A stretch of DNA of 61,543 nucleotides from Nitrospirota bacterium (GTDB taxonomy: Bacteria; Nitrospirota; UBA9217). Each line of letters begins with the position of its first letter. Within the stretch, counting starts at the first letter, position 1. The translations under genes were made by a program, and so were the position numbers. The DNA is taken from assembly GCA_029858565.1 (NCBI GenBank), contig JAOUEV010000013.1:1-61543 (forward strand), read 5' to 3'. Under the pieces are notes generated by a model that was not told the origin of the DNA, did no database searches, and saw only the letters and a program-made list of their open reading frames with translations. This document shows, one piece after another, positions 1 through 61,543 of this stretch.

Positions 1-167
1 CTACGAGGCAGCGCCTTCTATCCGAATATTGTTCATCGGCTCGCAGCTTCGCTCCACGCTTCCTTCCCACACTTGGTCGCCCTCATGCAGTTGCGCTTCG
101 CTTCGTTCGCTGTGATCAGCTTACGGTGGGACTCACACCCACAAGAGTGCGCCCATGCTGGGCGCAC
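1..167 (-). mobile_element. 5' end (domain I) of a class C group II intron, truncated by the window edge
   Basis: Minus strand begins GTGCGCCCAGCATGGGCGC at 167 (GUGYG 5' splice consensus; typical IIC start) and lies directly after a Rho-independent terminator U-tract, the known IIC target. Confidence 0.85.
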
Positions 168-203
168 AAAAGAAAAGGCCGTCCTCTTCAAGAACGGCCT
201 TCT
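168..203 (-). terminator. Rho-independent terminator of the FecR-domain gene; intron target
   Basis: Minus strand AAGGCCGTTCTT-GAAG-AGGACGGCCTT stem followed by TTCTTTT, then the intron GTGCG. Confidence 0.85.
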
Positions 204-227
204 GATTCCTATGATCGTCTTCATTCT

Positions 228-989
228 TTATAAGGCAAGCTGTCGGTCCCGCTCCTGATTCCACTTCACCCAGTCATCCATATCCTGCTGGGCATTGAAT
301 TCCTCTGGTTTTGAGGCAAGCCCCTGCGGAGAGATCGTTATCTGCTGAAAGGACTTCACGATTACATGCCACTCCTCCATCGTTACTTCATGATAAGGAG
401 GCGGAACTTCATGGGGACCGGAAACCGGGACCGGAGGCCCTGACGCAGGCGTTTTCTGCGACGTACCCTGCTGTTTTCCATCGACATACACGGAACCGTC
501 ATACACTTTGATCATGGCGGAATTGTCATCCTCGACATTTACGCGATAGACCGTTCCGCGCACGCCGGCAACGGCATTCACCGTCTTGACTTCGACCTTC
601 GAATCGGAGGTTACCAACTTCTTCACATTCGCCCAAAGTTTGCCACCTCCCATATCTACCTTTACTTTCTTATTTTGTGTTTTCGCGTCAAAGGAAAGGT
701 CTTCCATCCTTACGACAGACTTTTCTGCAAAGCGCATGATCGTTCCATCAGGAAATCGCAATTCCACCCGGGACCGTTCCCCCACCCTGATTTCCTGGTT
801 CGATTGGACCCTATCATTCTTCCTGAGAACGGCACCTGCCTTCCCGGCACCTTTGGCATAAACATAAGCTTTACCATCCACCATTGTGGCTACAGCCTGA
901 CTATCGTCGGCATGCAGTGATATCGCTGCAAGAAAGAATGCGAACAGAACGATGCTTGACAAATAGAACAGTCTTTTTCTAATACTCAT
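228..989 (-). CDS. Secreted FecR-domain protein
   Basis: Signal peptide; FecR-like motifs (SRVELRFPDGTIMRFAEKS, VKTVNAVAGVRGT, IKVYDGSV). Confidence 0.8.
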   Translation of the reverse strand: MSIRKRLFYLSSIVLFAFFLAAISLHADDSQAVATMVDGKAYVYAKGAGKAGAVLRKNDRVQSNQEIRVGERSRVELRFPDGTIMRFAEKSVVRMEDLSFDAKTQNKKVKVDMGGGKLWANVKKLVTSDSKVEVKTVNAVAGVRGTVYRVNVEDDNSAMIKVYDGSVYVDGKQQGTSQKTPASGPPVPVSGPHEVPPPYHEVTMEEWHVIVKSFQQITISPQGLASKPEEFNAQQDMDDWVKWNQERDRQLAL

Positions 990-1108
990 AATACAATCCT
1001 CCAGACTATGTATGCTTCCTGCTACACAGTGAACACAGTAGCATGGTGATCACCTGCAGTTTGTCCCCACATGACTTCCGCATGAGGACGATAACACCTC
1101 GTTCAGTA

Positions 1109-2182
1109 CTAATAAACTATAATGACCCTGCAATATTGAAGAAAATCACCTTTTTTGCTCAGCTCCCGAAGCATATTCGCATCTGACTGGCCAAGTACGA
1201 TATCGGTCCTCGCGGCACCTGCTGCCTTTACTCCTCTTATCACGGCCGGGTTATCAGTGACACGGAAATTATTAGCTGCAGCGTTCACATCCTTCGCGTA
1301 TCCAGCGACGCCCTGCTCCACCGCATTCGTTCTGGTAACAACTTGTCCGACATAAATCTCCTGGCCCTGGGCGTCTATGATCTTCGGCAACAGCGCAGGC
1401 TTCAGACCGAGCCCTCTGCCATCAATGACTATGCCTGTTGCTTTGCCGCCTTTAAACTGTGCAGAAGACTGATCAGCGCCCGACGATGGTGTCGCTGGCA
1501 GTGCCTGCACGGTCTTCGGCGGTTCCGGCTTTTTTTCCTGCGGTGCCGGTTGAGGGACCTGTGCCTTTGGCTCCTGCTTCTGAGGTTCAGGGCGTTTCTC
1601 AGGCTGTACCGAAGGTGGGACCGCCGGTGGCCGCTGCTGTGGCATCGATTGTTTTTGTTCTACAGTCGATGGTATTTTATAGGAAGGTGGAGGTAATGGC
1701 ATAGTCCCCTTGGCTCCAAAAGAATCCGGGACAACGGCATCCATGAGCGCACCCGCGAGCGGCATGGCAACCAGCACCTCCACTGCGCCGTCGGACATAT
1801 ACTGCGTTTTGACGATCCTTGCCCCTTTTACAATACCGTCGACGCGTGTTCTGATAATATCGCTTTTCGTCATGAAATTCTCGACGACCGTCTCAGAATC
1901 AACACGAACGCCTTTGACGATCTCCAGGAGATTGCGGTAGGCGACGACCTGTGCAGCGCGGGACGCCATGGCGCGGGATTGCGCTGGATTCACGGCTGTC
2001 GGTGGTGGAACGCCTATACCGGTTGCATAGACCTCTCCTGCTGTCCAGTTGATCGACCCCTGACCGACTGTTTCCACGGCATCAGAGGGACTAAACGACT
2101 GGGTCCACGCCGGTGCGGTCATCGAGAGTATCAGCACGAGAACCGTGAAAATCCCAATTACTTTTTTCATGTGACGCTCCAT
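1109..2182 (-). CDS. LPP20-like secreted protein with Pro/Gln-rich linker
   Basis: Signal peptide; ATGIG..AMASRAAQVVAYRNLLEIVKGVRVDSETVV motif; paralog of 4885-5733. Confidence 0.65.
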   Translation of the reverse strand: MERHMKKVIGIFTVLVLILSMTAPAWTQSFSPSDAVETVGQGSINWTAGEVYATGIGVPPPTAVNPAQSRAMASRAAQVVAYRNLLEIVKGVRVDSETVVENFMTKSDIIRTRVDGIVKGARIVKTQYMSDGAVEVLVAMPLAGALMDAVVPDSFGAKGTMPLPPPSYKIPSTVEQKQSMPQQRPPAVPPSVQPEKRPEPQKQEPKAQVPQPAPQEKKPEPPKTVQALPATPSSGADQSSAQFKGGKATGIVIDGRGLGLKPALLPKIIDAQGQEIYVGQVVTRTNAVEQGVAGYAKDVNAAANNFRVTDNPAVIRGVKAAGAARTDIVLGQSDANMLRELSKKGDFLQYCRVIIVY

Positions 2183-2210
2183 TTCAGGTTACGCTGTAGA
2201 TATCCAACGA

Positions 2211-3602
2211 TCACGGGATAGTAAAATCCTGGACCGTTTCCTTGCCCGCGATCACTGAAACTTGTTGGTTCACGGTCCTGCCTCCTACGGTGACGGATAA
2301 TTTGTATTGTCCGGGAGAAAGCCCTTCTATCCGGTAGGTGCCATCCTGATCAATAGGTATGCCGAAGCTAGTGGTACCATCACGATAAAAGACATCTCCC
2401 TCGTCCAGAGGCTTTCCGTTAGAGCCGGTCACCTTTCCCCGGATAACGCCACCTGGAGCGAGGATAAAATCCTTTCGATATACCTTGCCTTGCTCGATAT
2501 CTACAGCATAGGACGATTTTGCGAATCCGGAACCCTTCAATTCTAAGCGATATTTTCCTGCGTTGGCTACCGCAACAACGTATCTTCCATCGCTGAAAGG
2601 ATGTTGAGTGCCCCTACCGTCTTTCCAAAGCACCGCTGTCCCTTTTGCGACCGTTCCCCCTGAAGACGCGTGCACCTGCCCTGAAATCAGAGCTGTATGT
2701 TGTCTGTCGTCCAGTCGTCGCCCAAGCCGTTTCTCTTTAGGAAACGGCAGTTCATCTACCATCACGGTACGGTCTTCCTCCTTAAAGATCGTAAAGAAGG
2801 TGGCTTTGTCCACATCGAGAAAACCGCCCTTGTAGACACCGGGCATTTCAATACCGTCAAGACGAAGAATGATATGGAAGGGATCAACAAAATGCTGGGA
2901 ATGCTCGGCATCACTGAAGACCCATCCCGTGTCAGGATAATATATTTCTAGATAAGCGTGAAAACCGCCGTCGTTTACCTTTACGCCCCAATATTCCTTG
3001 GAAAATCCCCATTCGTATCCCGGCGGCAGGTACCCGTGGGCGACCCGTGCAGGAATGCCCGCCGCACGGAGCATTGCGACAGCAAGATTCGAGTAGCCGA
3101 CGCAATAGGCCTTGCGAAATTTGAATGCTGAAACAGCATCAGCAGGAACAGTAATGGACGAATCAAAGGTCAGACTATCGGCAATCCATGAGAGAATGCT
3201 GTTCGCTGCTTCATGAGCATACCGGCTTCCCGCGGTTATTTCCTGTGCTTTACGCATGAGAGCGCCATCGTTCGACTGGCGGTCCTTTTCCGATGCGAGA
3301 TACTGTCGATAGTTCGCCGGGATCAGCCCTGAGGGGATGGGAAAAGGGACCCTTGTTTTCAAGGGGGTCATCCGGGACGTGACCTGAACACGCTTGCTGA
3401 ACTCATCCTGACTGATCACCTTCTGGCTGAAGGATTCGTTCGAATAATCGGGAATGAATGCGACACCGCGTGGATTTACGATGTCATAGATCACCGTATG
3501 CTCCCCTTCCAGGATCTTAAGATCCGCAGAAGCACTGATTGGAATAAGGATTGCCCCGGTGACAATGATGACCTGTAGGATATAGCGTATTATATTGTAC
3601 AT
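2211..3602 (-). CDS. Secreted transglutaminase-like protein with C-terminal carboxypeptidase-regulatory-like beta domains
   Basis: AYCVGYSNLAVAMLRAAGIPARVAHG (catalytic Cys), FHAYLEIY (His), WVFSDA (Asp); GKVTGSNGKPL-type repeats. Confidence 0.8.
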   Translation of the reverse strand: MYNIIRYILQVIIVTGAILIPISASADLKILEGEHTVIYDIVNPRGVAFIPDYSNESFSQKVISQDEFSKRVQVTSRMTPLKTRVPFPIPSGLIPANYRQYLASEKDRQSNDGALMRKAQEITAGSRYAHEAANSILSWIADSLTFDSSITVPADAVSAFKFRKAYCVGYSNLAVAMLRAAGIPARVAHGYLPPGYEWGFSKEYWGVKVNDGGFHAYLEIYYPDTGWVFSDAEHSQHFVDPFHIILRLDGIEMPGVYKGGFLDVDKATFFTIFKEEDRTVMVDELPFPKEKRLGRRLDDRQHTALISGQVHASSGGTVAKGTAVLWKDGRGTQHPFSDGRYVVAVANAGKYRLELKGSGFAKSSYAVDIEQGKVYRKDFILAPGGVIRGKVTGSNGKPLDEGDVFYRDGTTSFGIPIDQDGTYRIEGLSPGQYKLSVTVGGRTVNQQVSVIAGKETVQDFTIP

Positions 3603-3605
3603 AAT

Positions 3606-3641
3606 AAAAAGAGCCCGCTCCCCACCTGAAGGAGAGCGGGC
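3606..3641 (-). terminator. Probable Rho-independent terminator/attenuator
   Basis: GCCCGCTC...GAGCGGGC stem followed by a T-run on the minus strand, downstream of the TPR gene. Confidence 0.6.
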
Positions 3642-3654
3642 CGTTTACCTACTT

Positions 3655-4830
3655 TCAGAATTTCAGCTGACTCTTGAATTCACGGATCGCAAGTAATGCG
3701 TCCGCTCCGGTCACTGCGTCTCCAGGACGGAACTCACCGGTCGCTTTGTCCGCTTCCAGGAAATTCCTGGATGTTACGGTCATAACGGCGCTGAATGCGT
3801 AGTGATCGTTCCGCACATCGGGGAAAGGCGATGTGGCGCCCAGGAACTTGGTGGCCAGTTTTTCATCACCTGTCACCTTGATCAGGATGTCCTCGAGCAT
3901 GAGGGCAAACTCTGCCTTGGTGATCAGTTTATCTGGTTCAAAGGTATGGTTCGGTCCAGCTTCTAGTCCACGGATCTGCAACTTAAGCACGGTCTCGATG
4001 CTCGGTTTGAGCCAGTGGTCCTGGATATCGGTCGCCGCAGCCATTTTCACCGTACTTTCCGGTGAGAACCGCGTGCTTGATTCGGTCGGGGCCTTGAACG
4101 AGGTATCATAGGTCTTGGTCCCCCGTTTGGTGAAAAGCTTTTCAATGTTCATCTCCTGGTCGAACAGCGCCGCAACATCCGCCCTGTCGATCTTGAGGAT
4201 CAATGCGATCTTCTTGCCTATTTCACTGCCCGGCGCCGCGCGCTGGATCTTCTGGATCACCGCCCACTCGGCATTGGCTTCGGCGACAAAATCTCGATTC
4301 ATATCAAGCACGGCACGGAACATGGCCGCTGCCTTGTCGAAATCGAGCGCCATCTTATAGCACATTCCGGTATAGTAATAGAGCCGTGGATTGTTCGGTT
4401 CTTTCTCGTTCGCGGCCTTGAACTCCCGCTCCGCGGACTTGACGAGCTCTCCGACCAGTTTCTGGTCCTTTTCCATCTGGAGCGCATAGAGCCGGATCAT
4501 ACCGACACGTGATTCGATGCCTTTTGTCTCGAGGCCTTTTGCTTTTTCCATGGCTTCATAAGCCTGCCTGAAGTCGCCTTTTTTTCCAAGGGCAAGCCCC
4601 CTGCCAATATAGCCGAGCGGGGACTTGGGATCGAGCGATACCGCGCGGTCAAATGAACGCATTGCATCATCGAGCTGGTCTTTTTCCAGATACCTCAATC
4701 CCTGATTATAGTGATACTCGGGCGTATCAAGCACTGATGTCGATGGTGCCGCCTTCGGGCCGCAACCGCCAACCACCAGGGCAACGAGAGCCGCCAGAAG
4801 AACGACTAAACGATAGAATCTGCTATGCAT
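3655..4830 (-). CDS. TPR-repeat lipoprotein with C-terminal SLH-like domain
   Basis: Lipobox-like VVGGC, TPR helices, FEPDKLITKAEFA and FRPGDAVTGADA SLH-like motifs; start taken at MHSRFY. Confidence 0.75.
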   Translation of the reverse strand: MHSRFYRLVVLLAALVALVVGGCGPKAAPSTSVLDTPEYHYNQGLRYLEKDQLDDAMRSFDRAVSLDPKSPLGYIGRGLALGKKGDFRQAYEAMEKAKGLETKGIESRVGMIRLYALQMEKDQKLVGELVKSAEREFKAANEKEPNNPRLYYYTGMCYKMALDFDKAAAMFRAVLDMNRDFVAEANAEWAVIQKIQRAAPGSEIGKKIALILKIDRADVAALFDQEMNIEKLFTKRGTKTYDTSFKAPTESSTRFSPESTVKMAAATDIQDHWLKPSIETVLKLQIRGLEAGPNHTFEPDKLITKAEFALMLEDILIKVTGDEKLATKFLGATSPFPDVRNDHYAFSAVMTVTSRNFLEADKATGEFRPGDAVTGADALLAIREFKSQLKF

Positions 4831-4884
4831 GGAAAGACCTCCATTGGATGAGTTGATCTGCAACCGGATTGGCCTGGTCGATCC

Positions 4885-5733
4885 TTAATCGACAAGAATG
4901 ATGACCCGGCATTTCTCCAAAAAGCTCAGGTTCTGTGCAGCACCCTGCAGCATCGCGGCATCTGCGTTGGATATGACGACATCTACCCTTGCATCACCGG
5001 TGGTCTTTATGGCTTTGACCATGAGCGGTTTGTCTGTCACTCGCGGGTTCTGCTGAGCCTGGCCCTGGTCCTTCAAATAACCAACCATTCCTTCGCGAAC
5101 AGCCCAATCACGATTTATCCATGCTGATCCGTATACTTCCTTCCCATCCTCGTTCAGCACCTTGGGGGCCATTGCCGGACGTACGCCAAGTCCACGCGCG
5201 TCAACAATAAGACCCGTGAAGGCCTGTCCTGATGCAGACGGTGCGACCGCCATGGGAGCGGCGGGAGGTGTCTTGGGAAGCAGTTGGTCAGCAAGCGCGC
5301 CGGTCAGTTTCATACCGACCGTGACCTCTACCGATCCGTCGGACATATACTTCTTGTCCATGATCATCGCCCCTTGGACAAAACCGCTCACCTGGGTGCG
5401 GATCACGTCGCTGGTAACCATGAAGTTCTCGACCGTGGTTTGAGAATCCACGCGCACCCCTTTTACGGACTCCAATAGATTCCGATAAGCGACGACCTGC
5501 GCTGCCCGCTCGGCCATGGCCCGGGCCTGGGCGGGATTCGCCGGATTCGCCGGTGGCGCACCGATGCCTACCGCAGTGATCACACTGGTGGTCCAGTCGA
5601 TCTTGCCCGAGGAACCGACCGAGGTCTCAACATCCTTGACTGTTCCGATCATCTGGGCATGCACCGGATTTGACAACACCCCGACCAGCAATACTGCTGC
5701 AAGAACAAACATTAACAATCCTTTCGCTGTCAT
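4885..5733 (-). CDS. LPP20-like secreted protein
   Basis: Start ATG 5733 with AAGGAGG RBS; signal peptide; strong paralogy to 1109-2182. Confidence 0.7.
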   Translation of the reverse strand: MTAKGLLMFVLAAVLLVGVLSNPVHAQMIGTVKDVETSVGSSGKIDWTTSVITAVGIGAPPANPANPAQARAMAERAAQVVAYRNLLESVKGVRVDSQTTVENFMVTSDVIRTQVSGFVQGAMIMDKKYMSDGSVEVTVGMKLTGALADQLLPKTPPAAPMAVAPSASGQAFTGLIVDARGLGVRPAMAPKVLNEDGKEVYGSAWINRDWAVREGMVGYLKDQGQAQQNPRVTDKPLMVKAIKTTGDARVDVVISNADAAMLQGAAQNLSFLEKCRVIILVD

Positions 5734-5884
5734 GACCAACCTCCTTAGAAATATAATTGCCTTATTGATGGATAGCACGTTTTTGTGAAGCAAGAGCAGG
5801 CAAAATGAACGATGTGCCGAATGATTCGCAATTACGATGTCATATAGCACTGAATGAGTCAAGGTATTTTTCCCACAACGGAGA

Positions 5885-5964
5885 TGATGTGAGGAACGTT
5901 TTGCAATGCTGAACGCCGCATTCGCTTTCCCCTGGTCGTCGCCGGTAAATACTATGATCAGCAC
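5885..5964 (-). pseudogene. Possible degenerate N-terminal fragment of cob(I)alamin adenosyltransferase (CobO/BtuR)
   Basis: Translation LIIVFTGDDQGKANAAFSIAKRS resembles the CobO P-loop IIVxTGNGKGKTTAAFG, but is broken and does not continue. Confidence 0.3.
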
Positions 5965-5972
5965 TGTCCGAA

Positions 5973-6551
5973 TCAGGAAAGTCGTGACTCAACAACATTC
6001 CAATTGATATTCGAAAAGAATGCCTCAATGTAATCCGCTCGTTTCAGTTGATAATCAGTTAAATAGGCATGCTCGAAAACATCCATAATGAGCAGCGGAG
6101 AACATCCCGTCAGATGGGCGACGTCATGTTCGTTGATCCATGAATTGAACAGGCGATCGCCTGCATGATCGAAATACAGGACTACCCAGCCAATTCCCCT
6201 GATGGTACCGCAGGCCTTGAAATCCTTTTCCCAAGCTTCGAGGCTTCCAAATTCCTTTTCCAATTTCCCGGCAAGTTTACCTGATCGGCTTAGGGGACCC
6301 GCACCTTTCAGATTATCAAAATACAGCTCATGAAGACGCATGCCGTTGAATTCCCAACCAAAGCGTCTCTTCAGCTCTGCATATTCAGGCACGGCAGTTT
6401 TACCATCCTTTAGCATCTGAAGCAGTATATCGCCGACCTTGTTCGTATTAGCGACGTATCCCTGATAGAGCGTCACATGGTTCTTAAGAAGCGTTTCACT
6501 GAACCCTTTCATACCGACAAGTTGAGCATAATCTTTTGCAGCATAGGGCAT
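5973..6551 (-). CDS. sod: Fe/Mn superoxide dismutase (ChrC-like)
   Basis: Metal ligands in LKNHVTLY, LHELYF and DVFEHAY; GIGWVVL motif. Confidence 0.9.
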   Translation of the reverse strand: MPYAAKDYAQLVGMKGFSETLLKNHVTLYQGYVANTNKVGDILLQMLKDGKTAVPEYAELKRRFGWEFNGMRLHELYFDNLKGAGPLSRSGKLAGKLEKEFGSLEAWEKDFKACGTIRGIGWVVLYFDHAGDRLFNSWINEHDVAHLTGCSPLLIMDVFEHAYLTDYQLKRADYIEAFFSNINWNVVESRLS

Positions 6552-6621
6552 GACGCACCTCCGCACGATAGAAACTTCTTTTGTGATTTTACAATGATAG
6601 CATCTTGTCTTCTAAAACTCA

Positions 6622-6655
6622 AGTACAGCAGCACCGACAGTACAGCAGCACCGAC
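6622..6655. repeat. Perfect 17-bp tandem duplication
   Basis: AGTACAGCAGCACCGAC x2 in the divergent sod/nuclease intergenic region. Confidence 0.9.
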
Positions 6656-6717
6656 GTTTACCACCACGAGGACGGTTTTGCTTGACATACATGTGATGAC
6701 CGGCGTATTACGGGAAC

Positions 6718-7308
6718 ATGAGCATCAGATCATCATCAACCTTCACGCACATCACCTGCTGCCCGGGAAGACGACCTTCCGGGACATTCCGCATTACCTC
6801 CACGCTTCTTTTCTCGATGCTGCTTCTGTTAGCTTCCTTCCCCACGCAGAGCACAGCCGAATCGCCTACTATGGCGAAAGTGACCAGAGTGCACGACGGC
6901 GATACGGTAACACTTAGCATTGATGGTAGATCTGTCCGAGCCAGACTCATCGGGATAGATGCGCCCGAAATGGGGCAGGAGCCGTGGGGAAAGATGAGCC
7001 GTACCTATCTGAAAGGCCTGATACGGGAGATCAAAGGCCGCGTATTTATCGAAACCGATATCGTGCCGTATGATAAGTATGATCGTCTTCTGGTGTATCT
7101 CTGGACACCTGACCGCCGAAACATGCTCAATGAACGCATGATTCGCGATGGCTATGCCGTACTGTTCACCCTGCAGCCGAACAGCAGATACGCTGGCAGG
7201 TTTGTGCAGGCACTGGAGTCAGCAAAAAAATCCGGCGCCGGCATTTGGGGGCCTGAGGGTCTCAAAGAACTACCCCGGGATTACAAGAAAGCCCATCCCC
7301 GAAAATAG
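6718..7308 (+). CDS. Thermonuclease (staphylococcal nuclease family)
   Basis: VHDGDTV, RLIGIDAPE, DKYDRLLVY, LNERMIRDGYA, AKKSGAGIW. Confidence 0.92.
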   Translation: MSIRSSSTFTHITCCPGRRPSGTFRITSTLLFSMLLLLASFPTQSTAESPTMAKVTRVHDGDTVTLSIDGRSVRARLIGIDAPEMGQEPWGKMSRTYLKGLIREIKGRVFIETDIVPYDKYDRLLVYLWTPDRRNMLNERMIRDGYAVLFTLQPNSRYAGRFVQALESAKKSGAGIWGPEGLKELPRDYKKAHPRK

Positions 7309-7325
7309 ATTGTCGGTCCGGCAGT

Positions 7326-8155
7326 CTACCCTTTGACGCATGCAAGAGGTCGCACCCGGACGACTTTACGGGCAAGTCCTGCCTGGTGAGAGGCTTCGAC
7401 CACCTCGGATACGTCCTTGTAGGAACCAGGCGCCTCTTCCGCAATCCCGGAATAGGAATGTCCGCGAACAATGATCCCCTGCGTTTCAAGAGAACGTACA
7501 ATATCGCGGCCGTGCCATTGTTTCTTCGCCTGGGTACGCGACATTGCCCGTCCCGCGCCATGGCATGCCGATCCAAATGCTACTCCCATTCCCTCCTCGG
7601 TGCCCGCAAGAATGTAGGAAAAGGTGCCCATGGTCCCGCCGATCAGTACCGGCTGCCCAACATGGCGGTATTCCAGAGGCAGATCTGGCCGCCCAGGGCC
7701 AAAGGCTCGGGTTGCCCCTTTCCGGTGAACATAAACCCTCTTTTTCTTCCCATTGATCACGTGTGTTTCCACTTTACAGGTGTTATGACTGACGTCATAG
7801 AGCATCTTGAGACGCCCCTCAGGATAGATCTCCTCGAATATCTCTCTGATCAGATGCGTGATGATCTGTCGATTTGCTAGCGCACAGTTGATCCCCGCGC
7901 TCATTGCGCCGAAATAATCCTTCCCTTCCGGCGAGGTTATCGGAGCCGACGACAGTTCGCGGTCCCGGATAGGCAGTTGGAAACGCCTGGCAGCGCCTGC
8001 AAGTTTCTTCAAAGCATCGGTGCCTATCTGGTGTCCCAGCCCCCGGGACCCGCAGTGCAACGAGACGACCACATCATTCCTGCGGAGCCCCATGGCAAGG
8101 GCGGTTTTGTCGTCATACACTTCATCGATAGCCTGCACTTCGAGATAGTGGTTAC
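7326..8155 (-). pseudogene. rtcB: 3' part of host RNA ligase RtcB (interrupted gene)
   Basis: Begins (G)GT AAC CAC TAT CTC GAA GTG CAG = GNHYLEVQ; contains HCGSRG, YDVSHN, HRKGATRAF, SACHGAGR, EEAPGSYKD. Confidence 0.93.
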
Positions 8156-8161
8156 CGCCGC

Positions 8162-8237
8162 TTTTATTTAGTAATTATAATTCACGATATTGTTATTCAC
8201 GATATTTGTAATATTATATCGCGAATATTCATGATAT
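8162..8237. repeat. Element end A: terminal IR plus recombinase-binding box array
   Basis: TTTTATTTAGT (8162-8172); TTCACGATAT at 8181 and 8196, inverted ATATCGCGAA at 8216, TTCATGATAT at 8228. Confidence 0.8.
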
Positions 8238-8586
8238 TCATTCTAGCAGATAAAATTTAGTAACCGTTGATAATTCTGAAGGCACGTTCAAAATCTAATT
8301 TGGAGTATTTAAAACAAAAGTAAAGAGTGTTCTGCTTTTATATATTTGCTTGAGCGATGAAGAGTCACATTGTAATGCGCATCCCTGCGGAACTATAACC
8401 AATTTGATGCCATGAGGTGATTTCCAGTGTTCAGGATGTTTTTCCAGTTCGTCAATTGTCGACAGTACCAGAGACATTTAGCCTCAATAGGGGGGTAATA
8501 GGGCATCGAAATGGTCTTCAGCGCGATTAATTCTCAGGTTGGGCTTGTAGACAGTTTGCGATATGCTATTTCTATGGGAGCATTCG

Positions 8587-9111
8587 TTATCTCTCGGAGT
8601 CGACATTGAACCAGGGCCGCCACTTGCCGATCAACAAGTCTTCCTTAAAAAATCTTTCCGCAATATCTTCCGGTTTATAGACTTCATAACTGAATCCGAC
8701 GCTCTTGGCAATGAGCTCCAAAGGTTTCTTTTCGTTTGGAAAGATATGTTCAATTCCGTATCGCAACTGGCAGCTGGTCGTGGCCGCCTTTTGTTTTCTG
8801 CCTGTCTTGGGAATCTTGTGAACGCGGCCCGCAGAACCTCGAAGCAAGTGTTGCGCAAAACGCTTTCTCAAATTTGTTGATTTTCCGACATAGAGGCATG
8901 GATAAGCCAGATCTTTGGGCCACCAGTTCTTAAAATGAACGTCAACCTCTTTGCCTCCGGGACCTGCCAGAACAATGTGTGTATTTGCTGTCAGAAGCCT
9001 TGAGCGCTTATCGATCCACCAGAATGCATACACGCCAGGTTCTTCAGGTATTGAAAGCCGAGATCCATTGGTCAAGGTCTCAATACTTTTAATATCACGT
9101 CTTAAATTCAT
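8587..9111 (-). CDS. GIY-YIG nuclease family protein
   Basis: PGVYAFW...CLYVGKSTNLRKRFAQH; C-terminal E...RPWFN. Confidence 0.8.
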   Translation of the reverse strand: MNLRRDIKSIETLTNGSRLSIPEEPGVYAFWWIDKRSRLLTANTHIVLAGPGGKEVDVHFKNWWPKDLAYPCLYVGKSTNLRKRFAQHLLRGSAGRVHKIPKTGRKQKAATTSCQLRYGIEHIFPNEKKPLELIAKSVGFSYEVYKPEDIAERFFKEDLLIGKWRPWFNVDSER

Positions 9112-9127
9112 AAATTAGCCGCACATT

Positions 9128-10057
9128 TTATTCAGCGCTAGAAACAGATTCCATTGCCCTTTCGAACAATTTGGAAAAAGCCTTCACTTTGGTTTTACCA
9201 GGGTCAATCTTATATTCAGCCTGCTTCCACTGCTCGCTATATTTATCCATCTTGATGCCCTTCGGCTGGTTCTTTTCGGCGACAGATTTCGGAAGTTTAA
9301 AAAAGAACGAGAAAGACTTTGACCCGATCCAGTGGATGCCAAACGCATTAAAGAAGCCGTGCTTAAAACCACAGTAGTTCTTGTTGTATTTCATCTCAAG
9401 AGGCCAGCCTTTCTTCTTGACTAGCTTTCCCGTTTCCTCGGCGTAAGCGAGAAAGGCCTTTACGCTATTCTTGTTTCGATATTTCTCGTAGAAAGCGCGA
9501 TCATAGGTTTCAAGTCCTTTAACGGCTGCGGTCTTTTTGCTCTGCTCGGGCTCAAGCTTGTTCACGAGCAAGAAATGATTTGATCCTTCAACCCACCGCT
9601 TTATTTCGATCAGATCGACCTTATAATTGATCGTATTAATGAGCTCCAGCGTCGAACGTTCAATTGATGGGGCAATAATTATGACCCGCACATCATAGTT
9701 GTCCCAATTGACCTCGACTTCATCTTCGCGGCGCGGGGCTTCAAGCCAGAGATTCTTGATGGAATCGGGATTTTTCTGAGCCCAAATACCATAAGCGAGC
9801 ACTTGCGGGATGATGGATGAATTGACGGACACATTCTTCATTTCGATGATACAAACATTGCCCTCGCTGTCTATTCCGATGATGTCGGGAATGCCGGCCT
9901 TTTTACCGCCACGTATTTGGCGCTTGATAAGGATAATATCTTCGAGAATTTCCTTTGATTCAAAGATTACTTTTTCGAAAGCCTCTTCTGTATCAAAAGG
10001 CGTCGAAAGCAAATTAAGCGTTTTGTTTCCCTTCCTCTTCCAGAATAGGTTTGCCAT
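9128..10057 (-). CDS. PD-(D/E)xK nuclease, NucS/EndoMS-like N-terminus with uncharacterised C-terminal domain
   Basis: EEAFEKVI, IPDIIGIDSEGNVCIIEMK, QVLAY; GGAGG RBS before ATG 10057. Confidence 0.7.
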   Translation of the reverse strand: MANLFWKRKGNKTLNLLSTPFDTEEAFEKVIFESKEILEDIILIKRQIRGGKKAGIPDIIGIDSEGNVCIIEMKNVSVNSSIIPQVLAYGIWAQKNPDSIKNLWLEAPRREDEVEVNWDNYDVRVIIIAPSIERSTLELINTINYKVDLIEIKRWVEGSNHFLLVNKLEPEQSKKTAAVKGLETYDRAFYEKYRNKNSVKAFLAYAEETGKLVKKKGWPLEMKYNKNYCGFKHGFFNAFGIHWIGSKSFSFFFKLPKSVAEKNQPKGIKMDKYSEQWKQAEYKIDPGKTKVKAFSKLFERAMESVSSAE

Positions 10058-10096
10058 CTCGCCTCCATCGGCCATTGGACCACGGCCCGGGATCTC

Positions 10097-12763
10097 CTAT
10101 GATTTAAACTGACTCACCAAGCCGCTTATCGACATATTCTCCATGATCACGTCATGGGGGATGAGAACATACTCCCAGGGCTTGCTTCCATTTGATGCAG
10201 CATGATCAGAGGCATGACTACACCATTTTACAGCCGCCGCCTTCTTCGCCAGAACATCTGGGCTTTCCATGTCATTCCGTGCTTTAGGCTCGAGTATATA
10301 GATACATCGATCGGCTTCAGCTACAAAGTCAGGAACATATTCGAGATTCTCGACGCCAAACTTGTAGTAGATCTGAAACTGCCCCTTTGTCGGCCTGAAC
10401 CACTTGAGAACCTCACGGTCCAGGATGACAGCAAGCTTCCGTTCGGTATCAGAATGGAATTTCTGGTAAGGATAGAGGCAATGCTTGAATCCCCCGAATA
10501 CCATTTGTGCCATCCGGCTTTTATCATCGACCGTGTTGCGGAAATCGTAAACAGGACCGCCGTAGGAATACGCGGTGTCCCGGATTTCCTGAAATCCCTT
10601 GCTGACGACCACCTCGTAGTCTACTGCTTTTTCCCACTGATGTGCTTGCATCTGAACATGGATAAACGCGGCCAACTGCTTTTGGTGATAAACCAAGACG
10701 TTCTTGGCATCATCATCCGACAAGTACGAACGCAGATGTTTGACGACCTGGCCGGACAGATCATACAGCAGATCAGCATGCTCATCATAGGAGACGTCGT
10801 CAAAATCTATGAGATTGCGTACAAGATAGTCTTCCATTCGAAGTTCCTGCTGCCTGCTTCCTCCGAATGAAAGCGTCTCCTGCTCATTGGTCCGTAAGGC
10901 CTGTATCAGCAAGTCCCGCTCGACCGGCTGGTAATTGATCCCGGAACAATCGAGTATGAATTTATTGAATCCCGTAGTTGTCTGGCCCTTCGGCACAACA
11001 AGGATCCTAGGGATATCGATCGTCTGTTTGACGACAAGTTCGGCAGTTTTGGCAACGACAGCGGAGATATCAAGAGACTCCTTAACGCCTGGCAATGTTT
11101 GCTGCGCGGAGGCCACCGAGGCAGCAACCTCCTCAGCTATCCTCTTTTGGACCTCAGGTTTCAGAAGATGGCTGGCAGAAGGCAGGTTCTCGTATTTTTT
11201 CATAACACTCACAGCTGCCTGGGCTATCTTCTGCTCAGATTCATTTGCAAAAGCCGGAGCGGCAGGTGCTTCTGTTTGGCCGGCAATCGGCTTTTGCTGC
11301 GCAAGTCCTATTTGAGCTGCAAGATTCGATTGGACAACGAGAGTTTTCAATTTTTGATCCGCAGATGGCTCTAAAATGATCTGTTGCAATCTAATTGCTG
11401 AATCTGGTCTATTGGCCTCGTCGATAATCTCCTGGAAGCGGTCGTGAGCAACGATATTCAGGCGATCCACGCTGCTTACGCCGGTTCGTCGACCGTAAGG
11501 CAGTCGCAAACCGCGCCCGATAGACTGTTCGATAAGGACTCGTGCATTAGCGGCCCGAAGAGGGACGATGGTATAAAGGTTCGTTACGTCCCAGCCTTCC
11601 TTAAGCATGTTAACGTGAATAACGATCTCGGTTGGCTCGTCAGGACTCTCGACCTTCAGAAGGCGCTCGACCATCTCATCTTCCTCGGCCCCGGTCTTAC
11701 TTGAATCGACCTGGATCACCTTATCTTTGTATCGCCCCTCAAAGAACTTATCTGACTTGATGTGCTCGATCAACTTGCTCGCATGGGTTGTATCCCTGGC
11801 GATAATCAACATAAAAGGCTTCACGATCCGCTGGTCGGCCTGTCGGGCATAGGTTTCGAGCTCAACCTTGGTATTCTCATGGATCCGGATGCCATCTTCG
11901 AGCTTGATCTGCTCAATCTGCTCCGGAGAGAACTGCTTGGGATCAAAGTTCTTCTGCGTAACTACAGCCGGCTCTTTAACGAAGCCGTCTTCCATCGCTT
12001 TTGCCAGGGGATAATCATAGATCACGTTCTTGAATTTGAGGGGACCTTTCGGCGTTTCTACAAGGGGTGTAGCCGTCAGCTCAAGGCCGAGAATCGGCTT
12101 GAGTTCGTTGATCGCGCGCACGCCGGCCGATGCGCGATATCGGTGCGACTCGTCCATAATGAGAACAAGATCGTCTAGTCCGGCAAGATATTCGAAATAG
12201 CTTTCTCCAATGTACTCAGAGAGGCGCTTGATACGAGGCGATTTGCCGCCCCTGACCTCGGAATTGATCTTGGAAATATTGAATATATTTACATGGACCG
12301 ACAGATCGATACCGGGCAAGGTAGCGCGTATACCCCGGCCTGACGCATAGTTATCCCCGGTAATGATGCTGGGCGGTTCAACAGCGAACTCAGCGATCCC
12401 CTTGAACACATACTTCGAGGTATTTGGTGTGAAATCAGTAATAAGCTTATTGTAGATCGTAAGATTCGGTGCAAGGACGAAGAAATGGTTGATGTTGTGA
12501 GCAAGATGCAAATAACTGATAAATGCGCCCATGAGGCGTGTTTTGCCGACGCCTGTTGCCAGGGCAAAGCAGAGTGAGGGGAAATCTCGTTCAAAGTCTG
12601 TGACAGTCGGGAATTCGGATTTGATTGTTTCGAGCGCTGCTTGGATGTCGGCTCCCTTGCGAGGTGGTACGATCTCGGTAATACGGTCAAGAATTTCAAG
12701 TGAGCGTCTTTGTGGCTGCCGGAGGCTGAGCCGTCCTGAAATAGCATTCACATGACGGTTCAT
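10097..12763 (-). CDS. res: Type III restriction enzyme, Res subunit
   Basis: ALATGVGKT, MDESHRY, LELTATP, MLKEGWD, QSIGRGLR; C-terminal YVPDFVAE..EPK nuclease; overlaps mod (ATGA). Confidence 0.9.
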   Translation of the reverse strand: MNRHVNAISGRLSLRQPQRRSLEILDRITEIVPPRKGADIQAALETIKSEFPTVTDFERDFPSLCFALATGVGKTRLMGAFISYLHLAHNINHFFVLAPNLTIYNKLITDFTPNTSKYVFKGIAEFAVEPPSIITGDNYASGRGIRATLPGIDLSVHVNIFNISKINSEVRGGKSPRIKRLSEYIGESYFEYLAGLDDLVLIMDESHRYRASAGVRAINELKPILGLELTATPLVETPKGPLKFKNVIYDYPLAKAMEDGFVKEPAVVTQKNFDPKQFSPEQIEQIKLEDGIRIHENTKVELETYARQADQRIVKPFMLIIARDTTHASKLIEHIKSDKFFEGRYKDKVIQVDSSKTGAEEDEMVERLLKVESPDEPTEIVIHVNMLKEGWDVTNLYTIVPLRAANARVLIEQSIGRGLRLPYGRRTGVSSVDRLNIVAHDRFQEIIDEANRPDSAIRLQQIILEPSADQKLKTLVVQSNLAAQIGLAQQKPIAGQTEAPAAPAFANESEQKIAQAAVSVMKKYENLPSASHLLKPEVQKRIAEEVAASVASAQQTLPGVKESLDISAVVAKTAELVVKQTIDIPRILVVPKGQTTTGFNKFILDCSGINYQPVERDLLIQALRTNEQETLSFGGSRQQELRMEDYLVRNLIDFDDVSYDEHADLLYDLSGQVVKHLRSYLSDDDAKNVLVYHQKQLAAFIHVQMQAHQWEKAVDYEVVVSKGFQEIRDTAYSYGGPVYDFRNTVDDKSRMAQMVFGGFKHCLYPYQKFHSDTERKLAVILDREVLKWFRPTKGQFQIYYKFGVENLEYVPDFVAEADRCIYILEPKARNDMESPDVLAKKAAAVKWCSHASDHAASNGSKPWEYVLIPHDVIMENMSISGLVSQFKS

Positions 12764-14391
12764 GATTCATCCTCCTCGTCAAACAATCCCTGTTGCCCCT
12801 TCTTCGGAGGAGCTTTAGGCAGATTCTCAACCTGCAGGCTGTAATCGTCATGCCCCCATTCGCAGCGTTTCAGAACCGTATTCGGGATCTTCTTAATCGT
12901 CAAGTTTGAATACCGATCGGATTTCCCTCGGAATGCAGAGCATAGGACCAGAAGTGACCGCCCCACCCCGACTTCATCGGATAGAGCCTGGAGCTGGTCT
13001 TGGTTCAGGTTCTGGGTCGTGACATAAATGAAATCCTGCTCGTTCGAATGGCCATGCTGCCAGTAGATTGCATCGCTCGGAGCATAGGTGAATCCTTCAA
13101 GTTTGCAAAGAGCTTCTGCCAGCATCGCTGCATTGTACTCTTTATTGATGACCCAGTTACCCCATTTGTCCTTTTCTAGCAAAGATGGTGCAAGGCGGTA
13201 ATATCTGAATCCACCTCCACCCTTCCAGTCTACGGCTTCGGTAATGCCACCTGTGTCCTGACCGTCGATTACCTTTTTCATACGCGGAATGATATGCGTG
13301 TGGCAGTGCTCACCCAGCTCCACCATGATCCAGCGCCGTCCCATCTTATGAGCTACAGCGCCAGTTGTTCCGGAGCCGGCGAAAGAGTCGAGGACGAGAT
13401 CACCTTGTTTGGTAGAAATTTCAAGAACACGTTGAAGCAAACGCTCGGGCTTAGGGGTATCAAAGACATTGCGCGCTCCATACAAACCAATCATTTCTTT
13501 TTTCGCCTCATCTGTATGCCCGACTTCATCATGAGGCCACCAGTTATGTGGCGTCATGCCATCACGCACCTCAGATAAAAATAGTTTTAGTGCAGGAACA
13601 GTGTTACGCCCATCGCGTCCCCACCAAATACGGTTCTCTTCGACGTGACGTTTATGTGTATCAGGGTCATACTTCCAAGCTTTCTTAGTATTTTTAATAA
13701 TATCGCCCGTATTCGGATTGACGATGTCATAGCAAAGATTCCGCCGTTTTTCAGGAGTTGCCTGATTCAGATAATCAACCGCTTTCCACGGCCCACGAGG
13801 ATCATTGTCTGGATTGTTGTATCGCGCCGTAGACTCTTCACTTCTCGGAAGTAAGTTGTTTTGAAACTTATCGCTCTTGGCATAAACGAGTACAAAATCG
13901 CAAATTGTCGCGATTCCTTGATAATTATTGCTGACACTATATTTACGCTGCCATGTAACAGTAGTCTTGTAGTTAGTCCGTCCAAACACCTCATCGCACA
14001 ATACCTTAAGGTAATGGACTTCGTTGTCGTCAATTGTAATCCACAGCGAACCATCCTCCGAAAGCAACTGTCGAATAATCTCCAGGCGGTCCCGCATCAG
14101 CGACAACCAGATCGAGTGCTCAACACCATCATCATAATGCGTGAAGGCACTGCCTGTGTTGTAAGGCGGATCAATGAATATGCACTTCACCTTACCGGCA
14201 TACTCCTGCTCAAGCGCTTTCAATGCCAGCAAATTATCGCCGAAGATCAGTCGGTTATCGAAAATATCTTTCTTCGCCACCCGATGTGGAGCATGATAAG
14301 ACTTCTCTGGGCCTTCAAGCAAAATGCGCGGCTCCAGCTTCGGCCGGTTCTCTTTGCCGATCCATGTTAGTTCAAGTTTTTGTTTTTTCAT
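12760..14391 (-). CDS. mod: Type III R-M DNA methyltransferase, Mod subunit
   Basis: FIDPPYNTG, TPKPERLLQR, DSFAGSGTTG; adjacent to res. Confidence 0.92.
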   Translation of the reverse strand: MKKQKLELTWIGKENRPKLEPRILLEGPEKSYHAPHRVAKKDIFDNRLIFGDNLLALKALEQEYAGKVKCIFIDPPYNTGSAFTHYDDGVEHSIWLSLMRDRLEIIRQLLSEDGSLWITIDDNEVHYLKVLCDEVFGRTNYKTTVTWQRKYSVSNNYQGIATICDFVLVYAKSDKFQNNLLPRSEESTARYNNPDNDPRGPWKAVDYLNQATPEKRRNLCYDIVNPNTGDIIKNTKKAWKYDPDTHKRHVEENRIWWGRDGRNTVPALKLFLSEVRDGMTPHNWWPHDEVGHTDEAKKEMIGLYGARNVFDTPKPERLLQRVLEISTKQGDLVLDSFAGSGTTGAVAHKMGRRWIMVELGEHCHTHIIPRMKKVIDGQDTGGITEAVDWKGGGGFRYYRLAPSLLEKDKWGNWVINKEYNAAMLAEALCKLEGFTYAPSDAIYWQHGHSNEQDFIYVTTQNLNQDQLQALSDEVGVGRSLLVLCSAFRGKSDRYSNLTIKKIPNTVLKRCEWGHDDYSLQVENLPKAPPKKGQQGLFDEEDES

Positions 14392-14401
14392 TTCTTTCGT
14401 T

Positions 14402-16156
14402 TTACGCCTTTACTTGACGTCTAAGATTTTCTACAGCGGCGCGAATAGCGTCAGCATTGGAACATTTTTCAGACCATTCACGCCAGAAGTTCTTTGTCAA
14501 GCTAAGTGGTGTCGCAACTGGTTTATCTAGCTTAATTCTTGAGGGAAGCAATATGGAGTCGCCGAGTACTATCGCCTCACCAATATCGAGAAGTGGCAGG
14601 ACATCGGCTATTCCCGCCATGCTATCGGGCATAACTGATTTCACCGCGGACTGATCCTGCTCATTTGTCAGCCGTAATGCGATAAAATTGTTACACTGAC
14701 TTAAGATTGTTCTGCTCACATCAGATGGGCGCTGGCTAACTACGAGTAGCGCAAAACCATACTTTCTACCTTCTTTGGCGATACGCTCAAAAGTATCAAG
14801 AGCGCGTTTTGATGCAGCATCTGCATCAGCACGAACAGGCAGGTAAAGGTGGGCTTCATCACAGACAAGACAAACCGGTGTTCTCGAAGATGCTTGCATC
14901 CAAAATTGAACATCATACAAAACGCGGGCAAAAACACTTACTACAGTCGGCAGGACATCGGCAGGAACTTCTGAGAAATCGACTACCTTAATGCCTGATG
15001 CGGTCGTGCATGTAGTAGACAGAAAAGTAACTGCCTGACCTTGAAGCCATGTGTAAACATTTGACTCTTTCGGAGGCTGAAACAGAAATCCATAACGGCG
15101 ATCTTCAATTTTAGCTCGCAACCGGCTGATGAAGCGGGTAAGCTTGCCATTCCACTCGCCCTTTCTATCCGTTCCAGCGCGCGCTCCAGGCTCTCGCTCA
15201 TTGTCGAGCCGATCCAATTCTGTTACGACCGAAGCAAGATCGTATGGGATTGGCGAATCAACTGTGAAAGTAGCTTCCACTTCTTTCATTTTCTCTTCCT
15301 GCAATCTCTTTCGCTTACTTTCACCGACCAATCCAGTGAAGATCATCGCTTGATTTGGTGCGTTCTGGTCTGTTCGGTCTAATAACATGGTAAGCATTTC
15401 ATCACGATTAAGAAGCCAGTATGGCAAAAAGAGACTTTCTGGTTTCGGTTTAGCCAAGTCTCCTGGTCCAGCTACCTTAAAATACGCGGCATAGCCATTC
15501 TTTTGTCCTTTCGCGAGAGAAGCATACTCACCATGCATATCGAGCAATATAATATTCGAGTGGTTTAGCGTATTAGCTCTTTCGAGGAGTGCCGCAACTG
15601 TATAACTTTTGCCACTCCCGGTACTCCCTAATATCGCGGCATGTCGTTGAAAAAATCTGTCACCATCGGCGACAGCCTGAGCAGTCGGATCTATTGCGAA
15701 GTGACCCAATTTTAGCGCTTTATCCGTGGGTACATCCTGAGACAATACTCCCATGAACGCAGTTAGATTAGTACCTTGAATAAGGTGAGCAGGCTGATCA
15801 ATCTGTGGACAAGAATCGGCACCGCGTTTGAATGATGGGCCACCAGCACCATCTTTTGATCTATATGTCCCAACGAGGACCGCTCTAATTGTATCCTGAA
15901 TCTCTTCTGCCTGAGGACCAGCTTCCTCTTCGGCTCCTTCAGTCGCGGCAAGTGAATCCGATGGTAGTCGTGTCACGCGTTCTACAATTGAGATCAGAAA
16001 CTGATGACCAGTAGCGCCTTGTATGGCTATCAGGTTTCCTACCATCACTTGCTTGAGTAGTTCGTGGTCGTCAACGTGGATAAATACTCGCATTGTATCT
16101 ACAGACATTACTCTTCCAATTGGTTCCGACTCAAAAGACATTGCTGCATTTGGCAT
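14402..16156 (-). CDS. herA: HerA-family ATPase (Sir2-HerA defence system)
   Basis: HAS-like N-terminus, HAAILGSTGSGKS, LLDMHGEY, CDEAHLY, IAKEGRKYG, VSQRPSDV. Confidence 0.88.
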   Translation of the reverse strand: MPNAAMSFESEPIGRVMSVDTMRVFIHVDDHELLKQVMVGNLIAIQGATGHQFLISIVERVTRLPSDSLAATEGAEEEAGPQAEEIQDTIRAVLVGTYRSKDGAGGPSFKRGADSCPQIDQPAHLIQGTNLTAFMGVLSQDVPTDKALKLGHFAIDPTAQAVADGDRFFQRHAAILGSTGSGKSYTVAALLERANTLNHSNIILLDMHGEYASLAKGQKNGYAAYFKVAGPGDLAKPKPESLFLPYWLLNRDEMLTMLLDRTDQNAPNQAMIFTGLVGESKRKRLQEEKMKEVEATFTVDSPIPYDLASVVTELDRLDNEREPGARAGTDRKGEWNGKLTRFISRLRAKIEDRRYGFLFQPPKESNVYTWLQGQAVTFLSTTCTTASGIKVVDFSEVPADVLPTVVSVFARVLYDVQFWMQASSRTPVCLVCDEAHLYLPVRADADAASKRALDTFERIAKEGRKYGFALLVVSQRPSDVSRTILSQCNNFIALRLTNEQDQSAVKSVMPDSMAGIADVLPLLDIGEAIVLGDSILLPSRIKLDKPVATPLSLTKNFWREWSEKCSNADAIRAAVENLRRQVKA

Positions 16157-17196
16157 TAGAGTACTCCTTTATTGAACCCTTCGAGGTTCCAGAGTTGATC
16201 GTCCACAACAAGTTCCTCTCCGCTAGACGTAATAATACGAGTCCGATAATCCGTCGCCGAAACTGAGGTTAACACAATAACTTCTGAGTCTTTGCTATTT
16301 TCAACTATTTTCATAGCATTGGTTGTTAGCTCCTTTGCTATGATAAGAGTAGGTTTTGTAAGCTTCAATCCGGGACAAACATATTGCTCTAAGTGGTCGT
16401 CGTTAAAACCATAGCCGATAAACATTAAACGAGTTGCATTAGTGGCCGCTTTATTACCCGAAGTTCGTTGTTCATCAAAAGCCCACCGAAAGCTCTCTCG
16501 GTACTTACTCGCGCCGGGAGTAATGATAAGTGGTGCTTTCCCTATATTCACTGGGCACCGCACTAGTTTGCCATCTACTTCAAACCAATCTAAGCTACCA
16601 TGTGGTTTATGTACACAAAGACACCGCAGGGGTCTAAACGCAGCATTTTTCCCAGCATAGTATGCTTCTCTATGAGCATCTGCTGCTTTTCTCGGATCTG
16701 AATGACCATGTAGGTAACCGGTAAACCTAGAATTGACTCCGACTTCAGCTGCTTCTGTTGCAAATTCAATTAAGCGATCATAGTTGGGTGTGATGAGATG
16801 AAACTGCTTACCGGCTCTCATAAGGTGTTTAATAAACGTAGTAAATGGTAGCTGTCGCTCCCCGTTTAATACACGCTTAAATACACTCTGCTCTGCTTCA
16901 AGAATCAAGTCCGTAGTAATGGATACGATTGACTCAACGGTCGTTGATTTCAACGTAACTTTTTCCATTGCAGCTTCAAGATGATCCCCAGCATCTAGAG
17001 ATGCCACAATGGCATCCCAACCGGAGTCTGGCTCTGTCAAGAGTTTCTTGGGCATTTCTGCCTTTAGATATGCTGCAAGTGTTCCCATCCCCGGAACACC
17101 TTCTGCGATTGAAAGACCAGTACCAACAACCATGAGCAAACCCTCTTGAAGATGGTCCTGGAGACTTCTCACAATTGTCGTAATTTCAAGTGGCAT
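16156..17196 (-). CDS. SIR2-family NADase (Sir2-HerA defence system)
   Basis: VGTGLSIAEGVP, ITPNYDRLIE, HKPHGSLDW, FIGYGFNDDHL; translationally coupled to herA. Confidence 0.85.
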   Translation of the reverse strand: MPLEITTIVRSLQDHLQEGLLMVVGTGLSIAEGVPGMGTLAAYLKAEMPKKLLTEPDSGWDAIVASLDAGDHLEAAMEKVTLKSTTVESIVSITTDLILEAEQSVFKRVLNGERQLPFTTFIKHLMRAGKQFHLITPNYDRLIEFATEAAEVGVNSRFTGYLHGHSDPRKAADAHREAYYAGKNAAFRPLRCLCVHKPHGSLDWFEVDGKLVRCPVNIGKAPLIITPGASKYRESFRWAFDEQRTSGNKAATNATRLMFIGYGFNDDHLEQYVCPGLKLTKPTLIIAKELTTNAMKIVENSKDSEVIVLTSVSATDYRTRIITSSGEELVVDDQLWNLEGFNKGVL

Positions 17197-17201
17197 ATTG
17201 C

Positions 17202-18476
17202 TTACGTAAGCTCCTCAGGAGCCTCTAAAGCGTTCAAGCTAAGGCCCTCTATCTCCTGTAAGGTTTTCCCCGCAATGCCCTGCAAGTCGCCGTACATACC
17301 GACGGTTGACTGCATTACTCTACCAATTTGTTCTTCACGCTTTGCCCACTGTTTTGTGATCGCCTTCTTCTCTTTATCAAGATCTTCTTGCATGGATGAA
17401 AACGCTTCCACAATAGCCTGGACTCGCTGACGGAACCGCGGCCCGGTGAGGTATTGATAGACCATCTCAGTCTTTGTCTGCTGGCCTTCAGTAGCTTTTC
17501 TTGCCGCAGCTACTTCGATAAGAGTCTGACGCAAAGTTATCGCCACGGGTAGTGCGGTTTTCGGAGGAGTAACCCATACGCCGTCAACCAGATCAAAAGA
17601 GGCTACGTCCTTCGGCAGTACCTGGCTGACAATCACCGCCATTTCTGCCTTCGCTGTCCGTTGGTCCTCTCGGAGCTTCGGAAGCCAGGTATCGCTCCAA
17701 TTTTTGGTTCGCTTTGATTCCCACAGAATCGTTCCGCACACCTGTCCAAGCGGTCCTACAACACGCTGCAATATATCGCCACCATGCTCTCCCTTGGGTA
17801 CCGGCTCAATGACATCCCGGGGGAATTTAGCCCGAAGCAGTCCTTCAAGCTCCAATTCCTGGACTTCCCCCTGGAGCTGCTGAGACCCTTGCTCTGCTCG
17901 CCGCTTAAGGTCTTCGATCTGTTTTTGCATAGAAGTGATGGTTTGCTCTTTTTCCATCACTTTCAGCTTCATCTGTTCTTCCGTTTCCTTGCGTGCCTGA
18001 TCACGGGTAGCAGTTAATCCCTCCTGGACACGCTTCTCAACGGTCAGCTCCATTTCTCTCTTGGCATCATCAAGCTCGCGCTGTTTGCGGATAAGATCAG
18101 CCTGAGCCTTCTGAGCCTCTCCAAGCTTTTCATTCTGTTGTTTAAGGATATCTTGAAGGTCGCAAACTTCCTTGTTCTTCTGCTCAAGGTCATTGCCTAT
18201 CGCAAGTTTTGCTTTTTTCGCCTCCTCTGAGGCGATCTTTATGCGTTCTTGCTTCAGTCTTTCCGCGATTTGGTCGTCAATGCTTTCCCTTGCCTTAGAA
18301 AGGGCTTCTTCTTTTTCACGAAGAGAAGACTCTCGTTTTTCAATGTCCGCATCCTTTTTAGCCAAGCGCTGCTCAAAATCCCGTCGAGTTGACTCGATCA
18401 ACGGAGCCGCAAGCGATTCGGTCAGCTTAATCTCAGCATTACACTTCGGACATTTGATTGTAGGTTCGGTACTCAT
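17202..18476 (-). CDS. DUF2130-family coiled-coil protein
   Basis: IKCPKC Zn ribbon, long coiled coil, SQQLQGEVQELELE, ILWESKRTKNWSDTWLPKLREDQR. Confidence 0.85.
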   Translation of the reverse strand: MSTEPTIKCPKCNAEIKLTESLAAPLIESTRRDFEQRLAKKDADIEKRESSLREKEEALSKARESIDDQIAERLKQERIKIASEEAKKAKLAIGNDLEQKNKEVCDLQDILKQQNEKLGEAQKAQADLIRKQRELDDAKREMELTVEKRVQEGLTATRDQARKETEEQMKLKVMEKEQTITSMQKQIEDLKRRAEQGSQQLQGEVQELELEGLLRAKFPRDVIEPVPKGEHGGDILQRVVGPLGQVCGTILWESKRTKNWSDTWLPKLREDQRTAKAEMAVIVSQVLPKDVASFDLVDGVWVTPPKTALPVAITLRQTLIEVAAARKATEGQQTKTEMVYQYLTGPRFRQRVQAIVEAFSSMQEDLDKEKKAITKQWAKREEQIGRVMQSTVGMYGDLQGIAGKTLQEIEGLSLNALEAPEELT

Positions 18477-18506
18477 ATTCTGCTCCCTAAACACACGACA
18501 ACATGC

Positions 18507-20264
18507 TTAACTTCTTTTCAGTTCCTGAATGAGCCAATCAAGTTGTTTCCGAGCGCCGCTCAGAATATCGTTGTACGTCACAATTTCAACGCCGGGCTCT
18601 TTGTATTGAGCGGATACTGTTGCCCCCTTTGTCCCTCCAATGATAAGGACATCGATCTGAGAGCTTATATGCGCTGATATCTCATGACGATATTTTGTCG
18701 CTTGCTGGTAGTCATTCAGCCCGATTTCATGTGATGGGCGTTTGAATTCTATAAGAAGATGCCTACTCAGCACATTGTTGACGAGAAGGAGATCTGGACG
18801 GTCTGACGGATCGCTCCCTTTGTATTTCTGACCGAGATACTCATCAACAACACGTCTGAGTGTTTTATTCGACGACATGAGGCTATACTCCGTCCCTATC
18901 ATCCAGAGACTGTTCTCGACGGCTTTATGCACCTGGTTTTCAAGCGTTGCTGGATCAGCAATTAATGCATCGACATAGTCGAGAAAATTAAGGCGCTGCG
19001 AAAGCTGTCTACTCATGATTGCCGTTTCCAATAATCCAAACTCTTCTAGCGCCGCAGCAAGGTGGGCCACATCCGTGTGACTAGCCTCGTCGATGTTTTC
19101 CAAGACAGCTCGGTACTCATCTCGCTCCATTGCATCGAGAACAACCGACACTATGGGTTCAACCCGATCTTCGCTCTCATTGTAAAACTTCTGAAGGATC
19201 CTCTTTATTGCTCGATCTGCGAACTCGCGCTTGTATTCAGGCAGAGCTTCAAGTCTCTTTTGGATTTTCTGCTTTAACCTGGCTTGAGCCAGGTGTATTT
19301 CCTGTCCGTAAACTTTCTTAACTTCGGCTCGCAGATGAGGAACTACCCATTCCTTAACAACATCAAAACCCTTGCTATTGTCAACAATAGCTGCCCAATC
19401 AGCTGTTATGTCGTTGGCCAATCCGTCGACTTCAATTTCGCCGTAAATCTTCCCGAGCAGCTTAGCAGGGAAATCGTCGGATTTATCCAGCCCAAAAAAG
19501 CGAGGTTTGCCAATCGACTTACCAGCTACGCGTACCACAATACCGGATCTCTTAATTTGCTTCCTGCCATCTGACACTGTAAAGCGAAGCTTAACAGGGC
19601 CGATACCGGGCAGGGTCACTTCATGCGTTATGGTCGGCCCAGACAAGTCCTCGATGTCCAGGGGCTTTTTATTCACTCGAATTGCAAAATCCGTCTCTCT
19701 GCCATAGTCATGAATTAATAATTCCCTGAATTTTTCCGGCATAGGGAAATTTAGTGCCTGATTCAGGTGAGAAAGTGTAATCACAGTACCGCAAAGATCA
19801 GCATTGCAGGGCGTCGAGATAACATCAATAGGAACGCGTTCTATGTCTTTGCCTGCCTCGATTAGCTTCTTTTTGTCAATGGTAATTGTCGTTGTATTAC
19901 CTCGTGCATTTGTTTGAAGCGACATCAGTTCTGCGGCCATAAGACCTGCAAATTTACCAATACCCTTACGCCCTTTAACAAGACGGTTTTTCCCTGACGT
20001 TCGATCACCTTTGCGGCTCCGACGGTCATTCGCGACAAAAAGATACTCCGCCCGCACTTCGCGCTCCGTCATACCAGTCCCGTTGTCCATAATAACAATA
20101 GGATCAGATGTATTCGGCGCCGGTAATGTAATCGATACCTCCGTGGCATCTGCGTCCCAGGCATTGTCTACCAGCTCCTTCAAAGCATCTTCAGTGGAAG
20201 AGTATGTTTCTCCCAGCAAGGATGCTAATCGCGAGTCAACTTGGAAGTGAGCCGCTTTCGTCAT
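18507..20264 (-). CDS. GHKL (MORC/HATPase) ATPase fused to a C-terminal PD-(D/E)xK nuclease
   Basis: LKELVDNAWDADA, DNGTGM, GRKGIGK, GTVITL; C-terminal RPDLLL...LIEFKRPS...QATKY. Confidence 0.8.
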   Translation of the reverse strand: MTKAAHFQVDSRLASLLGETYSSTEDALKELVDNAWDADATEVSITLPAPNTSDPIVIMDNGTGMTEREVRAEYLFVANDRRSRKGDRTSGKNRLVKGRKGIGKFAGLMAAELMSLQTNARGNTTTITIDKKKLIEAGKDIERVPIDVISTPCNADLCGTVITLSHLNQALNFPMPEKFRELLIHDYGRETDFAIRVNKKPLDIEDLSGPTITHEVTLPGIGPVKLRFTVSDGRKQIKRSGIVVRVAGKSIGKPRFFGLDKSDDFPAKLLGKIYGEIEVDGLANDITADWAAIVDNSKGFDVVKEWVVPHLRAEVKKVYGQEIHLAQARLKQKIQKRLEALPEYKREFADRAIKRILQKFYNESEDRVEPIVSVVLDAMERDEYRAVLENIDEASHTDVAHLAAALEEFGLLETAIMSRQLSQRLNFLDYVDALIADPATLENQVHKAVENSLWMIGTEYSLMSSNKTLRRVVDEYLGQKYKGSDPSDRPDLLLVNNVLSRHLLIEFKRPSHEIGLNDYQQATKYRHEISAHISSQIDVLIIGGTKGATVSAQYKEPGVEIVTYNDILSGARKQLDWLIQELKRS

Positions 20265-20275
20265 ACGTTTTTACC

Positions 20276-23122
20276 TCAATTGAGTGTCCAGCGAAGACTG
20301 AACAGGTTTGCAGCCGATATAGTCTGGTTCAACTTTCCCTCTATCTCACCGATAAGTTTTTCTCTCTGGCGGTCAATCTCGTCCTGAGCTTCGAACAGCG
20401 ATTTCCTCTTCTGACTGCGTTGATGTTCAAGCGCCTTGATCTGTTTTTGCCCAACAAGCTTGTCCTCTAAGGTAAGCGCCGCCGTCGTTGCACGTCTGGT
20501 TTCCTTGATCTGTCGATCAATATCCTTTATCTCCCGCTCCAGCCCCACTTTGAGATCGTCCGCCCACCCGTCAAGCTTATCTGCTTCAACTTCAAAGAAT
20601 CGGGCATTTCTTTCAGATATGGTTTTCTGGATGGAGTTTTGCCTCGAGGCGATAATCGCTTGTAGTTTGTCATTATCAGGCATATATGTCAACAGGGGAA
20701 TGGCCTTTGCCGGCAAGGATAGTAGCCTTTGCGCCAGGTCCTCCTCCATAGTCTGTCCGTCATCAGTAATCGCCGCGCAGAGGATATGATCTTCTGCCTG
20801 ATCGAGTGATTCCACGGTAAAGAGCCTAAGAAGTAGTTCACCGCTGCGCCCAATATAGGGTTCCAGCATGCTAACCTTGCCCTCATGGCCCTTATAGTCA
20901 AAGGTGATCTCTGCTGCCTGCAGAATCCGGCTCTTTGCGCGTTCGAGGACCCCCGATGCGAGCGGATGAGTCAGACGGTACAGATGTGCCTCACCAGAGC
21001 GACGCGGTAGTTCATAGAGACCAAGGGGAATATCGTCGCCAAAAGGACTGGCCTTCAGCTGAAATGTCGACTCATCCAGGAACTCTGCATGATCCCGCAA
21101 CTCATAACGCGTAATCTGCATCAGCAGCCGCTCATAGCGGTTTAGATATTGCCTTGAGTTTTCATCGCTTACCCTAAGCTTTTCCCGCACCTCATCGTCG
21201 AAGTTTTCAAGCAGCTGTCTCCGAGTACGCGTCATCGCATCGTCGATCTGGAGGTTGAGCTCAAGCTGTAACTGGTCAAACGATGCCTTGATTTCCTCAG
21301 GAGTGCGACAGCGTTGATAGATGTCGGCGATTCTCTTTTCAAAGTCCACGCCGGATTCGATAGCCCCCAGGACCTCATCGCTTGCGCCGAACACGCCCTC
21401 GAAAAGCATGAACTTCTCGGAAAGGAGCTGGAACACCCGAAGATCAGCCTCGTTGTTCCGATTCAGAAAATTTACGACAACAACGTCGTGTTTCTGACCG
21501 TACCGGTGGCAGCGTCCGATGCGCTGCTCAATGCGCTGAGGATTCCAAGGCAGGTCATAGTTCACCACAAGGGAGCAGAACTGAAGGTTGATGCCCTCGG
21601 CGCCGGCTTCCGTGGCGATCATGATCCGCCCCTTTTCCCTGAAGTAATCAACCAGCGCCGACCGCATGTCCGCTGTGCGGGAGCCTGTGATTCGATCCGT
21701 TCCTTCGTGCTCCTTGAACCAGTCCTTGTAGATCTGGCGTGAACTGTCGTCGGTATTCGTCCCATTGAATAGAACGATACCTTCGCTCCAGGGGCTTTCT
21801 GCAAGTACGCGCAATAGGTAGGACTGGGTACGGCGGGATTCAGTGAAGATGATCGCCTTTTCCTCGGCACCGATCTCACGCGCCTTGGCAAAAGCGATTT
21901 CTAAAGCCTTAAGAAGCGCTCTTCCCTTTGCATTGTACTGGATAGATATTGCGAGCTGCCTAAAGCTTTCGAGATCTTTGATCTCGCGATCGATCGCTGC
22001 CAGATTTTCGGCAGACAATGGCGCATCTTGCTCTCCATCAGTCCATTCATCCGCTGTCTCACCAAGGGCTTCATACTCCTTGTCGAGTTCATCCGCCAAT
22101 GGCTCTTCCGGTTCCTGTTTTTTGAGGCGAAGGTGGAGACGCTTGCTCAGGGTTTCGAGCGAGCCAGCTATTGCAAATGATGAAGACGCGAGTATTTTGC
22201 GGAGGACCAGGGTCATAAGTGACCGCTGGCTCGTAGGCAAAGCCTGCAGATTGTCGCGACGGAGATAATCGGATACCAGATTATACAACCGATCTTCGCT
22301 CTCCTCAGGCGTAAAGGGCTGAACGATTGAATACCGTTGTGTAAACCGCACGTAGGGTAAGACTTGCCGTCGAAGGGTTCTATGGCAAATCGGCTTAAGC
22401 CTGGCCTTAAGTGCTGTGAACGTATTTTTATCACTCAAGTCAGAATACTGCTCCTTGAAACTCTTCAAATCGCCAAAAGTATGCTCATCGATGAATCCAA
22501 CCAGGCCATAGAGCTCCAGAAGTGAATTCTGAAGCGGCGTGGCTGTCAGTAGAAGCTTGGGTGCCTGCTTCAGCGCCTGCTTTAACGTATTAGCGATTAC
22601 ATTAGATGGCTTATAGACATTCCGCAAGCGGTGGGCTTCATCGATCACCACAAGATCCCAGGGAATGGCGTTCACATCCGCAGCTTTGCTCCGCGCAAAT
22701 TGATAGGAACAGATGACAAGCTTGCCTGACTCGAAGGGTCGGAAGTTGCCGTTCTTTATCGATTCGTTGAAGGACTTGCTTTCAAGGATGACGGACGGGA
22801 GGAAAAACTTCTCTTGAAGTTCCTGGTGCCATTGTTTGCGGAGGTTGGCTGGAGTGATTATGAGGATGCGCCGATGTCGTTCCGCCCAATGTTGGGAGAT
22901 GACCAGGCCCGCTTCGATGGTCTTTCCCAGGCCCACCTCGTCTGCCAGTATGCCACCTCGGGAAAGAGGGGACCGGAAAGCAAAGAGCGCAGCATCTACC
23001 TGGTGGGGATTGAGGTCGACCTGAGCATCAACCAAGGCGCCTGCAAGCTTCTCGATATTGTCAGAAGCGCAGCGTTTCGTCAGCTCGTACGCATAGTATT
23101 TGGCATGATAATCTGTGAGCAT
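20276..23122 (-). CDS. SNF2-family helicase associated with type III R-M loci
   Basis: LADEVGLGKTIEAG, VIDEAHRL, LLTATPLQN, EGINLQ, QRIGRCHRYGQ. Confidence 0.9.
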   Translation of the reverse strand: MLTDYHAKYYAYELTKRCASDNIEKLAGALVDAQVDLNPHQVDAALFAFRSPLSRGGILADEVGLGKTIEAGLVISQHWAERHRRILIITPANLRKQWHQELQEKFFLPSVILESKSFNESIKNGNFRPFESGKLVICSYQFARSKAADVNAIPWDLVVIDEAHRLRNVYKPSNVIANTLKQALKQAPKLLLTATPLQNSLLELYGLVGFIDEHTFGDLKSFKEQYSDLSDKNTFTALKARLKPICHRTLRRQVLPYVRFTQRYSIVQPFTPEESEDRLYNLVSDYLRRDNLQALPTSQRSLMTLVLRKILASSSFAIAGSLETLSKRLHLRLKKQEPEEPLADELDKEYEALGETADEWTDGEQDAPLSAENLAAIDREIKDLESFRQLAISIQYNAKGRALLKALEIAFAKAREIGAEEKAIIFTESRRTQSYLLRVLAESPWSEGIVLFNGTNTDDSSRQIYKDWFKEHEGTDRITGSRTADMRSALVDYFREKGRIMIATEAGAEGINLQFCSLVVNYDLPWNPQRIEQRIGRCHRYGQKHDVVVVNFLNRNNEADLRVFQLLSEKFMLFEGVFGASDEVLGAIESGVDFEKRIADIYQRCRTPEEIKASFDQLQLELNLQIDDAMTRTRRQLLENFDDEVREKLRVSDENSRQYLNRYERLLMQITRYELRDHAEFLDESTFQLKASPFGDDIPLGLYELPRRSGEAHLYRLTHPLASGVLERAKSRILQAAEITFDYKGHEGKVSMLEPYIGRSGELLLRLFTVESLDQAEDHILCAAITDDGQTMEEDLAQRLLSLPAKAIPLLTYMPDNDKLQAIIASRQNSIQKTISERNARFFEVEADKLDGWADDLKVGLEREIKDIDRQIKETRRATTAALTLEDKLVGQKQIKALEHQRSQKRKSLFEAQDEIDRQREKLIGEIEGKLNQTISAANLFSLRWTLN

Positions 23123-23412
23123 TCCTAATATATTGCAAAGAACGGTCAATTTTGATTCGTACGTAAGCCATAGAATATATTAAATATTGTCTTTCTTCAA
23201 GCAATAAATTTGGCTCAACAAATAACGTCAATACTTTGCTGGCCGGAGCGTATTTTGTTAGGCAGGCTTCAATTGACTTGCAGATGAGCTAGAGCGAATG
23301 GCAGCACATGGTCCGGCTAGAGCAGGAAAACGGCTTCTGTGAACGCACAGGGGGTTTTTTTCAGGGATCAGGATACTTAGAAACGTCAGTGATTATCTCT
23401 GCCGTGCGGCCT

Positions 23413-23721
23413 TCACCATTCTTTAATCCTGATTAATGGCGCAAACCGATAGAATGGCGCGATAAAGCCGATTGTTAGTCCGAAAACAGCTCCGACCTTA
23501 TGAATGCCGATGATTGGTATTTGAAAACCGAAAAGCGCAAGCCCCACAGATATCGGCTTGCAGAACATCCAGCTTATCACCAGTCCCAGAATATAGCCAA
23601 GCATTGCATTCAGAAAAACACTAGCGCAAAAAAACAATATGTTCAATATCCAGGTCAGTGTTACACGAGATAAGCTGATGGGATTGAAGAGACGCTTCAA
23701 CCCTTCATGATAGACTGTCAT
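23413..23721 (-). CDS. Hypothetical small membrane protein
   Basis: 102-aa ORF with 2-3 hydrophobic segments; no family recognised. Confidence 0.45.
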   Translation of the reverse strand: MTVYHEGLKRLFNPISLSRVTLTWILNILFFCASVFLNAMLGYILGLVISWMFCKPISVGLALFGFQIPIIGIHKVGAVFGLTIGFIAPFYRFAPLIRIKEW

Positions 23722-23742
23722 ATGTATTTGCCCGTTGTGCCC

Positions 23743-24006
23743 TTAAGCCCGATCATTAACTCCGCTAGCCGTTTCGATGCTTTTAATAAAACGAATCACG
23801 AACTGATGAAAAGGCAAGCCTTCAATCGCGCCGATCTTTCCTGTAATCTTAGCTACATATTTATCACGATCCGCCCTGACACTCGCGATCACATCGCCAT
23901 AGTTGATAGAAAGGCTCATATTTGCCGAGGGATCAATGGAAATGCCGGCCTTCCCGGTTTCAGTCTTTGCCTTGCGAGACATTGTAAATCTCCTTCCACA
24001 GGTCAT
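23743..24006 (-). CDS. Hypothetical protein
   Basis: ORF divergent from the XRE gene; likely start MSRKAK with AGGAG RBS. Confidence 0.4.
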   Translation of the reverse strand: MTCGRRFTMSRKAKTETGKAGISIDPSANMSLSINYGDVIASVRADRDKYVAKITGKIGAIEGLPFHQFVIRFIKSIETASGVNDRA

Positions 24007-24149
24007 TTATTTAGCGGATTCTAAAGCTTGGCGGTTCGAAGGTACGCGCCTAAGTCTACATTATATGACGAATTTGTCAATAATTATCTACTCCCTATGT
24101 TGTGTTAAAAATCTCCCTGAAAGTCGAAGATAACAACTAGGGAGGTTGC

Positions 24150-24473
24150 ATGAAGACAACGGCAAAAAGATTACTGGGAGCAAGAATCAAGGAAATACGG
24201 AAGCTGAAGGGTTTTTCTCAGGACAAACTTGCGGAGAAAATCGATATCGACACCAAGCATCTTAGCCGCATCGAGGTAGGCGGCAGCTATCCTTCCCTGG
24301 ATACTCTTGATCGGATTGCCAAAGCCTTGGGCGTCGATATGAAGGATTTCTTTGAGGTGGTCGAGGAATCGAAAAAAGCTGATCTCGTTCGATCAGCAGT
24401 AAACCTCATAAAAGAGGCAGACGAGGCTAAGTTGAAGCTCCTCATCAAGATCGCACGTGCGATAGTTCGCTAA
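24150..24473 (+). CDS. XRE-family HTH transcriptional regulator (C-protein-like)
   Basis: LGARIKEIRKLKGFSQDKLAEKIDIDTKHLSRIEVG; GGAGG RBS. Confidence 0.9.
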   Translation: MKTTAKRLLGARIKEIRKLKGFSQDKLAEKIDIDTKHLSRIEVGGSYPSLDTLDRIAKALGVDMKDFFEVVEESKKADLVRSAVNLIKEADEAKLKLLIKIARAIVR

Positions 24474-24659
24474 TTGCAAGTTGCATTTATAATTCAATAA
24501 TCAGGTCAAATACAGATTACCCCTCGTTTATAAAGATCATCAAGGATTTCTCGATCAAGTTCGATTGTCCAACGGACATATTTACCAATGTGCAAATAAA
24601 CAGATCAAGATTATTGATATTACTATATTTATCAGAATGATTGAACCCTAACGCCTCGC

Positions 24660-25133
24660 TCATTTATCGAGTCCCTTTTTTCCATATATAATTCTTATTT
24701 TGCGTTTTGCAATATCCAGTTCTCCTCGGAGAACTTTGACTTCATGGTCGAGAGCATCACGGCAAGCGATGACTTCTTTTATTCTTTGACGCTCATTATC
24801 AAGCCGCTGCTCAGTTCTCAACAACCTTTTTGCAAGGTCATCGTTTTGACGCAGCAATTCATTAAATCTGTTTTCATCATAGACAATACTGCTTCGCAGA
24901 GACGATACCAGTATCTCCTTTGCACCAATACCAAACCGTTTAAGCAGAAATTCTTTTACATGCTGCTTACAAAACGTGGACGCAGCTAAACCAGATGTTT
25001 CTGCGATTCTCGACCGAGTGATAATACGACCTTCCGTCTTTAATAAAGAGACAGCAGCTTCTATTTTCTTATAAGTTTTCTCTCTATGGGCTTGCTGTAC
25101 CTCTTGGAGTTTCAGTGGTATTTTCCTAGGCAT
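24660..25133 (-). CDS. TnpC-like (DUF6262-like) recombination accessory protein
   Basis: KIEAAVSLLKTEGRIITRSRIAETSGLA HTH plus C-terminal coiled coil; last gene of the recombinase operon, as tnpC is in Tn554. Confidence 0.65.
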   Translation of the reverse strand: MPRKIPLKLQEVQQAHREKTYKKIEAAVSLLKTEGRIITRSRIAETSGLAASTFCKQHVKEFLLKRFGIGAKEILVSSLRSSIVYDENRFNELLRQNDDLAKRLLRTEQRLDNERQRIKEVIACRDALDHEVKVLRGELDIAKRKIRIIYGKKGLDK

Positions 25134-26730
25134 CGTCTCCTCCCTGTTCTTTAGACGCATTCATTACCATGCTGAGACTGATCTTATCAACTTGACTTTG
25201 AAAGAGGTTAGACATGCCTTGTGCATGCTCAGCCAAGCTCTTATTGCCCTTCTCGAGATGGAGGGAAGCACGTTCAAGCCATATGGCACACTGTTCCATG
25301 TAATAATCCTTGTTTTCAGCATCAGGAACAAGGAAGTCGCAATCAAGACACTCAAAAAGGTCACCTTTACATGAGGTGATGTCTGAGCAGATGCCTAATT
25401 TTCCAATGCGGTATGCTCTAGGGTTCCGAAGCAGTTTCATTTCTTTTTCGGGGGACAGATTCAGGATTCTTCCTCTAAACAGAATTGGCGTTCCTAGCTC
25501 ACCTCTTGCGCGTTTTTTTGCTGCAAGAGCTTTAACTTCCTTGCCCTTAACGTGCACGTAGGATGTATCAATAATCATCTCGTTGCCCTTATGCCCTGAC
25601 ATGTCACGTATTTCGACATAGCTAAATCCTTCATAGAGACGCTCCGTGATACCGTTGTGCCGAAAACAATGTGTAATGGCATCATAATATCCACCGTTTT
25701 CATCACATACGTTGAAATACTCTGAAACCTTCTTCATGCGCGTCCGCACGACAGGTCCCGTCAACACGAACGGACCAGTCAGGTTGTTATAAGAAGACCT
25801 ACAAGCCATCTTTCCATCCTTATACCGCGCTGACATCCTTTTATAAGGGGAAACCATTAAATATCCTTGAGACTCATCCGAAAGTTCGATTTGAAGATTA
25901 GTCGATACTCTTTGCTGTTCTTTTACCAGATCGAGTAAGAACTTTCCATGTCCCTTGTCGAGAATATGGATAAGCTTACTTTGCGGTTCGCGCAACTGGG
26001 CTGACGGTTTGTATTGAGGAATAGTTAAGACATAACCGTCTCTATATGGCCGAATACAACTAAGTTTGATAGATGTTATTTCCTGAACACGCGAGGGGAT
26101 ACTTCGAAGAATCCAATATATAAGTCGGTCCTCTAGAGGAAGATTGCTATTACGATAGATACGATCAAGTTGATCAAGGACGATGTCCGGAACAAGTCGT
26201 TCATTGTGCTGACGATCTAATTCGCTTCGGATAAACGGATTACCAGGTGCTACAGGATAATTAATGGGCATTTGCGGCCATGTTTGCATATCCTTGAAGA
26301 AGTTTGCCATTGCAGTCCAATAGATCTCTTTGGAAGCTTTCTTAATATCAGCACGTTCGTAGAGGCTTTCCTCATAAGCCTCAATAGTCATTCTGTTAAC
26401 ATCCGATAAATCTGGGGCACCGCATTCTTTTTCAAGAAAGATCAAAAAGTGGGCAATACCACTGACATTTAATGCCTGCGTATGTACAGCAATACCATTT
26501 CGGATCCTCAATATAACCCAGTAGCGAACTATTTCGCTGTATACCTCCGGGACACTCGCAAAGTAAATCTTGTAATCGTCGCTACTATGCCCCGCTGAGC
26601 GTTTGATAACATCAAAGAACCATATCCCATCATTAAAAGACGAGACAGTCGTTACTGAGGTCATAAAATTTCTTAGTTCTTCCTGGATATCAAAGGTAAA
26701 CTCGTCTGCAATTGCAATGTTTGGAAGCAT
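25126..26730 (-). CDS. Tyrosine recombinase 3
   Basis: IPSRVQEI (R), THCFRH (HxxR), MSGHK..DTSYVH (H,Y); C-terminal Cys cluster. Confidence 0.85.
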   Translation of the reverse strand: MLPNIAIADEFTFDIQEELRNFMTSVTTVSSFNDGIWFFDVIKRSAGHSSDDYKIYFASVPEVYSEIVRYWVILRIRNGIAVHTQALNVSGIAHFLIFLEKECGAPDLSDVNRMTIEAYEESLYERADIKKASKEIYWTAMANFFKDMQTWPQMPINYPVAPGNPFIRSELDRQHNERLVPDIVLDQLDRIYRNSNLPLEDRLIYWILRSIPSRVQEITSIKLSCIRPYRDGYVLTIPQYKPSAQLREPQSKLIHILDKGHGKFLLDLVKEQQRVSTNLQIELSDESQGYLMVSPYKRMSARYKDGKMACRSSYNNLTGPFVLTGPVVRTRMKKVSEYFNVCDENGGYYDAITHCFRHNGITERLYEGFSYVEIRDMSGHKGNEMIIDTSYVHVKGKEVKALAAKKRARGELGTPILFRGRILNLSPEKEMKLLRNPRAYRIGKLGICSDITSCKGDLFECLDCDFLVPDAENKDYYMEQCAIWLERASLHLEKGNKSLAEHAQGMSNLFQSQVDKISLSMVMNASKEQGGDDA

Positions 26731-26739
26731 TCTGATATC

Positions 26740-27894
26740 CTAGCCCTTAATAACACCAAGAGGATCGAGTTTAACAATAATATCTACAAGGTCAGCCTGA
26801 GACGCTATCACAATATCAATATCCTTGTAAGCTCCATCCGCCTCATCTAAATCTCTAACTCCTCGAACAGCATGTATGATACCCTTATCGTCCAAACGCT
26901 TCTTTTCCTCTTCAAGATTCAATGTTCTCTCTGCTTGTTTGCGACCCATTTTTCGGCCTGCTCCATGAGAGCAGGATTGGAAACTTTCACTATTGCCTTT
27001 GCCGCGCACGATATAGCTAGCCGTCCCCTGCGATCCAGGTATAATACCAATTTCACCATCACGAGCAGATGTTGCACCCTTGCGGTGGACAATGACGTTC
27101 TTCCCAAAGTGGCTTTCCAACTTTGCGTAATTGTGCGCAATGTTTATCATTTCATCGAAAGTGCCACCCGTAGTATCGTAGACTATCTCAGCAATTCGGT
27201 TCATCATCAGCTTTCTATTAGCAAGAGCAAAATCAACCGAATATGTCATTCCGATTTGGTATGCCTGACCTATCGCACTATTTATCGGTAGTGATGCAAG
27301 ATCCCACGCCTTTGGTACAGATATGCGCATCCGATCATTAAGCTCAACAGCCTTCCTGTTGTAGAAATCAGCTACCTGTTTTCCGAGGTTTCGACTTCCG
27401 GAATGAACCATAACCCAGATATGCCCATCACTTCCCATAGAAAACTGAATGAAATGATTTCCGCTGCCCAATGTCCCAATCTGATGAAGAGCATGACCGT
27501 ATTCACGATCAACAATAATATCCGTATTGCCAGCAGGCATCAATACGGGATCCTGTCTATCTCGGTGCCTATTCATCCCAACAGGAATCCGCCTCCTGAT
27601 CTCACCAATTATCTTTTTTAATGCATCAACAGATATTTCATGCAGCGATGTCTTTGCTGCGCACATTCCACAACCGATGTCAACACCAACAGCATTCGGA
27701 ACGATCACGTCTTCAGTAGCCATAACTCCACCAATTGGCATCCCATAACCTTGGTGAGCATCAGCCATGAGAGAAATATGACGAAATGCAAACGGAAGAC
27801 GTGCAAGATTTCTAGCTTGTTCAAGTGCCCCAACTTCAAGCACATCACTCCAACTCTTGATCATCAAACCGCCTTCGACTTTGATTATCTTCAT
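26740..27894 (-). CDS. rtcB: Element-encoded RtcB RNA ligase (short bacterial type)
   Basis: MADAHQGYG, VGVDIGCG, GTLGSGNHF, VHSGSR, AHNY, HRKGAT, SCSHGAGR, DEADGAYKD; GGAG RBS before ATG 27894. Confidence 0.93.
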   Translation of the reverse strand: MKIIKVEGGLMIKSWSDVLEVGALEQARNLARLPFAFRHISLMADAHQGYGMPIGGVMATEDVIVPNAVGVDIGCGMCAAKTSLHEISVDALKKIIGEIRRRIPVGMNRHRDRQDPVLMPAGNTDIIVDREYGHALHQIGTLGSGNHFIQFSMGSDGHIWVMVHSGSRNLGKQVADFYNRKAVELNDRMRISVPKAWDLASLPINSAIGQAYQIGMTYSVDFALANRKLMMNRIAEIVYDTTGGTFDEMINIAHNYAKLESHFGKNVIVHRKGATSARDGEIGIIPGSQGTASYIVRGKGNSESFQSCSHGAGRKMGRKQAERTLNLEEEKKRLDDKGIIHAVRGVRDLDEADGAYKDIDIVIASQADLVDIIVKLDPLGVIKG

Positions 27895-27924
27895 GATCGA
27901 CTCCACGAATGACGACAACCCAAC

Positions 27925-29949
27925 TTAATTACTGCACTCATCTAATATCTTATTTAGGGCAGCACCATATTCGGCGAGCAACTTCTCCGCTTTTTGATAT
28001 TCGCGATAGAATCGGTATTCCTCTTCAGATATCCCAGACTTTTTATATACTGCTATAAACTCAGCAACTTCACGTTTTTGCGATTCGAAGAGAAGTCTCC
28101 ACTTCGCTTCATATTTCGGGCCTGTACAGAGGTAGGTACATATAGCACAATTAGTTCTTCCAACTCTTTTTCCACAGGGCCCTTCGCTTGCATGTTTTAT
28201 GCACTGTCCTAGTTCAACTTCTCGCTCTCCCAAGGCAAACTCGGCATACAGGACTTTACGTTCTTCTTCGCTAAATTGACTTAAGTGCTCTTCAGATATC
28301 TTTGTCATAAATTTCTTTTCAAAGAACTCATGGTTCATAGTAGCCAAATTCATTTTACGAACTTCAGCATACACACTATCTGTTGTCCTCTGACTAAGGT
28401 GGCCGAGAAACTGTCTTACTTCAATCGGAGATGCTTTATTTTCGACCATGTTCACCGCGACAGTTTTACGACATTGGTGCGAATTAAAATCCCAGATATT
28501 TCCATCATGATCCGTAATAGAATGTTTAGCAATAAGCATGCGAACTGGCAGTGTAAATCCTGTCGCACTAAGCACACTAATCTTACTCGTATAATCTGTT
28601 GTCTTTCTAAGAAAGATAAGTTTAGATTGTGCCAGTAACCGGAGATCAGCTGTCAGCCGTTCCTGTGCATGAATTGCATTGACCACGTCAAGATCTTTCA
28701 CTCCTATTTCATGATAGTCGGGAAGCCCTCTTTTGCGACGTTTCTTTAATATTTTAGGAGACACGAATCTAAGTATATGCATTCCAAGATCATCGTCATA
28801 CGTCAAACACCCTTCTTCAAGAAGAGATGCTTCCTGGTAGCGTAAACCTTGCCCCATCATGATTACTAAGCAGTTGCATACATCGTCGGGCAATTCCAGG
28901 CGATGTAGCAGTAGTTGTTCTACAACCTCCTCAGCAATGTATTGAGCTGAGTCATAATAGTCTTGCATGTTCTTAAAGCTAACACTTCTGAAAGGATTAG
29001 TTGAGATTGTCGGCTGTTCATTGAGCACTTTCTCTTCAAGTTGTATTAAGTAGTCCCACATTTGATTTAAAACCTTAAAATGGCCACGGATTGAAGCCAT
29101 CTTTAATTTTTTACCCTTGTACGATGTTGCCTCATAGGACAGATAGTTTAAGAGCTTTCTGACGTCAGTTATTGAGACAGCCGCAGGATAACTTACTCCG
29201 GCATTCTCCGACAAAAAATTGAGCGCTCTAGCTACCATACCGACAATATTATTGCTCCGGAAGCTATCAACTTTCTTAAACCACCTTTTTTTAGCAAGGT
29301 ACCGTTTGAATGCTATCTTGAAATGATGATTCCTTATTACCGAAAAATCAAAAGTTGCACTCTGCAGACTAGTTTCAGCATTAGTCCAGAAAACAGTCCA
29401 TAGATCTAGATCCAGTCGCATCGCATCGCTATTTGATAATGGCAACACCACGCGCTGCTTCCTTTCTTCATCGCCAATCACTTCATAAATGCACTTCATA
29501 TGCTTACGATAATCATCCCAGCTATCATCGTTAGCACCTGCCCGATAGGATTGAGCTGCCGCATTGAATACAGCATTGAAGAAAGAAGCTTCTCTGATGA
29601 TTATTCTTTTTTTCGTTAGTAGCGATGCTTGGCGCGACAAGTAATTGCGGAACGCAACTGGCCATAATGTAAAACCGACCCTGATAATTTTCGTTATACC
29701 GAAGCGCCGTCCTATTAAATCATGAATCGGCTCATCAGTTTCCAATCGGTCTTTCATAGCAAATAACAAATCTCTATAGATAGGCCCTATACTGCGTTCG
29801 TGACTTTTAATGAGCAGCAAAAATAAATCTTCCTCATTAAAATGATCCAGCGTTTCGAGACGTGAGAATGATTTGCACAGCTTATATATTGGCTGGCTCC
29901 TTCCTCCCCAATGTTTTGATTTATTTTTAACGATATCCAAATTGTTCAT
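27925..29949 (-). CDS. Tyrosine recombinase 2 (Tn554 TnpB-like size and architecture)
   Basis: GLRYQEA, SHQCRK, LGHLSQRTTDSVY; C-terminal Cys cluster. Confidence 0.88.
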   Translation of the reverse strand: MNNLDIVKNKSKHWGGRSQPIYKLCKSFSRLETLDHFNEEDLFLLLIKSHERSIGPIYRDLLFAMKDRLETDEPIHDLIGRRFGITKIIRVGFTLWPVAFRNYLSRQASLLTKKRIIIREASFFNAVFNAAAQSYRAGANDDSWDDYRKHMKCIYEVIGDEERKQRVVLPLSNSDAMRLDLDLWTVFWTNAETSLQSATFDFSVIRNHHFKIAFKRYLAKKRWFKKVDSFRSNNIVGMVARALNFLSENAGVSYPAAVSITDVRKLLNYLSYEATSYKGKKLKMASIRGHFKVLNQMWDYLIQLEEKVLNEQPTISTNPFRSVSFKNMQDYYDSAQYIAEEVVEQLLLHRLELPDDVCNCLVIMMGQGLRYQEASLLEEGCLTYDDDLGMHILRFVSPKILKKRRKRGLPDYHEIGVKDLDVVNAIHAQERLTADLRLLAQSKLIFLRKTTDYTSKISVLSATGFTLPVRMLIAKHSITDHDGNIWDFNSHQCRKTVAVNMVENKASPIEVRQFLGHLSQRTTDSVYAEVRKMNLATMNHEFFEKKFMTKISEEHLSQFSEEERKVLYAEFALGEREVELGQCIKHASEGPCGKRVGRTNCAICTYLCTGPKYEAKWRLLFESQKREVAEFIAVYKKSGISEEEYRFYREYQKAEKLLAEYGAALNKILDECSN

Positions 29950-31112
29950 TTACTTCTCGATTCCATATTGACGCGCCTACGAGCCTTTTCTGCAGCGTTT
30001 TTAATAATTACCTTACTTCGCAGATTTCTGTAATTCTCTAATGGCGCAAGTGATGCCCACCCAACCAGTTGGCGAATAGTTTCATGATTTTCGCCAGCTT
30101 CAAGCAAGCCCTGAACAAAAGTTCGCCTACCAACATGTGTTGCTACTTCAGAAGAATCAATCCCTGTTTTCTCTACGGCCGTCTTCAGAACACCCCACCA
30201 GTTCCGATATTTCACTGCCTTGCCGTAAGAGTTCTGACGTTTTTTAAGATTTAGAAACATCCACTCGAGATAATCACCAAGATCACTCTCGACATCAGCC
30301 CGTTCTGTTGTGATGTACTTATCAAGAAAGTGACCTGTTCGTATGTCGTGAAAGGCGACAGTACGTATTAAATCTTCTTCTGTACTGGGACGACCTTTTG
30401 AGCGTGAAGGTTTGAGTGTCAGCTCTCCTGCATTATACGATGAATACTTAACGCTAAGAACTTCGTCGATACGCATACCTTCACATAGCAGCATAAATAT
30501 TGATTTATCTCTTACTGTGTTAAATTGTTCAAGAATAGTCGTTATCTCTGAATTTGTAAGCCAATGTTTCTTATATCCAGATGGCTTGAGTCTCATGTGT
30601 TCAATATCGATAAACTCATCAGCTGACTTATCGTAAATCATGCCATATTTAAAACCTCGAGATGCTTTAAACCGTACTCTCGACTTCTTTTTTGCCGATG
30701 TCTGCGGTGAATAAATGCTAACGTATCCATCAAACCATCGATAGAATTCCTGAATCGCAGTGATTGTGCCAACGAGAGTCCGAAAGGTAATGTCGGAGTT
30801 GATTTTCAGCACCGTTTTATTACTGTGTAATCCGTATGCGATGTAATCTTTGAATGTTTCGAGATCAGCAACAGTCGCATCAAAATATTCTGTCTTGTGC
30901 ATATGAAGATAATTTAACCATGAGGCTAAACTGTAAGCATAAGTTCTCCCAGTTCCTGCAGAATTGGCGCTCTTCCTGTCTAAGAATTGATTTACAGAGT
31001 CAACTGGTAAAAAATCACGATATATATACCACCGCTGTAGATAACCATTTCTTTTTTTAGGGAGAAGGGCCTCCTTAACCAAATAGGTTGAAACTGTTAA
31101 CTGTCTACCCAA
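29946..31112 (-). CDS. Tyrosine recombinase 1 (Tn554 TnpA-like)
   Basis: SAM-like N-terminus (TGRTYAYSL), GMRIDEVL, SKGR, THVGRRT, LVGWASLAPLENY; TTG start with GGAGG RBS. Confidence 0.88.
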   Translation of the reverse strand: MGRQLTVSTYLVKEALLPKKRNGYLQRWYIYRDFLPVDSVNQFLDRKSANSAGTGRTYAYSLASWLNYLHMHKTEYFDATVADLETFKDYIAYGLHSNKTVLKINSDITFRTLVGTITAIQEFYRWFDGYVSIYSPQTSAKKKSRVRFKASRGFKYGMIYDKSADEFIDIEHMRLKPSGYKKHWLTNSEITTILEQFNTVRDKSIFMLLCEGMRIDEVLSVKYSSYNAGELTLKPSRSKGRPSTEEDLIRTVAFHDIRTGHFLDKYITTERADVESDLGDYLEWMFLNLKKRQNSYGKAVKYRNWWGVLKTAVEKTGIDSSEVATHVGRRTFVQGLLEAGENHETIRQLVGWASLAPLENYRNLRSKVIIKNAAEKARRRVNMESRSK

Positions 31113-31187
31113 AGTACCACCTCCATAACAAAGACTCAGAGAGACCGGTTTTTAGCTGAGCGGAGGTAATATATCACGATCACCAAC

Positions 31188-31216
31188 AAAAAAAAGACCA
31201 TTAAATTAATGGTCTT
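31188..31216 (-). terminator. Terminator-like hairpin inside the element end, upstream of the recombinase operon
   Basis: Minus strand AAGACCATT-AATTT-AATGGTCTT followed by a T-run. Confidence 0.6.
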
Positions 31217-31268
31217 ATGATATTCTATATCGTTAATTAAATATATCGTAATTAAAAACTAAAGAAAA
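31215..31268. repeat. Element end B: terminal IR plus recombinase-binding box array
   Basis: Minus strand TTTTCTTTAGT from 31268; ATATCGT boxes at 31227 and 31243, TTATGATAT at 31215. Confidence 0.8.
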
Positions 31269-31869
31269 CCGAGCCCAGTGTGCCCATTTCCCGATGCTGT
31301 CGCTTTTTGGCCGTGTCGGAAACCGCATCCGGATCAGCCCCTTCCACCCGGCCGTGGTTCTCTATATACTCCAGGTCCTCGGATACACCATATCCCCTCT
31401 TTACAGCCCACTCGGCCCCGCCCATCAGCATTTCGTCAATCTGAGCGCTGTTCAGCGCAATGAGACCTTCCGATCCGACCCCCGCAGGAATGCGGTTATA
31501 GAACTGGTCCACGAGCCGTTCCAGCTTTGGTGCGATCGCTTCCAGCGACATGCCTGTTTTCATGGTCCTGACCCCGCAGGAAATGTCGAAACCCACCCCT
31601 CCCATGGAAATGATACCCCCCTCTTCGGGATCGAATGCTGCGACCCCCCCGATGGGGAAACCATAGCCCCAGTGAGCGTCAGGCATTGCCATTGATGCAA
31701 GCTGTATTCCGGGAAGCATCGCAACGTTCGTGATCTGCTCCCGTACTTTTTCGTCCATTTCCAGGACAAGTTTTTCCGATGCAAAGATCCTCCCGGGCAC
31801 CCGCATATCGCCGGTCCTGGGAATCTCCCAGAGATGTTCGTTGATCTTGTCCAGTACTCGGATATCCAT
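31269..31869 (-). pseudogene. rtcB: 5' part of host RtcB (archaeal/archease-associated long type), interrupted
   Basis: MPDAHWGYGFPIGGV, GVGFDISCGVR; ends EMGTLGS at the element junction. Confidence 0.93.
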
Positions 31870-31953
31870 ATTTGAAAACTTACTCAAAGACCTGTGCGTT
31901 GATTAGAACGATCCAATCTCCCGATGTCTGCACAATACCCCGATGGCTTATGT

Positions 31954-32370
31954 TCAAACATCTACCACACATTCCGCAGAGTAGCCCCCGTTCCGTTCTA
32001 CCACCGATAGCATGTGATAGGTGGCCCCTTTTACTTCCACATGGGCATCATGCTTCTCGCGGTCCAGAGGCTCACCCCAGACAATGCCTCTCAATCTGCA
32101 TCCGTCGATAATGACTTGGAACCGGGAGAATACCAGACGCTCTATATCTGAGAGCGCGAGCAGGCCATTCAGCCACTCGACCAGCAGCAATTCCCTGTCC
32201 GGCGCCTCAACTTCCACTTCCCTGCAAACAATGGGAGTTACGCGGGAGAGATTTACCATAACTGAATAGAGTGCCATTGCTGCATGTGCGAATGCTTCCT
32301 CAACAGTCGCACCATTCCCCCGGATTCCAATATCGGCCTCATGTTCGAATGTCTCGTATGCTATCATCAT
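31954..32370 (-). CDS. Archease
   Basis: FEHEADIG, EVKGATYH, VVDV C-terminus; directly upstream of rtcB. Confidence 0.92.
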   Translation of the reverse strand: MMIAYETFEHEADIGIRGNGATVEEAFAHAAMALYSVMVNLSRVTPIVCREVEVEAPDRELLLVEWLNGLLALSDIERLVFSRFQVIIDGCRLRGIVWGEPLDREKHDAHVEVKGATYHMLSVVERNGGYSAECVVDV

Positions 32371-32419
32371 GAATCCTGGCTGCAAACAGGAGCAACCTTT
32401 ACGTCATCGGCATCCTTTT

Positions 32420-33433
32420 TCATGACCATATACCTGCGAGCGGCTCATGACACACCCCGCAGGCGCCCCCCTTGATAGTATTTTCCAGGATAGTATATCC
32501 GAACCGCTTGATCACTGATGCTCCGCATTTGCCGCAAAATGTCACTTCACCCTCTCCCGGCACATTCCCTTCATACACATAGCGAAGGCCCTCGCGAAAA
32601 CCAATTTCCCTTGCCTGTTTTAAAGTTGCCATAGGAGTACTGTCTCTGTCGGTCATTTTATAGGTGGGATGGAACCTTGACACGTGCCAGGGAATATCCT
32701 TCGAAATCGACCGGATGAAGCGCGCGATTGCGGTCAATTCTTCCTCGCTGTCATTATGACCGGGTATCACAAGCGTTGTGATTTCGGTCCAGATTCCGAG
32801 TTCCGCATAAAGCCGTATAGACTCAAGGACCGGATCCAAACGCGCTCCGCACACGTTCCTGTAGAACTCGTCCGTAAATGCCTTCAGATCGACGTTGGCA
32901 GCATGGAGATAAGGGCGGATATCTTTGAGCGCTTCGGCAGAGATATAACCGTTGGTAACAAATACATTTCGCAACCCTCGTTCAGAAGCAAGCTTCGCCG
33001 TATCCAGGGCGAGTTCATAGAATATGGTCGGCTCCGTATAGGTATACGAGATGCTGGAGCATCCCGAGCGCTCAGCAGCATCAACGATCTGCCGCGGGGA
33101 AACGCTTGTACCTATCATCGCGGCCTTATGGTTGCGCGGCAACTGCGAAATGTCCGCATTCTGACAATGTTTGCAGCGAAAATTGCACCCCGGTGTGGCA
33201 ATTGAGTAAGAACTGCTGCCTGGCAAAAAATGAAAGAGCGGCTTCTTTTCAATGGGATCTATGTTCTGCGCGATTACGCGGTCGTATACAAGTGAGTACA
33301 GCACTCCGTCGCGGTTCTCCCGGACAGCACAGATTCCCCGCTTACCAGGCTCGACCAGGCAATGATGCCTGCAGAGTCCGCACCGGACCTTTCCGCCCTC
33401 AGTTCCATCCTGAAACAAAGCACGCATCGTCAT
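32420..33433 (-). CDS. AmmeMemoRadiSam system radical SAM enzyme
   Basis: CGLCRHHC..GICAVR, DPIEKKPLFHF, GCNFRCKHCQN, YTYTEPT, RFHPTY. Confidence 0.88.
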   Translation of the reverse strand: MTMRALFQDGTEGGKVRCGLCRHHCLVEPGKRGICAVRENRDGVLYSLVYDRVIAQNIDPIEKKPLFHFLPGSSSYSIATPGCNFRCKHCQNADISQLPRNHKAAMIGTSVSPRQIVDAAERSGCSSISYTYTEPTIFYELALDTAKLASERGLRNVFVTNGYISAEALKDIRPYLHAANVDLKAFTDEFYRNVCGARLDPVLESIRLYAELGIWTEITTLVIPGHNDSEEELTAIARFIRSISKDIPWHVSRFHPTYKMTDRDSTPMATLKQAREIGFREGLRYVYEGNVPGEGEVTFCGKCGASVIKRFGYTILENTIKGGACGVCHEPLAGIWS

Positions 33434-33455
33434 ACTGTTCCTTGCTCCAGAGCGA

Positions 33456-34262
33456 TCAACGGCCATGCTGATGACTATCGATAGCCATCCCTTTTTCCTG
33501 CAGCCGCTCATCCTTGCGTTTGTGGTTCACTGCTTCCGCCTGGATTTTTGTCTTACAGCTGCCGCATATAATATCCGGCGACTGCGATCCGCATACCAAG
33601 CACAGACGGTCCAGTCCGCTCGCCTTTTGCCCTTCGGCCTGGAATATCTTCTCCAGAAATTCACTTTCAGGCACATGTCCTTCTAGATGGAGTGCCTCTC
33701 CAAAAAGCGTATAGGGGAGAATTCTGACCTTGTGCTTCGACAGCAGTTCAGGGTATTCATCTGCGACAATGATCTCAGTTGACACAAGACGGTTCGTCAA
33801 CGCTAACCCCACCGCGGTCTGCGCTACCGGCATGCAGAGAGAACACTCATTTTCAAGCAACACCTTGACGGACACTCCCTTTTCAAGAAACGCCAAGGTT
33901 CCCGAGATCTGCGACGGGAACCATTCCCGGTCCGTCGATCCGGCAGTGAGCGCTTCGAGCAGCAGCAACAGAGAAACACCTTCCATAGAACCGCTGAACG
34001 AAACTGTTCGGCCGCCAGCACACTGGACTACGAAAGATGGCGTGCGTTTGACACCATACTCAGTGGTCTTATCCCGGTCCATGACAATATCATAGACCTC
34101 CAACGCTATTTTGCCTGATGCCGCTTTGATCGCACTGGCCAGCTCGCGGGCAGAGTGACATTCATCGCAATTCGTTTCTCCCGTAAAAAGCACCAGCCGG
34201 ACGGGATTTTTCATTCCCACCAGCGCATCCCTGATGAGTTTTAGCGTATTGTCCCTCAGCAT
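33456..34262 (-). CDS. Two-thioredoxin-fold protein disulfide oxidoreductase (AhpF N-terminal/PDO-like) with C-terminal Cys motif
   Basis: CDEC and CSLC motifs; CLVC..CGSC near the C-terminus. Confidence 0.7.
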   Translation of the reverse strand: MLRDNTLKLIRDALVGMKNPVRLVLFTGETNCDECHSARELASAIKAASGKIALEVYDIVMDRDKTTEYGVKRTPSFVVQCAGGRTVSFSGSMEGVSLLLLLEALTAGSTDREWFPSQISGTLAFLEKGVSVKVLLENECSLCMPVAQTAVGLALTNRLVSTEIIVADEYPELLSKHKVRILPYTLFGEALHLEGHVPESEFLEKIFQAEGQKASGLDRLCLVCGSQSPDIICGSCKTKIQAEAVNHKRKDERLQEKGMAIDSHQHGR

Positions 34263-34416
34263 GATGTCACCTCTTTTTCAGGATTTGCCGTTCGAATTAA
34301 TTATACCAGAAGGAACGTCCCGAAACGTGCTGATGCCAAGAAATGCTTGTATTTCAGGATAGGTATGCTATAATCTCAGCCAAGATTACATTACGTGAAA
34401 GGGGGGTTGCACGGCC

Positions 34417-34737
34417 ATGGTGAAAAAGATTTTGACACTCGCGATAGTTTTAGGGTTCGTAATTCCCATAGCAGCAGCTGCGCAGAAGGTTGGTGGAGGT
34501 GACATCAAGTTCACCCCGAAGAACGCAAGTCCCGTCACGTTCAGCCATGAACTTCATGTTAAGGGAAAAGGGATCAAGTGCACCGGTTGTCATTACCAGA
34601 TTTTTCAAATGGCACAAGGGTCCTATAAGATGGACATGTCCAAGATCACCAAAGGAGACTTTTGCGGCAAATGCCACAACGGTCAAAAGTCGTTCGACGT
34701 GAAAGGCTCGGAGAATTGCGCCAAGTGTCATAAATAA
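34417..34737 (+). CDS. Periplasmic triheme cytochrome c (c7-like)
   Basis: Signal peptide, FSHELH, CTGCH, CGKCH, CAKCH. Confidence 0.9.
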   Translation: MVKKILTLAIVLGFVIPIAAAAQKVGGGDIKFTPKNASPVTFSHELHVKGKGIKCTGCHYQIFQMAQGSYKMDMSKITKGDFCGKCHNGQKSFDVKGSENCAKCHK

Positions 34738-34748
34738 GAGGGGGTATC

Positions 34749-35069
34749 ATGCGGCGAGCCGAGCTTCTTATCACACTTATAACAACCTTGTTCATAGCAT
34801 CCTCCGTATGGGCTATCGGCGGAGGCGACATTACATTCAAACTTGCCAATGCCGATCCTGTTCAATTCAGTCATGACTACCACGCTAAATCACGAGGCCT
34901 AAAGTGTGCGGCATGCCATTTCAACAGGTTCGCGCGGGGCACGGGCTATGAAATGACGAAAGAGGCCATCACGAAACGGGGATTTTGCGAACATTGTCAC
35001 AATGGCATGAAGGGTTTTGATGCTGCGTCCGATCGCAACTGCGCTCGGTGCCACAAAAAGCAACCTTAA
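34749..35069 (+). CDS. Periplasmic triheme cytochrome c (c7-like)
   Basis: Signal peptide, FSHDYH, CAACH, CEHCH, CARCH. Confidence 0.9.
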   Translation: MRRAELLITLITTLFIASSVWAIGGGDITFKLANADPVQFSHDYHAKSRGLKCAACHFNRFARGTGYEMTKEAITKRGFCEHCHNGMKGFDAASDRNCARCHKKQP

Positions 35070-35082
35070 GGAAAGGACCCTT

Positions 35083-35415
35083 ATGAAAATCGGATCAGGA
35101 ATAGTTCTGCTGCTGGCATTCCCTCTTCTATTTGTCCCGGTGACTGCAGTGGCGAAGATCGGCGGCGGTGATGTGACTTACGAGCCGAAAGGCGCTGGCA
35201 AGGTCGTGTTCCAGCACGAATATCATGTGAACTTGAAAGGGATGAAATGCAATAGCTGCCATTACAAGACGTTCCAGATGCGCGGCGGGGAATCACAGTA
35301 CAAGATGGATATGGCGACACTGACCAAAGGGATGTTCTGCGGCAGCTGCCATGACGGGAAAAAAGCCTTTGCTGTAAAGGACGCAGCCTCCTGCAAACAT
35401 TGCCATAAGGAATAA
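35083..35415 (+). CDS. Periplasmic triheme cytochrome c (c7-like)
   Basis: Start ATG 35083 (AAGGA RBS); FQHEYH, CNSCH, CGSCH, CKHCH. Confidence 0.9.
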   Translation: MKIGSGIVLLLAFPLLFVPVTAVAKIGGGDVTYEPKGAGKVVFQHEYHVNLKGMKCNSCHYKTFQMRGGESQYKMDMATLTKGMFCGSCHDGKKAFAVKDAASCKHCHKE

Positions 35416-35427
35416 CGCTTCAACAGC

Positions 35428-36168
35428 TTATCGGTCCCCGTTCTGGGGATCAAGGACGCCCAACATAATTTCAGCCACTTCAGCGGGTCTCGACGTCATC
35501 ATGTCGTGACCCGCATCCACTTTGTGAGGTACAACGCCGAGCCGTTCTGCGAAAGGTGTGGTCATATCAGGCGGCAAGCTTTTATCTCTCAATCCCTGAA
35601 TATACGTTCGGGGTATCGTTACTTTCGGAAAGATCTTAAACCGTATCTTCTCAAAGAACACCTCAAGAGGCTCCGGCGTCAACTGCCTCAAATAGGATTC
35701 TTGTTCAGCACCCTCCAGATCGGTGAAATACATCGGCCTCAAGGCTTCAATAGTGCCAAATACCTCTTTAGTCTTTCCCCGCAGAAAGCGAAGAGCATCT
35801 TGCCGTTCCTTGGGAAGAAGATCTATTAGCGCCACAGAATCATAAGGCACTACCGCTGCGAGATAAACCAGATGTCTGATCCTTTCGGGAATATCCTCTG
35901 CAAGTTTGCTTATGACAAAACCCGACATGCTATGTCCCACCAGTACAAGATCATAAAGATTCTCACGCCTGATAAACTGCGCTACATCTTCAATGTAGCT
36001 TGTCATGGTGAGACCCTTCCGGTCGTCTGACCGGTCCCCATGCCCGGGAAGATCCACTGCAATCGGATTTGCTCCACCTCGGAGGAGCCGCGTCATCAAC
36101 CGGTCCCATAACCATGCACCGCGCATAGCTCCATGGATCAGCAAATAGTTTGCCATGGATTCAAACAC
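35428..36168 (-). CDS. Alpha/beta hydrolase (esterase)
   Basis: LIHGAMRG, DLPGHG, VGHSMSG nucleophile, AGHDMM. Confidence 0.88.
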   Translation of the reverse strand: MFESMANYLLIHGAMRGAWLWDRLMTRLLRGGANPIAVDLPGHGDRSDDRKGLTMTSYIEDVAQFIRRENLYDLVLVGHSMSGFVISKLAEDIPERIRHLVYLAAVVPYDSVALIDLLPKERQDALRFLRGKTKEVFGTIEALRPMYFTDLEGAEQESYLRQLTPEPLEVFFEKIRFKIFPKVTIPRTYIQGLRDKSLPPDMTTPFAERLGVVPHKVDAGHDMMTSRPAEVAEIMLGVLDPQNGDR

Positions 36169-36444
36169 TCCTCATCGCGTCTACCGGAAAACAAGTTGGC
36201 TTCTCCTCTAAACGGAACAATTGTCCATAATACCAGGCCATCGTTTAACCTGAGATTTAGATATTGTGATGATTGATCCTAACTTATGCGCGTGAAACAT
36301 CTGATGAAGCAATCGGTTATGTTGACTTTTCACATTCCCTGTTGACAAGTTGTGAGTAAACCTGTGGGAAATAAAAAAGTTCAAGCCTATAATAAGCCAA
36401 TCGTGCAAAATGCTTAATAAATAGGCTTTCAATAACCTTTATTA

Positions 36445-37719
36445 TCAGTGCGTTACAGAAGCCCCCATTGTATCGCTCTCAGATACAGCATTTATTGCAA
36501 CATCGATCTCTTTTCCAATATCTGCCTCTACAGCTCCTGAAACAGTAACTCTGATATAGTTATCAGTCATCCCTTTGAATATCGAACCATTTTGCTGATG
36601 CTCGCCAGACTCGATCGCTACCCTGAGTGTGGAGCCAACGAACTTTCTCCTGAATATAAGGTTTTTTTGCAGTGCAAGTTCACGAAGGATCCTGCTTCTT
36701 TCCCTTTTATCTTCCTCATTAACCTGGTTTGGCATGGCTGCTGCGGCAGTACCGGGTCGCCTGGAATAGGTAAACACATGCAAATGTGTGATAGGACAAT
36801 CCCTGATCAGGCTCAAAGTATTCTCAAACTCCCGATCGCCTTCGCCAGGGAATCCCACGATCACATCAGCGCCAAGTGCAATTCCGGGAACTGATGCCGC
36901 AATGGAATGCATCAACTCACGGTAAAATCCGGAATCATAGTCTCGATTCATTGCCTTCAATATGGTGTCGTCCCCGCTCTGGAGCGGAACATGCAAGTGC
37001 CTGCACAGACCTCTGCCTGCCATAGACACAATATCCACAGAGACTTCCCGGGGTTCGATCGAACTGAGACGGATTCTGGCTTCCTTCCTTCGCGCAAGCA
37101 GTTCAACAAGAAGCTCTGACAAGGTTCTCCCGGGCTGTAGATCGAGCCCGTATTTCCCGATATGGATGCCGCTCAGAACGACTTCGGGAGTTCCCGATGA
37201 AACGGCTGTATCGAACTGTTCTACGACCTGCTGAAAATCTACGCTCCGCGACCGTCCCCTGGCATATGGGATGAGACAATAAGAACAGTAATTATCACAG
37301 CCGTCCTGGACCTTCAAGAACGACCTGGTCCTTCCCCCCGGGACAGGAACATCGGCCTGCTCCACTTTAGATGCGGATTTCCGCAGGTCCGTCATAACCG
37401 CTGGGATGAGACTGTCTTTATCCCGGTTGCTAATGACCGCGCTCACACCAGGTATCTTTCGTATCTCCTCTGGCCGCATTTCTGCATAACAGCCGGTCAC
37501 AATGACCTGTGCTCCTTTGCCCCTCCTTACAGCAGCCCTGATGGCCTGGCGGCACTGGTAATCGCTCTTTCCGGTGACGGAGCAGGTATTTATGACATAA
37601 ACGTCTGCTCTGTCCTCAAAGGGGACGATGGAACTCCCTCCGTCGACGGCTGCACGCACCATCTCTTCCGTCTCAACCTGGTTTATCTTGCACCCGAAAG
37701 AGGAAAATGCTATTCGCAT
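36445..37719 (-). CDS. mtaB: tRNA t6A37 methylthiotransferase MtaB
   Basis: GCKINQVE, NTCSVT, KVQDGCDNYCSYCLIP, HVFTYSRRPGT. Confidence 0.88.
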   Translation of the reverse strand: MRIAFSSFGCKINQVETEEMVRAAVDGGSSIVPFEDRADVYVINTCSVTGKSDYQCRQAIRAAVRRGKGAQVIVTGCYAEMRPEEIRKIPGVSAVISNRDKDSLIPAVMTDLRKSASKVEQADVPVPGGRTRSFLKVQDGCDNYCSYCLIPYARGRSRSVDFQQVVEQFDTAVSSGTPEVVLSGIHIGKYGLDLQPGRTLSELLVELLARRKEARIRLSSIEPREVSVDIVSMAGRGLCRHLHVPLQSGDDTILKAMNRDYDSGFYRELMHSIAASVPGIALGADVIVGFPGEGDREFENTLSLIRDCPITHLHVFTYSRRPGTAAAAMPNQVNEEDKRERSRILRELALQKNLIFRRKFVGSTLRVAIESGEHQQNGSIFKGMTDNYIRVTVSGAVEADIGKEIDVAINAVSESDTMGASVTH

Positions 37720-39023
37720 AGCTCACCACCCAAAGAGTTTGGGCCTGCTGAAGTGATACGCACCTTCGCCAGACTACCAACGAGGGAATCCGGTCCGGCA
37801 ACGTTCACAATTTTGTTGCCCCTGGTCCTCCCGGTAAGTTTTCCACCCCGTTTGCTCTTCCCTTCCACCAGGATCTCCTGGACTGTTCCTTTGTGGCGGT
37901 TGTTCCTTTCCAGCGTGATCGGTTTCTGTACTTCAAAGACCTTGTCCAAACGATCTTCTTTTACCGCCTCAGGGATGTGCCCAGCGAGTTTGAGCGCTGC
38001 GGTACCCGGCCGCTGTGAATATTTGAACGCAAAGATATTATCGTACCGCATCTCGCCCAGCAAGTGCAGCGTTTGTTCAAAATCTTCTTCATGCTCACCA
38101 GGGAAACCAACGATAATGTCCGTTGTCAGGACCATGTCCGGAACTGCATCCCGGAGTTTCCTGACCTTGTCCCGATATTCGGCTATTGTATACTTCCTGT
38201 TCATGGTCATGAGCACCTTATCAGATCCATGCTGAACAGGCAAATGCATGGATTCGCATACTTTCGGCAAATCCCGGAAGGCCTGAATAAGATCGTCGGA
38301 CAGGTCCTTGGGATGCGAAGTGACAAACCTGATCCGCTCGATGCCGCTGACATCGTTCAGTTTTCGCAGCAGATCCGGGAAGCAGTCTCCGGCAGCCCCA
38401 CCCTTTCCGTAGGAGTTGACATTCTGCCCAAGCAGGGTAACCTCTCTATACCCCCGGCCCGCCAGTTCGCGGACCTCTTGAACGATATCCGCAGATGGGC
38501 GCGATCGTTCGCGGCCACGAAGATAGGGAACCACGCAGTAGGTGCAGAAGTTATCGCATCCATACATGATAGACACCCATGCCTTGATGCGATCGCTGCG
38601 CGCAGCCGGCAGGGAACTGACATGATAGTCAGAATCCCCTTCTGTCGCGATCTCGGGACCACCGGTGCTACTGCTGCGTTTGATCATACCAGGCAGCCGT
38701 GCAATATCCGACGGACCGAGGATCATATCAACTGAAGGTACACGAGCCAGGATTTTACGGCCTTCCTGCTGGGCGATGCACCCGGCCACGGCGATAGCAA
38801 CCTTCTTTCCGCTGAGGTCTCGCATTCGCGTTAATCGTCCTAGTTCGCTGTAGAATTTCTGTTCGGCCTTTTCCCGTATACTGCAGGTGTTCAAAATGAT
38901 CACCTCAGCCGCATCCGGAGTATCAACTGCACAGAGCCCTTCCTGCTCAAGCAGACCGGACATGCGCTCGGAATCGTGCTCATTCATCTGACAGCCGAAT
39001 GTTATGATGTGGAACGATTTCAT
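37710..39023 (-). CDS. miaB: tRNA i6A37 methylthiotransferase MiaB
   Basis: GCQMNEHDSE, NTCSIREKAE, GCDNFCTYCVVPYLRGRERSR; TRAM domain. Confidence 0.93.
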   Translation of the reverse strand: MKSFHIITFGCQMNEHDSERMSGLLEQEGLCAVDTPDAAEVIILNTCSIREKAEQKFYSELGRLTRMRDLSGKKVAIAVAGCIAQQEGRKILARVPSVDMILGPSDIARLPGMIKRSSSTGGPEIATEGDSDYHVSSLPAARSDRIKAWVSIMYGCDNFCTYCVVPYLRGRERSRPSADIVQEVRELAGRGYREVTLLGQNVNSYGKGGAAGDCFPDLLRKLNDVSGIERIRFVTSHPKDLSDDLIQAFRDLPKVCESMHLPVQHGSDKVLMTMNRKYTIAEYRDKVRKLRDAVPDMVLTTDIIVGFPGEHEEDFEQTLHLLGEMRYDNIFAFKYSQRPGTAALKLAGHIPEAVKEDRLDKVFEVQKPITLERNNRHKGTVQEILVEGKSKRGGKLTGRTRGNKIVNVAGPDSLVGSLAKVRITSAGPNSLGGELCE

Positions 39024-39093
39024 TGTTAGGGTATTATAAAGCCGGAAGGGCAGCGTTACAAGGACTTAGACCGGGCCGGGATCGAACCTTAGT

Positions 39094-39897
39094 TTATGCG
39101 GATTTCGACAAAACCCTGATAACCTCACCGCGCTTGAGCGACAGGGCAGATCGCGCATTCTGACGGAACATGAAGATCTCCAGATGGCCGTTGCTGTTGA
39201 TAAGAGCACCCAGTTCCCCGGGCGCGGCTTCCGCATAGAACTTCTTCAGCCCACGGATCTCCTTACCACCGATCTGAATGATCACCGTTCCTTGCTGCCC
39301 TTCCGGAAGGAACGCCTGTAGATCCTTGGACATAACATTGGTGATCATGTTGCCGTAGCGGTCAATATGGACAACGTGACCATCCAAACCGGTATCGGTC
39401 CCCTTGACCGAGGGAACATTCAGTTTCACAAAATCAGTTATCTCGTCACCGAAATTCCCTGATGGGATACCTTTGGTCAACCACCCGGCGACCGGCGCGA
39501 AAATGTCACGGCCATGAAATGTGGGGCCCGGATTGGATATGAAATAATGCGCCGCAGTGATATGATGCACGCGAAGCCGCTCGGCATCCCTATAGACCAG
39601 GCTGAAGAGCCCGTTATCTGGGCCAACAAAATAATAGCTTTCAGTAACCACAATAATAGGACGTCGTCCGCTGCCGACACCTGGATCAACAACCGCGAGA
39701 TGGATGGTTCCCTTGGGGAAATGCGTGTAAGATTCGCGAAGGGTGAACGCCGCTTCCCATATGTCCTGGGGAGCGATCTCATGAGTGATATCCACGAACT
39801 GCGCCTGAGGACTGGTCTTAAGGATCGTCCCCTTAAGACTTGACACGAACGAGTCGCGGGTTCCATAATCGGTCAGCAAAGTAATCAAGTTCGCCAT
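39094..39897 (-). CDS. SAM hydroxide adenosyltransferase (DUF62, chlorinase/fluorinase family)
   Basis: LLTDYG, VVDPGVGS, GPDNGL, TFHGRDIFAP. Confidence 0.9.
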   Translation of the reverse strand: MANLITLLTDYGTRDSFVSSLKGTILKTSPQAQFVDITHEIAPQDIWEAAFTLRESYTHFPKGTIHLAVVDPGVGSGRRPIIVVTESYYFVGPDNGLFSLVYRDAERLRVHHITAAHYFISNPGPTFHGRDIFAPVAGWLTKGIPSGNFGDEITDFVKLNVPSVKGTDTGLDGHVVHIDRYGNMITNVMSKDLQAFLPEGQQGTVIIQIGGKEIRGLKKFYAEAAPGELGALINSNGHLEIFMFRQNARSALSLKRGEVIRVLSKSA

Positions 39898-40055
39898 TCA
39901 TATCCCTCGCGTACAGCCATCAGCTTCATGAAGCTGCAAAAAATAATATCAGTACCTGAACGGGAAGTCAACTATGCTAAAAGGAACAATTTCCGCCAGC
40001 CGAGGAGTCATGGTCACCGGCTGCCGGGAGGCTCATTTCCATTCTGTGACGCGCT

Positions 40056-40679
40056 CTAAACCGTTGTACTACCGGTGACAGGCTTCTTTTGACCGATCTT
40101 CGGTTCCTCACCATTCACAAGGCGTTTTATGTTCTCCCGATGGCGATAGTAGATCATGGCGAACAGGAACAACGCAAGGAGCTGCTGTGCTCGGTCATCC
40201 GGCTTCAGAGAAAAAACCATGAGCGGATAGGCTGCAAAAGCTATAAGAGCCGCGAGCGACGAATATTTCCACAGGATTGCAGATCCCAACCATGTCAGAA
40301 GGCATATAAAGCCGAACCACGGCGCCATCCCCAGGGAAACGCCGAATCCAGTCGCAACCCCTTTGCCGCCCCGAAAACTGAGATACAAAGGATAGAGATG
40401 TCCGAGAAACGACGTAACGCCCGCAGCGACCTGCACGACAGGATCATCAAAAAACCGTCCGGCAATATAGACGGGAAGAAAGCCTTTCAGACCATCAGCA
40501 AGCAGTGTCAGTACCGCGGCCTTCTTGCCAGCTGCCCGGAGCACATTCGTGGCGCCGATGTTTCCGCTGCCTACGGTTCTGACATCGATACCGCCAAAGA
40601 GCTTCGTAAAGAACAGTCCGAACGGGATCGCTCCGATGAGGTAAGCGGCCACAATATAGATATACGCGGTGATATCCAT
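40056..40679 (-). CDS. plsY: Glycerol-3-phosphate acyltransferase PlsY
   Basis: GSGNIGATNVLR, GHLYP..FRGGKGVAT, RHRENIKRL. Confidence 0.95.
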   Translation of the reverse strand: MDITAYIYIVAAYLIGAIPFGLFFTKLFGGIDVRTVGSGNIGATNVLRAAGKKAAVLTLLADGLKGFLPVYIAGRFFDDPVVQVAAGVTSFLGHLYPLYLSFRGGKGVATGFGVSLGMAPWFGFICLLTWLGSAILWKYSSLAALIAFAAYPLMVFSLKPDDRAQQLLALFLFAMIYYRHRENIKRLVNGEEPKIGQKKPVTGSTTV

Positions 40680-40686
40680 TACGACC

Positions 40687-41226
40687 TCAATCGAGGTTCC
40701 TCCAGTAGTTCACGAAATACTGCGCACCCGACACGATGGCGAGGACCAGCGCGGACCAGAGCGCAGCACTGCCGAGCAGTTCAATCCAGGGGGATTCAAA
40801 GTAGTGATTGGACACCAGTGACAGTATGGCCGTTATCTGAGCGCCAACCTTGTACTTTCCCATGTTCTCGGCCGGGATCACAATCCCGTCGCTCGCGGCC
40901 ATGGCCCGCAGGCCCGTCACCGCGAACTCCCTGCCGATAATGACTATGACAATCCACGCCGGTGCTCGGGTTGGGTCCACTTCCACCAGCATGATGAGCG
41001 CAGATGCAATGAGCAGTTTGTCCGCCACCGGATCGAGCAGTTTCCCGATCTTTGTGACCTGGCCCCACTTTCTGGCAAGATACCCGTCGAGCCAGTCTGT
41101 GATCGATGCCAGGGCAAAGATGATCCCGGCAGCCAATGCCCGAGTCGGTGATGGATGCAGCATGAGCACGACGAATATCGGTATCGAAAGAATCCTGCTT
41201 ATGGACAGCAAGTTCGGCACATTCAC
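40687..41226 (-). CDS. pgsA: CDP-diacylglycerol--glycerol-3-phosphate 3-phosphatidyltransferase
   Basis: NVPNLLS, TDWLDGYLAR..GKLLDPVADK, GREFAVTGLR; GTG start overlapping the upstream stop. Confidence 0.93.
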   Translation of the reverse strand: MNVPNLLSISRILSIPIFVVLMLHPSPTRALAAGIIFALASITDWLDGYLARKWGQVTKIGKLLDPVADKLLIASALIMLVEVDPTRAPAWIVIVIIGREFAVTGLRAMAASDGIVIPAENMGKYKVGAQITAILSLVSNHYFESPWIELLGSAALWSALVLAIVSGAQYFVNYWRNLD

Positions 41227-42122
41227 GGCTGTCGCCTCCACCTGCGGTGCATCCACACCCATTGTTCGGGATGACGGTAGATAGCTTTCTCAATTCTTTT
41301 TGTCAGAACGGCGGTATTCACCAACACATCCTTTTCCGCATTGCCGGTCTTTTCTATGTCCAACGGTCCTTCGATGGTAATTCTGTGACGATCATCAGGA
41401 AGCCGTTCTATATACCCAAAAACAACAGGAGCATCGAACTTGATCGCCATCGATGCCGCGGCTGAAGGTGTCCAGGCTGGCCTGCCCATGAAATCTACGA
41501 ACACCCCGTCCACATCCGTATCCTGGTCGATCAGCAGCCCCATAACGCGCTTTTCGCGGAATACCCTGATTAGCTCCTTTGTGGCGCCCGGCCTGCTCCT
41601 GACGATCGTGCGCACTCCCAGCTTTTCCCGCAGATCTATGATCGTGTCATTGACGGCATCAGGTTCGATAGGCGCAGCGATAACGCTCAGTGGGCATTCT
41701 GCTGCAACCGCTCCTGCCATGATCTCCCAATTTCCGATATGACCGGTCACGAAGACCAACCCTTTCCCCTGTAAGAGCGCTCCATGCAGATTCTCGAGGC
41801 CTCTCCATTCGATGAGTGCCTGGATCTTATCGCCGGTAAGAGCGACGGCCTCAAGAAGCGACTTCCCCAGATGGACAAACATCGCTTTCGCAGTTCTGCG
41901 TACCCAGACAGGTCCCTTTTCTGGAAACACCGCTGTCAAGTTGTCCATGGCGCGTTTACGATCGCGTGGAAGGAGATAGAACGCTATCGACCCGAGCCAT
42001 CCGCCGGACAGCACAGCCAGGCGAAAAGGGAGAAAACTTGCCACGGTACGGATGCAGCCAACAAGAACAACGAGCGACATCCTGCTAAGGCGCTTTCGCG
42101 CTATGGTGAACCAGCGTCTCAT
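41223..42122 (-). CDS. Lipid A lauroyl-type acyltransferase (LpxL/HtrB family)
   Basis: GHIGNWE, LIDQD, PEQWVWMHRRW. Confidence 0.88.
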   Translation of the reverse strand: MRRWFTIARKRLSRMSLVVLVGCIRTVASFLPFRLAVLSGGWLGSIAFYLLPRDRKRAMDNLTAVFPEKGPVWVRRTAKAMFVHLGKSLLEAVALTGDKIQALIEWRGLENLHGALLQGKGLVFVTGHIGNWEIMAGAVAAECPLSVIAAPIEPDAVNDTIIDLREKLGVRTIVRSRPGATKELIRVFREKRVMGLLIDQDTDVDGVFVDFMGRPAWTPSAAASMAIKFDAPVVFGYIERLPDDRHRITIEGPLDIEKTGNAEKDVLVNTAVLTKRIEKAIYRHPEQWVWMHRRWRRQP

Positions 42123-42664
42123 GCCGCTGGAAGCGCATTCTTGCTTTTTAAAATGAAACTGACCACTTCGCGGACAGCACCCCGTCCGCCAGCGGCGAGC
42201 GTGACCAGATGCGCCGCTGGCAGCACTGAAGGATCAGCGTCAGCGACACAGGCAGCAAATCCCACCCGCTGCATAATATCGAGGTCGACTACATCATCCC
42301 CGATGTACGCAACCTGATCATCGGTCAATGCGTATTTTGCAAGAAGAGACTCGTAGACCGCGATCTTTTGCTTGGCTCCTTGGTGGACCTCGTCGATCGC
42401 AAGTTCCCTGGCCCGAACGTTCACCACTTCGGCTTTTCTGCCTGTTATGATCCCAATAATGATGCCTGCCCGCTGTGCCAGTTTAATTCCATGGCCATCG
42501 CGAACATGAAATGCCTTCAGTTCATTCCCCTGGTTGTCCAGGATTATCCGGCCATCGGTCAGGACACCATCAACATCAAGAAGCAACATCCGCACAGAGC
42601 GAGCTCTGGACCTGAGAGACGGCCGAGCCGGCCCCTTTTTGCTCTTTGATTTCATCGCCATCAC
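42119..42664 (-). CDS. kdsC: KDO 8-phosphate phosphatase
   Basis: DVDGVLTDG, FHVRDG, GDDVVD, GGRGAVREV. Confidence 0.93.
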   Translation of the reverse strand: MMAMKSKSKKGPARPSLRSRARSVRMLLLDVDGVLTDGRIILDNQGNELKAFHVRDGHGIKLAQRAGIIIGIITGRKAEVVNVRARELAIDEVHQGAKQKIAVYESLLAKYALTDDQVAYIGDDVVDLDIMQRVGFAACVADADPSVLPAAHLVTLAAGGRGAVREVVSFILKSKNALPAA

Positions 42665-43632
42665 ACGACCCCCGCTTTCAGGAGATCATGCAGATGGATC
42701 ACCCCCTCAGGCCTGCCATCCCTGTCCAGGATGAGAAGACAGGTGATCGAGTTTGATTCCATGATGGAGACCGCTTCGGCGGCAAGGGCGTCCCGGAATA
42801 TGACCTTGGGATTTTTCGTCATGATCTCAAACGCCTTCTTTGCCAGAAGGTTCTCACCGTTCCTTTCCGTTCGTTCCATCCATCTCCGGAGATCGCCGTC
42901 TGAGATCAGCCCGACGAGCCTCCCCTGCCCATCCACCACCGCAGTGATACCCATCTTTTTGGATGAGATCTCATAGATTGCGTTCTTGATCAGAGTGTCT
43001 TCAATTACCATGGGAACGGCATCACCCGTATGCATCAGATCACGGACCCTGAGAAGCAGCCGTTTCCCGAGCGATCCGCCAGGATGATAACAGGCGAAGT
43101 CCTCCTCCCGGAACCCTCGTTTGTCAAGCAGCACAACGGCAATGGCGTCGCCCATTGCCAATGTAGCGGTAGTGCTTGCTGTCGGAGCAAGACCTAGCGG
43201 ACAGGCTTCCTCGGCGACACCCACATCGATGACCACATCGCTGTTCTTTGCAAGAGTAGAGTCCTTGTTTCCGGTCAATGCGATGATCTTGATGCCGATC
43301 CGCTTGAGCGACGGCAGCATGCGGCTCAATTCGTCGGTCTCGCCGCTGTTTGAAATAGCGATAACGACATCGCCCCGCGTTACCATGCCGAGGTCACCAT
43401 GGATACCTTCAGCAGGATGCAGAAACAGCGCCGGGGTGCCTGTCGATGCAAGGGTCGCGGCGATCTTGTTGCCGATATGTCCCGACTTCCCCATGCCCGT
43501 TACCACTACGCGGCCCTTGCAGTTCAGGATCATATCAACTGCCGTCTCAAAGCCCGCGTCGACCCGGTCTATCAACCGGGCGATCGCGTCGGCTTCGATC
43601 CGCAAGACTCGTTTTGCCTGTTCAATGCTCAT
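42661..43632 (-). CDS. kdsD: Arabinose-5-phosphate isomerase (KpsF/GutQ)
   Basis: GMGKSGHIG, HPAEGIHGDLG, APTASTT, CBS pair. Confidence 0.93.
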   Translation of the reverse strand: MSIEQAKRVLRIEADAIARLIDRVDAGFETAVDMILNCKGRVVVTGMGKSGHIGNKIAATLASTGTPALFLHPAEGIHGDLGMVTRGDVVIAISNSGETDELSRMLPSLKRIGIKIIALTGNKDSTLAKNSDVVIDVGVAEEACPLGLAPTASTTATLAMGDAIAVVLLDKRGFREEDFACYHPGGSLGKRLLLRVRDLMHTGDAVPMVIEDTLIKNAIYEISSKKMGITAVVDGQGRLVGLISDGDLRRWMERTERNGENLLAKKAFEIMTKNPKVIFRDALAAEAVSIMESNSITCLLILDRDGRPEGVIHLHDLLKAGVV

Positions 43633-44450
43633 CCTTTCACCGCTTTCTCTATCTCCTGAACCTGCTTCAGCAAAGCGGGCAGGTCGTCCATGCTGAGCAT
43701 GTTCGGACCGTCGCAGAGCGCCTTTTCTGGACAGGAGTGGACCTCCATAAAAAGAGCATCGATCCCGACCGCTGCTGCGGCGCGGGTCAGATGCGGCACG
43801 AACCTGCGGTCCCCTGATGACGCCGTACCGGCGCCTCCGGGCATTTGCACGGCATGGGTCGCATCGAACACCACAGGATAGCCGAAATCACGCATGATGG
43901 GAAGTGAGCGCATATCTACCACCAGATTGTTGTATCCAAAAGACACCCCCCGTTCCGTGATCAGGATATTCGAATTGCCGGCGGACTCCACTTTCTCGAT
44001 TGCGTTCTTGATGTCCCAGGGGGCCAGGAACTGTCCTTTCTTGATGTTCACGACCCTGCCGGTGCGCGCGGTCTCCACGAGCAGATCGGTCTGGCGCGAC
44101 AGGAATGCAGGGATCTGGATCACATCAAGCACCTCGGCTGCGGGAGCGATCTCCTCGAAGCGGTGGATGTCCGAGAGGACCGGCACCTGCAGATCCTTCT
44201 TGATCACCGAAAGGATCCGCAATCCTTCCTTGATACCCGGTCCGCGATAGGAGCGCGCCGAGCTCCGGTTCGCTTTGTCGTAAGAGGATTTAAAGATAAG
44301 AGGGATCTTGAGTTCCGTAGTGATCTTAACAAGCCTCTCCGCCGCATCCCGCGTGGAGGACTCCGATTCTATAGCGCAGGGCCCTGCGATAAGGACAATG
44401 GGCCGGTTGCCTCCGATGGTACGACCTGCGAAGGATATTTCCCTGGTCAC
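43629..44450 (-). CDS. kdsA: KDO 8-phosphate synthase
   Basis: [30 protein letters not shown]. Confidence 0.96.
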
Positions 44451-46108
44451 GGTTTGTTCCTCTGCTCACGGTTCTTGAGCGAAGCATCGATGAACGCCGT
44501 AAAGAGCGGATGGGGATTCCGCGGAGTGGATTTGAATTCGGGATGGAACTGGCAGCCCAGGAACCAGGGGTGGTCCTTGATCTCAACGATCTCCACCAGG
44601 TTGCCGTCGGGAGATGTCCCGCTGATCACAAGCCCTGCTTTAACAAGCTGTTCGCGATATGCGTTATTGAACTCATAGCGGTGACGATGCCGCTCCATGA
44701 TGCTCTGAGCGCCGTAGGCATCCCCGGCGAATGTCCCTGCAGTCAGGTTACAGGGATAGGCGCCAAGCCTCATGCTCCCACCCTTGTTCGAGGAGCTGTC
44801 CCGTTTCTGGACCGTATCTGTCCGGTAGTCATACCATTTCTCGATAAGATAGATCACCGGGTGGCTGGTGTTCTGATCGAACTCGGTGCTGTTCGCGCCG
44901 GGAAGCTCCGCAAGGTTGCGGGCAGCTTCGATCACAGCGCATTGCATACCGAGACAGATGCCGAAATAGGGTATCTTGTTCTCCCGGGCATACCTGACCG
45001 TCGCGATCTTCCCTTCCACGCCTCGGATACCGAAGCCGCCCGGCACCAGGATGCCATCCATGCCCTGGAGCATGGCATCAGCTCCTTTTGCCTCGATCTC
45101 TTCAGAATCCACCCAACGGAGGGTAACTTTGGAATCATTGGCAATTCCGCCGTGGGTCAAGGCCTCACAGAGACTCTTGTAAGATTCTTTCAGGTCGACA
45201 TACTTGCCAACCAGGGCGATGGTCACCATTTTCAGGGGTTCCTTGACCCGTTTGACGATCGCTTTCCACTTGGCCAGATCCCCCTGAGGAGCCGCTTTTA
45301 GATTTAACATCTCCACAATGCGATCGTCGATGCCCTCTTCATGCAGGTGGAGTGGAACCTCGTAGATAGTCTCCACGTCCTGCGCAGTGATCACCGCGTT
45401 CTCGTCCACATTGCAAAAGAGCGCGATCTTCCGCTTCATTTCCCGGGGAATCGGCATTTCACTGCGGCAGAGCAGAATGTTCGGCTGAATACCGATGGAC
45501 TGGAGTTCCTTGACGCTGTGCTGCGTGGGTTTGGTCTTAAGCTCGCCGGCGGCCCTGATGTAAGGCACCAGTGTGAGATGGAGATAGAGATAATTCCCTT
45601 TTCCCAGGGTGTAGCGCATCTGGCGGATCGCTTCCAGAAAAGGAAGGCTCTCGATATCGCCGATCGTACCGCCGATCTCAACGATAACGATATCCTCGTC
45701 GTTCGCAAGGTCCGTGATGGCGCGCTTGATCTCGTCGGTGACATGCGGGACCACCTGTACGGTCCCGCCGAGGTAATCGCCCCGCCGCTCCTTGGCGATG
45801 ACGTTATAATAGATCCTGCCGGAGGTGTAGTTGTTCTTCTGGCTCGTGGTGACCGTGCAGTACCGTTCGTAATGCCCCAGGTCGAGGTCGGTCTCGGCAC
45901 CATCGTCGGTCACAAAGACCTCTCCGTGCTGAAAAGGACTCATCGTGCCGGGATCAACGTTTATGTAGGGATCGAGCTTCAGGAAGGTGACCTTGAGGCC
46001 GCGCGCTTCGAGCAGGGCGCCGATCGACGATGCCGCAAGCCCTTTTCCAAGAGAGGAGACCACGCCGCCGGTGACGAAAATATACTTGGTTGCTTTTTTA
46101 TCGGCCAT
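44447..46108 (-). CDS. pyrG: CTP synthase
   Basis: [32 protein letters not shown]. Confidence 0.97.
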
Positions 46109-46109
46109 G

Positions 46110-46880
46110 CTATCCCCTGCCTTCCTCAAGACATTTCAGTATTTTACTCAAATCATCCGGGATGTCAACTCCAAAGGACTGGTGCTTAGTTACGACCACC
46201 CGTATCCGATACCCCTGTTCCAGCGCGCGTAATTGTTCGAGCTTTTCGCTCTCTTCGAGCGGCGTCGAGGGCATCTTCGCGTAGGATAGCAGGAACTCAC
46301 GGCGGTAAACGTACAGGCCGATGTGCTTGTATCGTTCAACCGGCGAAGCGAGCTGCCCTGATATCCCTATTCCATCCCTGTCCCACGGGATCGGGGCTCG
46401 GGAAAAATAGAGCGCGAATCCCTTCTTGTCCATAACGACCTTTACTACGTTCGGGTCGGTTGTTTCCTTCTGGTCAGTGATCAAGGTAGCTATGGTTCCC
46501 ATGGGTATCAAGGGGTCATCAGCCAGCGGCCTGACGGCCTCGTCGATCATTTCGTGCCGGATCAGCGGCTCGTCTCCTTGCACATTTACCACGATATCGC
46601 AGTCAAGAATTCCGGCAACTTCAGCAATACGATCGGTTCCTGTCGCATGGTCTACCGAGGTCATCATCGCCTCTCCGCCGAACATCATTACTGCGTCCCT
46701 GATGCGAACGTCATCGGTCGCAACGATAACTCGATCAAGAAGTGCTGACCTTTTTGTCCGTTCATAGACCCATTGGATCATCGGCCGGCCCTGGATCGAG
46801 GCAAGTGATTTTCCGGGAAACCTCGTTGATCCAAATCGCGCGGGGATCACGGCAATGATAGAGGGTTTCTTATCTTTCAT
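46110..46880 (-). CDS. kdsB: CMP-KDO synthetase
   Basis: [39 protein letters not shown]. Confidence 0.96.
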
Positions 46881-46908
46881 AATATTCGGCCTCGAATGTT
46901 TCGACCCT

Positions 46909-47856
46909 TTACCCCGCCAACTCCGCCTTGAAGAACGCGATCGTACGCTTCAGTCCTTCATCGACGCTCACCTTCGGCTGCCATCCCAGTTTCTGTTTCG
47001 CCAGGGTGATATCCGGCTGACGCTGCGTCGGATCATCGGACGGAAGCGGTTTGTACACGATCTTTGACTTCGATCCGGTCATGGCAACGATCTTCTTCGC
47101 GAAATCGAGAATCGTGTACTCCTCGGGGTTACCCAGGTTGACCGGTCCGGTGAAGTCAGGCGTTTCCATCGTACGCACGATACCGTCGATCAGGTCATCG
47201 ACGTAGCAGAAGGATCGCGTTTGCTGGCCTTGCCCGTAGACGGTAATGTCATTACCGCGCAGCGCCTGAACAATGAAATTGCTAACCACCCTGCCGTCGT
47301 CGGGCAGCATGCGCGGCCCGTAGGTGTTGAAGATGCGTATGATCCTGACATCCACCCGGTTCTGGCGATGGTAGTCCATGGTGAAGGTCTCTGCAACACG
47401 CTTTCCTTCATCATAACAGCTCCGGATGCCGATCGTGTTCACGTTCCCCCAGTAGTCCTCTTTTTGGGGATGCACCTTGGGATCGCCGTAGACCTCGGAT
47501 GTCGAGGCGAGCAGGAACCTCGCCTTGACCCGCTTGGCAAGTCCGAGCATATTCAATGTTCCGATCACATTTGTCTTGGCCGTTTTGACGGGATTGTACT
47601 GGTAATGGATCGGCGATGCGGGGCAAGCCAAGTGATAGATGCGGTCAACTTCCAGCAGGATCGGCTCGACAATATCGTGGCGGACCAGTTCAAAAGCAGG
47701 ATTCACGAGGAACGGCAAGATGTTCTTCTTGCTGCCGGTGAAAAAATTGTCCAAACACAGCACTTCGTGACCTTCCCGAAGGAGCCGTTCGCTCAGATGG
47801 GACCCGAGGAATCCCGCGCCGCCTGTCACCAGTATTCTCATATTGTCCTCTCGCAC
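46909..47856 (-). CDS. UDP-glucuronate decarboxylase
   Basis: [30 protein letters not shown]. Confidence 0.92.
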
Positions 47857-47915
47857 ACGCCCCTGATCCGTAGTCTAGACTCCGGCAGATGAGCAGGATA
47901 GCATCGCCCTTCGTT

Positions 47916-49253
47916 CTAACGTTTTCGTCCCACGCCGTAATAAGTGAATCCGTTCTTTTTAAATTCTTCCTGATTCAGGATGTTCCTGCCGTCGAATACC
48001 ACCGGATGCTTCATCAACTTCTTCATCCTTATGATATCGGGCGTACGAAACTCGTTCCACTCCGTGACCAGCGCAAGGGCATCGGCATTCTTCAGCGCTT
48101 CATAAGCATCATCGGAAAGCACGATCCGGTTCTTGAAGATCTTGTATGCCTCCGGCATGGCAACAGGGTCATGTGCGCAAACCTTTGCGCCCGCCCGAAG
48201 CAGATGATTTATAATAACGACCGCCGGCGCCTCGCGCATGTCGTCGGTCTGCGGTTTGAACGATAAACCCCACACCGCAATCGTCCGGCCTGTCAGCGGT
48301 TTCGCTGTCTTGCCACGGCTCTTTGAGGACTTCGCGGAAAAATACCCCTTTATGAGATCAAAGAGCACCCTCTTCTGCCGGTCGTTCACTGACTCAACAG
48401 CCTTAAGCACCCAAGCCTCAACAGCACAATCCTTCGCGGTTTGCACCAGGGCCTTGACGTCCTTGGGAAAACAAGAGCCGCCATATCCCACGCCGGGAAA
48501 CAGGAACTCGAAACCGATACGCTTGTCGTACCCCATGCCTTTGCGCACACTATCGATGTCAGCGCCGAGACTGGCGCAGATATTCGCCATCTCGTTGATG
48601 AACGAGATCTTTGTCGCGAGCATGGCATTCGCCGCGTACTTGGTCATCTCGGAACTTCTGATGTCCATAATAAGGATCGGCCTTCCGGTCCGGACAAATG
48701 GCGCATAGAGCTCATTCATGATGGCGGCGGCCTTTGAACTTTCCGTCCCGATGACCACCCGGTCGGGCATCATGAAGTCATCGATGGCCGCTCCCTCTTT
48801 CAGGAACTCCGGGTTGGAGACCACGTCAAAGGCATGCTTGGTGCGAGATGCCACCGCGGACCTGACCTTATCTCCGGTGCCGACCGGCACGGTGCTCTTG
48901 TTCACGACTACTTTGTATCCGTTCATATGCCTGCCGATCTCACGGGCCGCGGCAAGGACGTATTTCAGGTCCGCGGAACCGTCCTCTCCCGGCGGAGTGC
49001 CCACGGCAATGAATATGACCTCGGCGTTGCGCACCGCCGTGGCTATATCAGTCGTAAAGGACAAGCGGCCGTGCGACACATTGCGTTTGATAAGTTCTTC
49101 AAGTCCCGGCTCATAGATCGGCACTGTCCCTGCGTTGAGCAGCCCGATCTTCCGGGCGTCAATGTCCATGCAGATGACGCGGTTTCCGCTTTCCGCAAGA
49201 CAGGTCCCGGTGACCAGTCCCACATATCCCGTGCCGATGACCGATATTTTCAT
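47916..49253 (-). CDS. ugd: UDP-glucose 6-dehydrogenase
   Basis: [35 protein letters not shown]. Confidence 0.95.
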
Positions 49254-49278
49254 AAGTCTCCTTCAGTTCCTTGATGCA

Positions 49279-50430
49279 TCACGAAGATCTTTTTGAATAG
49301 TTTTGATCCAGCCATTTCAGGTATTCGCCGCTCCGCACGGTGTCCACCCACGCACGGTTGTCAAGATACCATTGTACGGTCTCGCGAAGACCCGTTTCGA
49401 ACGTATGCCGCTGCTTCCATCCCAGTTCGGACTTGATCTTGTCACAGTTAATGGCATACCTCCGGTCATGTCCAGGCCGGTCTGCAACATAGGTTATGAG
49501 GTCGCGGTAGCTTCCCAGATCTTTTCGTCCTGCGAGGCGGGGATTGGCCGTTACCGGGCAGAGCCGGTCAAGGGTGTCGCAGAGAGACAACACTACCTCG
49601 ATGTTCTTTCGTTCGCATTCTCCGCCGACATTATAGGTCTCGCCTGCCCTGCCCTGTTCCACGATGCTCCAGACCGCCTCGCAATGGTCCACCACATAGA
49701 GCCAGTCGCGGACGTTCTGACCGTCACCGTAGACCGGCAATGGCTTTCCTTCAAGTGCATTCAGTATCATCAGCGGGATGAGCTTTTCGGGAAAATGGAA
49801 CGGTCCGTAGTTGTTCGAACAGTTCGACAGGGTGACCGGAAGACCATAAGTATGATAATATGCCCGGACAAGATGGTCCGACGCGGCTTTGGAGGCTGAA
49901 TAGGGGCTTCGGGGATCATAGGGTGTCGTTTCGAGAAATGAACCCGTTGGTCCCAGAGACCCGTACACTTCATCGGTGCTGACGTGATGAAAGCGCACAT
50001 CTTGCCGTTTGTTCCATACCTCCCGAGCGGTTTCCAGGAGTTGGAACGTCCCGTTGATATTCGTTTCGACAAATGCCGCTGGTCCGGTGATGGAACGGTC
50101 AACATGACTCTCAGCTGCAAAGTGCACGATCACCGTGATGTTGTGCCTGCCGATGACCTCCCGCAGCTTGTTCCCATCGCAAATGTCTCCGCGCTCGAAG
50201 AAGTACTTGCTACCTCCATGCTTCGCCTCGACATCAACGAGGCTTGAGAGGTTTCCCGCATAGGTAAGCTTGTCGTAATTCACTATCGTGCCGCGGAAAT
50301 CATCACGCGACAGTACCGTGCGGATGAAGTTCGATCCAATGAACCCTGCCCCGCCTGTCACGAGAATGGTCGAATTGCGGAACGGTCCCGCTCCTGCTCC
50401 CGGTGTTCCCTTGGCATTGTCCCTGCTCAC
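49279..50430 (-). CDS. rfbB: dTDP-glucose 4,6-dehydratase
   Basis: [34 protein letters not shown]; GTG start overlapping the rfbD stop. Confidence 0.95.
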
Positions 50431-51272
50431 GAATGTCCTCTTAAAAAAGACCGCACCGCATCTTCCCACGAGGGAATGCTGATACCGGTCAACGCTCCTA
50501 TCGCGCGATTGTCCATGGCTGAGAATGCCGGACGCTTCGCCGGAAGCGGAAATGACGCCATGGTGACCGGCCGGATGAACTTATCGATCCCCATTTCTTT
50601 GACAATGAGTTTCGCCCATTCATAGCGTGAACAGTATCCGCTGTTCGTCAAATGGAACATCCCTGTGGCGCCCCGCTGCACAGCACGCAGTGTCACATCC
50701 ACGACCGTTTCCGTGGAAGTGGGCACGGAGAACTCGTCGCAGGTCACCTTCAGGGGTCCGCTGCGCGCTGACCACTCAATCAGCTTGACAATGAAGTTCT
50801 GCTTGCCTTCCCCAAAGACCCAGCTGAGCCGAAGCACCAGGGACTTGTCATTGTTCCGAAGCGCGTTCTCTTCGCCCTGACGTTTGCTTGATCCGTAGAC
50901 ACTGAGCGGATTCGGGGTGTCATCCTCGCGGTACAGGCCCGTTTCCTTGCTGCCGTCGAAAACATAGTCTGATCCGAAATGCACGAAATACGCTCCGCAT
51001 GCTTGTGCTGCCTCGGCCAGGATGGCCGGCCCAACCGCGTTAACCTTGAAAGCGGTATCGCGGTCTTCCTCGGCGCGGTCCACCAGATTATAGGCCGCGC
51101 AGTTGATGACCACATCCGGTCGATAGCTTGTCATCAGCTCACGTATCTTGACCGGGTCCGTGATATCCGCAACGTTCTCGTCCGGCGCCGCATGATCCGT
51201 TCCCGAAGACTCGAACCGTCTAAGGAACGACCGCGCAAGCTGTCCGTTCTTTCCCGTAACCAGGTATCTCAT
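50427..51272 (-). CDS. rfbD: dTDP-4-dehydrorhamnose reductase
   Basis: [33 protein letters not shown]. Confidence 0.93.
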
Positions 51273-51829
51273 TCCGCGTATTTGAAGTTGATGTCCGCGT
51301 CCCGAAGCCGGGGATGGACAATATCCTTTCCCGACAGGAGCGGCTCGCCGGTCTGCCAGGGAATGGCGATCTCGGGATCGTTCCAGATGATGCCCCGGTC
51401 GTTCTCCGGTGAGTACTCCTCGGTGCACTTATACAGGATGTCCGCGGTTTCGCTCAATGTCAGGAATCCGTGGGCAAAACCCGCAGGAACATAGAGCATC
51501 TTCCGGTTGTCCGCGGAAAGTTCCTGGCCGATCCATTTGCCGTAGAAAGGAGATCCTTTCCTGATGTCCACGGCAACATCGAAGATCTCTCCGGCTATGC
51601 AGCGGACCAGCTTGCCCTGCGCCTTCGGGTTTTTCTGGTAGTGCAGTCCCCGCAGCACCCCACGCGACGAGCGGGAATAATTATCCTGGACAAAATGCTC
51701 GGGGATCCCGGCACGGACAAAATCCGAATGTTTGTACAGCTCAAGAAAAAAACCGCGCCCGTCCCCGAAGACCGCTGGTTCCACCAGGACCGGGCCAGGG
51801 ATATCGAAACTATTGAACTTAAAGGGCAC
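51269..51829 (-). CDS. rfbC: dTDP-4-dehydrorhamnose 3,5-epimerase
   Basis: [28 protein letters not shown]. Confidence 0.95.
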
Positions 51830-52715
51830 CGGGAACCCCCTGCTCTGCCACCATCCGCAGGTACTGACCATAGGCGTTCTTCTGATGATCATCGGCCGCT
51901 TTGAGCAGCTGCTGTTTGTCAATATATCCCAGCAGGAAGGAGATCTCTTCGATGCAGGCAAGCTTCAGCCCCTGCCGCCGCTCGATCGTGGCAATGAATT
52001 CTCCTGCCTCAAGCAGGCTTTCATGAGTTCCCGTGTCCAGCCAGGCATAACCCCGCCCCATCAGTTCGACGCGAAGTTTTTTATTGGCAAGATATTCACT
52101 GTTCACATCAGTGATCTCCAGTTCGCCCCGGAGCGACGGTTTGATCCCTTTGGCGATCTTGATTACTTCGTTATCATAGAAGTACAGCCCGGTCACCGCG
52201 TAGCGTGACCGCGGGTTCTTTGGTTTTTCCTCGACCGACAGCACCTTTCCCCTCTGGTCGAACTCCACGATACCGTAGCGCTCGGGATCCTTCACATAAT
52301 AGCCGAACACGGTAGCACCGCCAACGGTATTAACGTCGTTCACCGCGCGCTGAAGAAGTTCACGCAATCCCTGGCCGTAAAAGATGTTGTCCCCCAGGAC
52401 CAGGCAGACAGGATCAGAGCCGATGAACTCTTCACCGATCCGGAACGCCTCGGCAAGGCCATTCGGCTTCTGCTGCTCCGCGTAGGAAAACCTTAGTCCC
52501 AGGTCGCTTCCATCCCGGAACACGTCCCGGAAGCGCGGCAAGTCAAGCGGAGTGGAAATGATCAGGATGTCACGGATGCCGGCAAGCATTAAGACCGACA
52601 AGGGATAATAGATCATGGGCTTGTCGTAAACCGGGAGAAGCTGCTTGCAGACGCCTCGGGTGATAGGGTATAAGCGTGTGCCGCTCCCGCCTGCAAGGAT
52701 GATCCCTTTCATCAA
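51819..52715 (-). CDS. rfbA: Glucose-1-phosphate thymidylyltransferase
   Basis: [31 protein letters not shown]. Confidence 0.96.
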
Positions 52716-53722
52716 GCCCTGCCCCCTTTGCGGTCATGGATCCGTTGTTTGAGCTCGGTAGGTGTGACGGTGGCCGTTCCCACTACTGCCACAACGATGC
52801 CGGCAGCGAAATTGGAAAGACGGGCCGCGTCTATCGTGGAAGCTCCCGCGGCCATGGCAAGGGTGAGCGTGCTGATGACCGTATCCCCTGCGCCGGTCAC
52901 GTCAAAAACGTCCCGCGCTTCGGTCGGGATATGGATGACCCGGCCGCTTCGTTCGAAAAGGCTCATGCCATGCTCTCCGCGAGTGATCAGAACCGCCTCA
53001 CAGGAAAGCTTCGCGAGAAGCCCCTTGCCTGCCCGCAGGAGACTCGCTTCGTCCTCGATATCGATGCGTGAACCGATGGACGCCTCCTTGGTGTTCGGCG
53101 TTAATATAGTCACGCCGCTGTAGATGCCGAAGTGGGACACCTTGGGGTCCACGGATACCACGATCTTCCTCCGCCGGGCCAGCTTGACGATGTCCCTGAC
53201 AAGGTCACGGGTGACAACGCCCTTGCAGTAGTCGGAGATGACTATGGCATCCAGCCCTTCCGCAGCCTTTTCGGTTATATGGCTGAGGATCTGCCGATGA
53301 GCATCCCTGCCGATGCCCTGTTTGGTCTCACGGTCGAATCTCACCACCTGTTGATGGTGGGCAATCACCCGTGTCTTGATGGTCGTCGGCCGCTGGGTGT
53401 CAACGATCAGACCATCCGTGGCGATCCCCTTCTCCTTCATCATATGCTGGAGGCGCTTGCCCGCATCATCGTGTCCGATGACACCGCAGACGCCGACAAT
53501 GCCTCCGAGAGACCAGATATTGTTCACCACATTGGCGGCAGCGCCCAAAAGCAGGGTCTCACGGGTTACATTGACCACCGGCACCGGCGCTTCAGGTGAT
53601 ATGCGGGACACATTGCCCCAGATATAATGATCAAGCATCACATCGCCGACGACCAATACCCGCGTTTTAGGAAACAGGTCAATGTACTTTGTCAAACGTT
53701 TTGCCTCTGCGAACATCGTCAT
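52712..53722 (-). CDS. rfaE1: D-glycero-D-manno-heptose-7-phosphate kinase (RfaE1/HldA)
   Basis: [32 protein letters not shown]. Confidence 0.9.
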
Positions 53723-54540
53723 CGCGCTGATCCCCCGGGTATCATTTCGGTCAGGGTCGCCACGATCGAACCGATCGTGATGGTGCTTTTCATCAGCACC
53801 GGGACCCTGCGGCTGTCATCGGTCAACCACATGAAAATCTCTCCCTTGTGCATGAAGACCCCCTCATACTTCGGATAGGTCCTCACTTTGATCGTATCGA
53901 ACTCGCCCACAGGGGTCTTGATGCGCTCCCTCCCCAGGACCTGAATCTCCACTGCCCAGTTCTTACCGCTGTCATGAACGTCGAAGACAATGGTCTTGCC
54001 CGGCTCCAGGTCCTGACGGGACCGGAGATAGTAGAGCGATGAAAGCGCATCCTGAGTCTGTGCCGGGATATCAAGGACCTCCTGCACACCGTCAGCTCTA
54101 TACGTCACTTTGTTCCGCTCCCGGTCAAAGTGCAGCTCGCGCTTCTTCTTTCGTTTCCCGTGGCTCTGATCAAGGAAATAACTCAAGCTCTGGCGGGTCC
54201 GGGGATCGAAGAGGCTCTGGACCGTATCACGCACCGGATAGACCGAATCCACCATGCCGATGGACCGGGCCGTGGAAACGATCCGGAGCAATTCCCTGCC
54301 GTCCGCTTTTTCCCGCCGAACCTCCATTACCGCGGTCCCTGCGCTGAACACCTTGGACCAGCTGATGGTATAGGTCAATTTTTCACCCGCCAATACAGGT
54401 TCGGGAACGCTCTGCGGGGATATTTCGGGTACTTGCTTCGATGCTCCCGAGCCTCCTGATACAAATGTCAGAAGCAGTGAGCAAGAGACCACAAGCAAGC
54501 CCATCTGTCGGGAAAACAAGAACAATTTCCGTGAGTTCAT
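53719..54540 (-). CDS. DUF3108-family secreted protein
   Basis: GEKLTYTISW, QDALSSLYYLR, KTPVGEFDT, WLTDDSRRVPV. Confidence 0.8.
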   Translation of the reverse strand: MNSRKLFLFSRQMGLLVVSCSLLLTFVSGGSGASKQVPEISPQSVPEPVLAGEKLTYTISWSKVFSAGTAVMEVRREKADGRELLRIVSTARSIGMVDSVYPVRDTVQSLFDPRTRQSLSYFLDQSHGKRKKKRELHFDRERNKVTYRADGVQEVLDIPAQTQDALSSLYYLRSRQDLEPGKTIVFDVHDSGKNWAVEIQVLGRERIKTPVGEFDTIKVRTYPKYEGVFMHKGEIFMWLTDDSRRVPVLMKSTITIGSIVATLTEMIPGGSAR

Positions 54541-54686
54541 CGGGCTTCATAATAGGGGAAAGCTTGCTTTTTGTAAAGAACATTTTCTTTCCGCCGGAGG
54601 CGATATCGCCGAATTTGCCTTTCATGTTGCGCTTACCGGTGAATTGGAATATGATTCACCTTGGTGTGAAAATAACGACTTCTGAC

Positions 54687-55691
54687 ATGAAAATCATCCC
54701 CTACCGGAACATCCTGGTCATCAAACCCGGGGCGATCGGAGACCTGCTCCAGATGACTCCGGTTTTCCGCCTTCTGAAGCAGGCCTATCCAGACAGTCGC
54801 ATCACGCTCATGGTCGGCTCCGCCGGCTCAGCAGATATTTTTTTGAACAATCCCAACATCACAGAAGTGATCATCTACGATAGAAAAGGACTTCACCGAT
54901 CCCTCACGGGAATGCTCAGCCTCTGGAAAGACCTCCGATCGCGCAAGTTTGACCTCATACTGAACTTTCAGAGGAGCAATATCCGGACCTGGCTCCTTGC
55001 TGCGGCAGCATTGCCCTGCCGCATTCTTGTATACCACAAGGCTGAAAAGCGAACCATCCATGCTGTGGAAAACTATCTTGAGACCATTGCGCCGCTCGGT
55101 ATAACTACGGACGATATTCACCTGGACTTTATCGTCCGACCGGAAGCGCTCAAGATCGCCAAAAGTCTGCTACACGACACAACAGCTGGCACCGGACCGA
55201 TAGTCATTCTCAATCCCGGCGCATCCCATCCCGTCAACCGATGGCCCGCCCGCAAGTTCGCGGAACTGACCGATCTTGCAGTGTCGCGTCTGCAGGCCCG
55301 CATCGTTATCATTGGGGGACCTGGAGATGAGGAGCTTGCCGGGAAGATCGTAACCCTCTGCAAGTCTCATCCGCTCTCGCTCGCGGGGAAAACACCTCTT
55401 CCGGTGCTTGCCGCAGTACTCAAGCAGAGCGATATTCTGGTGAGTGGCGACACCGGCCCAATGCATCTCGCAACAGCCGTCGGCGCGCCGGTGATCGCGC
55501 TCTTTGGCGCCGCTGATCCCCTGCGCACCGGGCCTGTCGGTCTTCGTACGATGGTGCTGCAGGCCGGCACACCGTCCTGCATTCCCTGCCGCAGCCGGTC
55601 CTGCGGCAATTCTCGGCACCTTGCGTGCATGGAAAACATATCTGCTGAAGAGGTATGCGACAGTATCACGAGGATGCTCGGAAAGCCGTGA
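54687..55691 (+). CDS. Glycosyltransferase family 9 (LPS heptosyltransferase-like)
   Basis: GAIGDLL, NPGAS..RWP, GDTGPMHLA, LFG. Confidence 0.9.
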   Translation: MKIIPYRNILVIKPGAIGDLLQMTPVFRLLKQAYPDSRITLMVGSAGSADIFLNNPNITEVIIYDRKGLHRSLTGMLSLWKDLRSRKFDLILNFQRSNIRTWLLAAAALPCRILVYHKAEKRTIHAVENYLETIAPLGITTDDIHLDFIVRPEALKIAKSLLHDTTAGTGPIVILNPGASHPVNRWPARKFAELTDLAVSRLQARIVIIGGPGDEELAGKIVTLCKSHPLSLAGKTPLPVLAAVLKQSDILVSGDTGPMHLATAVGAPVIALFGAADPLRTGPVGLRTMVLQAGTPSCIPCRSRSCGNSRHLACMENISAEEVCDSITRMLGKP

Positions 55692-55813
55692 TATACTCGG
55701 AATGGGGAATATGACGCACGTCATGGCCGGCCGTTGGGGACCGGGTTAGACTGGGCGTGTACTATAACTCCCTGTCGGAGAACATAAACATCCCCGAAGA
55801 AAGGCGGTTCACT

Positions 55814-55996
55814 ATGGCAGATCCAACGGTAAATATGGACCTTTGTATCGGTTGCGGGCTGTGTGTCGAACTTTGTCCCAAAGTGTTCGAACTGAAGGAT
55901 GACAAAGCCTGGGTCAAGGACCCGGCTGGCTGTGCATCATGCGATTGTCAGCAGGCCGTGGACAGCTGTCCGGTGCAAGCCATCACCCTGGAGTGA
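55814..55996 (+). CDS. Single-cluster ferredoxin
   Basis: CIGCGLCVELCP...SCPVQAI. Confidence 0.9.
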   Translation: MADPTVNMDLCIGCGLCVELCPKVFELKDDKAWVKDPAGCASCDCQQAVDSCPVQAITLE

Positions 55997-56096
55997 TCTC
56001 GGTCCGCTTTCACCCTGCAGGGGAAGGACTTTCGCAGCCATGGTCCTTCCCTGCTTTTTCCTGATTCAGCAATCGATCAGATGCGAGGTGGATGAA

Positions 56097-56414
56097 ATGA
56101 AAGGACGCGTCCTACGGTTTTCATCATTTTCTGCCATCATACTTGCAGCCTCTGTTGCCGCCTGTGCTGACAACTCAGCAGGCGCGAAGATTTTCCAGCG
56201 GGAAAAATGCATGGACTGCCACACCATGAAAGGCAGGGGCGGCGCCGTAGGGCCAAATCTCACGACCGTGGGAGCGAGGCGTAACAGCGCCTATATCCGG
56301 GAACAGATCAGGAATCCCTCATCTCAGAATCCGAACACGGCCATGCCGTCGTTCAAGGACCTGTCCGAGCAGGATATGGACAAACTTGTCGAGTATCTCT
56401 CGAATCGCAAGTGA
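56097..56414 (+). CDS. Monoheme cytochrome c
   Basis: Signal peptide, CMDCH, GPNL, TAMPSF. Confidence 0.88.
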   Translation: MKGRVLRFSSFSAIILAASVAACADNSAGAKIFQREKCMDCHTMKGRGGAVGPNLTTVGARRNSAYIREQIRNPSSQNPNTAMPSFKDLSEQDMDKLVEYLSNRK

Positions 56415-57790
56415 CCGCAAACAGCGGCAGTATGGCCATTTTCCGGCGATGATTTCCCTTGACAAGTTTGGATGTTTCGCCGATTATTCGTCCAGCCATC
56501 TGCACGCCGCTGTGGCGGAACTGGCAGACGCAAGGGACTTAAAATCCCTCGGGGGGCGACTCCCGTACCGGTTCGATCCCGGTCAGCGGCACCAATAATA
56601 TCAAGCGGTTGTGATAAATTCTCACCCGCGCCCGGTTCGCCCGAACCGTCCACTTTGCCAGCACTTTGCACATTGGCACGCACAATCGGGGTTTTGGCCG
56701 CGATCCGCGCCTGTTCCTGCCGGTGAAGTTCCATCACCTTTTCCGAAGCGCTCTTCAGGTCTGCTTCGTTCACGATGTTGTAACGGTCGAACACTGATCG
56801 CGTCTTGTGCCCCGAGATTTTCATAGCCACTCTCTCGGGCACCCCTGCGCGAATCATGTTCCTGACCGCCGTCCTTCTCAAATCGTGAAACAGCTTACCG
56901 GTTAATCCGGCCTTCTCGCACGCTGTATCCCAGGAATCGTAGAAATGCCCCATTCTGAGCCCGCGAAGCGTGAATACATGCGGATGCTTCGGGATTTCCT
57001 CTCCGGCCCTGTTTTCTGCCTTCTCCGCGCTCCCCCATAGCCTGTAAATGGCCTGATAGAGTTCGCTGGCAAGGTAAATCACCCGCGCTTCGTCGTTCTT
57101 CGTGGTTCCTGCATCGAGCGTGATCTTGCCTTCCTTGAGATTGACCTTTTCCCAAGTAAGGGAAAGTATCTCTTGCTTCCGCATCCCGGTGTAGTACCCC
57201 ATCATGAAAACCGGCTTCACGTAGTCCGGCAGTTCTTCCAGGAGCCGCCGGTATTCTTCATGCTCGAAATAGCCGGTCCTGACGTTGTTCTCTTTAAGGT
57301 GCGGTATGTATGGCCGGTTAATGACTTTCGGCGGGGTCTGTCGCGTTCCCAGGGAGTACATGCGTTTCAAGGCCGACAATTCCCGGTTGATCGTTGAATT
57401 TTCCGCTTTGGCTTCCTGCCGCTTTCGGATATAGACGTTGATCTTGTGCGTGGTGATCTCTGCTGCAGGTTGGCCCGCGAAGGACTTCTTGAGATGGTTT
57501 ATGCTGCGCTGCGCCCGTGCGATCGATTTTTTCCCGTTCATCCGGTAATCTTCGATAACATCGGTTGCCAGTTCGTCAAACGTAACCTTGCCGATCCTCA
57601 GGCCGGGAAAGCGATGATCCACAACAGCGCCTTCCCGCGATTTCAGCATCTTCTGAGCTTCGCGGTAATCCGTGGTTTTCGTTGTTTCGCGGATAAGCTG
57701 GTTGTTCCAGTAATACCGCAGCGACCAATAAGGCGACTCTTTAACCGATCCATCGGCGGCCCTGTACTTCGACTTGAATAGCGTCCCCAA
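56324..57790 (-). CDS. Phage-type tyrosine integrase; ORF runs through the tRNA/att site
   Basis: TTG start 57790; TGMRKQEI, TTKN, FHDLRRT, ISGHKTRSVFDRY; no stop before the tRNA. Confidence 0.88.
   Translation of the reverse strand: MGTLFKSKYRAADGSVKESPYWSLRYYWNNQLIRETTKTTDYREAQKMLKSREGAVVDHRFPGLRIGKVTFDELATDVIEDYRMNGKKSIARAQRSINHLKKSFAGQPAAEITTHKINVYIRKRQEAKAENSTINRELSALKRMYSLGTRQTPPKVINRPYIPHLKENNVRTGYFEHEEYRRLLEELPDYVKPVFMMGYYTGMRKQEILSLTWEKVNLKEGKITLDAGTTKNDEARVIYLASELYQAIYRLWGSAEKAENRAGEEIPKHPHVFTLRGLRMGHFYDSWDTACEKAGLTGKLFHDLRRTAVRNMIRAGVPERVAMKISGHKTRSVFDRYNIVNEADLKSASEKVMELHRQEQARIAAKTPIVRANVQSAGKVDGSGEPGAGENLSQPLDIIGAADRDRTGTGVAPRGILSPLRLPVPPQRRADGWTNNRRNIQTCQGKSSPENGHTAAVCGHLRFERYSTSLSISCSDRSLNDGMAVFGF
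56506..56594 (+). tRNA. tRNA-Leu(UAA)
   Basis: GCCGCTG/CAGCGGC acceptor stem, anticodon arm AGGGA-CTTAAAA-TCCCT, long variable arm, GTTCGAT T-loop, ACCA end. Confidence 0.96.
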
Positions 57791-57797
57791 TTCCGCC

Positions 57798-58010
57798 TCA
57801 CCCCCTTGCCCGTGACGGTCTGCCCGCGTGAGGTTTCTGACCAATCCGCTTTTTCGTACACTCAAGGGCCAGGTGCAGAAAAGGCGGAATAGCTCTATAA
57901 CCGCGCTCCCATCGGCTGATAGTAAGCGTGGTGACGCACAAGACTTTGGCAAGTTGACTTTGGCTATAGTTATTCTTCTTCCGCCATTTCTTGAGGTCCG
58001 CGGGCGTCAT
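57798..58010 (-). CDS. Small XRE/Cro-like HTH protein
   Basis: DLKKWRKKNNYSQSQLAKVLCVTTLTISRWERG. Confidence 0.8.
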   Translation of the reverse strand: MTPADLKKWRKKNNYSQSQLAKVLCVTTLTISRWERGYRAIPPFLHLALECTKKRIGQKPHAGRPSRARG

Positions 58011-58054
58011 GGTTATATTATAGTCCGTTGGCTAGCAGGCCGTCAAGTTCAATT

Positions 58055-58270
58055 TCACGATGCTGCCCGCGTCTTGCTGTCGGCAATCCAGGTATTCAAA
58101 TCCAAAATATCGAAGAGTATCCTTTTCCCGTCCTTGATGAATGGCAGCTTCCCCCTGTATCGCATTTCCCGCACAGCCCACAGGGACCGCCCGAGATATT
58201 GCGCCGCTTCCTTTTCGGAAAAGAGGCGCTTTGAAAGCTGCAAAGGGTCTGTGCATCCAACGTGATTCAT
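58055..58270 (-). CDS. Excisionase-like HTH (MerR-type) protein
   Basis: LFSEKEAAQYLGRS..VREMRYRGKLPFIKDGKRILFD..DLNTWI. Confidence 0.8.
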   Translation of the reverse strand: MNHVGCTDPLQLSKRLFSEKEAAQYLGRSLWAVREMRYRGKLPFIKDGKRILFDILDLNTWIADSKTRAAS

Positions 58271-58275
58271 TATCT

Positions 58276-58719
58276 CTACTCCGCATCCATTGACAGCGGC
58301 ATGATTGCAGCTTCATCAAGTTCCGCGATTGACGGTGGCTGCCAGGGTGCCCGTCTGCCTGCCTTGCCTGTGTTCCCTTCTTTGTACTGCTCCCGGATAT
58401 AGGCAAGATATCCTTTGATCCCCGCTTCCAGGTCAAAGCGGCCATGAGCAATAACGGGAATCACGCCATGTTTCGCAAGATAGAATATCTGCCCTTTCGT
58501 AAGCCCGAGATATTGCCCCAGGTCATCGGCATTGCAGGGAATCTCCGCCGGTGCCCGCCATGCTTCCAGGTGCTTCACGTAGCACAACAGAGATTCGACA
58601 AGGTTATAATCGCCCCTGCCGTCTTTTTTCAGCACGCCCTCTTTTGCAAGCTGCTGAATCCGGCGCGGGGTAAGATCAAGCATCTGCGAAATGGTATCAA
58701 CGTTCACCGTGTCTTGCAT
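58276..58719 (-). CDS. Protein with two tandem Nu1/TerS-like winged-HTH domains
   Basis: ISQMLDLTPRRIQQLAKEGVL..GRGDYNL..Y and LGQYLGLTKGQIFYLAKHGVI..GRFDL..Y. Confidence 0.6.
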   Translation of the reverse strand: MQDTVNVDTISQMLDLTPRRIQQLAKEGVLKKDGRGDYNLVESLLCYVKHLEAWRAPAEIPCNADDLGQYLGLTKGQIFYLAKHGVIPVIAHGRFDLEAGIKGYLAYIREQYKEGNTGKAGRRAPWQPPSIAELDEAAIMPLSMDAE

Positions 58720-58784
58720 TCTGAATATCCCTTTCTTTCGACGAAACGAATTGCCCGCTTTTCCCTGTTCAGCTATACAGATAT

Positions 58785-58828
58785 CGCGGGTTTAATGATC
58801 CGCATGGGGTAGAGGTCTGGAAGGACCC
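58785..58828 (-). other. Putative lambda-like cos site (cosQ + cosN)
   Basis: Minus strand GGGTCCT, then 21 nt ending TGCG, a 12-nt core GATCATTAAACC, then CGCG; upstream of the TerS-like gene. Confidence 0.5.
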
Positions 58829-58953
58829 ATGAATTTTAAAGCGTGTCCATCGTGTAAGATTTTATTTTCCCCGCGCTTGATTCGTTCGTTGACATTGATT
58901 GAAGACCACACCCTTTAGGAAATCGGCACTTCCCTCATCACCTCACACAGCGA

Positions 58954-60421
58954 TTAAACATATCCTTGCTGCCATCGCTTCACGACATTCACAATAGCCT
59001 TTGGATTGTCGTTCGCCAATTGCTCGAAGCTCCGTGCATCGACGGCGTTTATCGTGATATTGTTCACCGCTTGCCCCTCTCCCGGCCTCCAGCCCGTGCC
59101 GTACTTGGACTGCTCATAGTTGAAATAGCGATACTCGTTGTTGTCCCTTCCAACACCTGTGTAGTCCCGGACAGACCCGGACCCGCCGCTTGCATCTGCG
59201 CCGCCGCTCCCACCGCCGTTGAAGTTCTGTGCGCGGATCGCCGCAACCTTGGACATGCCGGCCGCCGTCGCAATTACAGACATAGTGGCACCCAGGGCCG
59301 GACCGCCAATCTTCGCGCCGAAAGCATAAGAGTCCTGAGCCGCCTTGAACGTGCTGATAAGCGTTTCGCTTATTGCCGCAGCTTTATAGAGCGTGAAATA
59401 CTTCCGCGCATGGCTGCCGCCGAGCTGATAGAGCGTCTGGAAGGTCTGGCCAAGGCCGGTAGCCATATCCTGCGCGGCCTGAACTCGCAGCTTGTTTGTC
59501 TCTTGATCGTGGTTCAAGACCATTGTCTGCCGCTCCATCTCCCGGACCGCCAGGGTATCATAATAGTCCTGTTCGCTCGTAGCATTTGCCAGCTTATGTG
59601 CTGTCGCCGCATCGAAGTATTCAAGCTCTCCCTGGAAGATTTCCTGCATCGAATCGGAGCGCGCCTTGGAAAGAGAAACCAGTGCGCCCGAATATTGCTC
59701 CTGAAACCGGATATCATCCGAAAGCCGGACCTCGACAGCGCTTCGCTCTCCCGCTTTCCCGTCGGAAGTAAATTCCGTAAAGGTTTTTTCCCGGACTGCT
59801 GTTCCAAGCTGCTCCTGCATCAACCGGAGCTTCTTTTCTTCATACTGCAACTGCAGCTGAAGATTCTTATTTCGGCTCTTCCCGACCTCGATTGCCGCGC
59901 CCTCGATCACAACGAAATCCATTGACTGCCGCTTGATATCAAGGATCTTCTGCTCCTGCGCCAGGATGCCCGAGCCGAGCTTTTCCCTGTTTCGCGCGTG
60001 CTCGACGAGGTACAAATCATACTCTGCGCGCATTACAGATTGCGTCTTCTTGATTGTTTCATCGGCCTTGGTCAACCATTCACCGGCCGCTGTTGCTCCC
60101 ATGATTGTTTCTTCCCGAAGTTTTTTCTTGGCTTCAATGGCCTTGCGCGTTTCTTCTTCAAGCCGCCTCTGCCGCTCCGTAATCATCCCGTAAACCCCAT
60201 AGAGCGCCATCCCCGCAATCGCTACCCCGCCAAACGCCGCAGCCCCCAGGCCAAGCCTTGCAACCATGACCTCTACAGAATCCCCGAGCTTCCGGCTCAT
60301 CTGAAACGGAACACCCCATGACTGCGCCATGTTTTCTGCGGCTTCACCCATACCCCAGAAGCCGATCTTTGTAGCCCGCGCGGTATTGTCAACGGACGCG
60401 CCTAGGTTCTCGATGTTTTTA
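58954..60421 (-). pseudogene. Tail tape-measure-like protein, interrupted by IS630
   Basis: Ala/Gly-rich hydrophobic and coiled-coil segments; C-terminal NNITINAVDARSFEQ motif; frame stays open from 60351 up to the IS TA site. Confidence 0.6.
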
Positions 60422-60432
60422 TACTCAGCGTC

Positions 60433-61020
60433 CTAAATGATTGCGCATAGACGACGAAGCGTATTATTTGGCTTGCGCCATGTTTCAAATTGCTTCGACA
60501 CAGCTTGGATAAGTTCTTCTATCTCCGCAAAGTAGCGGTTATGCGTACAGAGAGTTCGAGTCAGTTTCCATACGCGCTCTGCGGTGTTCAGCTCAGGGCT
60601 GTACGGCGGCAGAAAAACGAGTTTCAGCATATGTCGGTGCTTTCGCAACCAGGGCTTTAAAAGTTTGGCATGATGCCAGCGAGCATTATCCAGCACGACG
60701 ACAACTTTCCGGCCTTGCCGACGATGACGTATCAACTTTTGCAAGAACGAGAGAAATGTCTTGGCGTCAAACTTCTTCTCATGGTTTGTGACCAGGTATC
60801 CATCACTGCTGCGGACAGCTCCGAAGACCCCAATGCTCTTTCGGGTAGGTGCGTGCAGGACAATGGGATCGGTCTCTTCAGGTGGTATCCACATAGTACA
60901 TCGTGACCCATGCTGTTGGAAGTGGCATTCATCTTCAAACCAGAGATCAACATCTTTTCTATGCGCCAGACGCCGCAGTTTTTTTAAACTTTTGCTGTGC
61001 CACAGGATCGGCTTGCGCAA
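60433..61020 (-). CDS. IS630 transposase OrfB (DDE domain)
   Basis: WFEDECHF, VLDNARWH, LPPYSPELNTAERVW. Confidence 0.9.
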   Translation of the reverse strand: MRKPILWHSKSLKKLRRLAHRKDVDLWFEDECHFQQHGSRCTMWIPPEETDPIVLHAPTRKSIGVFGAVRSSDGYLVTNHEKKFDAKTFLSFLQKLIRHRRQGRKVVVVLDNARWHHAKLLKPWLRKHRHMLKLVFLPPYSPELNTAERVWKLTRTLCTHNRYFAEIEELIQAVSKQFETWRKPNNTLRRLCAII

Positions 61021-61471
61021 TAACGGGGCGAGGTTTTCTCCGGCGGAATCCCAATTGATGAAACAACCGCTGGCATTGTCGAACTCCGATGCTTACCCCG
61101 AACTGTTGGGATAAATGATGGCTCAGAAGCTTTCCATCCCACAGGTTCTGAGAGTAGCCTAAGTCTCGCGGAGAGCGACGCAGATCACGCCCGACACGCT
61201 TTTGAATGCCAGAATCCAAGGCCGTTGGTCGTCCTGGCCGTTGGACCTCTTGCAGACCGGCAAAACCGCTCTGCTCAAAACGATGGACCCAGTACTGTAC
61301 AGTTCGCGGACTGTGACCGAAAAGCTTTGCCACCTCCGTGCTGCTGTAGCCGGAGCTTACCAAAAGGATTCCGTGAAGCTTATGATCGTATCGAGACTCA
61401 TCGGATCGCAGAATTTCTTGTTGTACCGAAATCCGCATGATGTCCGCATCTTTAATTTCAAGTTTGCGCAT
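60959..61471 (-). CDS. IS630 transposase OrfA (HTH domain)
   Basis: VAKLFGHSPRTVQYWVHRF, RPGRP, LGFRRRKPR; TTTAAAAAAA slippery site at 60979-60988. Confidence 0.88.
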   Translation of the reverse strand: MRKLEIKDADIMRISVQQEILRSDESRYDHKLHGILLVSSGYSSTEVAKLFGHSPRTVQYWVHRFEQSGFAGLQEVQRPGRPTALDSGIQKRVGRDLRRSPRDLGYSQNLWDGKLLSHHLSQQFGVSIGVRQCQRLFHQLGFRRRKPRPVIAQADPVAQQKFKKTAASGA

Positions 61472-61543
61472 AACACACCTCCCTCTCCAGGGATTATAAC
61501 AGGTTAGTATCTTATGCGCAATTATTTATGACGCTATGTATAG

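What the first reader, a model, noticed from the sequence alone, without database searches (positions are those of the whole stretch)
7326..31869. Site-specific integrative element that targets the catalytic motif of rtcB and brings its own rtcB
Seen: the host archease-linked rtcB is cut at ...EMGTLGS| (31269) and resumes at |GNHYLEVQ (8155), 23.1 kb away; the halves rejoin in frame to about 476 aa with no other visible lesion. Between them lie matched ends, three tyrosine recombinases, a TnpC-like gene, a complete second rtcB and defence genes. Established: Tn554-family elements insert into a conserved coding target (radC). Inference: this is an rtcB-specific family that uses the highly conserved GTLG(S/G)GNH codons as a broad-host att site and compensates for the knockout with its own ligase. 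I do not recognise a described element with this combination.
Basis: partly seen in the sequence, partly recalled or inferred. Interest (0 to 1): 0.92.

Follow-up and report, generated by a model that had tools for sequence, protein, structure and literature searches.

The report
Mobile element that splits rtcB
A 23-kb mobile DNA element, a distant relative of transposon Tn554, has inserted exactly into the active-site codons of the host's RNA-repair ligase gene rtcB and, unlike every relative examined, carries a complete rtcB of its own among its recombinase genes.

Summary
The archease-linked host rtcB is cut between 31269 and 8155. The halves meet in frame at the GTLGSGNH motif, which 11 of 11 related genomes have intact.

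Between the halves lies a 23.1-kb element with:
- 11-nt terminal inverted repeats;
- the module intA-intB-rtcB-intC-DUF6262;
- anti-phage defence cargo.

IntA, IntB and DUF6262 are weak but significant homologues of Tn554 TnpA, TnpB and TnpC. The four-gene layout matches GInts.

The 6 bp at the intA-proximal junction are the host's. The 6 bp at the far junction differ at 3 of 6 positions and encode Gly instead of Ser. This matches the donor "footprint" described for Tn554 and SE elements.

Two elements of a sister clade split other rtcB genes at the same codons (L099, G401). Targeting of the rtcB motif is therefore real.

"Brings its own rtcB" is not a family trait:
- 0 of 70 relatives have room for a gene between intB and intC;
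- neither rtcB-targeting relative has an internal rtcB;
- the Geomonas terrae relative appears to lack one.

Compensation for the lost host gene is plausible but untested. It has a published precedent, the tgl gene of Tn552-II. I rate this a new variant of a known kind.

The parts
31954..32385 (-). Host archease gene, directly upstream of the host rtcB.
   Evidence: PF01951, E 9.8e-44. The same neighbour is seen in 11 of 11 relatives.
31270..31887 (-). Host rtcB, 5' part. The ATG is at 31869. It ends ...EMGTLGS.
   Evidence: Pfam RtcB positions 1-152, E 8.6e-50. Translation.
31269..31274 (-). The 6 bp at the intA-proximal junction (attL core), GCTCGG on the - strand. This is host sequence and includes the Ser codon.
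   Evidence: All 11 relatives have Ser at this codon.
31258..31268 (-). Left terminal inverted repeat, TTTTCTTTAGT.
   Evidence: 10 of 11 match to the right end.
31227..31249 (-). Two subterminal ACGATAT repeats. Putative recombinase binding sites.
29946..31112 (-). intA, a 388-aa tyrosine recombinase (TnpA-like).
   Evidence: PF00589, E 9.7e-15. 24% identity, E 1e-11 to Tn554 transposase A. R, K, H, R, W and Y are invariant in the family alignment.
27925..29949 (-). intB, a 674-aa large tyrosine recombinase (TnpB-like).
   Evidence: PF00589, E 1.1e-8. 23% identity, E 2e-18 to Tn554 transposase B, including the Cys-rich tail.
26740..27894 (-). Internal rtcB: 384 aa from the ATG at 27894, or 392 aa from the TTG at 27918. 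A complete, short bacterial-type RtcB.
   Evidence: PF01139, E 1.4e-107. 63-73% identical to over 100 database RtcB proteins. 38% identical to the host copy. GC3 of 0.39, like the recombinase genes. There are 30 nt after the intB stop and 9 nt before the intC start.
25126..26730 (-). intC, a 534-aa third tyrosine recombinase.
   Evidence: PF00589, E 5.4e-4, which is below the curated cut-off. E 9e-6 to Tn554 TnpB. R214, K241, H354, R357 and Y391 are invariant in 27 homologues.
24660..25160 (-). DUF6262 protein, 166 aa. TnpC-like fourth gene of the module.
   Evidence: PF19776, E 1.1e-4, which is below the cut-off. E 2e-6 to the Tn554 third protein. It follows intC in 40 of 107 related loci at E<=1e-4.
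24150..24473 (+). XRE-type HTH regulator.
   Evidence: PF01381, E 2.2e-17.
17202..23149 (-). Cargo: a DrmD-like SNF2 helicase (20276-23149), a BbrUII/HgiDII-like GHKL ATPase (18507-20264) and DUF2130 (17202-18494).
14402..17196 (-). Cargo: SIR2-HerA defence pair.
   Evidence: PADLOC SIR2 E 4.6e-101 and HerA E 8.9e-228.
10097..14391 (-). Cargo: type III restriction-modification system (Mod 12760-14391, Res 10097-12763).
   Evidence: PADLOC MTase_III E 5.5e-224 and REase_III E 3.5e-221.
8587..10075 (-). Cargo: PDC-S18 (NucS-like, 9128-10075) and a weak GIY-YIG protein (8587-9111).
   Evidence: PADLOC PDC-S18 E 4.9e-125. GIY-YIG E 1.3e-4.
8184..8222 (+). Subterminal repeats at the right end: ACGATAT twice on the + strand, plus an inverted ATATCGC.
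8162..8172 (+). Right terminal inverted repeat (TTTTATTTAGT read inwards).
8156..8161 (-). The 6 bp at the intA-distal junction (attR core), GCGGCG on the - strand. It differs from the host 6 bp at 3 of 6 positions and encodes Gly where the host has Ser. I read it as a footprint of the previous rtcB site.
   Evidence: The rule is described in PMC10214605 and PMC12486829.
7326..8155 (-). Host rtcB, 3' part, (G)NHYLEVQ... to the stop.
   Evidence: Pfam RtcB positions 152-426, E 6.3e-108. 73-82% identical to 14 same-family genes.

Best explanation
What it is
This is a 23.1-kb integrative element, 8162-31268 from repeat to repeat, plus a 6-bp footprint at 8156-8161. It belongs to a rare family related to Tn554 and is laid out like a GInt. 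The family module has four genes: intA, intB, intC and a TnpC-like DUF6262 gene.

How it most likely inserted
- The recombinases recognise the two inverted ends with their ACGATAT repeats and join them into a circle. This step is inferred.
- They exchange strands across a 6-bp spacer with the GTLGxGNH codons of an rtcB gene.
- As in Tn554 and SE elements, the target's own 6 bp end up next to intA (attL).
- The 6 bp carried from the previous site end up at the far end (attR). There they show that the last host's rtcB read G-G-G-N-H.
- Insertion cuts the host ligase between its metal- and GTP-binding halves, so it is a knockout.

How general the targeting is
Targeting of this motif is shared with a sister clade in Bacillota.

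The internal rtcB
- It sits between intB and intC and is specific to this lineage.
- By position and composition it is probably co-transcribed with the recombinases.
- Its most likely role is to replace the ligase activity that the element destroys. This is inferred, not shown.

Cargo
The rest of the element is anti-phage defence cargo.
For: Split gene and junctions
- Exact in-frame split of rtcB.
- Intact orthologues in 11 of 11 relatives.
- Terminal inverted repeats and subterminal repeats.
- The attL 6 bp encode the Ser found in all 11 relatives. The attR 6 bp differ at 3 of 6 positions.

Independent insertions at the same site
- L099 has a perfect 6-bp repeat, GTGGAG, flanking an 8,025-bp element at the same codons.
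- G401 has cores differing at 2 of 6 positions, flanking 22,336 bp at the same codons.
- The intA genes of L099 and G401 form one well-supported clade (support 99). The window lies in another (support 99).

Relationship to Tn554
- Homology of IntA, IntB and DUF6262 to Tn554 TnpA, TnpB and TnpC.
- All three recombinases keep their catalytic residues.
- The published 6-bp footprint rule (PMC10214605; PMC12486829; passages read).

The internal rtcB
- It is full length.
- Its GC3 of 0.39 matches the module (0.35-0.42), not the host (0.55-0.64).
- Spacers of only 30 and 9 nt to its neighbours.
- It is the only intact rtcB in the genome.

Assembly
- An independent assembly spans attL.
Against: - No excised circle or empty site was seen. 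Only contigs of one run were available, and they show no joints. Mobility is therefore inferred.
- The context of the window's own clade (P0002-P0008, Geomonas terrae) could not be read. Targeting of rtcB in that clade rests on this single element.
- The internal rtcB is absent from every relative examined. G401 tolerates loss of rtcB without a replacement. A rescue gene is therefore not needed for this way of life.
- The element's RtcB is a different subtype from the host's: short, and only 38% identical to the host's archease-linked long enzyme. Functional equivalence is unproven.
- Identities to Tn554 proteins are low (23-33%).
Confidence: 0.75

Rival explanations
1. The internal rtcB is ordinary cargo chosen for its own benefit. 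For example, it could repair tRNA or rRNA cut by ribotoxins, colicins or abortive-infection nucleases, which would fit a defence island. On this reading its identity with the target gene is coincidental or secondary.
For: - The rest of the cargo is defence.
- An RtcB paralogue operon is reported to protect E. coli from colicin E3 (PMC9223846; title and abstract seen in the listing).
- The internal copy is a different RtcB subtype from the host's (38% identity).
- Relatives that hit rtcB do without one.
Against: - It does not sit with the cargo. It sits inside the recombinase operon, between intB and intC, with 30-nt and 9-nt spacers, and it has the module's composition.
- The coincidence of carrying a gene of the same family as the one destroyed is hard to dismiss. 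A parallel exists in Tn552-II tgl.
Confidence: 0.3
2. RtcB takes part in, or interferes with, the transposition chemistry. Tyrosine recombinases leave 3'-phospho-linked and 5'-OH DNA ends. RtcB can act on DNA 3'-phosphate and 5'-OH ends. The element might disable a host enzyme that caps or seals its intermediates, and might supply a version that suits it.
For: - RtcB guanylylates DNA 3'-PO4 ends (PMC4381079, abstract seen).
- RtcB ligates 5'-OH DNA strands in vitro (PMC8051266, abstract seen).
- The SE paper notes that an enzyme to free the 3' end in a copy-out route is unknown in prokaryotes (PMC10214605, passage read).
- rtcB sits inside the recombinase operon.
- The same gene is the target in two clades.
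Against: - Pure inference; no data here bear on it.
- 70 of 70 relatives with a visible intB-intC junction manage without an internal rtcB.
- Most family members insert next to genes unrelated to rtcB. Of 10 upstream ORFs scanned, none was RtcB.
- A conserved motif is a sufficient reason to choose a target.
Confidence: 0.06
3. The insertion in rtcB is a chance event of an element with loose specificity, or the contig is a chimaera.
For: - Other clades of the family lie next to unrelated genes.
- Only one run holds the sequence.
Against: - Three independent insertions at the identical nucleotide positions of three different rtcB genes.
- Exact in-frame halves.
- Inverted repeats at both ends.
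- An independent assembly crosses attL with 0 differences.
Confidence: 0.03

Closest known systems
Tn554 family (Tn554, Tn553/Tn552-II, Tn6674) of staphylococci and enterococci
   Same: - TnpA-, TnpB- and TnpC-like proteins in the same order.
- Insertion at one conserved site inside a gene. In the Tn554 copy fetched here, L130, a UPF0758 gene lies directly upstream of tnpA. I recall UPF0758 as RadC.
- No target duplication.
- The donor's 6-7 bp are 'brought in' to the far end (PMC12486829, PMC10214605; passages read).
- Imperfect inverted ends.
- Tn552-II carries a 'target-gene-like' gene proposed as a rescue.
   Different: - A third large recombinase (intC) lies between the TnpB-like and TnpC-like genes.
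- Only 23-33% identity.
- The target is rtcB.
- The host is not a Firmicute.
- The target-like gene sits inside the recombinase operon rather than after tnpC.
- The cargo is anti-phage defence rather than drug resistance.
[quoted passage not shown] 2017, PMC5385486)
   Same: - A four-gene operon with three integrase-like proteins plus a small fourth protein.
- Site-specific integration.
- Imperfect flanking repeats that vary at the attachment site.
- Large cargo.
- Reported in Firmicutes and other phyla (passages read).
   Different: - Sequence relationship to GinA-D was not tested here, because no GInt sequence was on hand.
- GInts are described as usually sparing the target gene, inserting at 3' or 5' ends or between genes. 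This element cuts through the catalytic motif.
- rtcB is not mentioned in that paper's main text (0 occurrences). Its Table S3 of insertion sites was not readable.
SEs (strand-biased circularizing integrative elements; PMC10214605)
   Same: - Four recombination genes.
- A 6-bp spacer. The target's 6 bp go to the intA-proximal junction and the donor's 6 bp to the other.
- Inverted end motifs.
- No mobilisation genes.
   Different: - The gene order of SEs is intA-tfp-intB-srap, and Tfp lacks the catalytic RHRY residues. Here the order is A-B-C-D and IntC keeps R, K, H, R and Y.
- SEs are reported only from Gammaproteobacteria.
Inteins and homing elements in RtcB
   Same: They are selfish elements sitting in conserved parts of rtcB. 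NCBIfam has two models named 'intein-containing RtcB family protein', and these matched the internal RtcB's extein parts.
   Different: Inteins are spliced out at the protein level and leave the ligase working. This element is a DNA island that breaks the gene. Where in RtcB the inteins sit was not checked here.

Membership tests
Tn554 family | TnpA (ordinary) and TnpB (large) tyrosine recombinases plus a small TnpC, in that order. | tested here: met
   BLASTP against the Tn554 copy in L130: IntA/TnpA 24%, E 1e-11. IntB/TnpB 23%, E 2e-18. DUF6262/third protein 33% over 40 aa, E 2e-6.
Tn554 family | The recombination module has three genes only. | tested here: not met
   A third recombinase, intC (534 aa), lies between the TnpB-like and TnpC-like genes here. 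It was detected together with intB in 70 of the 107 related loci fetched, those where the intB-intC junction is visible.
Tn554 family | No target duplication. The target's 6-7 bp lie at the tnpA-side junction and the donor's 6-7 bp are brought in at the other end. | tested here: met
   The attL 6 bp match the host (Ser codon, as in 11 of 11 relatives). The attR 6 bp differ at 3 of 6 positions. G401 differs at 2 of 6 and L099 at 0 of 6. No movement was observed.
Tn554 family | Circular intermediate with the spacer between the joined ends. | not testable with these tools
   Only contigs of one run were available. They show no joints.
GInt (ginABCD) | An operon of three integrase-like genes plus a small fourth gene at one end of the island. 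| tested here: met
   The architecture is intA-intB-intC-DUF6262, with intA 157 nt from the left end. All four genes were found in 40 of 107 related loci at E<=1e-4.
GInt (ginABCD) | Sequence homology to GinA-GinD. | not tested
A tblastn search of intC against plasmids found only Bacillus (16 records) and Legionella (1 record).
SE elements | Order intA-tfp-intB-srap, with Tfp lacking the catalytic RHRY residues. | tested here: not met
   The order here is ordinary-large-large-small. IntC keeps R214, K241, H354, R357 and Y391, invariant in 27 sequences.
RIT (recombinase in trio) elements | Three recombinases of 315-410 aa, 34-bp inverted repeats and no fourth gene (as summarised in PMC10214605). 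| tested here: not met
   The sizes are 388, 674 and 534 aa. A fourth gene is present. The inverted repeats are 11 nt.
RtcB ligase (PF01139), internal copy | Full-length domain with the metal-, GTP- and histidine-nucleophile motifs. | tested here: met
   Pfam E 1.4e-107 over profile positions 1-87 and 136-426. The stretches DIGCG, GTLGSGNHF, HSGSR, AHNY and SHGAGR are in the translation. Their assignment as catalytic motifs is recalled, not computed. Activity was not tested.

The most novel reading that the evidence does not exclude
RtcB may not be just a convenient conserved landing pad. It may be a functional partner or antagonist of this class of tyrosine-recombinase transposition.

The cleaved intermediates of these elements carry 3'-phospho and 5'-OH DNA ends, which are the ends RtcB can cap or seal. 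On this reading the element knocks out the host enzyme and installs, inside its recombinase operon, a version tuned to complete or protect its own strand transfers. That could supply the missing end-processing activity that has been discussed for copy-out by Tn554 and SE-type elements.
Probability: 0.06. Interest if true: 0.9.

Novelty: new variant of a known kind. Interest (0 to 1): 0.62.

Why it matters
**A new attachment site**
- It adds a well-defined attachment site to the poorly known Tn554/GInt/SE group: the active-site codons of an RNA-repair ligase.
- The same 6-bp crossover position is used in hosts as far apart as a Bacillota genome and a probable Thermodesulfobacteriota genome.
- The same position is used in both long (archease-linked) and short rtcB types.

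**A record of the last jump**
- The footprint at the far junction is a readable record of the previous host's sequence.
- Such elements can therefore be traced between hosts.

**A target copy inside the recombinase operon**
- This element is the only family member seen here with a complete copy of its own target inside the recombinase operon.
- It gives a clean system for asking whether 'bring your own target gene' makes insertion harmless.
- The same system can ask whether RtcB touches the recombination chemistry.

**A practical point**
- A recombinase set that recognises a short, nearly universal coding motif could be of interest as a broad-host integration tool.

Tried and rejected
**Searches for close relatives with readable DNA all failed**
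- intA against 400 other genomes of the host's phylum found 0 hits at E<=1e-20.
- Its order and its class, which are the same 63 other genomes, gave 0 hits.
- The pattern scan of genome contigs gave 40 loci and that of metagenome contigs gave 67 loci. All are 29-39% identical.
- Viral contigs gave none.
- I tried to reach Geomonas terrae through a Geobacter-type cytochrome motif (PF09698) and a class search. Neither gave a handle.
- In place of its DNA I used GenBank accession adjacency. This assumes that accessions follow gene order.

**Junction patterns in viral contigs**
- The window-type pattern gave 0 matches.
- The L099-type pattern gave 9 matches. None has an RtcB or recombinase homologue, so I treat them as chance.

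**Frequency of split rtcB**
- In a sample of 401 genomes of G401's order, 133 have RtcB.
- Among the listed rows, only G401 itself starts at profile position 150 in a short open frame.
- 126 rows were not listed, so this is not a complete count.

- None of the 120 best homologues of the internal RtcB lies on a contig of the lengths that hold close intA or intC relatives.
- This is weak evidence only.

**Read laying**
- No joints, and no loose end at 31268/31269 among those shown.
- The data are contigs, which drop rare forms, so this says nothing about excision.

**Errors and low-value calls**
- In one search my query for the 3' half of host rtcB was one base out of frame. The 34-44% identities printed there are an artefact. 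Use (73-82%).
- The GC3 of that half was recomputed in the correct frame (0.61).
- One search was too broad a literature search and gave nothing useful.
- (protein atlas) was used only as a hint to the host phylum.
- I did not run structure or complex predictions, because no claim here depends on them.
- Supplementary tables of PMC5385486 (GInt insertion sites) and PMC10214605 were not readable. They may list rtcB sites.

Full report
**1.

- On the - strand an ORF starting at 31887 (ATG at 31869) reads a normal RtcB amino end up to ...REMGTLGS. It then runs into five foreign codons and a stop.
- 23.1 kb further on, the frame from 8162 reads SGGNHYLEVQ... to a stop at 7326.
- Pfam places the two pieces at RtcB profile positions 1-152 and 152-426, with E 8.6e-50 and 6.3e-108.
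- Base 31269 followed by base 8155 keeps the frame and gives 476 codons.
- Eleven loci from related genomes (three of the same genus) each have one uninterrupted rtcB with GTLGSGNHYLE(V/A)Q at this place. Each has an archease gene directly upstream, as in the window (31954-32385).
- The host genome has no other rtcB apart from the copy inside the insert.

**2. Anatomy of the insert**

*Ends*
- Read inwards, the two ends are TTTTCTTTAGT (31268-31258) and TTTTATTTAGT (8162-8172), a 10 of 11 match.
- Each end is followed by two ACGATAT repeats about 15 nt apart.

*Recombination module*
- Starting 157 nt inside the left end, on the - strand: intA (388 aa), intB (674 aa), a complete rtcB (384 aa from the ATG at 27894), intC (534 aa) and a DUF6262 protein (166 aa).

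*Cargo*
- An XRE regulator.
- A DrmD-like SNF2 helicase with a GHKL ATPase and DUF2130.
- A SIR2-HerA pair.
- A type III restriction-modification system.
- PDC-S18 and a weak GIY-YIG protein.

*Composition*
- The element has 45.8% G+C against 53.6% for the rest of the window.
- The five module genes, rtcB included, have GC3 of 0.35-0.42. The host genes have 0.55-0.64.

**3. What kind of element it is**

- A tblastn search of IntB against plasmids reached annotated Tn554 transposase B.
- Against one Tn554 copy (L130):
  - IntA matches TnpA (24%, E 1e-11).
  - IntB matches TnpB (23%, E 2e-18, including the Cys-rich tail).
  - DUF6262 matches the third Tn554 protein (E 2e-6).
  - IntC also resembles TnpB (E 9e-6).
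- Family alignments keep the catalytic Arg, Lys, His-x-x-Arg and Tyr in IntA and IntC.
- The module is therefore Tn554-like with an extra large recombinase. That is the ginABCD layout of GInts (PMC5385486, passages read). It is unlike SEs, whose second protein lacks the catalytic residues (PMC10214605, passages read).

**4. The junctions follow the Tn554/SE rule**

- Between the host codons and the left repeat lie GCTCGG (31274-31269).
- Between the right repeat and the host codons lie GCGGCG (8161-8156).
- The first hexamer contains the Ser codon that all 11 relatives have. The second would encode Gly and differs at 3 of 6 positions.
- The papers on SEs and Tn552-II describe exactly this. The target's 6-7 bp end up at the intA/tnpA side. 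The 6-7 bp from the left flank of the donor site are carried to the other end.
- I therefore read GCGGCG as a footprint of a previous insertion in an rtcB that read G-G-G-N-H, a variant seen in L099 and G401. This is an inference from sequence. No movement was observed.

**5. Is rtcB a true target?**

*The family*
- The family is rare: 36 IntA homologues in the 5.8-billion-protein index.
- I fetched 107 related loci: 40 from species genomes and 67 from metagenomes. Some are the same sequence in both collections. All are 29-39% identical in IntA.
- A tblastn search with both window RtcBs found rtcB in two of the 107.

*L099*
- An 8,025-bp element lies between ...GGAACACTAGGTGGAG and GTGGAGGGAATCAT....
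- It has a perfect 6-bp repeat and ends TTATATG/CATATAA.
- It splits a short-type rtcB after G-T-L-G-G.

*G401*
- This is the Anaerocolumna MAG behind L026.
- 22,336 bp separate an rtcB 5' part ending G-T-L-G-G from a 3' part beginning G-G-N-H.
- The ends match 12 of 13, and the cores differ at 2 of 6 positions.
- Its intA has three stops and its intB is broken, so the element is decaying.

*Position and phylogeny*
- In all three cases the crossover hexamer covers the same positions: the last two bases of the Gly codon, the variable codon, and the first base of the next Gly codon.
- On an IntA tree, L099 and L026 fall in one well-supported clade (support 99). The window falls in another (support 99) with P0002-P0008. 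The deep branches between them are weak.
- Ten ORFs upstream of intA in other clades were unrelated to RtcB. They included a methylase-like protein, a DDE transposase, an M23 peptidase, a chemoreceptor, a subtilase and AAA proteins.
- Targeting of the rtcB motif is therefore a property of at least two lineages, not of the whole family.

**6. The internal rtcB is peculiar to this element**

- In 70 of the 107 loci both the end of intB and the start of intC are visible. The gap there is -7 to 66 nt, median 26.5. Here it is 1,195 nt, filled by rtcB.
- L099 and G401 have no internal rtcB. G401 has no other intact rtcB, only one 39-bit partial match.
- For Geomonas terrae, IntC is TGU69923.1 and IntA is TGU69925.1. 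That leaves one protein between them, presumably IntB.
- None of the 120 best homologues of the internal RtcB sits on a contig of those lengths.
- The internal RtcB is 63-73% identical to many ordinary short bacterial RtcBs and 38% identical to the host's.
- Its tight fit in the operon and its module-like composition argue for a settled acquisition rather than a recent pick-up from this host.

**7. What it does**

*Shown*
- The host ligase gene is broken at its nucleotide- and metal-binding motif.
- The only intact rtcB is the element's.

*Inferred*
- The element's RtcB replaces the lost activity. The same idea was proposed for the target-gene-like gene of Tn552-II (PMC12486829).

*Rivals*
- It is cargo that repairs RNA damage on its own account (compare PMC9223846, abstract seen).
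- RtcB touches the recombination chemistry, since RtcB acts on DNA 3'-phosphate and 5'-OH ends (PMC4381079 and PMC8051266, abstracts seen).

**8. Reality of the assembly**

- One public run holds the module. It is a sediment metagenome and probably the source.
- Its independent Logan assembly has an 18,213-nt contig from 14326 across 31268/31269 and beyond, with 0 differences.

**9. Novelty**

- Four searches found no paper that names rtcB as an attachment site: rtcB with tyrosine recombinase and insertion; with attB; with integrative, genomic island and disrupted; and with Tn554.
- The GInt paper's main text does not mention rtcB.
- The element class, the footprint rule and the rescue-gene idea are all known.
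- New here are the target, its use across distant hosts and across rtcB subtypes, and a full copy of the target inside the recombinase operon.
- I rate it a new variant of a known kind.

Noticed in passing
G401:C1:381836-404171 (L128, L129, L026): The rtcB-splitting element in the Anaerocolumna MAG is decaying. Its intA has 1 TGA and 2 TAA stops, and its intB is in pieces. About 14.9 kb of defence-like cargo (TIR/SEFIR, a YobI-like NTPase, DUF6236) lies between the left end and intA. A second, degenerate left-end-like stretch sits just upstream of intA, which may mean two elements in tandem.
   Followed up: partly
L098 4221-15118; L097: Two recombinase modules of this family lie head to tail on one metagenome contig: intA..intB-intC-DUF6262, then a second intA-intB-intC. 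This looks like tandem insertion at a regenerated site.
   Followed up: no
L051 12962-16095; L107 13034-16167: The intC gene of these family members is interrupted by about 1.7 kb. tblastn matches residues 32-138 and 142-524 as two separate pieces.
   Followed up: no
L099 9415-10718: The small rtcB-splitting element L099 carries an IS66-type fragment (TnpB_IS66 plus a partial IS66 transposase) and a DUF3267 gene as its only cargo.
   Followed up: partly
plasmid records H1-H14, H26-H39: intB- and intC-like genes of this family, 27-35% identical, lie side by side on large plasmids of the Bacillus cereus group. They are annotated only as site-specific integrases.
   Followed up: no
window 26740-27894: The best NCBIfam matches of the internal RtcB are two models named 'intein-containing RtcB family protein' (extein parts only). 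rtcB therefore hosts selfish elements at the protein level as well. I did not check whether intein sites coincide with this DNA attachment site.
   Followed up: no
window 27447-27470 (internal rtcB motif): The element's own rtcB contains the same GTLGSGNH target motif. Its hexamer differs from the attR footprint at 1 of 6 positions, so it could itself be a target for another copy. I looked for no sign of this beyond the single copy present.
   Followed up: partly
window 6718-7308: A secreted staphylococcal-nuclease-like gene lies convergent to the 3' end of the host rtcB. The same neighbour was seen in only 2 of 11 relatives' loci (L013, L015).
   Followed up: no

Follow-up and report, generated by a model that had tools for sequence, protein, structure and literature searches.

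A Tn554/GInt-type island splits the rtcB gene of its bacterial host in the stretch of DNA analysed here (61,543 nt, hereafter the window). The best explanation for GCGGCG, six foreign bases at the far junction of the island, is a spacer acquired at an earlier rtcB insertion site, a reading that we consider probable. The footprint mechanism itself has already been published for Tn554, SE and GInt elements and is applied here; what is new is rtcB as a target, a spare copy of that gene on the element and an unusual clustering of substitutions where the spare copy has its own target site. We searched open-access papers for a connection of rtcB to Tn554, and to genomic islands and tyrosine recombinases, and found none.

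Anatomy of the insertion

Read on the minus strand, both junctions agree exactly, in coordinates and in letters, with the original prediction. The element spans positions 8162–31268 (23,107 bp) and is accompanied by six extra bases at 8156–8161, which together interrupt host rtcB at the G-S-G-N-H codons. At the left junction, the host sequence ATG GGC ACA CTG GGC TCG G passes into TTTTCTTTAGT, with GCTCGG occupying 31274–31269 and 31268 being the first base of the element. At the right junction, ACTAAATAAAA ends at 8162 and is followed by GCGGCG (8161–8156) and by GT AAC CAC TAT CTC GAA. The absence of a target duplication, which had also been claimed, holds at both junctions, where microhomology amounts to 1 bp only, and the reading frame is indeed kept with either hexamer, GCTCGG giving L-G-S-G-N-H and GCGGCG giving L-G-G-G-N-H.

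The 11-bp element ends form inverted repeats that are identical at 10 of 11 positions, and exact matches to the terminal arm within the window are confined to these two ends. The left, ginA-proximal arm (TTTTCTTTAGT, 31258–31268, minus strand) adjoins a sub-terminal region upstream of ginA that contains ACGATAT-type repeats and a hairpin (31113–31257, minus strand), and the right, distal arm (ACTAAATAAAA, 8162–8172, minus strand) adjoins a sub-terminal region with three TCACGATAT-type repeats (8173–8238, minus strand). Sub-terminal repeats of the TCACGATAT type are present at both ends of the element.

The interrupted gene is of the long, archease-linked type, and an intact host archease gene (31954–32385, minus strand; Pfam Archease, 149 bits) lies directly upstream of it. 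The N-terminal piece of rtcB (31269–31887, minus strand) matches positions 1–152 of Pfam RtcB and ends in REMGTLGS, followed by a single G that opens the next Gly codon, whereas the C-terminal piece (7326–8156, minus strand) matches positions 152/160–426 and begins with (G)GT AAC CAC, that is, GNHYLEV. Both pieces are open, and orthologs of the N-terminal piece run directly on into GNHYLEV. Another organism encodes an RtcB N-terminal fragment, P0041, which is 84% identical in the compared stretch and ends in REMGTLGS-VFFSN, compared with REMGTLGS-VFFSF in the window fragment, where the tail is the translated element end. To judge from these shared protein ends, P0041 records a second insertion at this rtcB codon, independent of the one in the window.

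Recombinase module and cargo

From the left end, the genes are ordered GinA, GinB, rtcB, GinC-like and GinD-like, followed by the cargo, and the recombinase module has a G+C content of 40–45%, compared with 49–55% in the flanks. GinA (29946–31112, minus strand; 388 aa) is a TnpA-like tyrosine recombinase (Pfam Phage_integrase, 55 bits) with 24% identity to Tn554 TnpA over 335 aa (E 1e-11). GinB (27925–29949, minus strand; 674 aa), a TnpB-like large tyrosine recombinase identified with Pfam, shares 23.5% identity with Tn554 TnpB on pWBG4 (tblastn, E 1e-11). The GinC-like product (25126–26730, minus strand; 534 aa) is a third recombinase-fold protein that matches Phage_integrase weakly (E 5e-4), resembles TnpB (E 9e-6) and is 32% identical to the third protein of the methylase-targeting relatives described below. 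The last gene of the module encodes a small GinD/TnpC-like protein (24660–25160, minus strand; 166 aa), which is DUF6262-like at 22.8 bits, a score below the cut-off, and resembles Tn554 TnpC at E 2e-6; TnpC is itself annotated as a DUF6262 family protein, and the GinD of a relative reaches 78 bits for DUF6262.

Among 5.8 billion proteins, GinA has 36 homologs at E < 1e-3, nine of which (P0005–P0013) are 53–62% identical. Neither the 63 other genomes searched in the host class nor the 400 others in the phylum yielded GinA, which suggests that the element is a recent arrival in the host lineage. With GinA alone as the query, no related loci were found in genome contigs; an alignment of the nine closest GinA proteins retrieved only distant, methylase-targeting elements from genome and metagenome contigs and no related loci from viral contigs, and matches in plasmids (tblastn) were all at ≤35% identity. 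Pattern matches in viral contigs (nine for the right end plus GNH codons, one for the left end plus rtcB codons) were attributed to chance, there being no gin or RtcB tblastn hit.

The cargo extends over ~16 kb (8587–24473, mixed strands; Pfam, PADLOC). It encodes an HTH regulator, a DrmD-like SNF2 helicase, a HATPase_c_3 protein, a DUF2130 protein, a SIR2-HerA pair, PDC-S18, a GIY-YIG protein and a type III methylase with its restriction enzyme, and by this predicted gene content the interval 8587–23149 is an anti-phage defence island. Conjugation genes were not found among the 20 proteins scanned with Pfam and PADLOC. A divergent HTH_3 regulator (24150–24473, plus strand) lies between the recombinase module and the cargo, and two small overlapping open reading frames without a Pfam family occupy 23413–23721 (minus strand) and 23707–24024 (plus strand). 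The interval 23413–24473 could be the control region of the island.

Host allele and occurrence of the two hexamers

The two junction hexamers had been offered as alternative reconstructions of the uninterrupted gene, and the orthologs fit the one with GCTCGG (31269–31274, minus strand), the hexamer adjoining the recombinase-proximal end. At the insertion site, GTLGSGNHYLEV is the reading shared by nine uninterrupted orthologs taken from related genomes, with codons TCN GGN AAY CAY; all nine encode G-S-G, and three carry exactly GCTCGG. Across the host phylum, the motif pattern was found in 328 of 400 other genomes sampled. Among 150 matches listed, of 340, and tallied by eye, the middle codon is TCN (Ser) in 138, Arg, Thr or Ala in 12 and Gly in none, and GCGGCG was not found at any of these 150 sites. 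Because the orthologs and the listed phylum sites are Ser-type in the main and never Gly, we take GCTCGG to be the host's own hexamer and GCGGCG to be foreign to the host lineage.

The foreign hexamer (8156–8161, minus strand), our candidate for a carried spacer, reads GGC-GGC-G(GT), or Gly-Gly-Gly, in the rtcB frame and shares three of six positions with GCTCGG (G, C and the final G). A random hexamer would give G-[G/S]-G in this frame with a chance of ~1/100 (1/4 × 10/64 × 1/4, assuming uniform bases). In a Firmicutes-type phylum (250 genomes sampled), 150 of 200 pattern matches were listed and tallied by eye; 76 of them are G-G-G rtcB sites, and 15 of these carry the exact string GGC GGC GG. 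The pattern is loose and admits chance hits, the reversed-pattern control being non-zero. Among the 120 proteins closest to the element-borne RtcB, 115 have GGGNH. On the strength of these two counts, GCGGCG is judged to be a common natural allele at this rtcB position outside the host phylum.

In an unrelated run (X2) of a sludge metagenome, a contig of 665 nt matches positions 7791–8156 with two differences and then departs from the window, its remaining 299 nt having no match within 5162–25161. This is what an uninterrupted rtcB would give and likely represents an empty site elsewhere, the allele of which is deduced from orthologs only; a close relative without the island probably lives in the source of the X2 sludge.

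Relatives that target a cytosine methylase gene

Cargo-less relatives of 5.3–5.5 kb (L013/L015, L014, L016, L017/L018 and L019) consist of four contiguous genes, A-B-C-D, and have no spare gene. Their GinA proteins are 31–33% identical to that of the window element, the A-B-C-D module as a whole shows 31–33% protein identity, their arms, GTTTATTTAGG and ACTAAACAAAA, are homologous to the left and right arms of the window element, and their sub-terminal ACACGATAG repeats are similar. The target is a C-5 cytosine methylase gene, entered between the codons of LECER and those of LQGFP; rtcB was not found in the host genomes of these methylase-targeting relatives. The contigs of L014 and L016 start two to three bases before the left end of the element, as expected of a repeated or circular element that breaks assemblies.

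In L013 (= L015; 9833–15294), the proximal hexamer is CGAACG and the distal one TGAACG; L017 (7288–12604) has CGAACG at both junctions, L019 (9827–15285) has TGAGCG proximally and CGAAAG distally, and in L016 the proximal hexamer is cut off by the contig start, the distal one being CGAACG. Either hexamer restores the same peptide, LECERLQGFP, in all three relatives with both junctions, and the differences between hexamers (one in L013, three in L019) are all synonymous. By our own arithmetic, a random hexamer would encode the residues needed at the methylase site in ~2 of 1000 cases. The distal hexamer of the relatives looks like another allele of the same target, as the original prediction had anticipated. 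It had been considered from the outset that GCGGCG might instead be an invariant part of the element end; among the four methylase-targeting elements (GinA at 31–33% identity, another target), the distal hexamer varies. A fixed end sequence appears unlikely, because the distal hexamers of the relatives differ between copies and each still codes for the target.

Comparison with known elements

Tn554 of Staphylococcus aureus inserts at att554, with a GATGTA core, in a radC-like gene. GInt elements excise as a circle, for which all four of their genes are needed. Tn916 is conjugative, encodes one integrase plus Xis and prefers AT-rich bent DNA to a single codon position in one gene. The window element resembles Tn554 in having homologs of TnpA, TnpB and TnpC in the same order at one end. 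It differs from Tn554 in its target, rtcB, in the two extra genes (rtcB and GinC-like) between the B and C equivalents, in element ends that are unrelated in sequence and in bearing defence genes (16 kb of cargo) instead of resistance genes, together with a spare copy of the target gene. Insertion is site-specific, without target duplication and with a 6-bp footprint at one junction, features that PMC10214605 gives for Tn554; a carried origin of the footprint is presumed here. According to the rule stated in that text for SE and Tn554, the intA-proximal junction receives the central 6 bp of the target, and the 6-bp spacer of the circle, derived from an earlier site, forms the distal 'footprint'. 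The window element fits this rule, since the host hexamer stands at its proximal junction and the foreign hexamer at its distal junction.

[quoted passage not shown] They share imperfect terminal inverted repeats with the window element but have the gene order intA-tfp-intB-srap, compared here with a small recombinase, a large recombinase, (rtcB), a degenerate recombinase and a small protein. The likeness to GInt lies in the architecture outlined in PMC5385486, namely a four-gene A-B-C-D module at one end, then cargo and a short far end that is AT-rich and poorly conserved. It extends to attL and attR, which are unlike, imperfect flanking repeats, hybrids of element and host sites, and the right end here is AT-rich and bears repeats. 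In the window element, however, rtcB splits the operon between B and C, and the target consists of catalytic-loop codons in mid-gene, whereas GInt targets are described in PMC5385486 as gene ends or intergenic sites. That source further indicates that GInt excision fits six-base staggered cuts, that attI takes up chromosomal letters and that the restored attB can take letters from attI. Like Tn916, the window element has about six unlike bases at its two junctions, an outcome that PMC10214605 explains for Tn916-type elements by staggered cuts and heteroduplex overlap. A single Int with Xis and conjugation genes, the equipment of Tn916, was not found among the 20 proteins scanned.

Origin of the distal hexamer

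Under the explanation that we prefer, the 23.1-kb site-specific island inserted into archease-linked rtcB at the codons of the G-x-G-N-H loop, which we take to be the metal- and GTP-binding loop of RtcB. Its tyrosine recombinases would cut both partners with a six-base stagger, as we infer from the junctions, and would tolerate unlike overlaps. After replication, the GCTCGG of the target would stay at the junction beside the recombinase genes, and the spacer of the circular form, GCGGCG, would stay at the far junction. This spacer would be a copy of the hexamer at which a previous insertion crossed over and, with a lineage that inserts at one rtcB position, would read as a Gly-Gly-Gly allele of another organism's rtcB. 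Excision could then leave either Ser or Gly in the restored gene.

The far junction might instead hold a constant attachment-site spacer that is not exchanged at each move and has been shaped by selection towards the commonest rtcB sequence. One far junction is known for the rtcB-targeting lineage, and a selected, fixed spacer would look identical in a single copy; GCGGCG is also the kind of allele that would suit a consensus, and selection for such a spacer is conceivable given the ten-fold better GInt integration reported in PMC5385486 when the element's site resembles the target. The relatives with homologous arms nevertheless have distal hexamers that differ between copies and follow the alleles of their target, and with a six-base stagger and unlike overlaps the chemistry set out in PMC5385486 and PMC10214605 leaves half or all of the products with a new spacer. 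Moreover, GCGGCG mismatches the present target at three of six positions, so it is not tuned to the present host. Taken together, these points make a constant spacer an improbable account.

Much less weight still attaches to the idea that the hexamer was picked up at a secondary site outside rtcB, or arose when the junction was repaired or mutated, and that its Gly-Gly-Gly reading is coincidental. Tn554-type elements can use secondary sites, and GC-rich hexamers such as GCGGCG are common in GC-rich genomes, but only about one random hexamer in a hundred fits G-[G/S]-G, two independent insertions at the same rtcB codon indicate strong site specificity, and the hexamers carried by the relatives always encode the target motif. 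Scarcely credible, finally, is an ordinary integrase insertion with an identical shared core, or an assembly chimera. A one-base shift of register does place CGGT at each junction, but with this core the host gene would be one base short and out of frame, contrary to nine of nine orthologs, and we rejected it for that reason. The P0041 fragment from a second organism breaks off at an identical position and has the same element-derived tail, and a contig of the likely source run, which does not count as independent support, spans the right junction without differences.

The derivation of GCGGCG from the rtcB of a former host, the central claim of the original prediction, is accordingly the reading that we judge likely, on indirect evidence; its distal position, the target-coding hexamers of the relatives and the natural occurrence of the G-G-G allele all argue for it.

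A spare rtcB within the recombinase operon

The element carries an intact rtcB of its own (26740–27918, minus strand; 392 aa; Pfam RtcB, 361 bits), with the motif GTLGSGNHF. The spare gene is of the short type, compared with the long, archease-linked type of the host gene. A search of the same genome recovered two rtcB copies, the split host copy and the element copy, the latter being the sole uninterrupted one. The spare gene sits within the recombinase operon, between the GinB and GinC-like genes, and because the A, B and C genes are contiguous in the relatives, we regard rtcB as an addition to the operon of this lineage. It is probably a replacement for the gene that the element destroys, and we infer that an intact rtcB in this operon makes up for the loss.

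At the DNA level, the spare motif reads GGC AGC GGA, so that the hexamer equivalent is GCAGCG, one base off GCGGCG; Gly occupies the position of its Ser in all seven nearest homologs. Against its 119 closest homologs, the spare RtcB shows six deviations among 155 columns that are at least 95% conserved, and three of the six (G144S, E150Q and Q152S) fall inside a nine-residue span at the target site. Of the 84 columns that are invariant in the 119 homologs, it departs from only two, by E150Q and Q152S, and the host RtcB retains both of the residues concerned (E and Q). The hypergeometric p value for clustering is 0.006 for ±8 codons and 0.06 for ±6 codons, with the interval chosen after the data had been seen.

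As a conjecture, the spare rtcB may have been altered to escape being a target, and its GCAGCG could have arisen by escape mutation or as an old scar. We put forward tentatively, and with some doubt, the broader proposition that the element moves the Ser/Gly codon of the RtcB active-site loop between unrelated hosts and carries a spare rtcB altered to a non-target. If this were true, the element would both replace and edit its target gene.

Implications

The DNA targeted by this branch of the family encodes highly conserved catalytic motifs, G-x-G-N-H in rtcB for one lineage and ECERLQGFP in the methylase gene for another, and targets of this kind exist in almost any host. Since crossover takes place within a reading frame, each carried hexamer translates into codons; such hexamers can act as a brief trace of previous hosts and may offer a way for individual codons to pass from one genome to another. 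RtcB repairs cleaved tRNAs, and for this reason the spare rtcB, which looks like compensation, matters for an island laden with anti-phage systems. The presence of an RNA-repair ligase and anti-phage systems on one element may matter for tRNA-cleaving defences or counter-defences.
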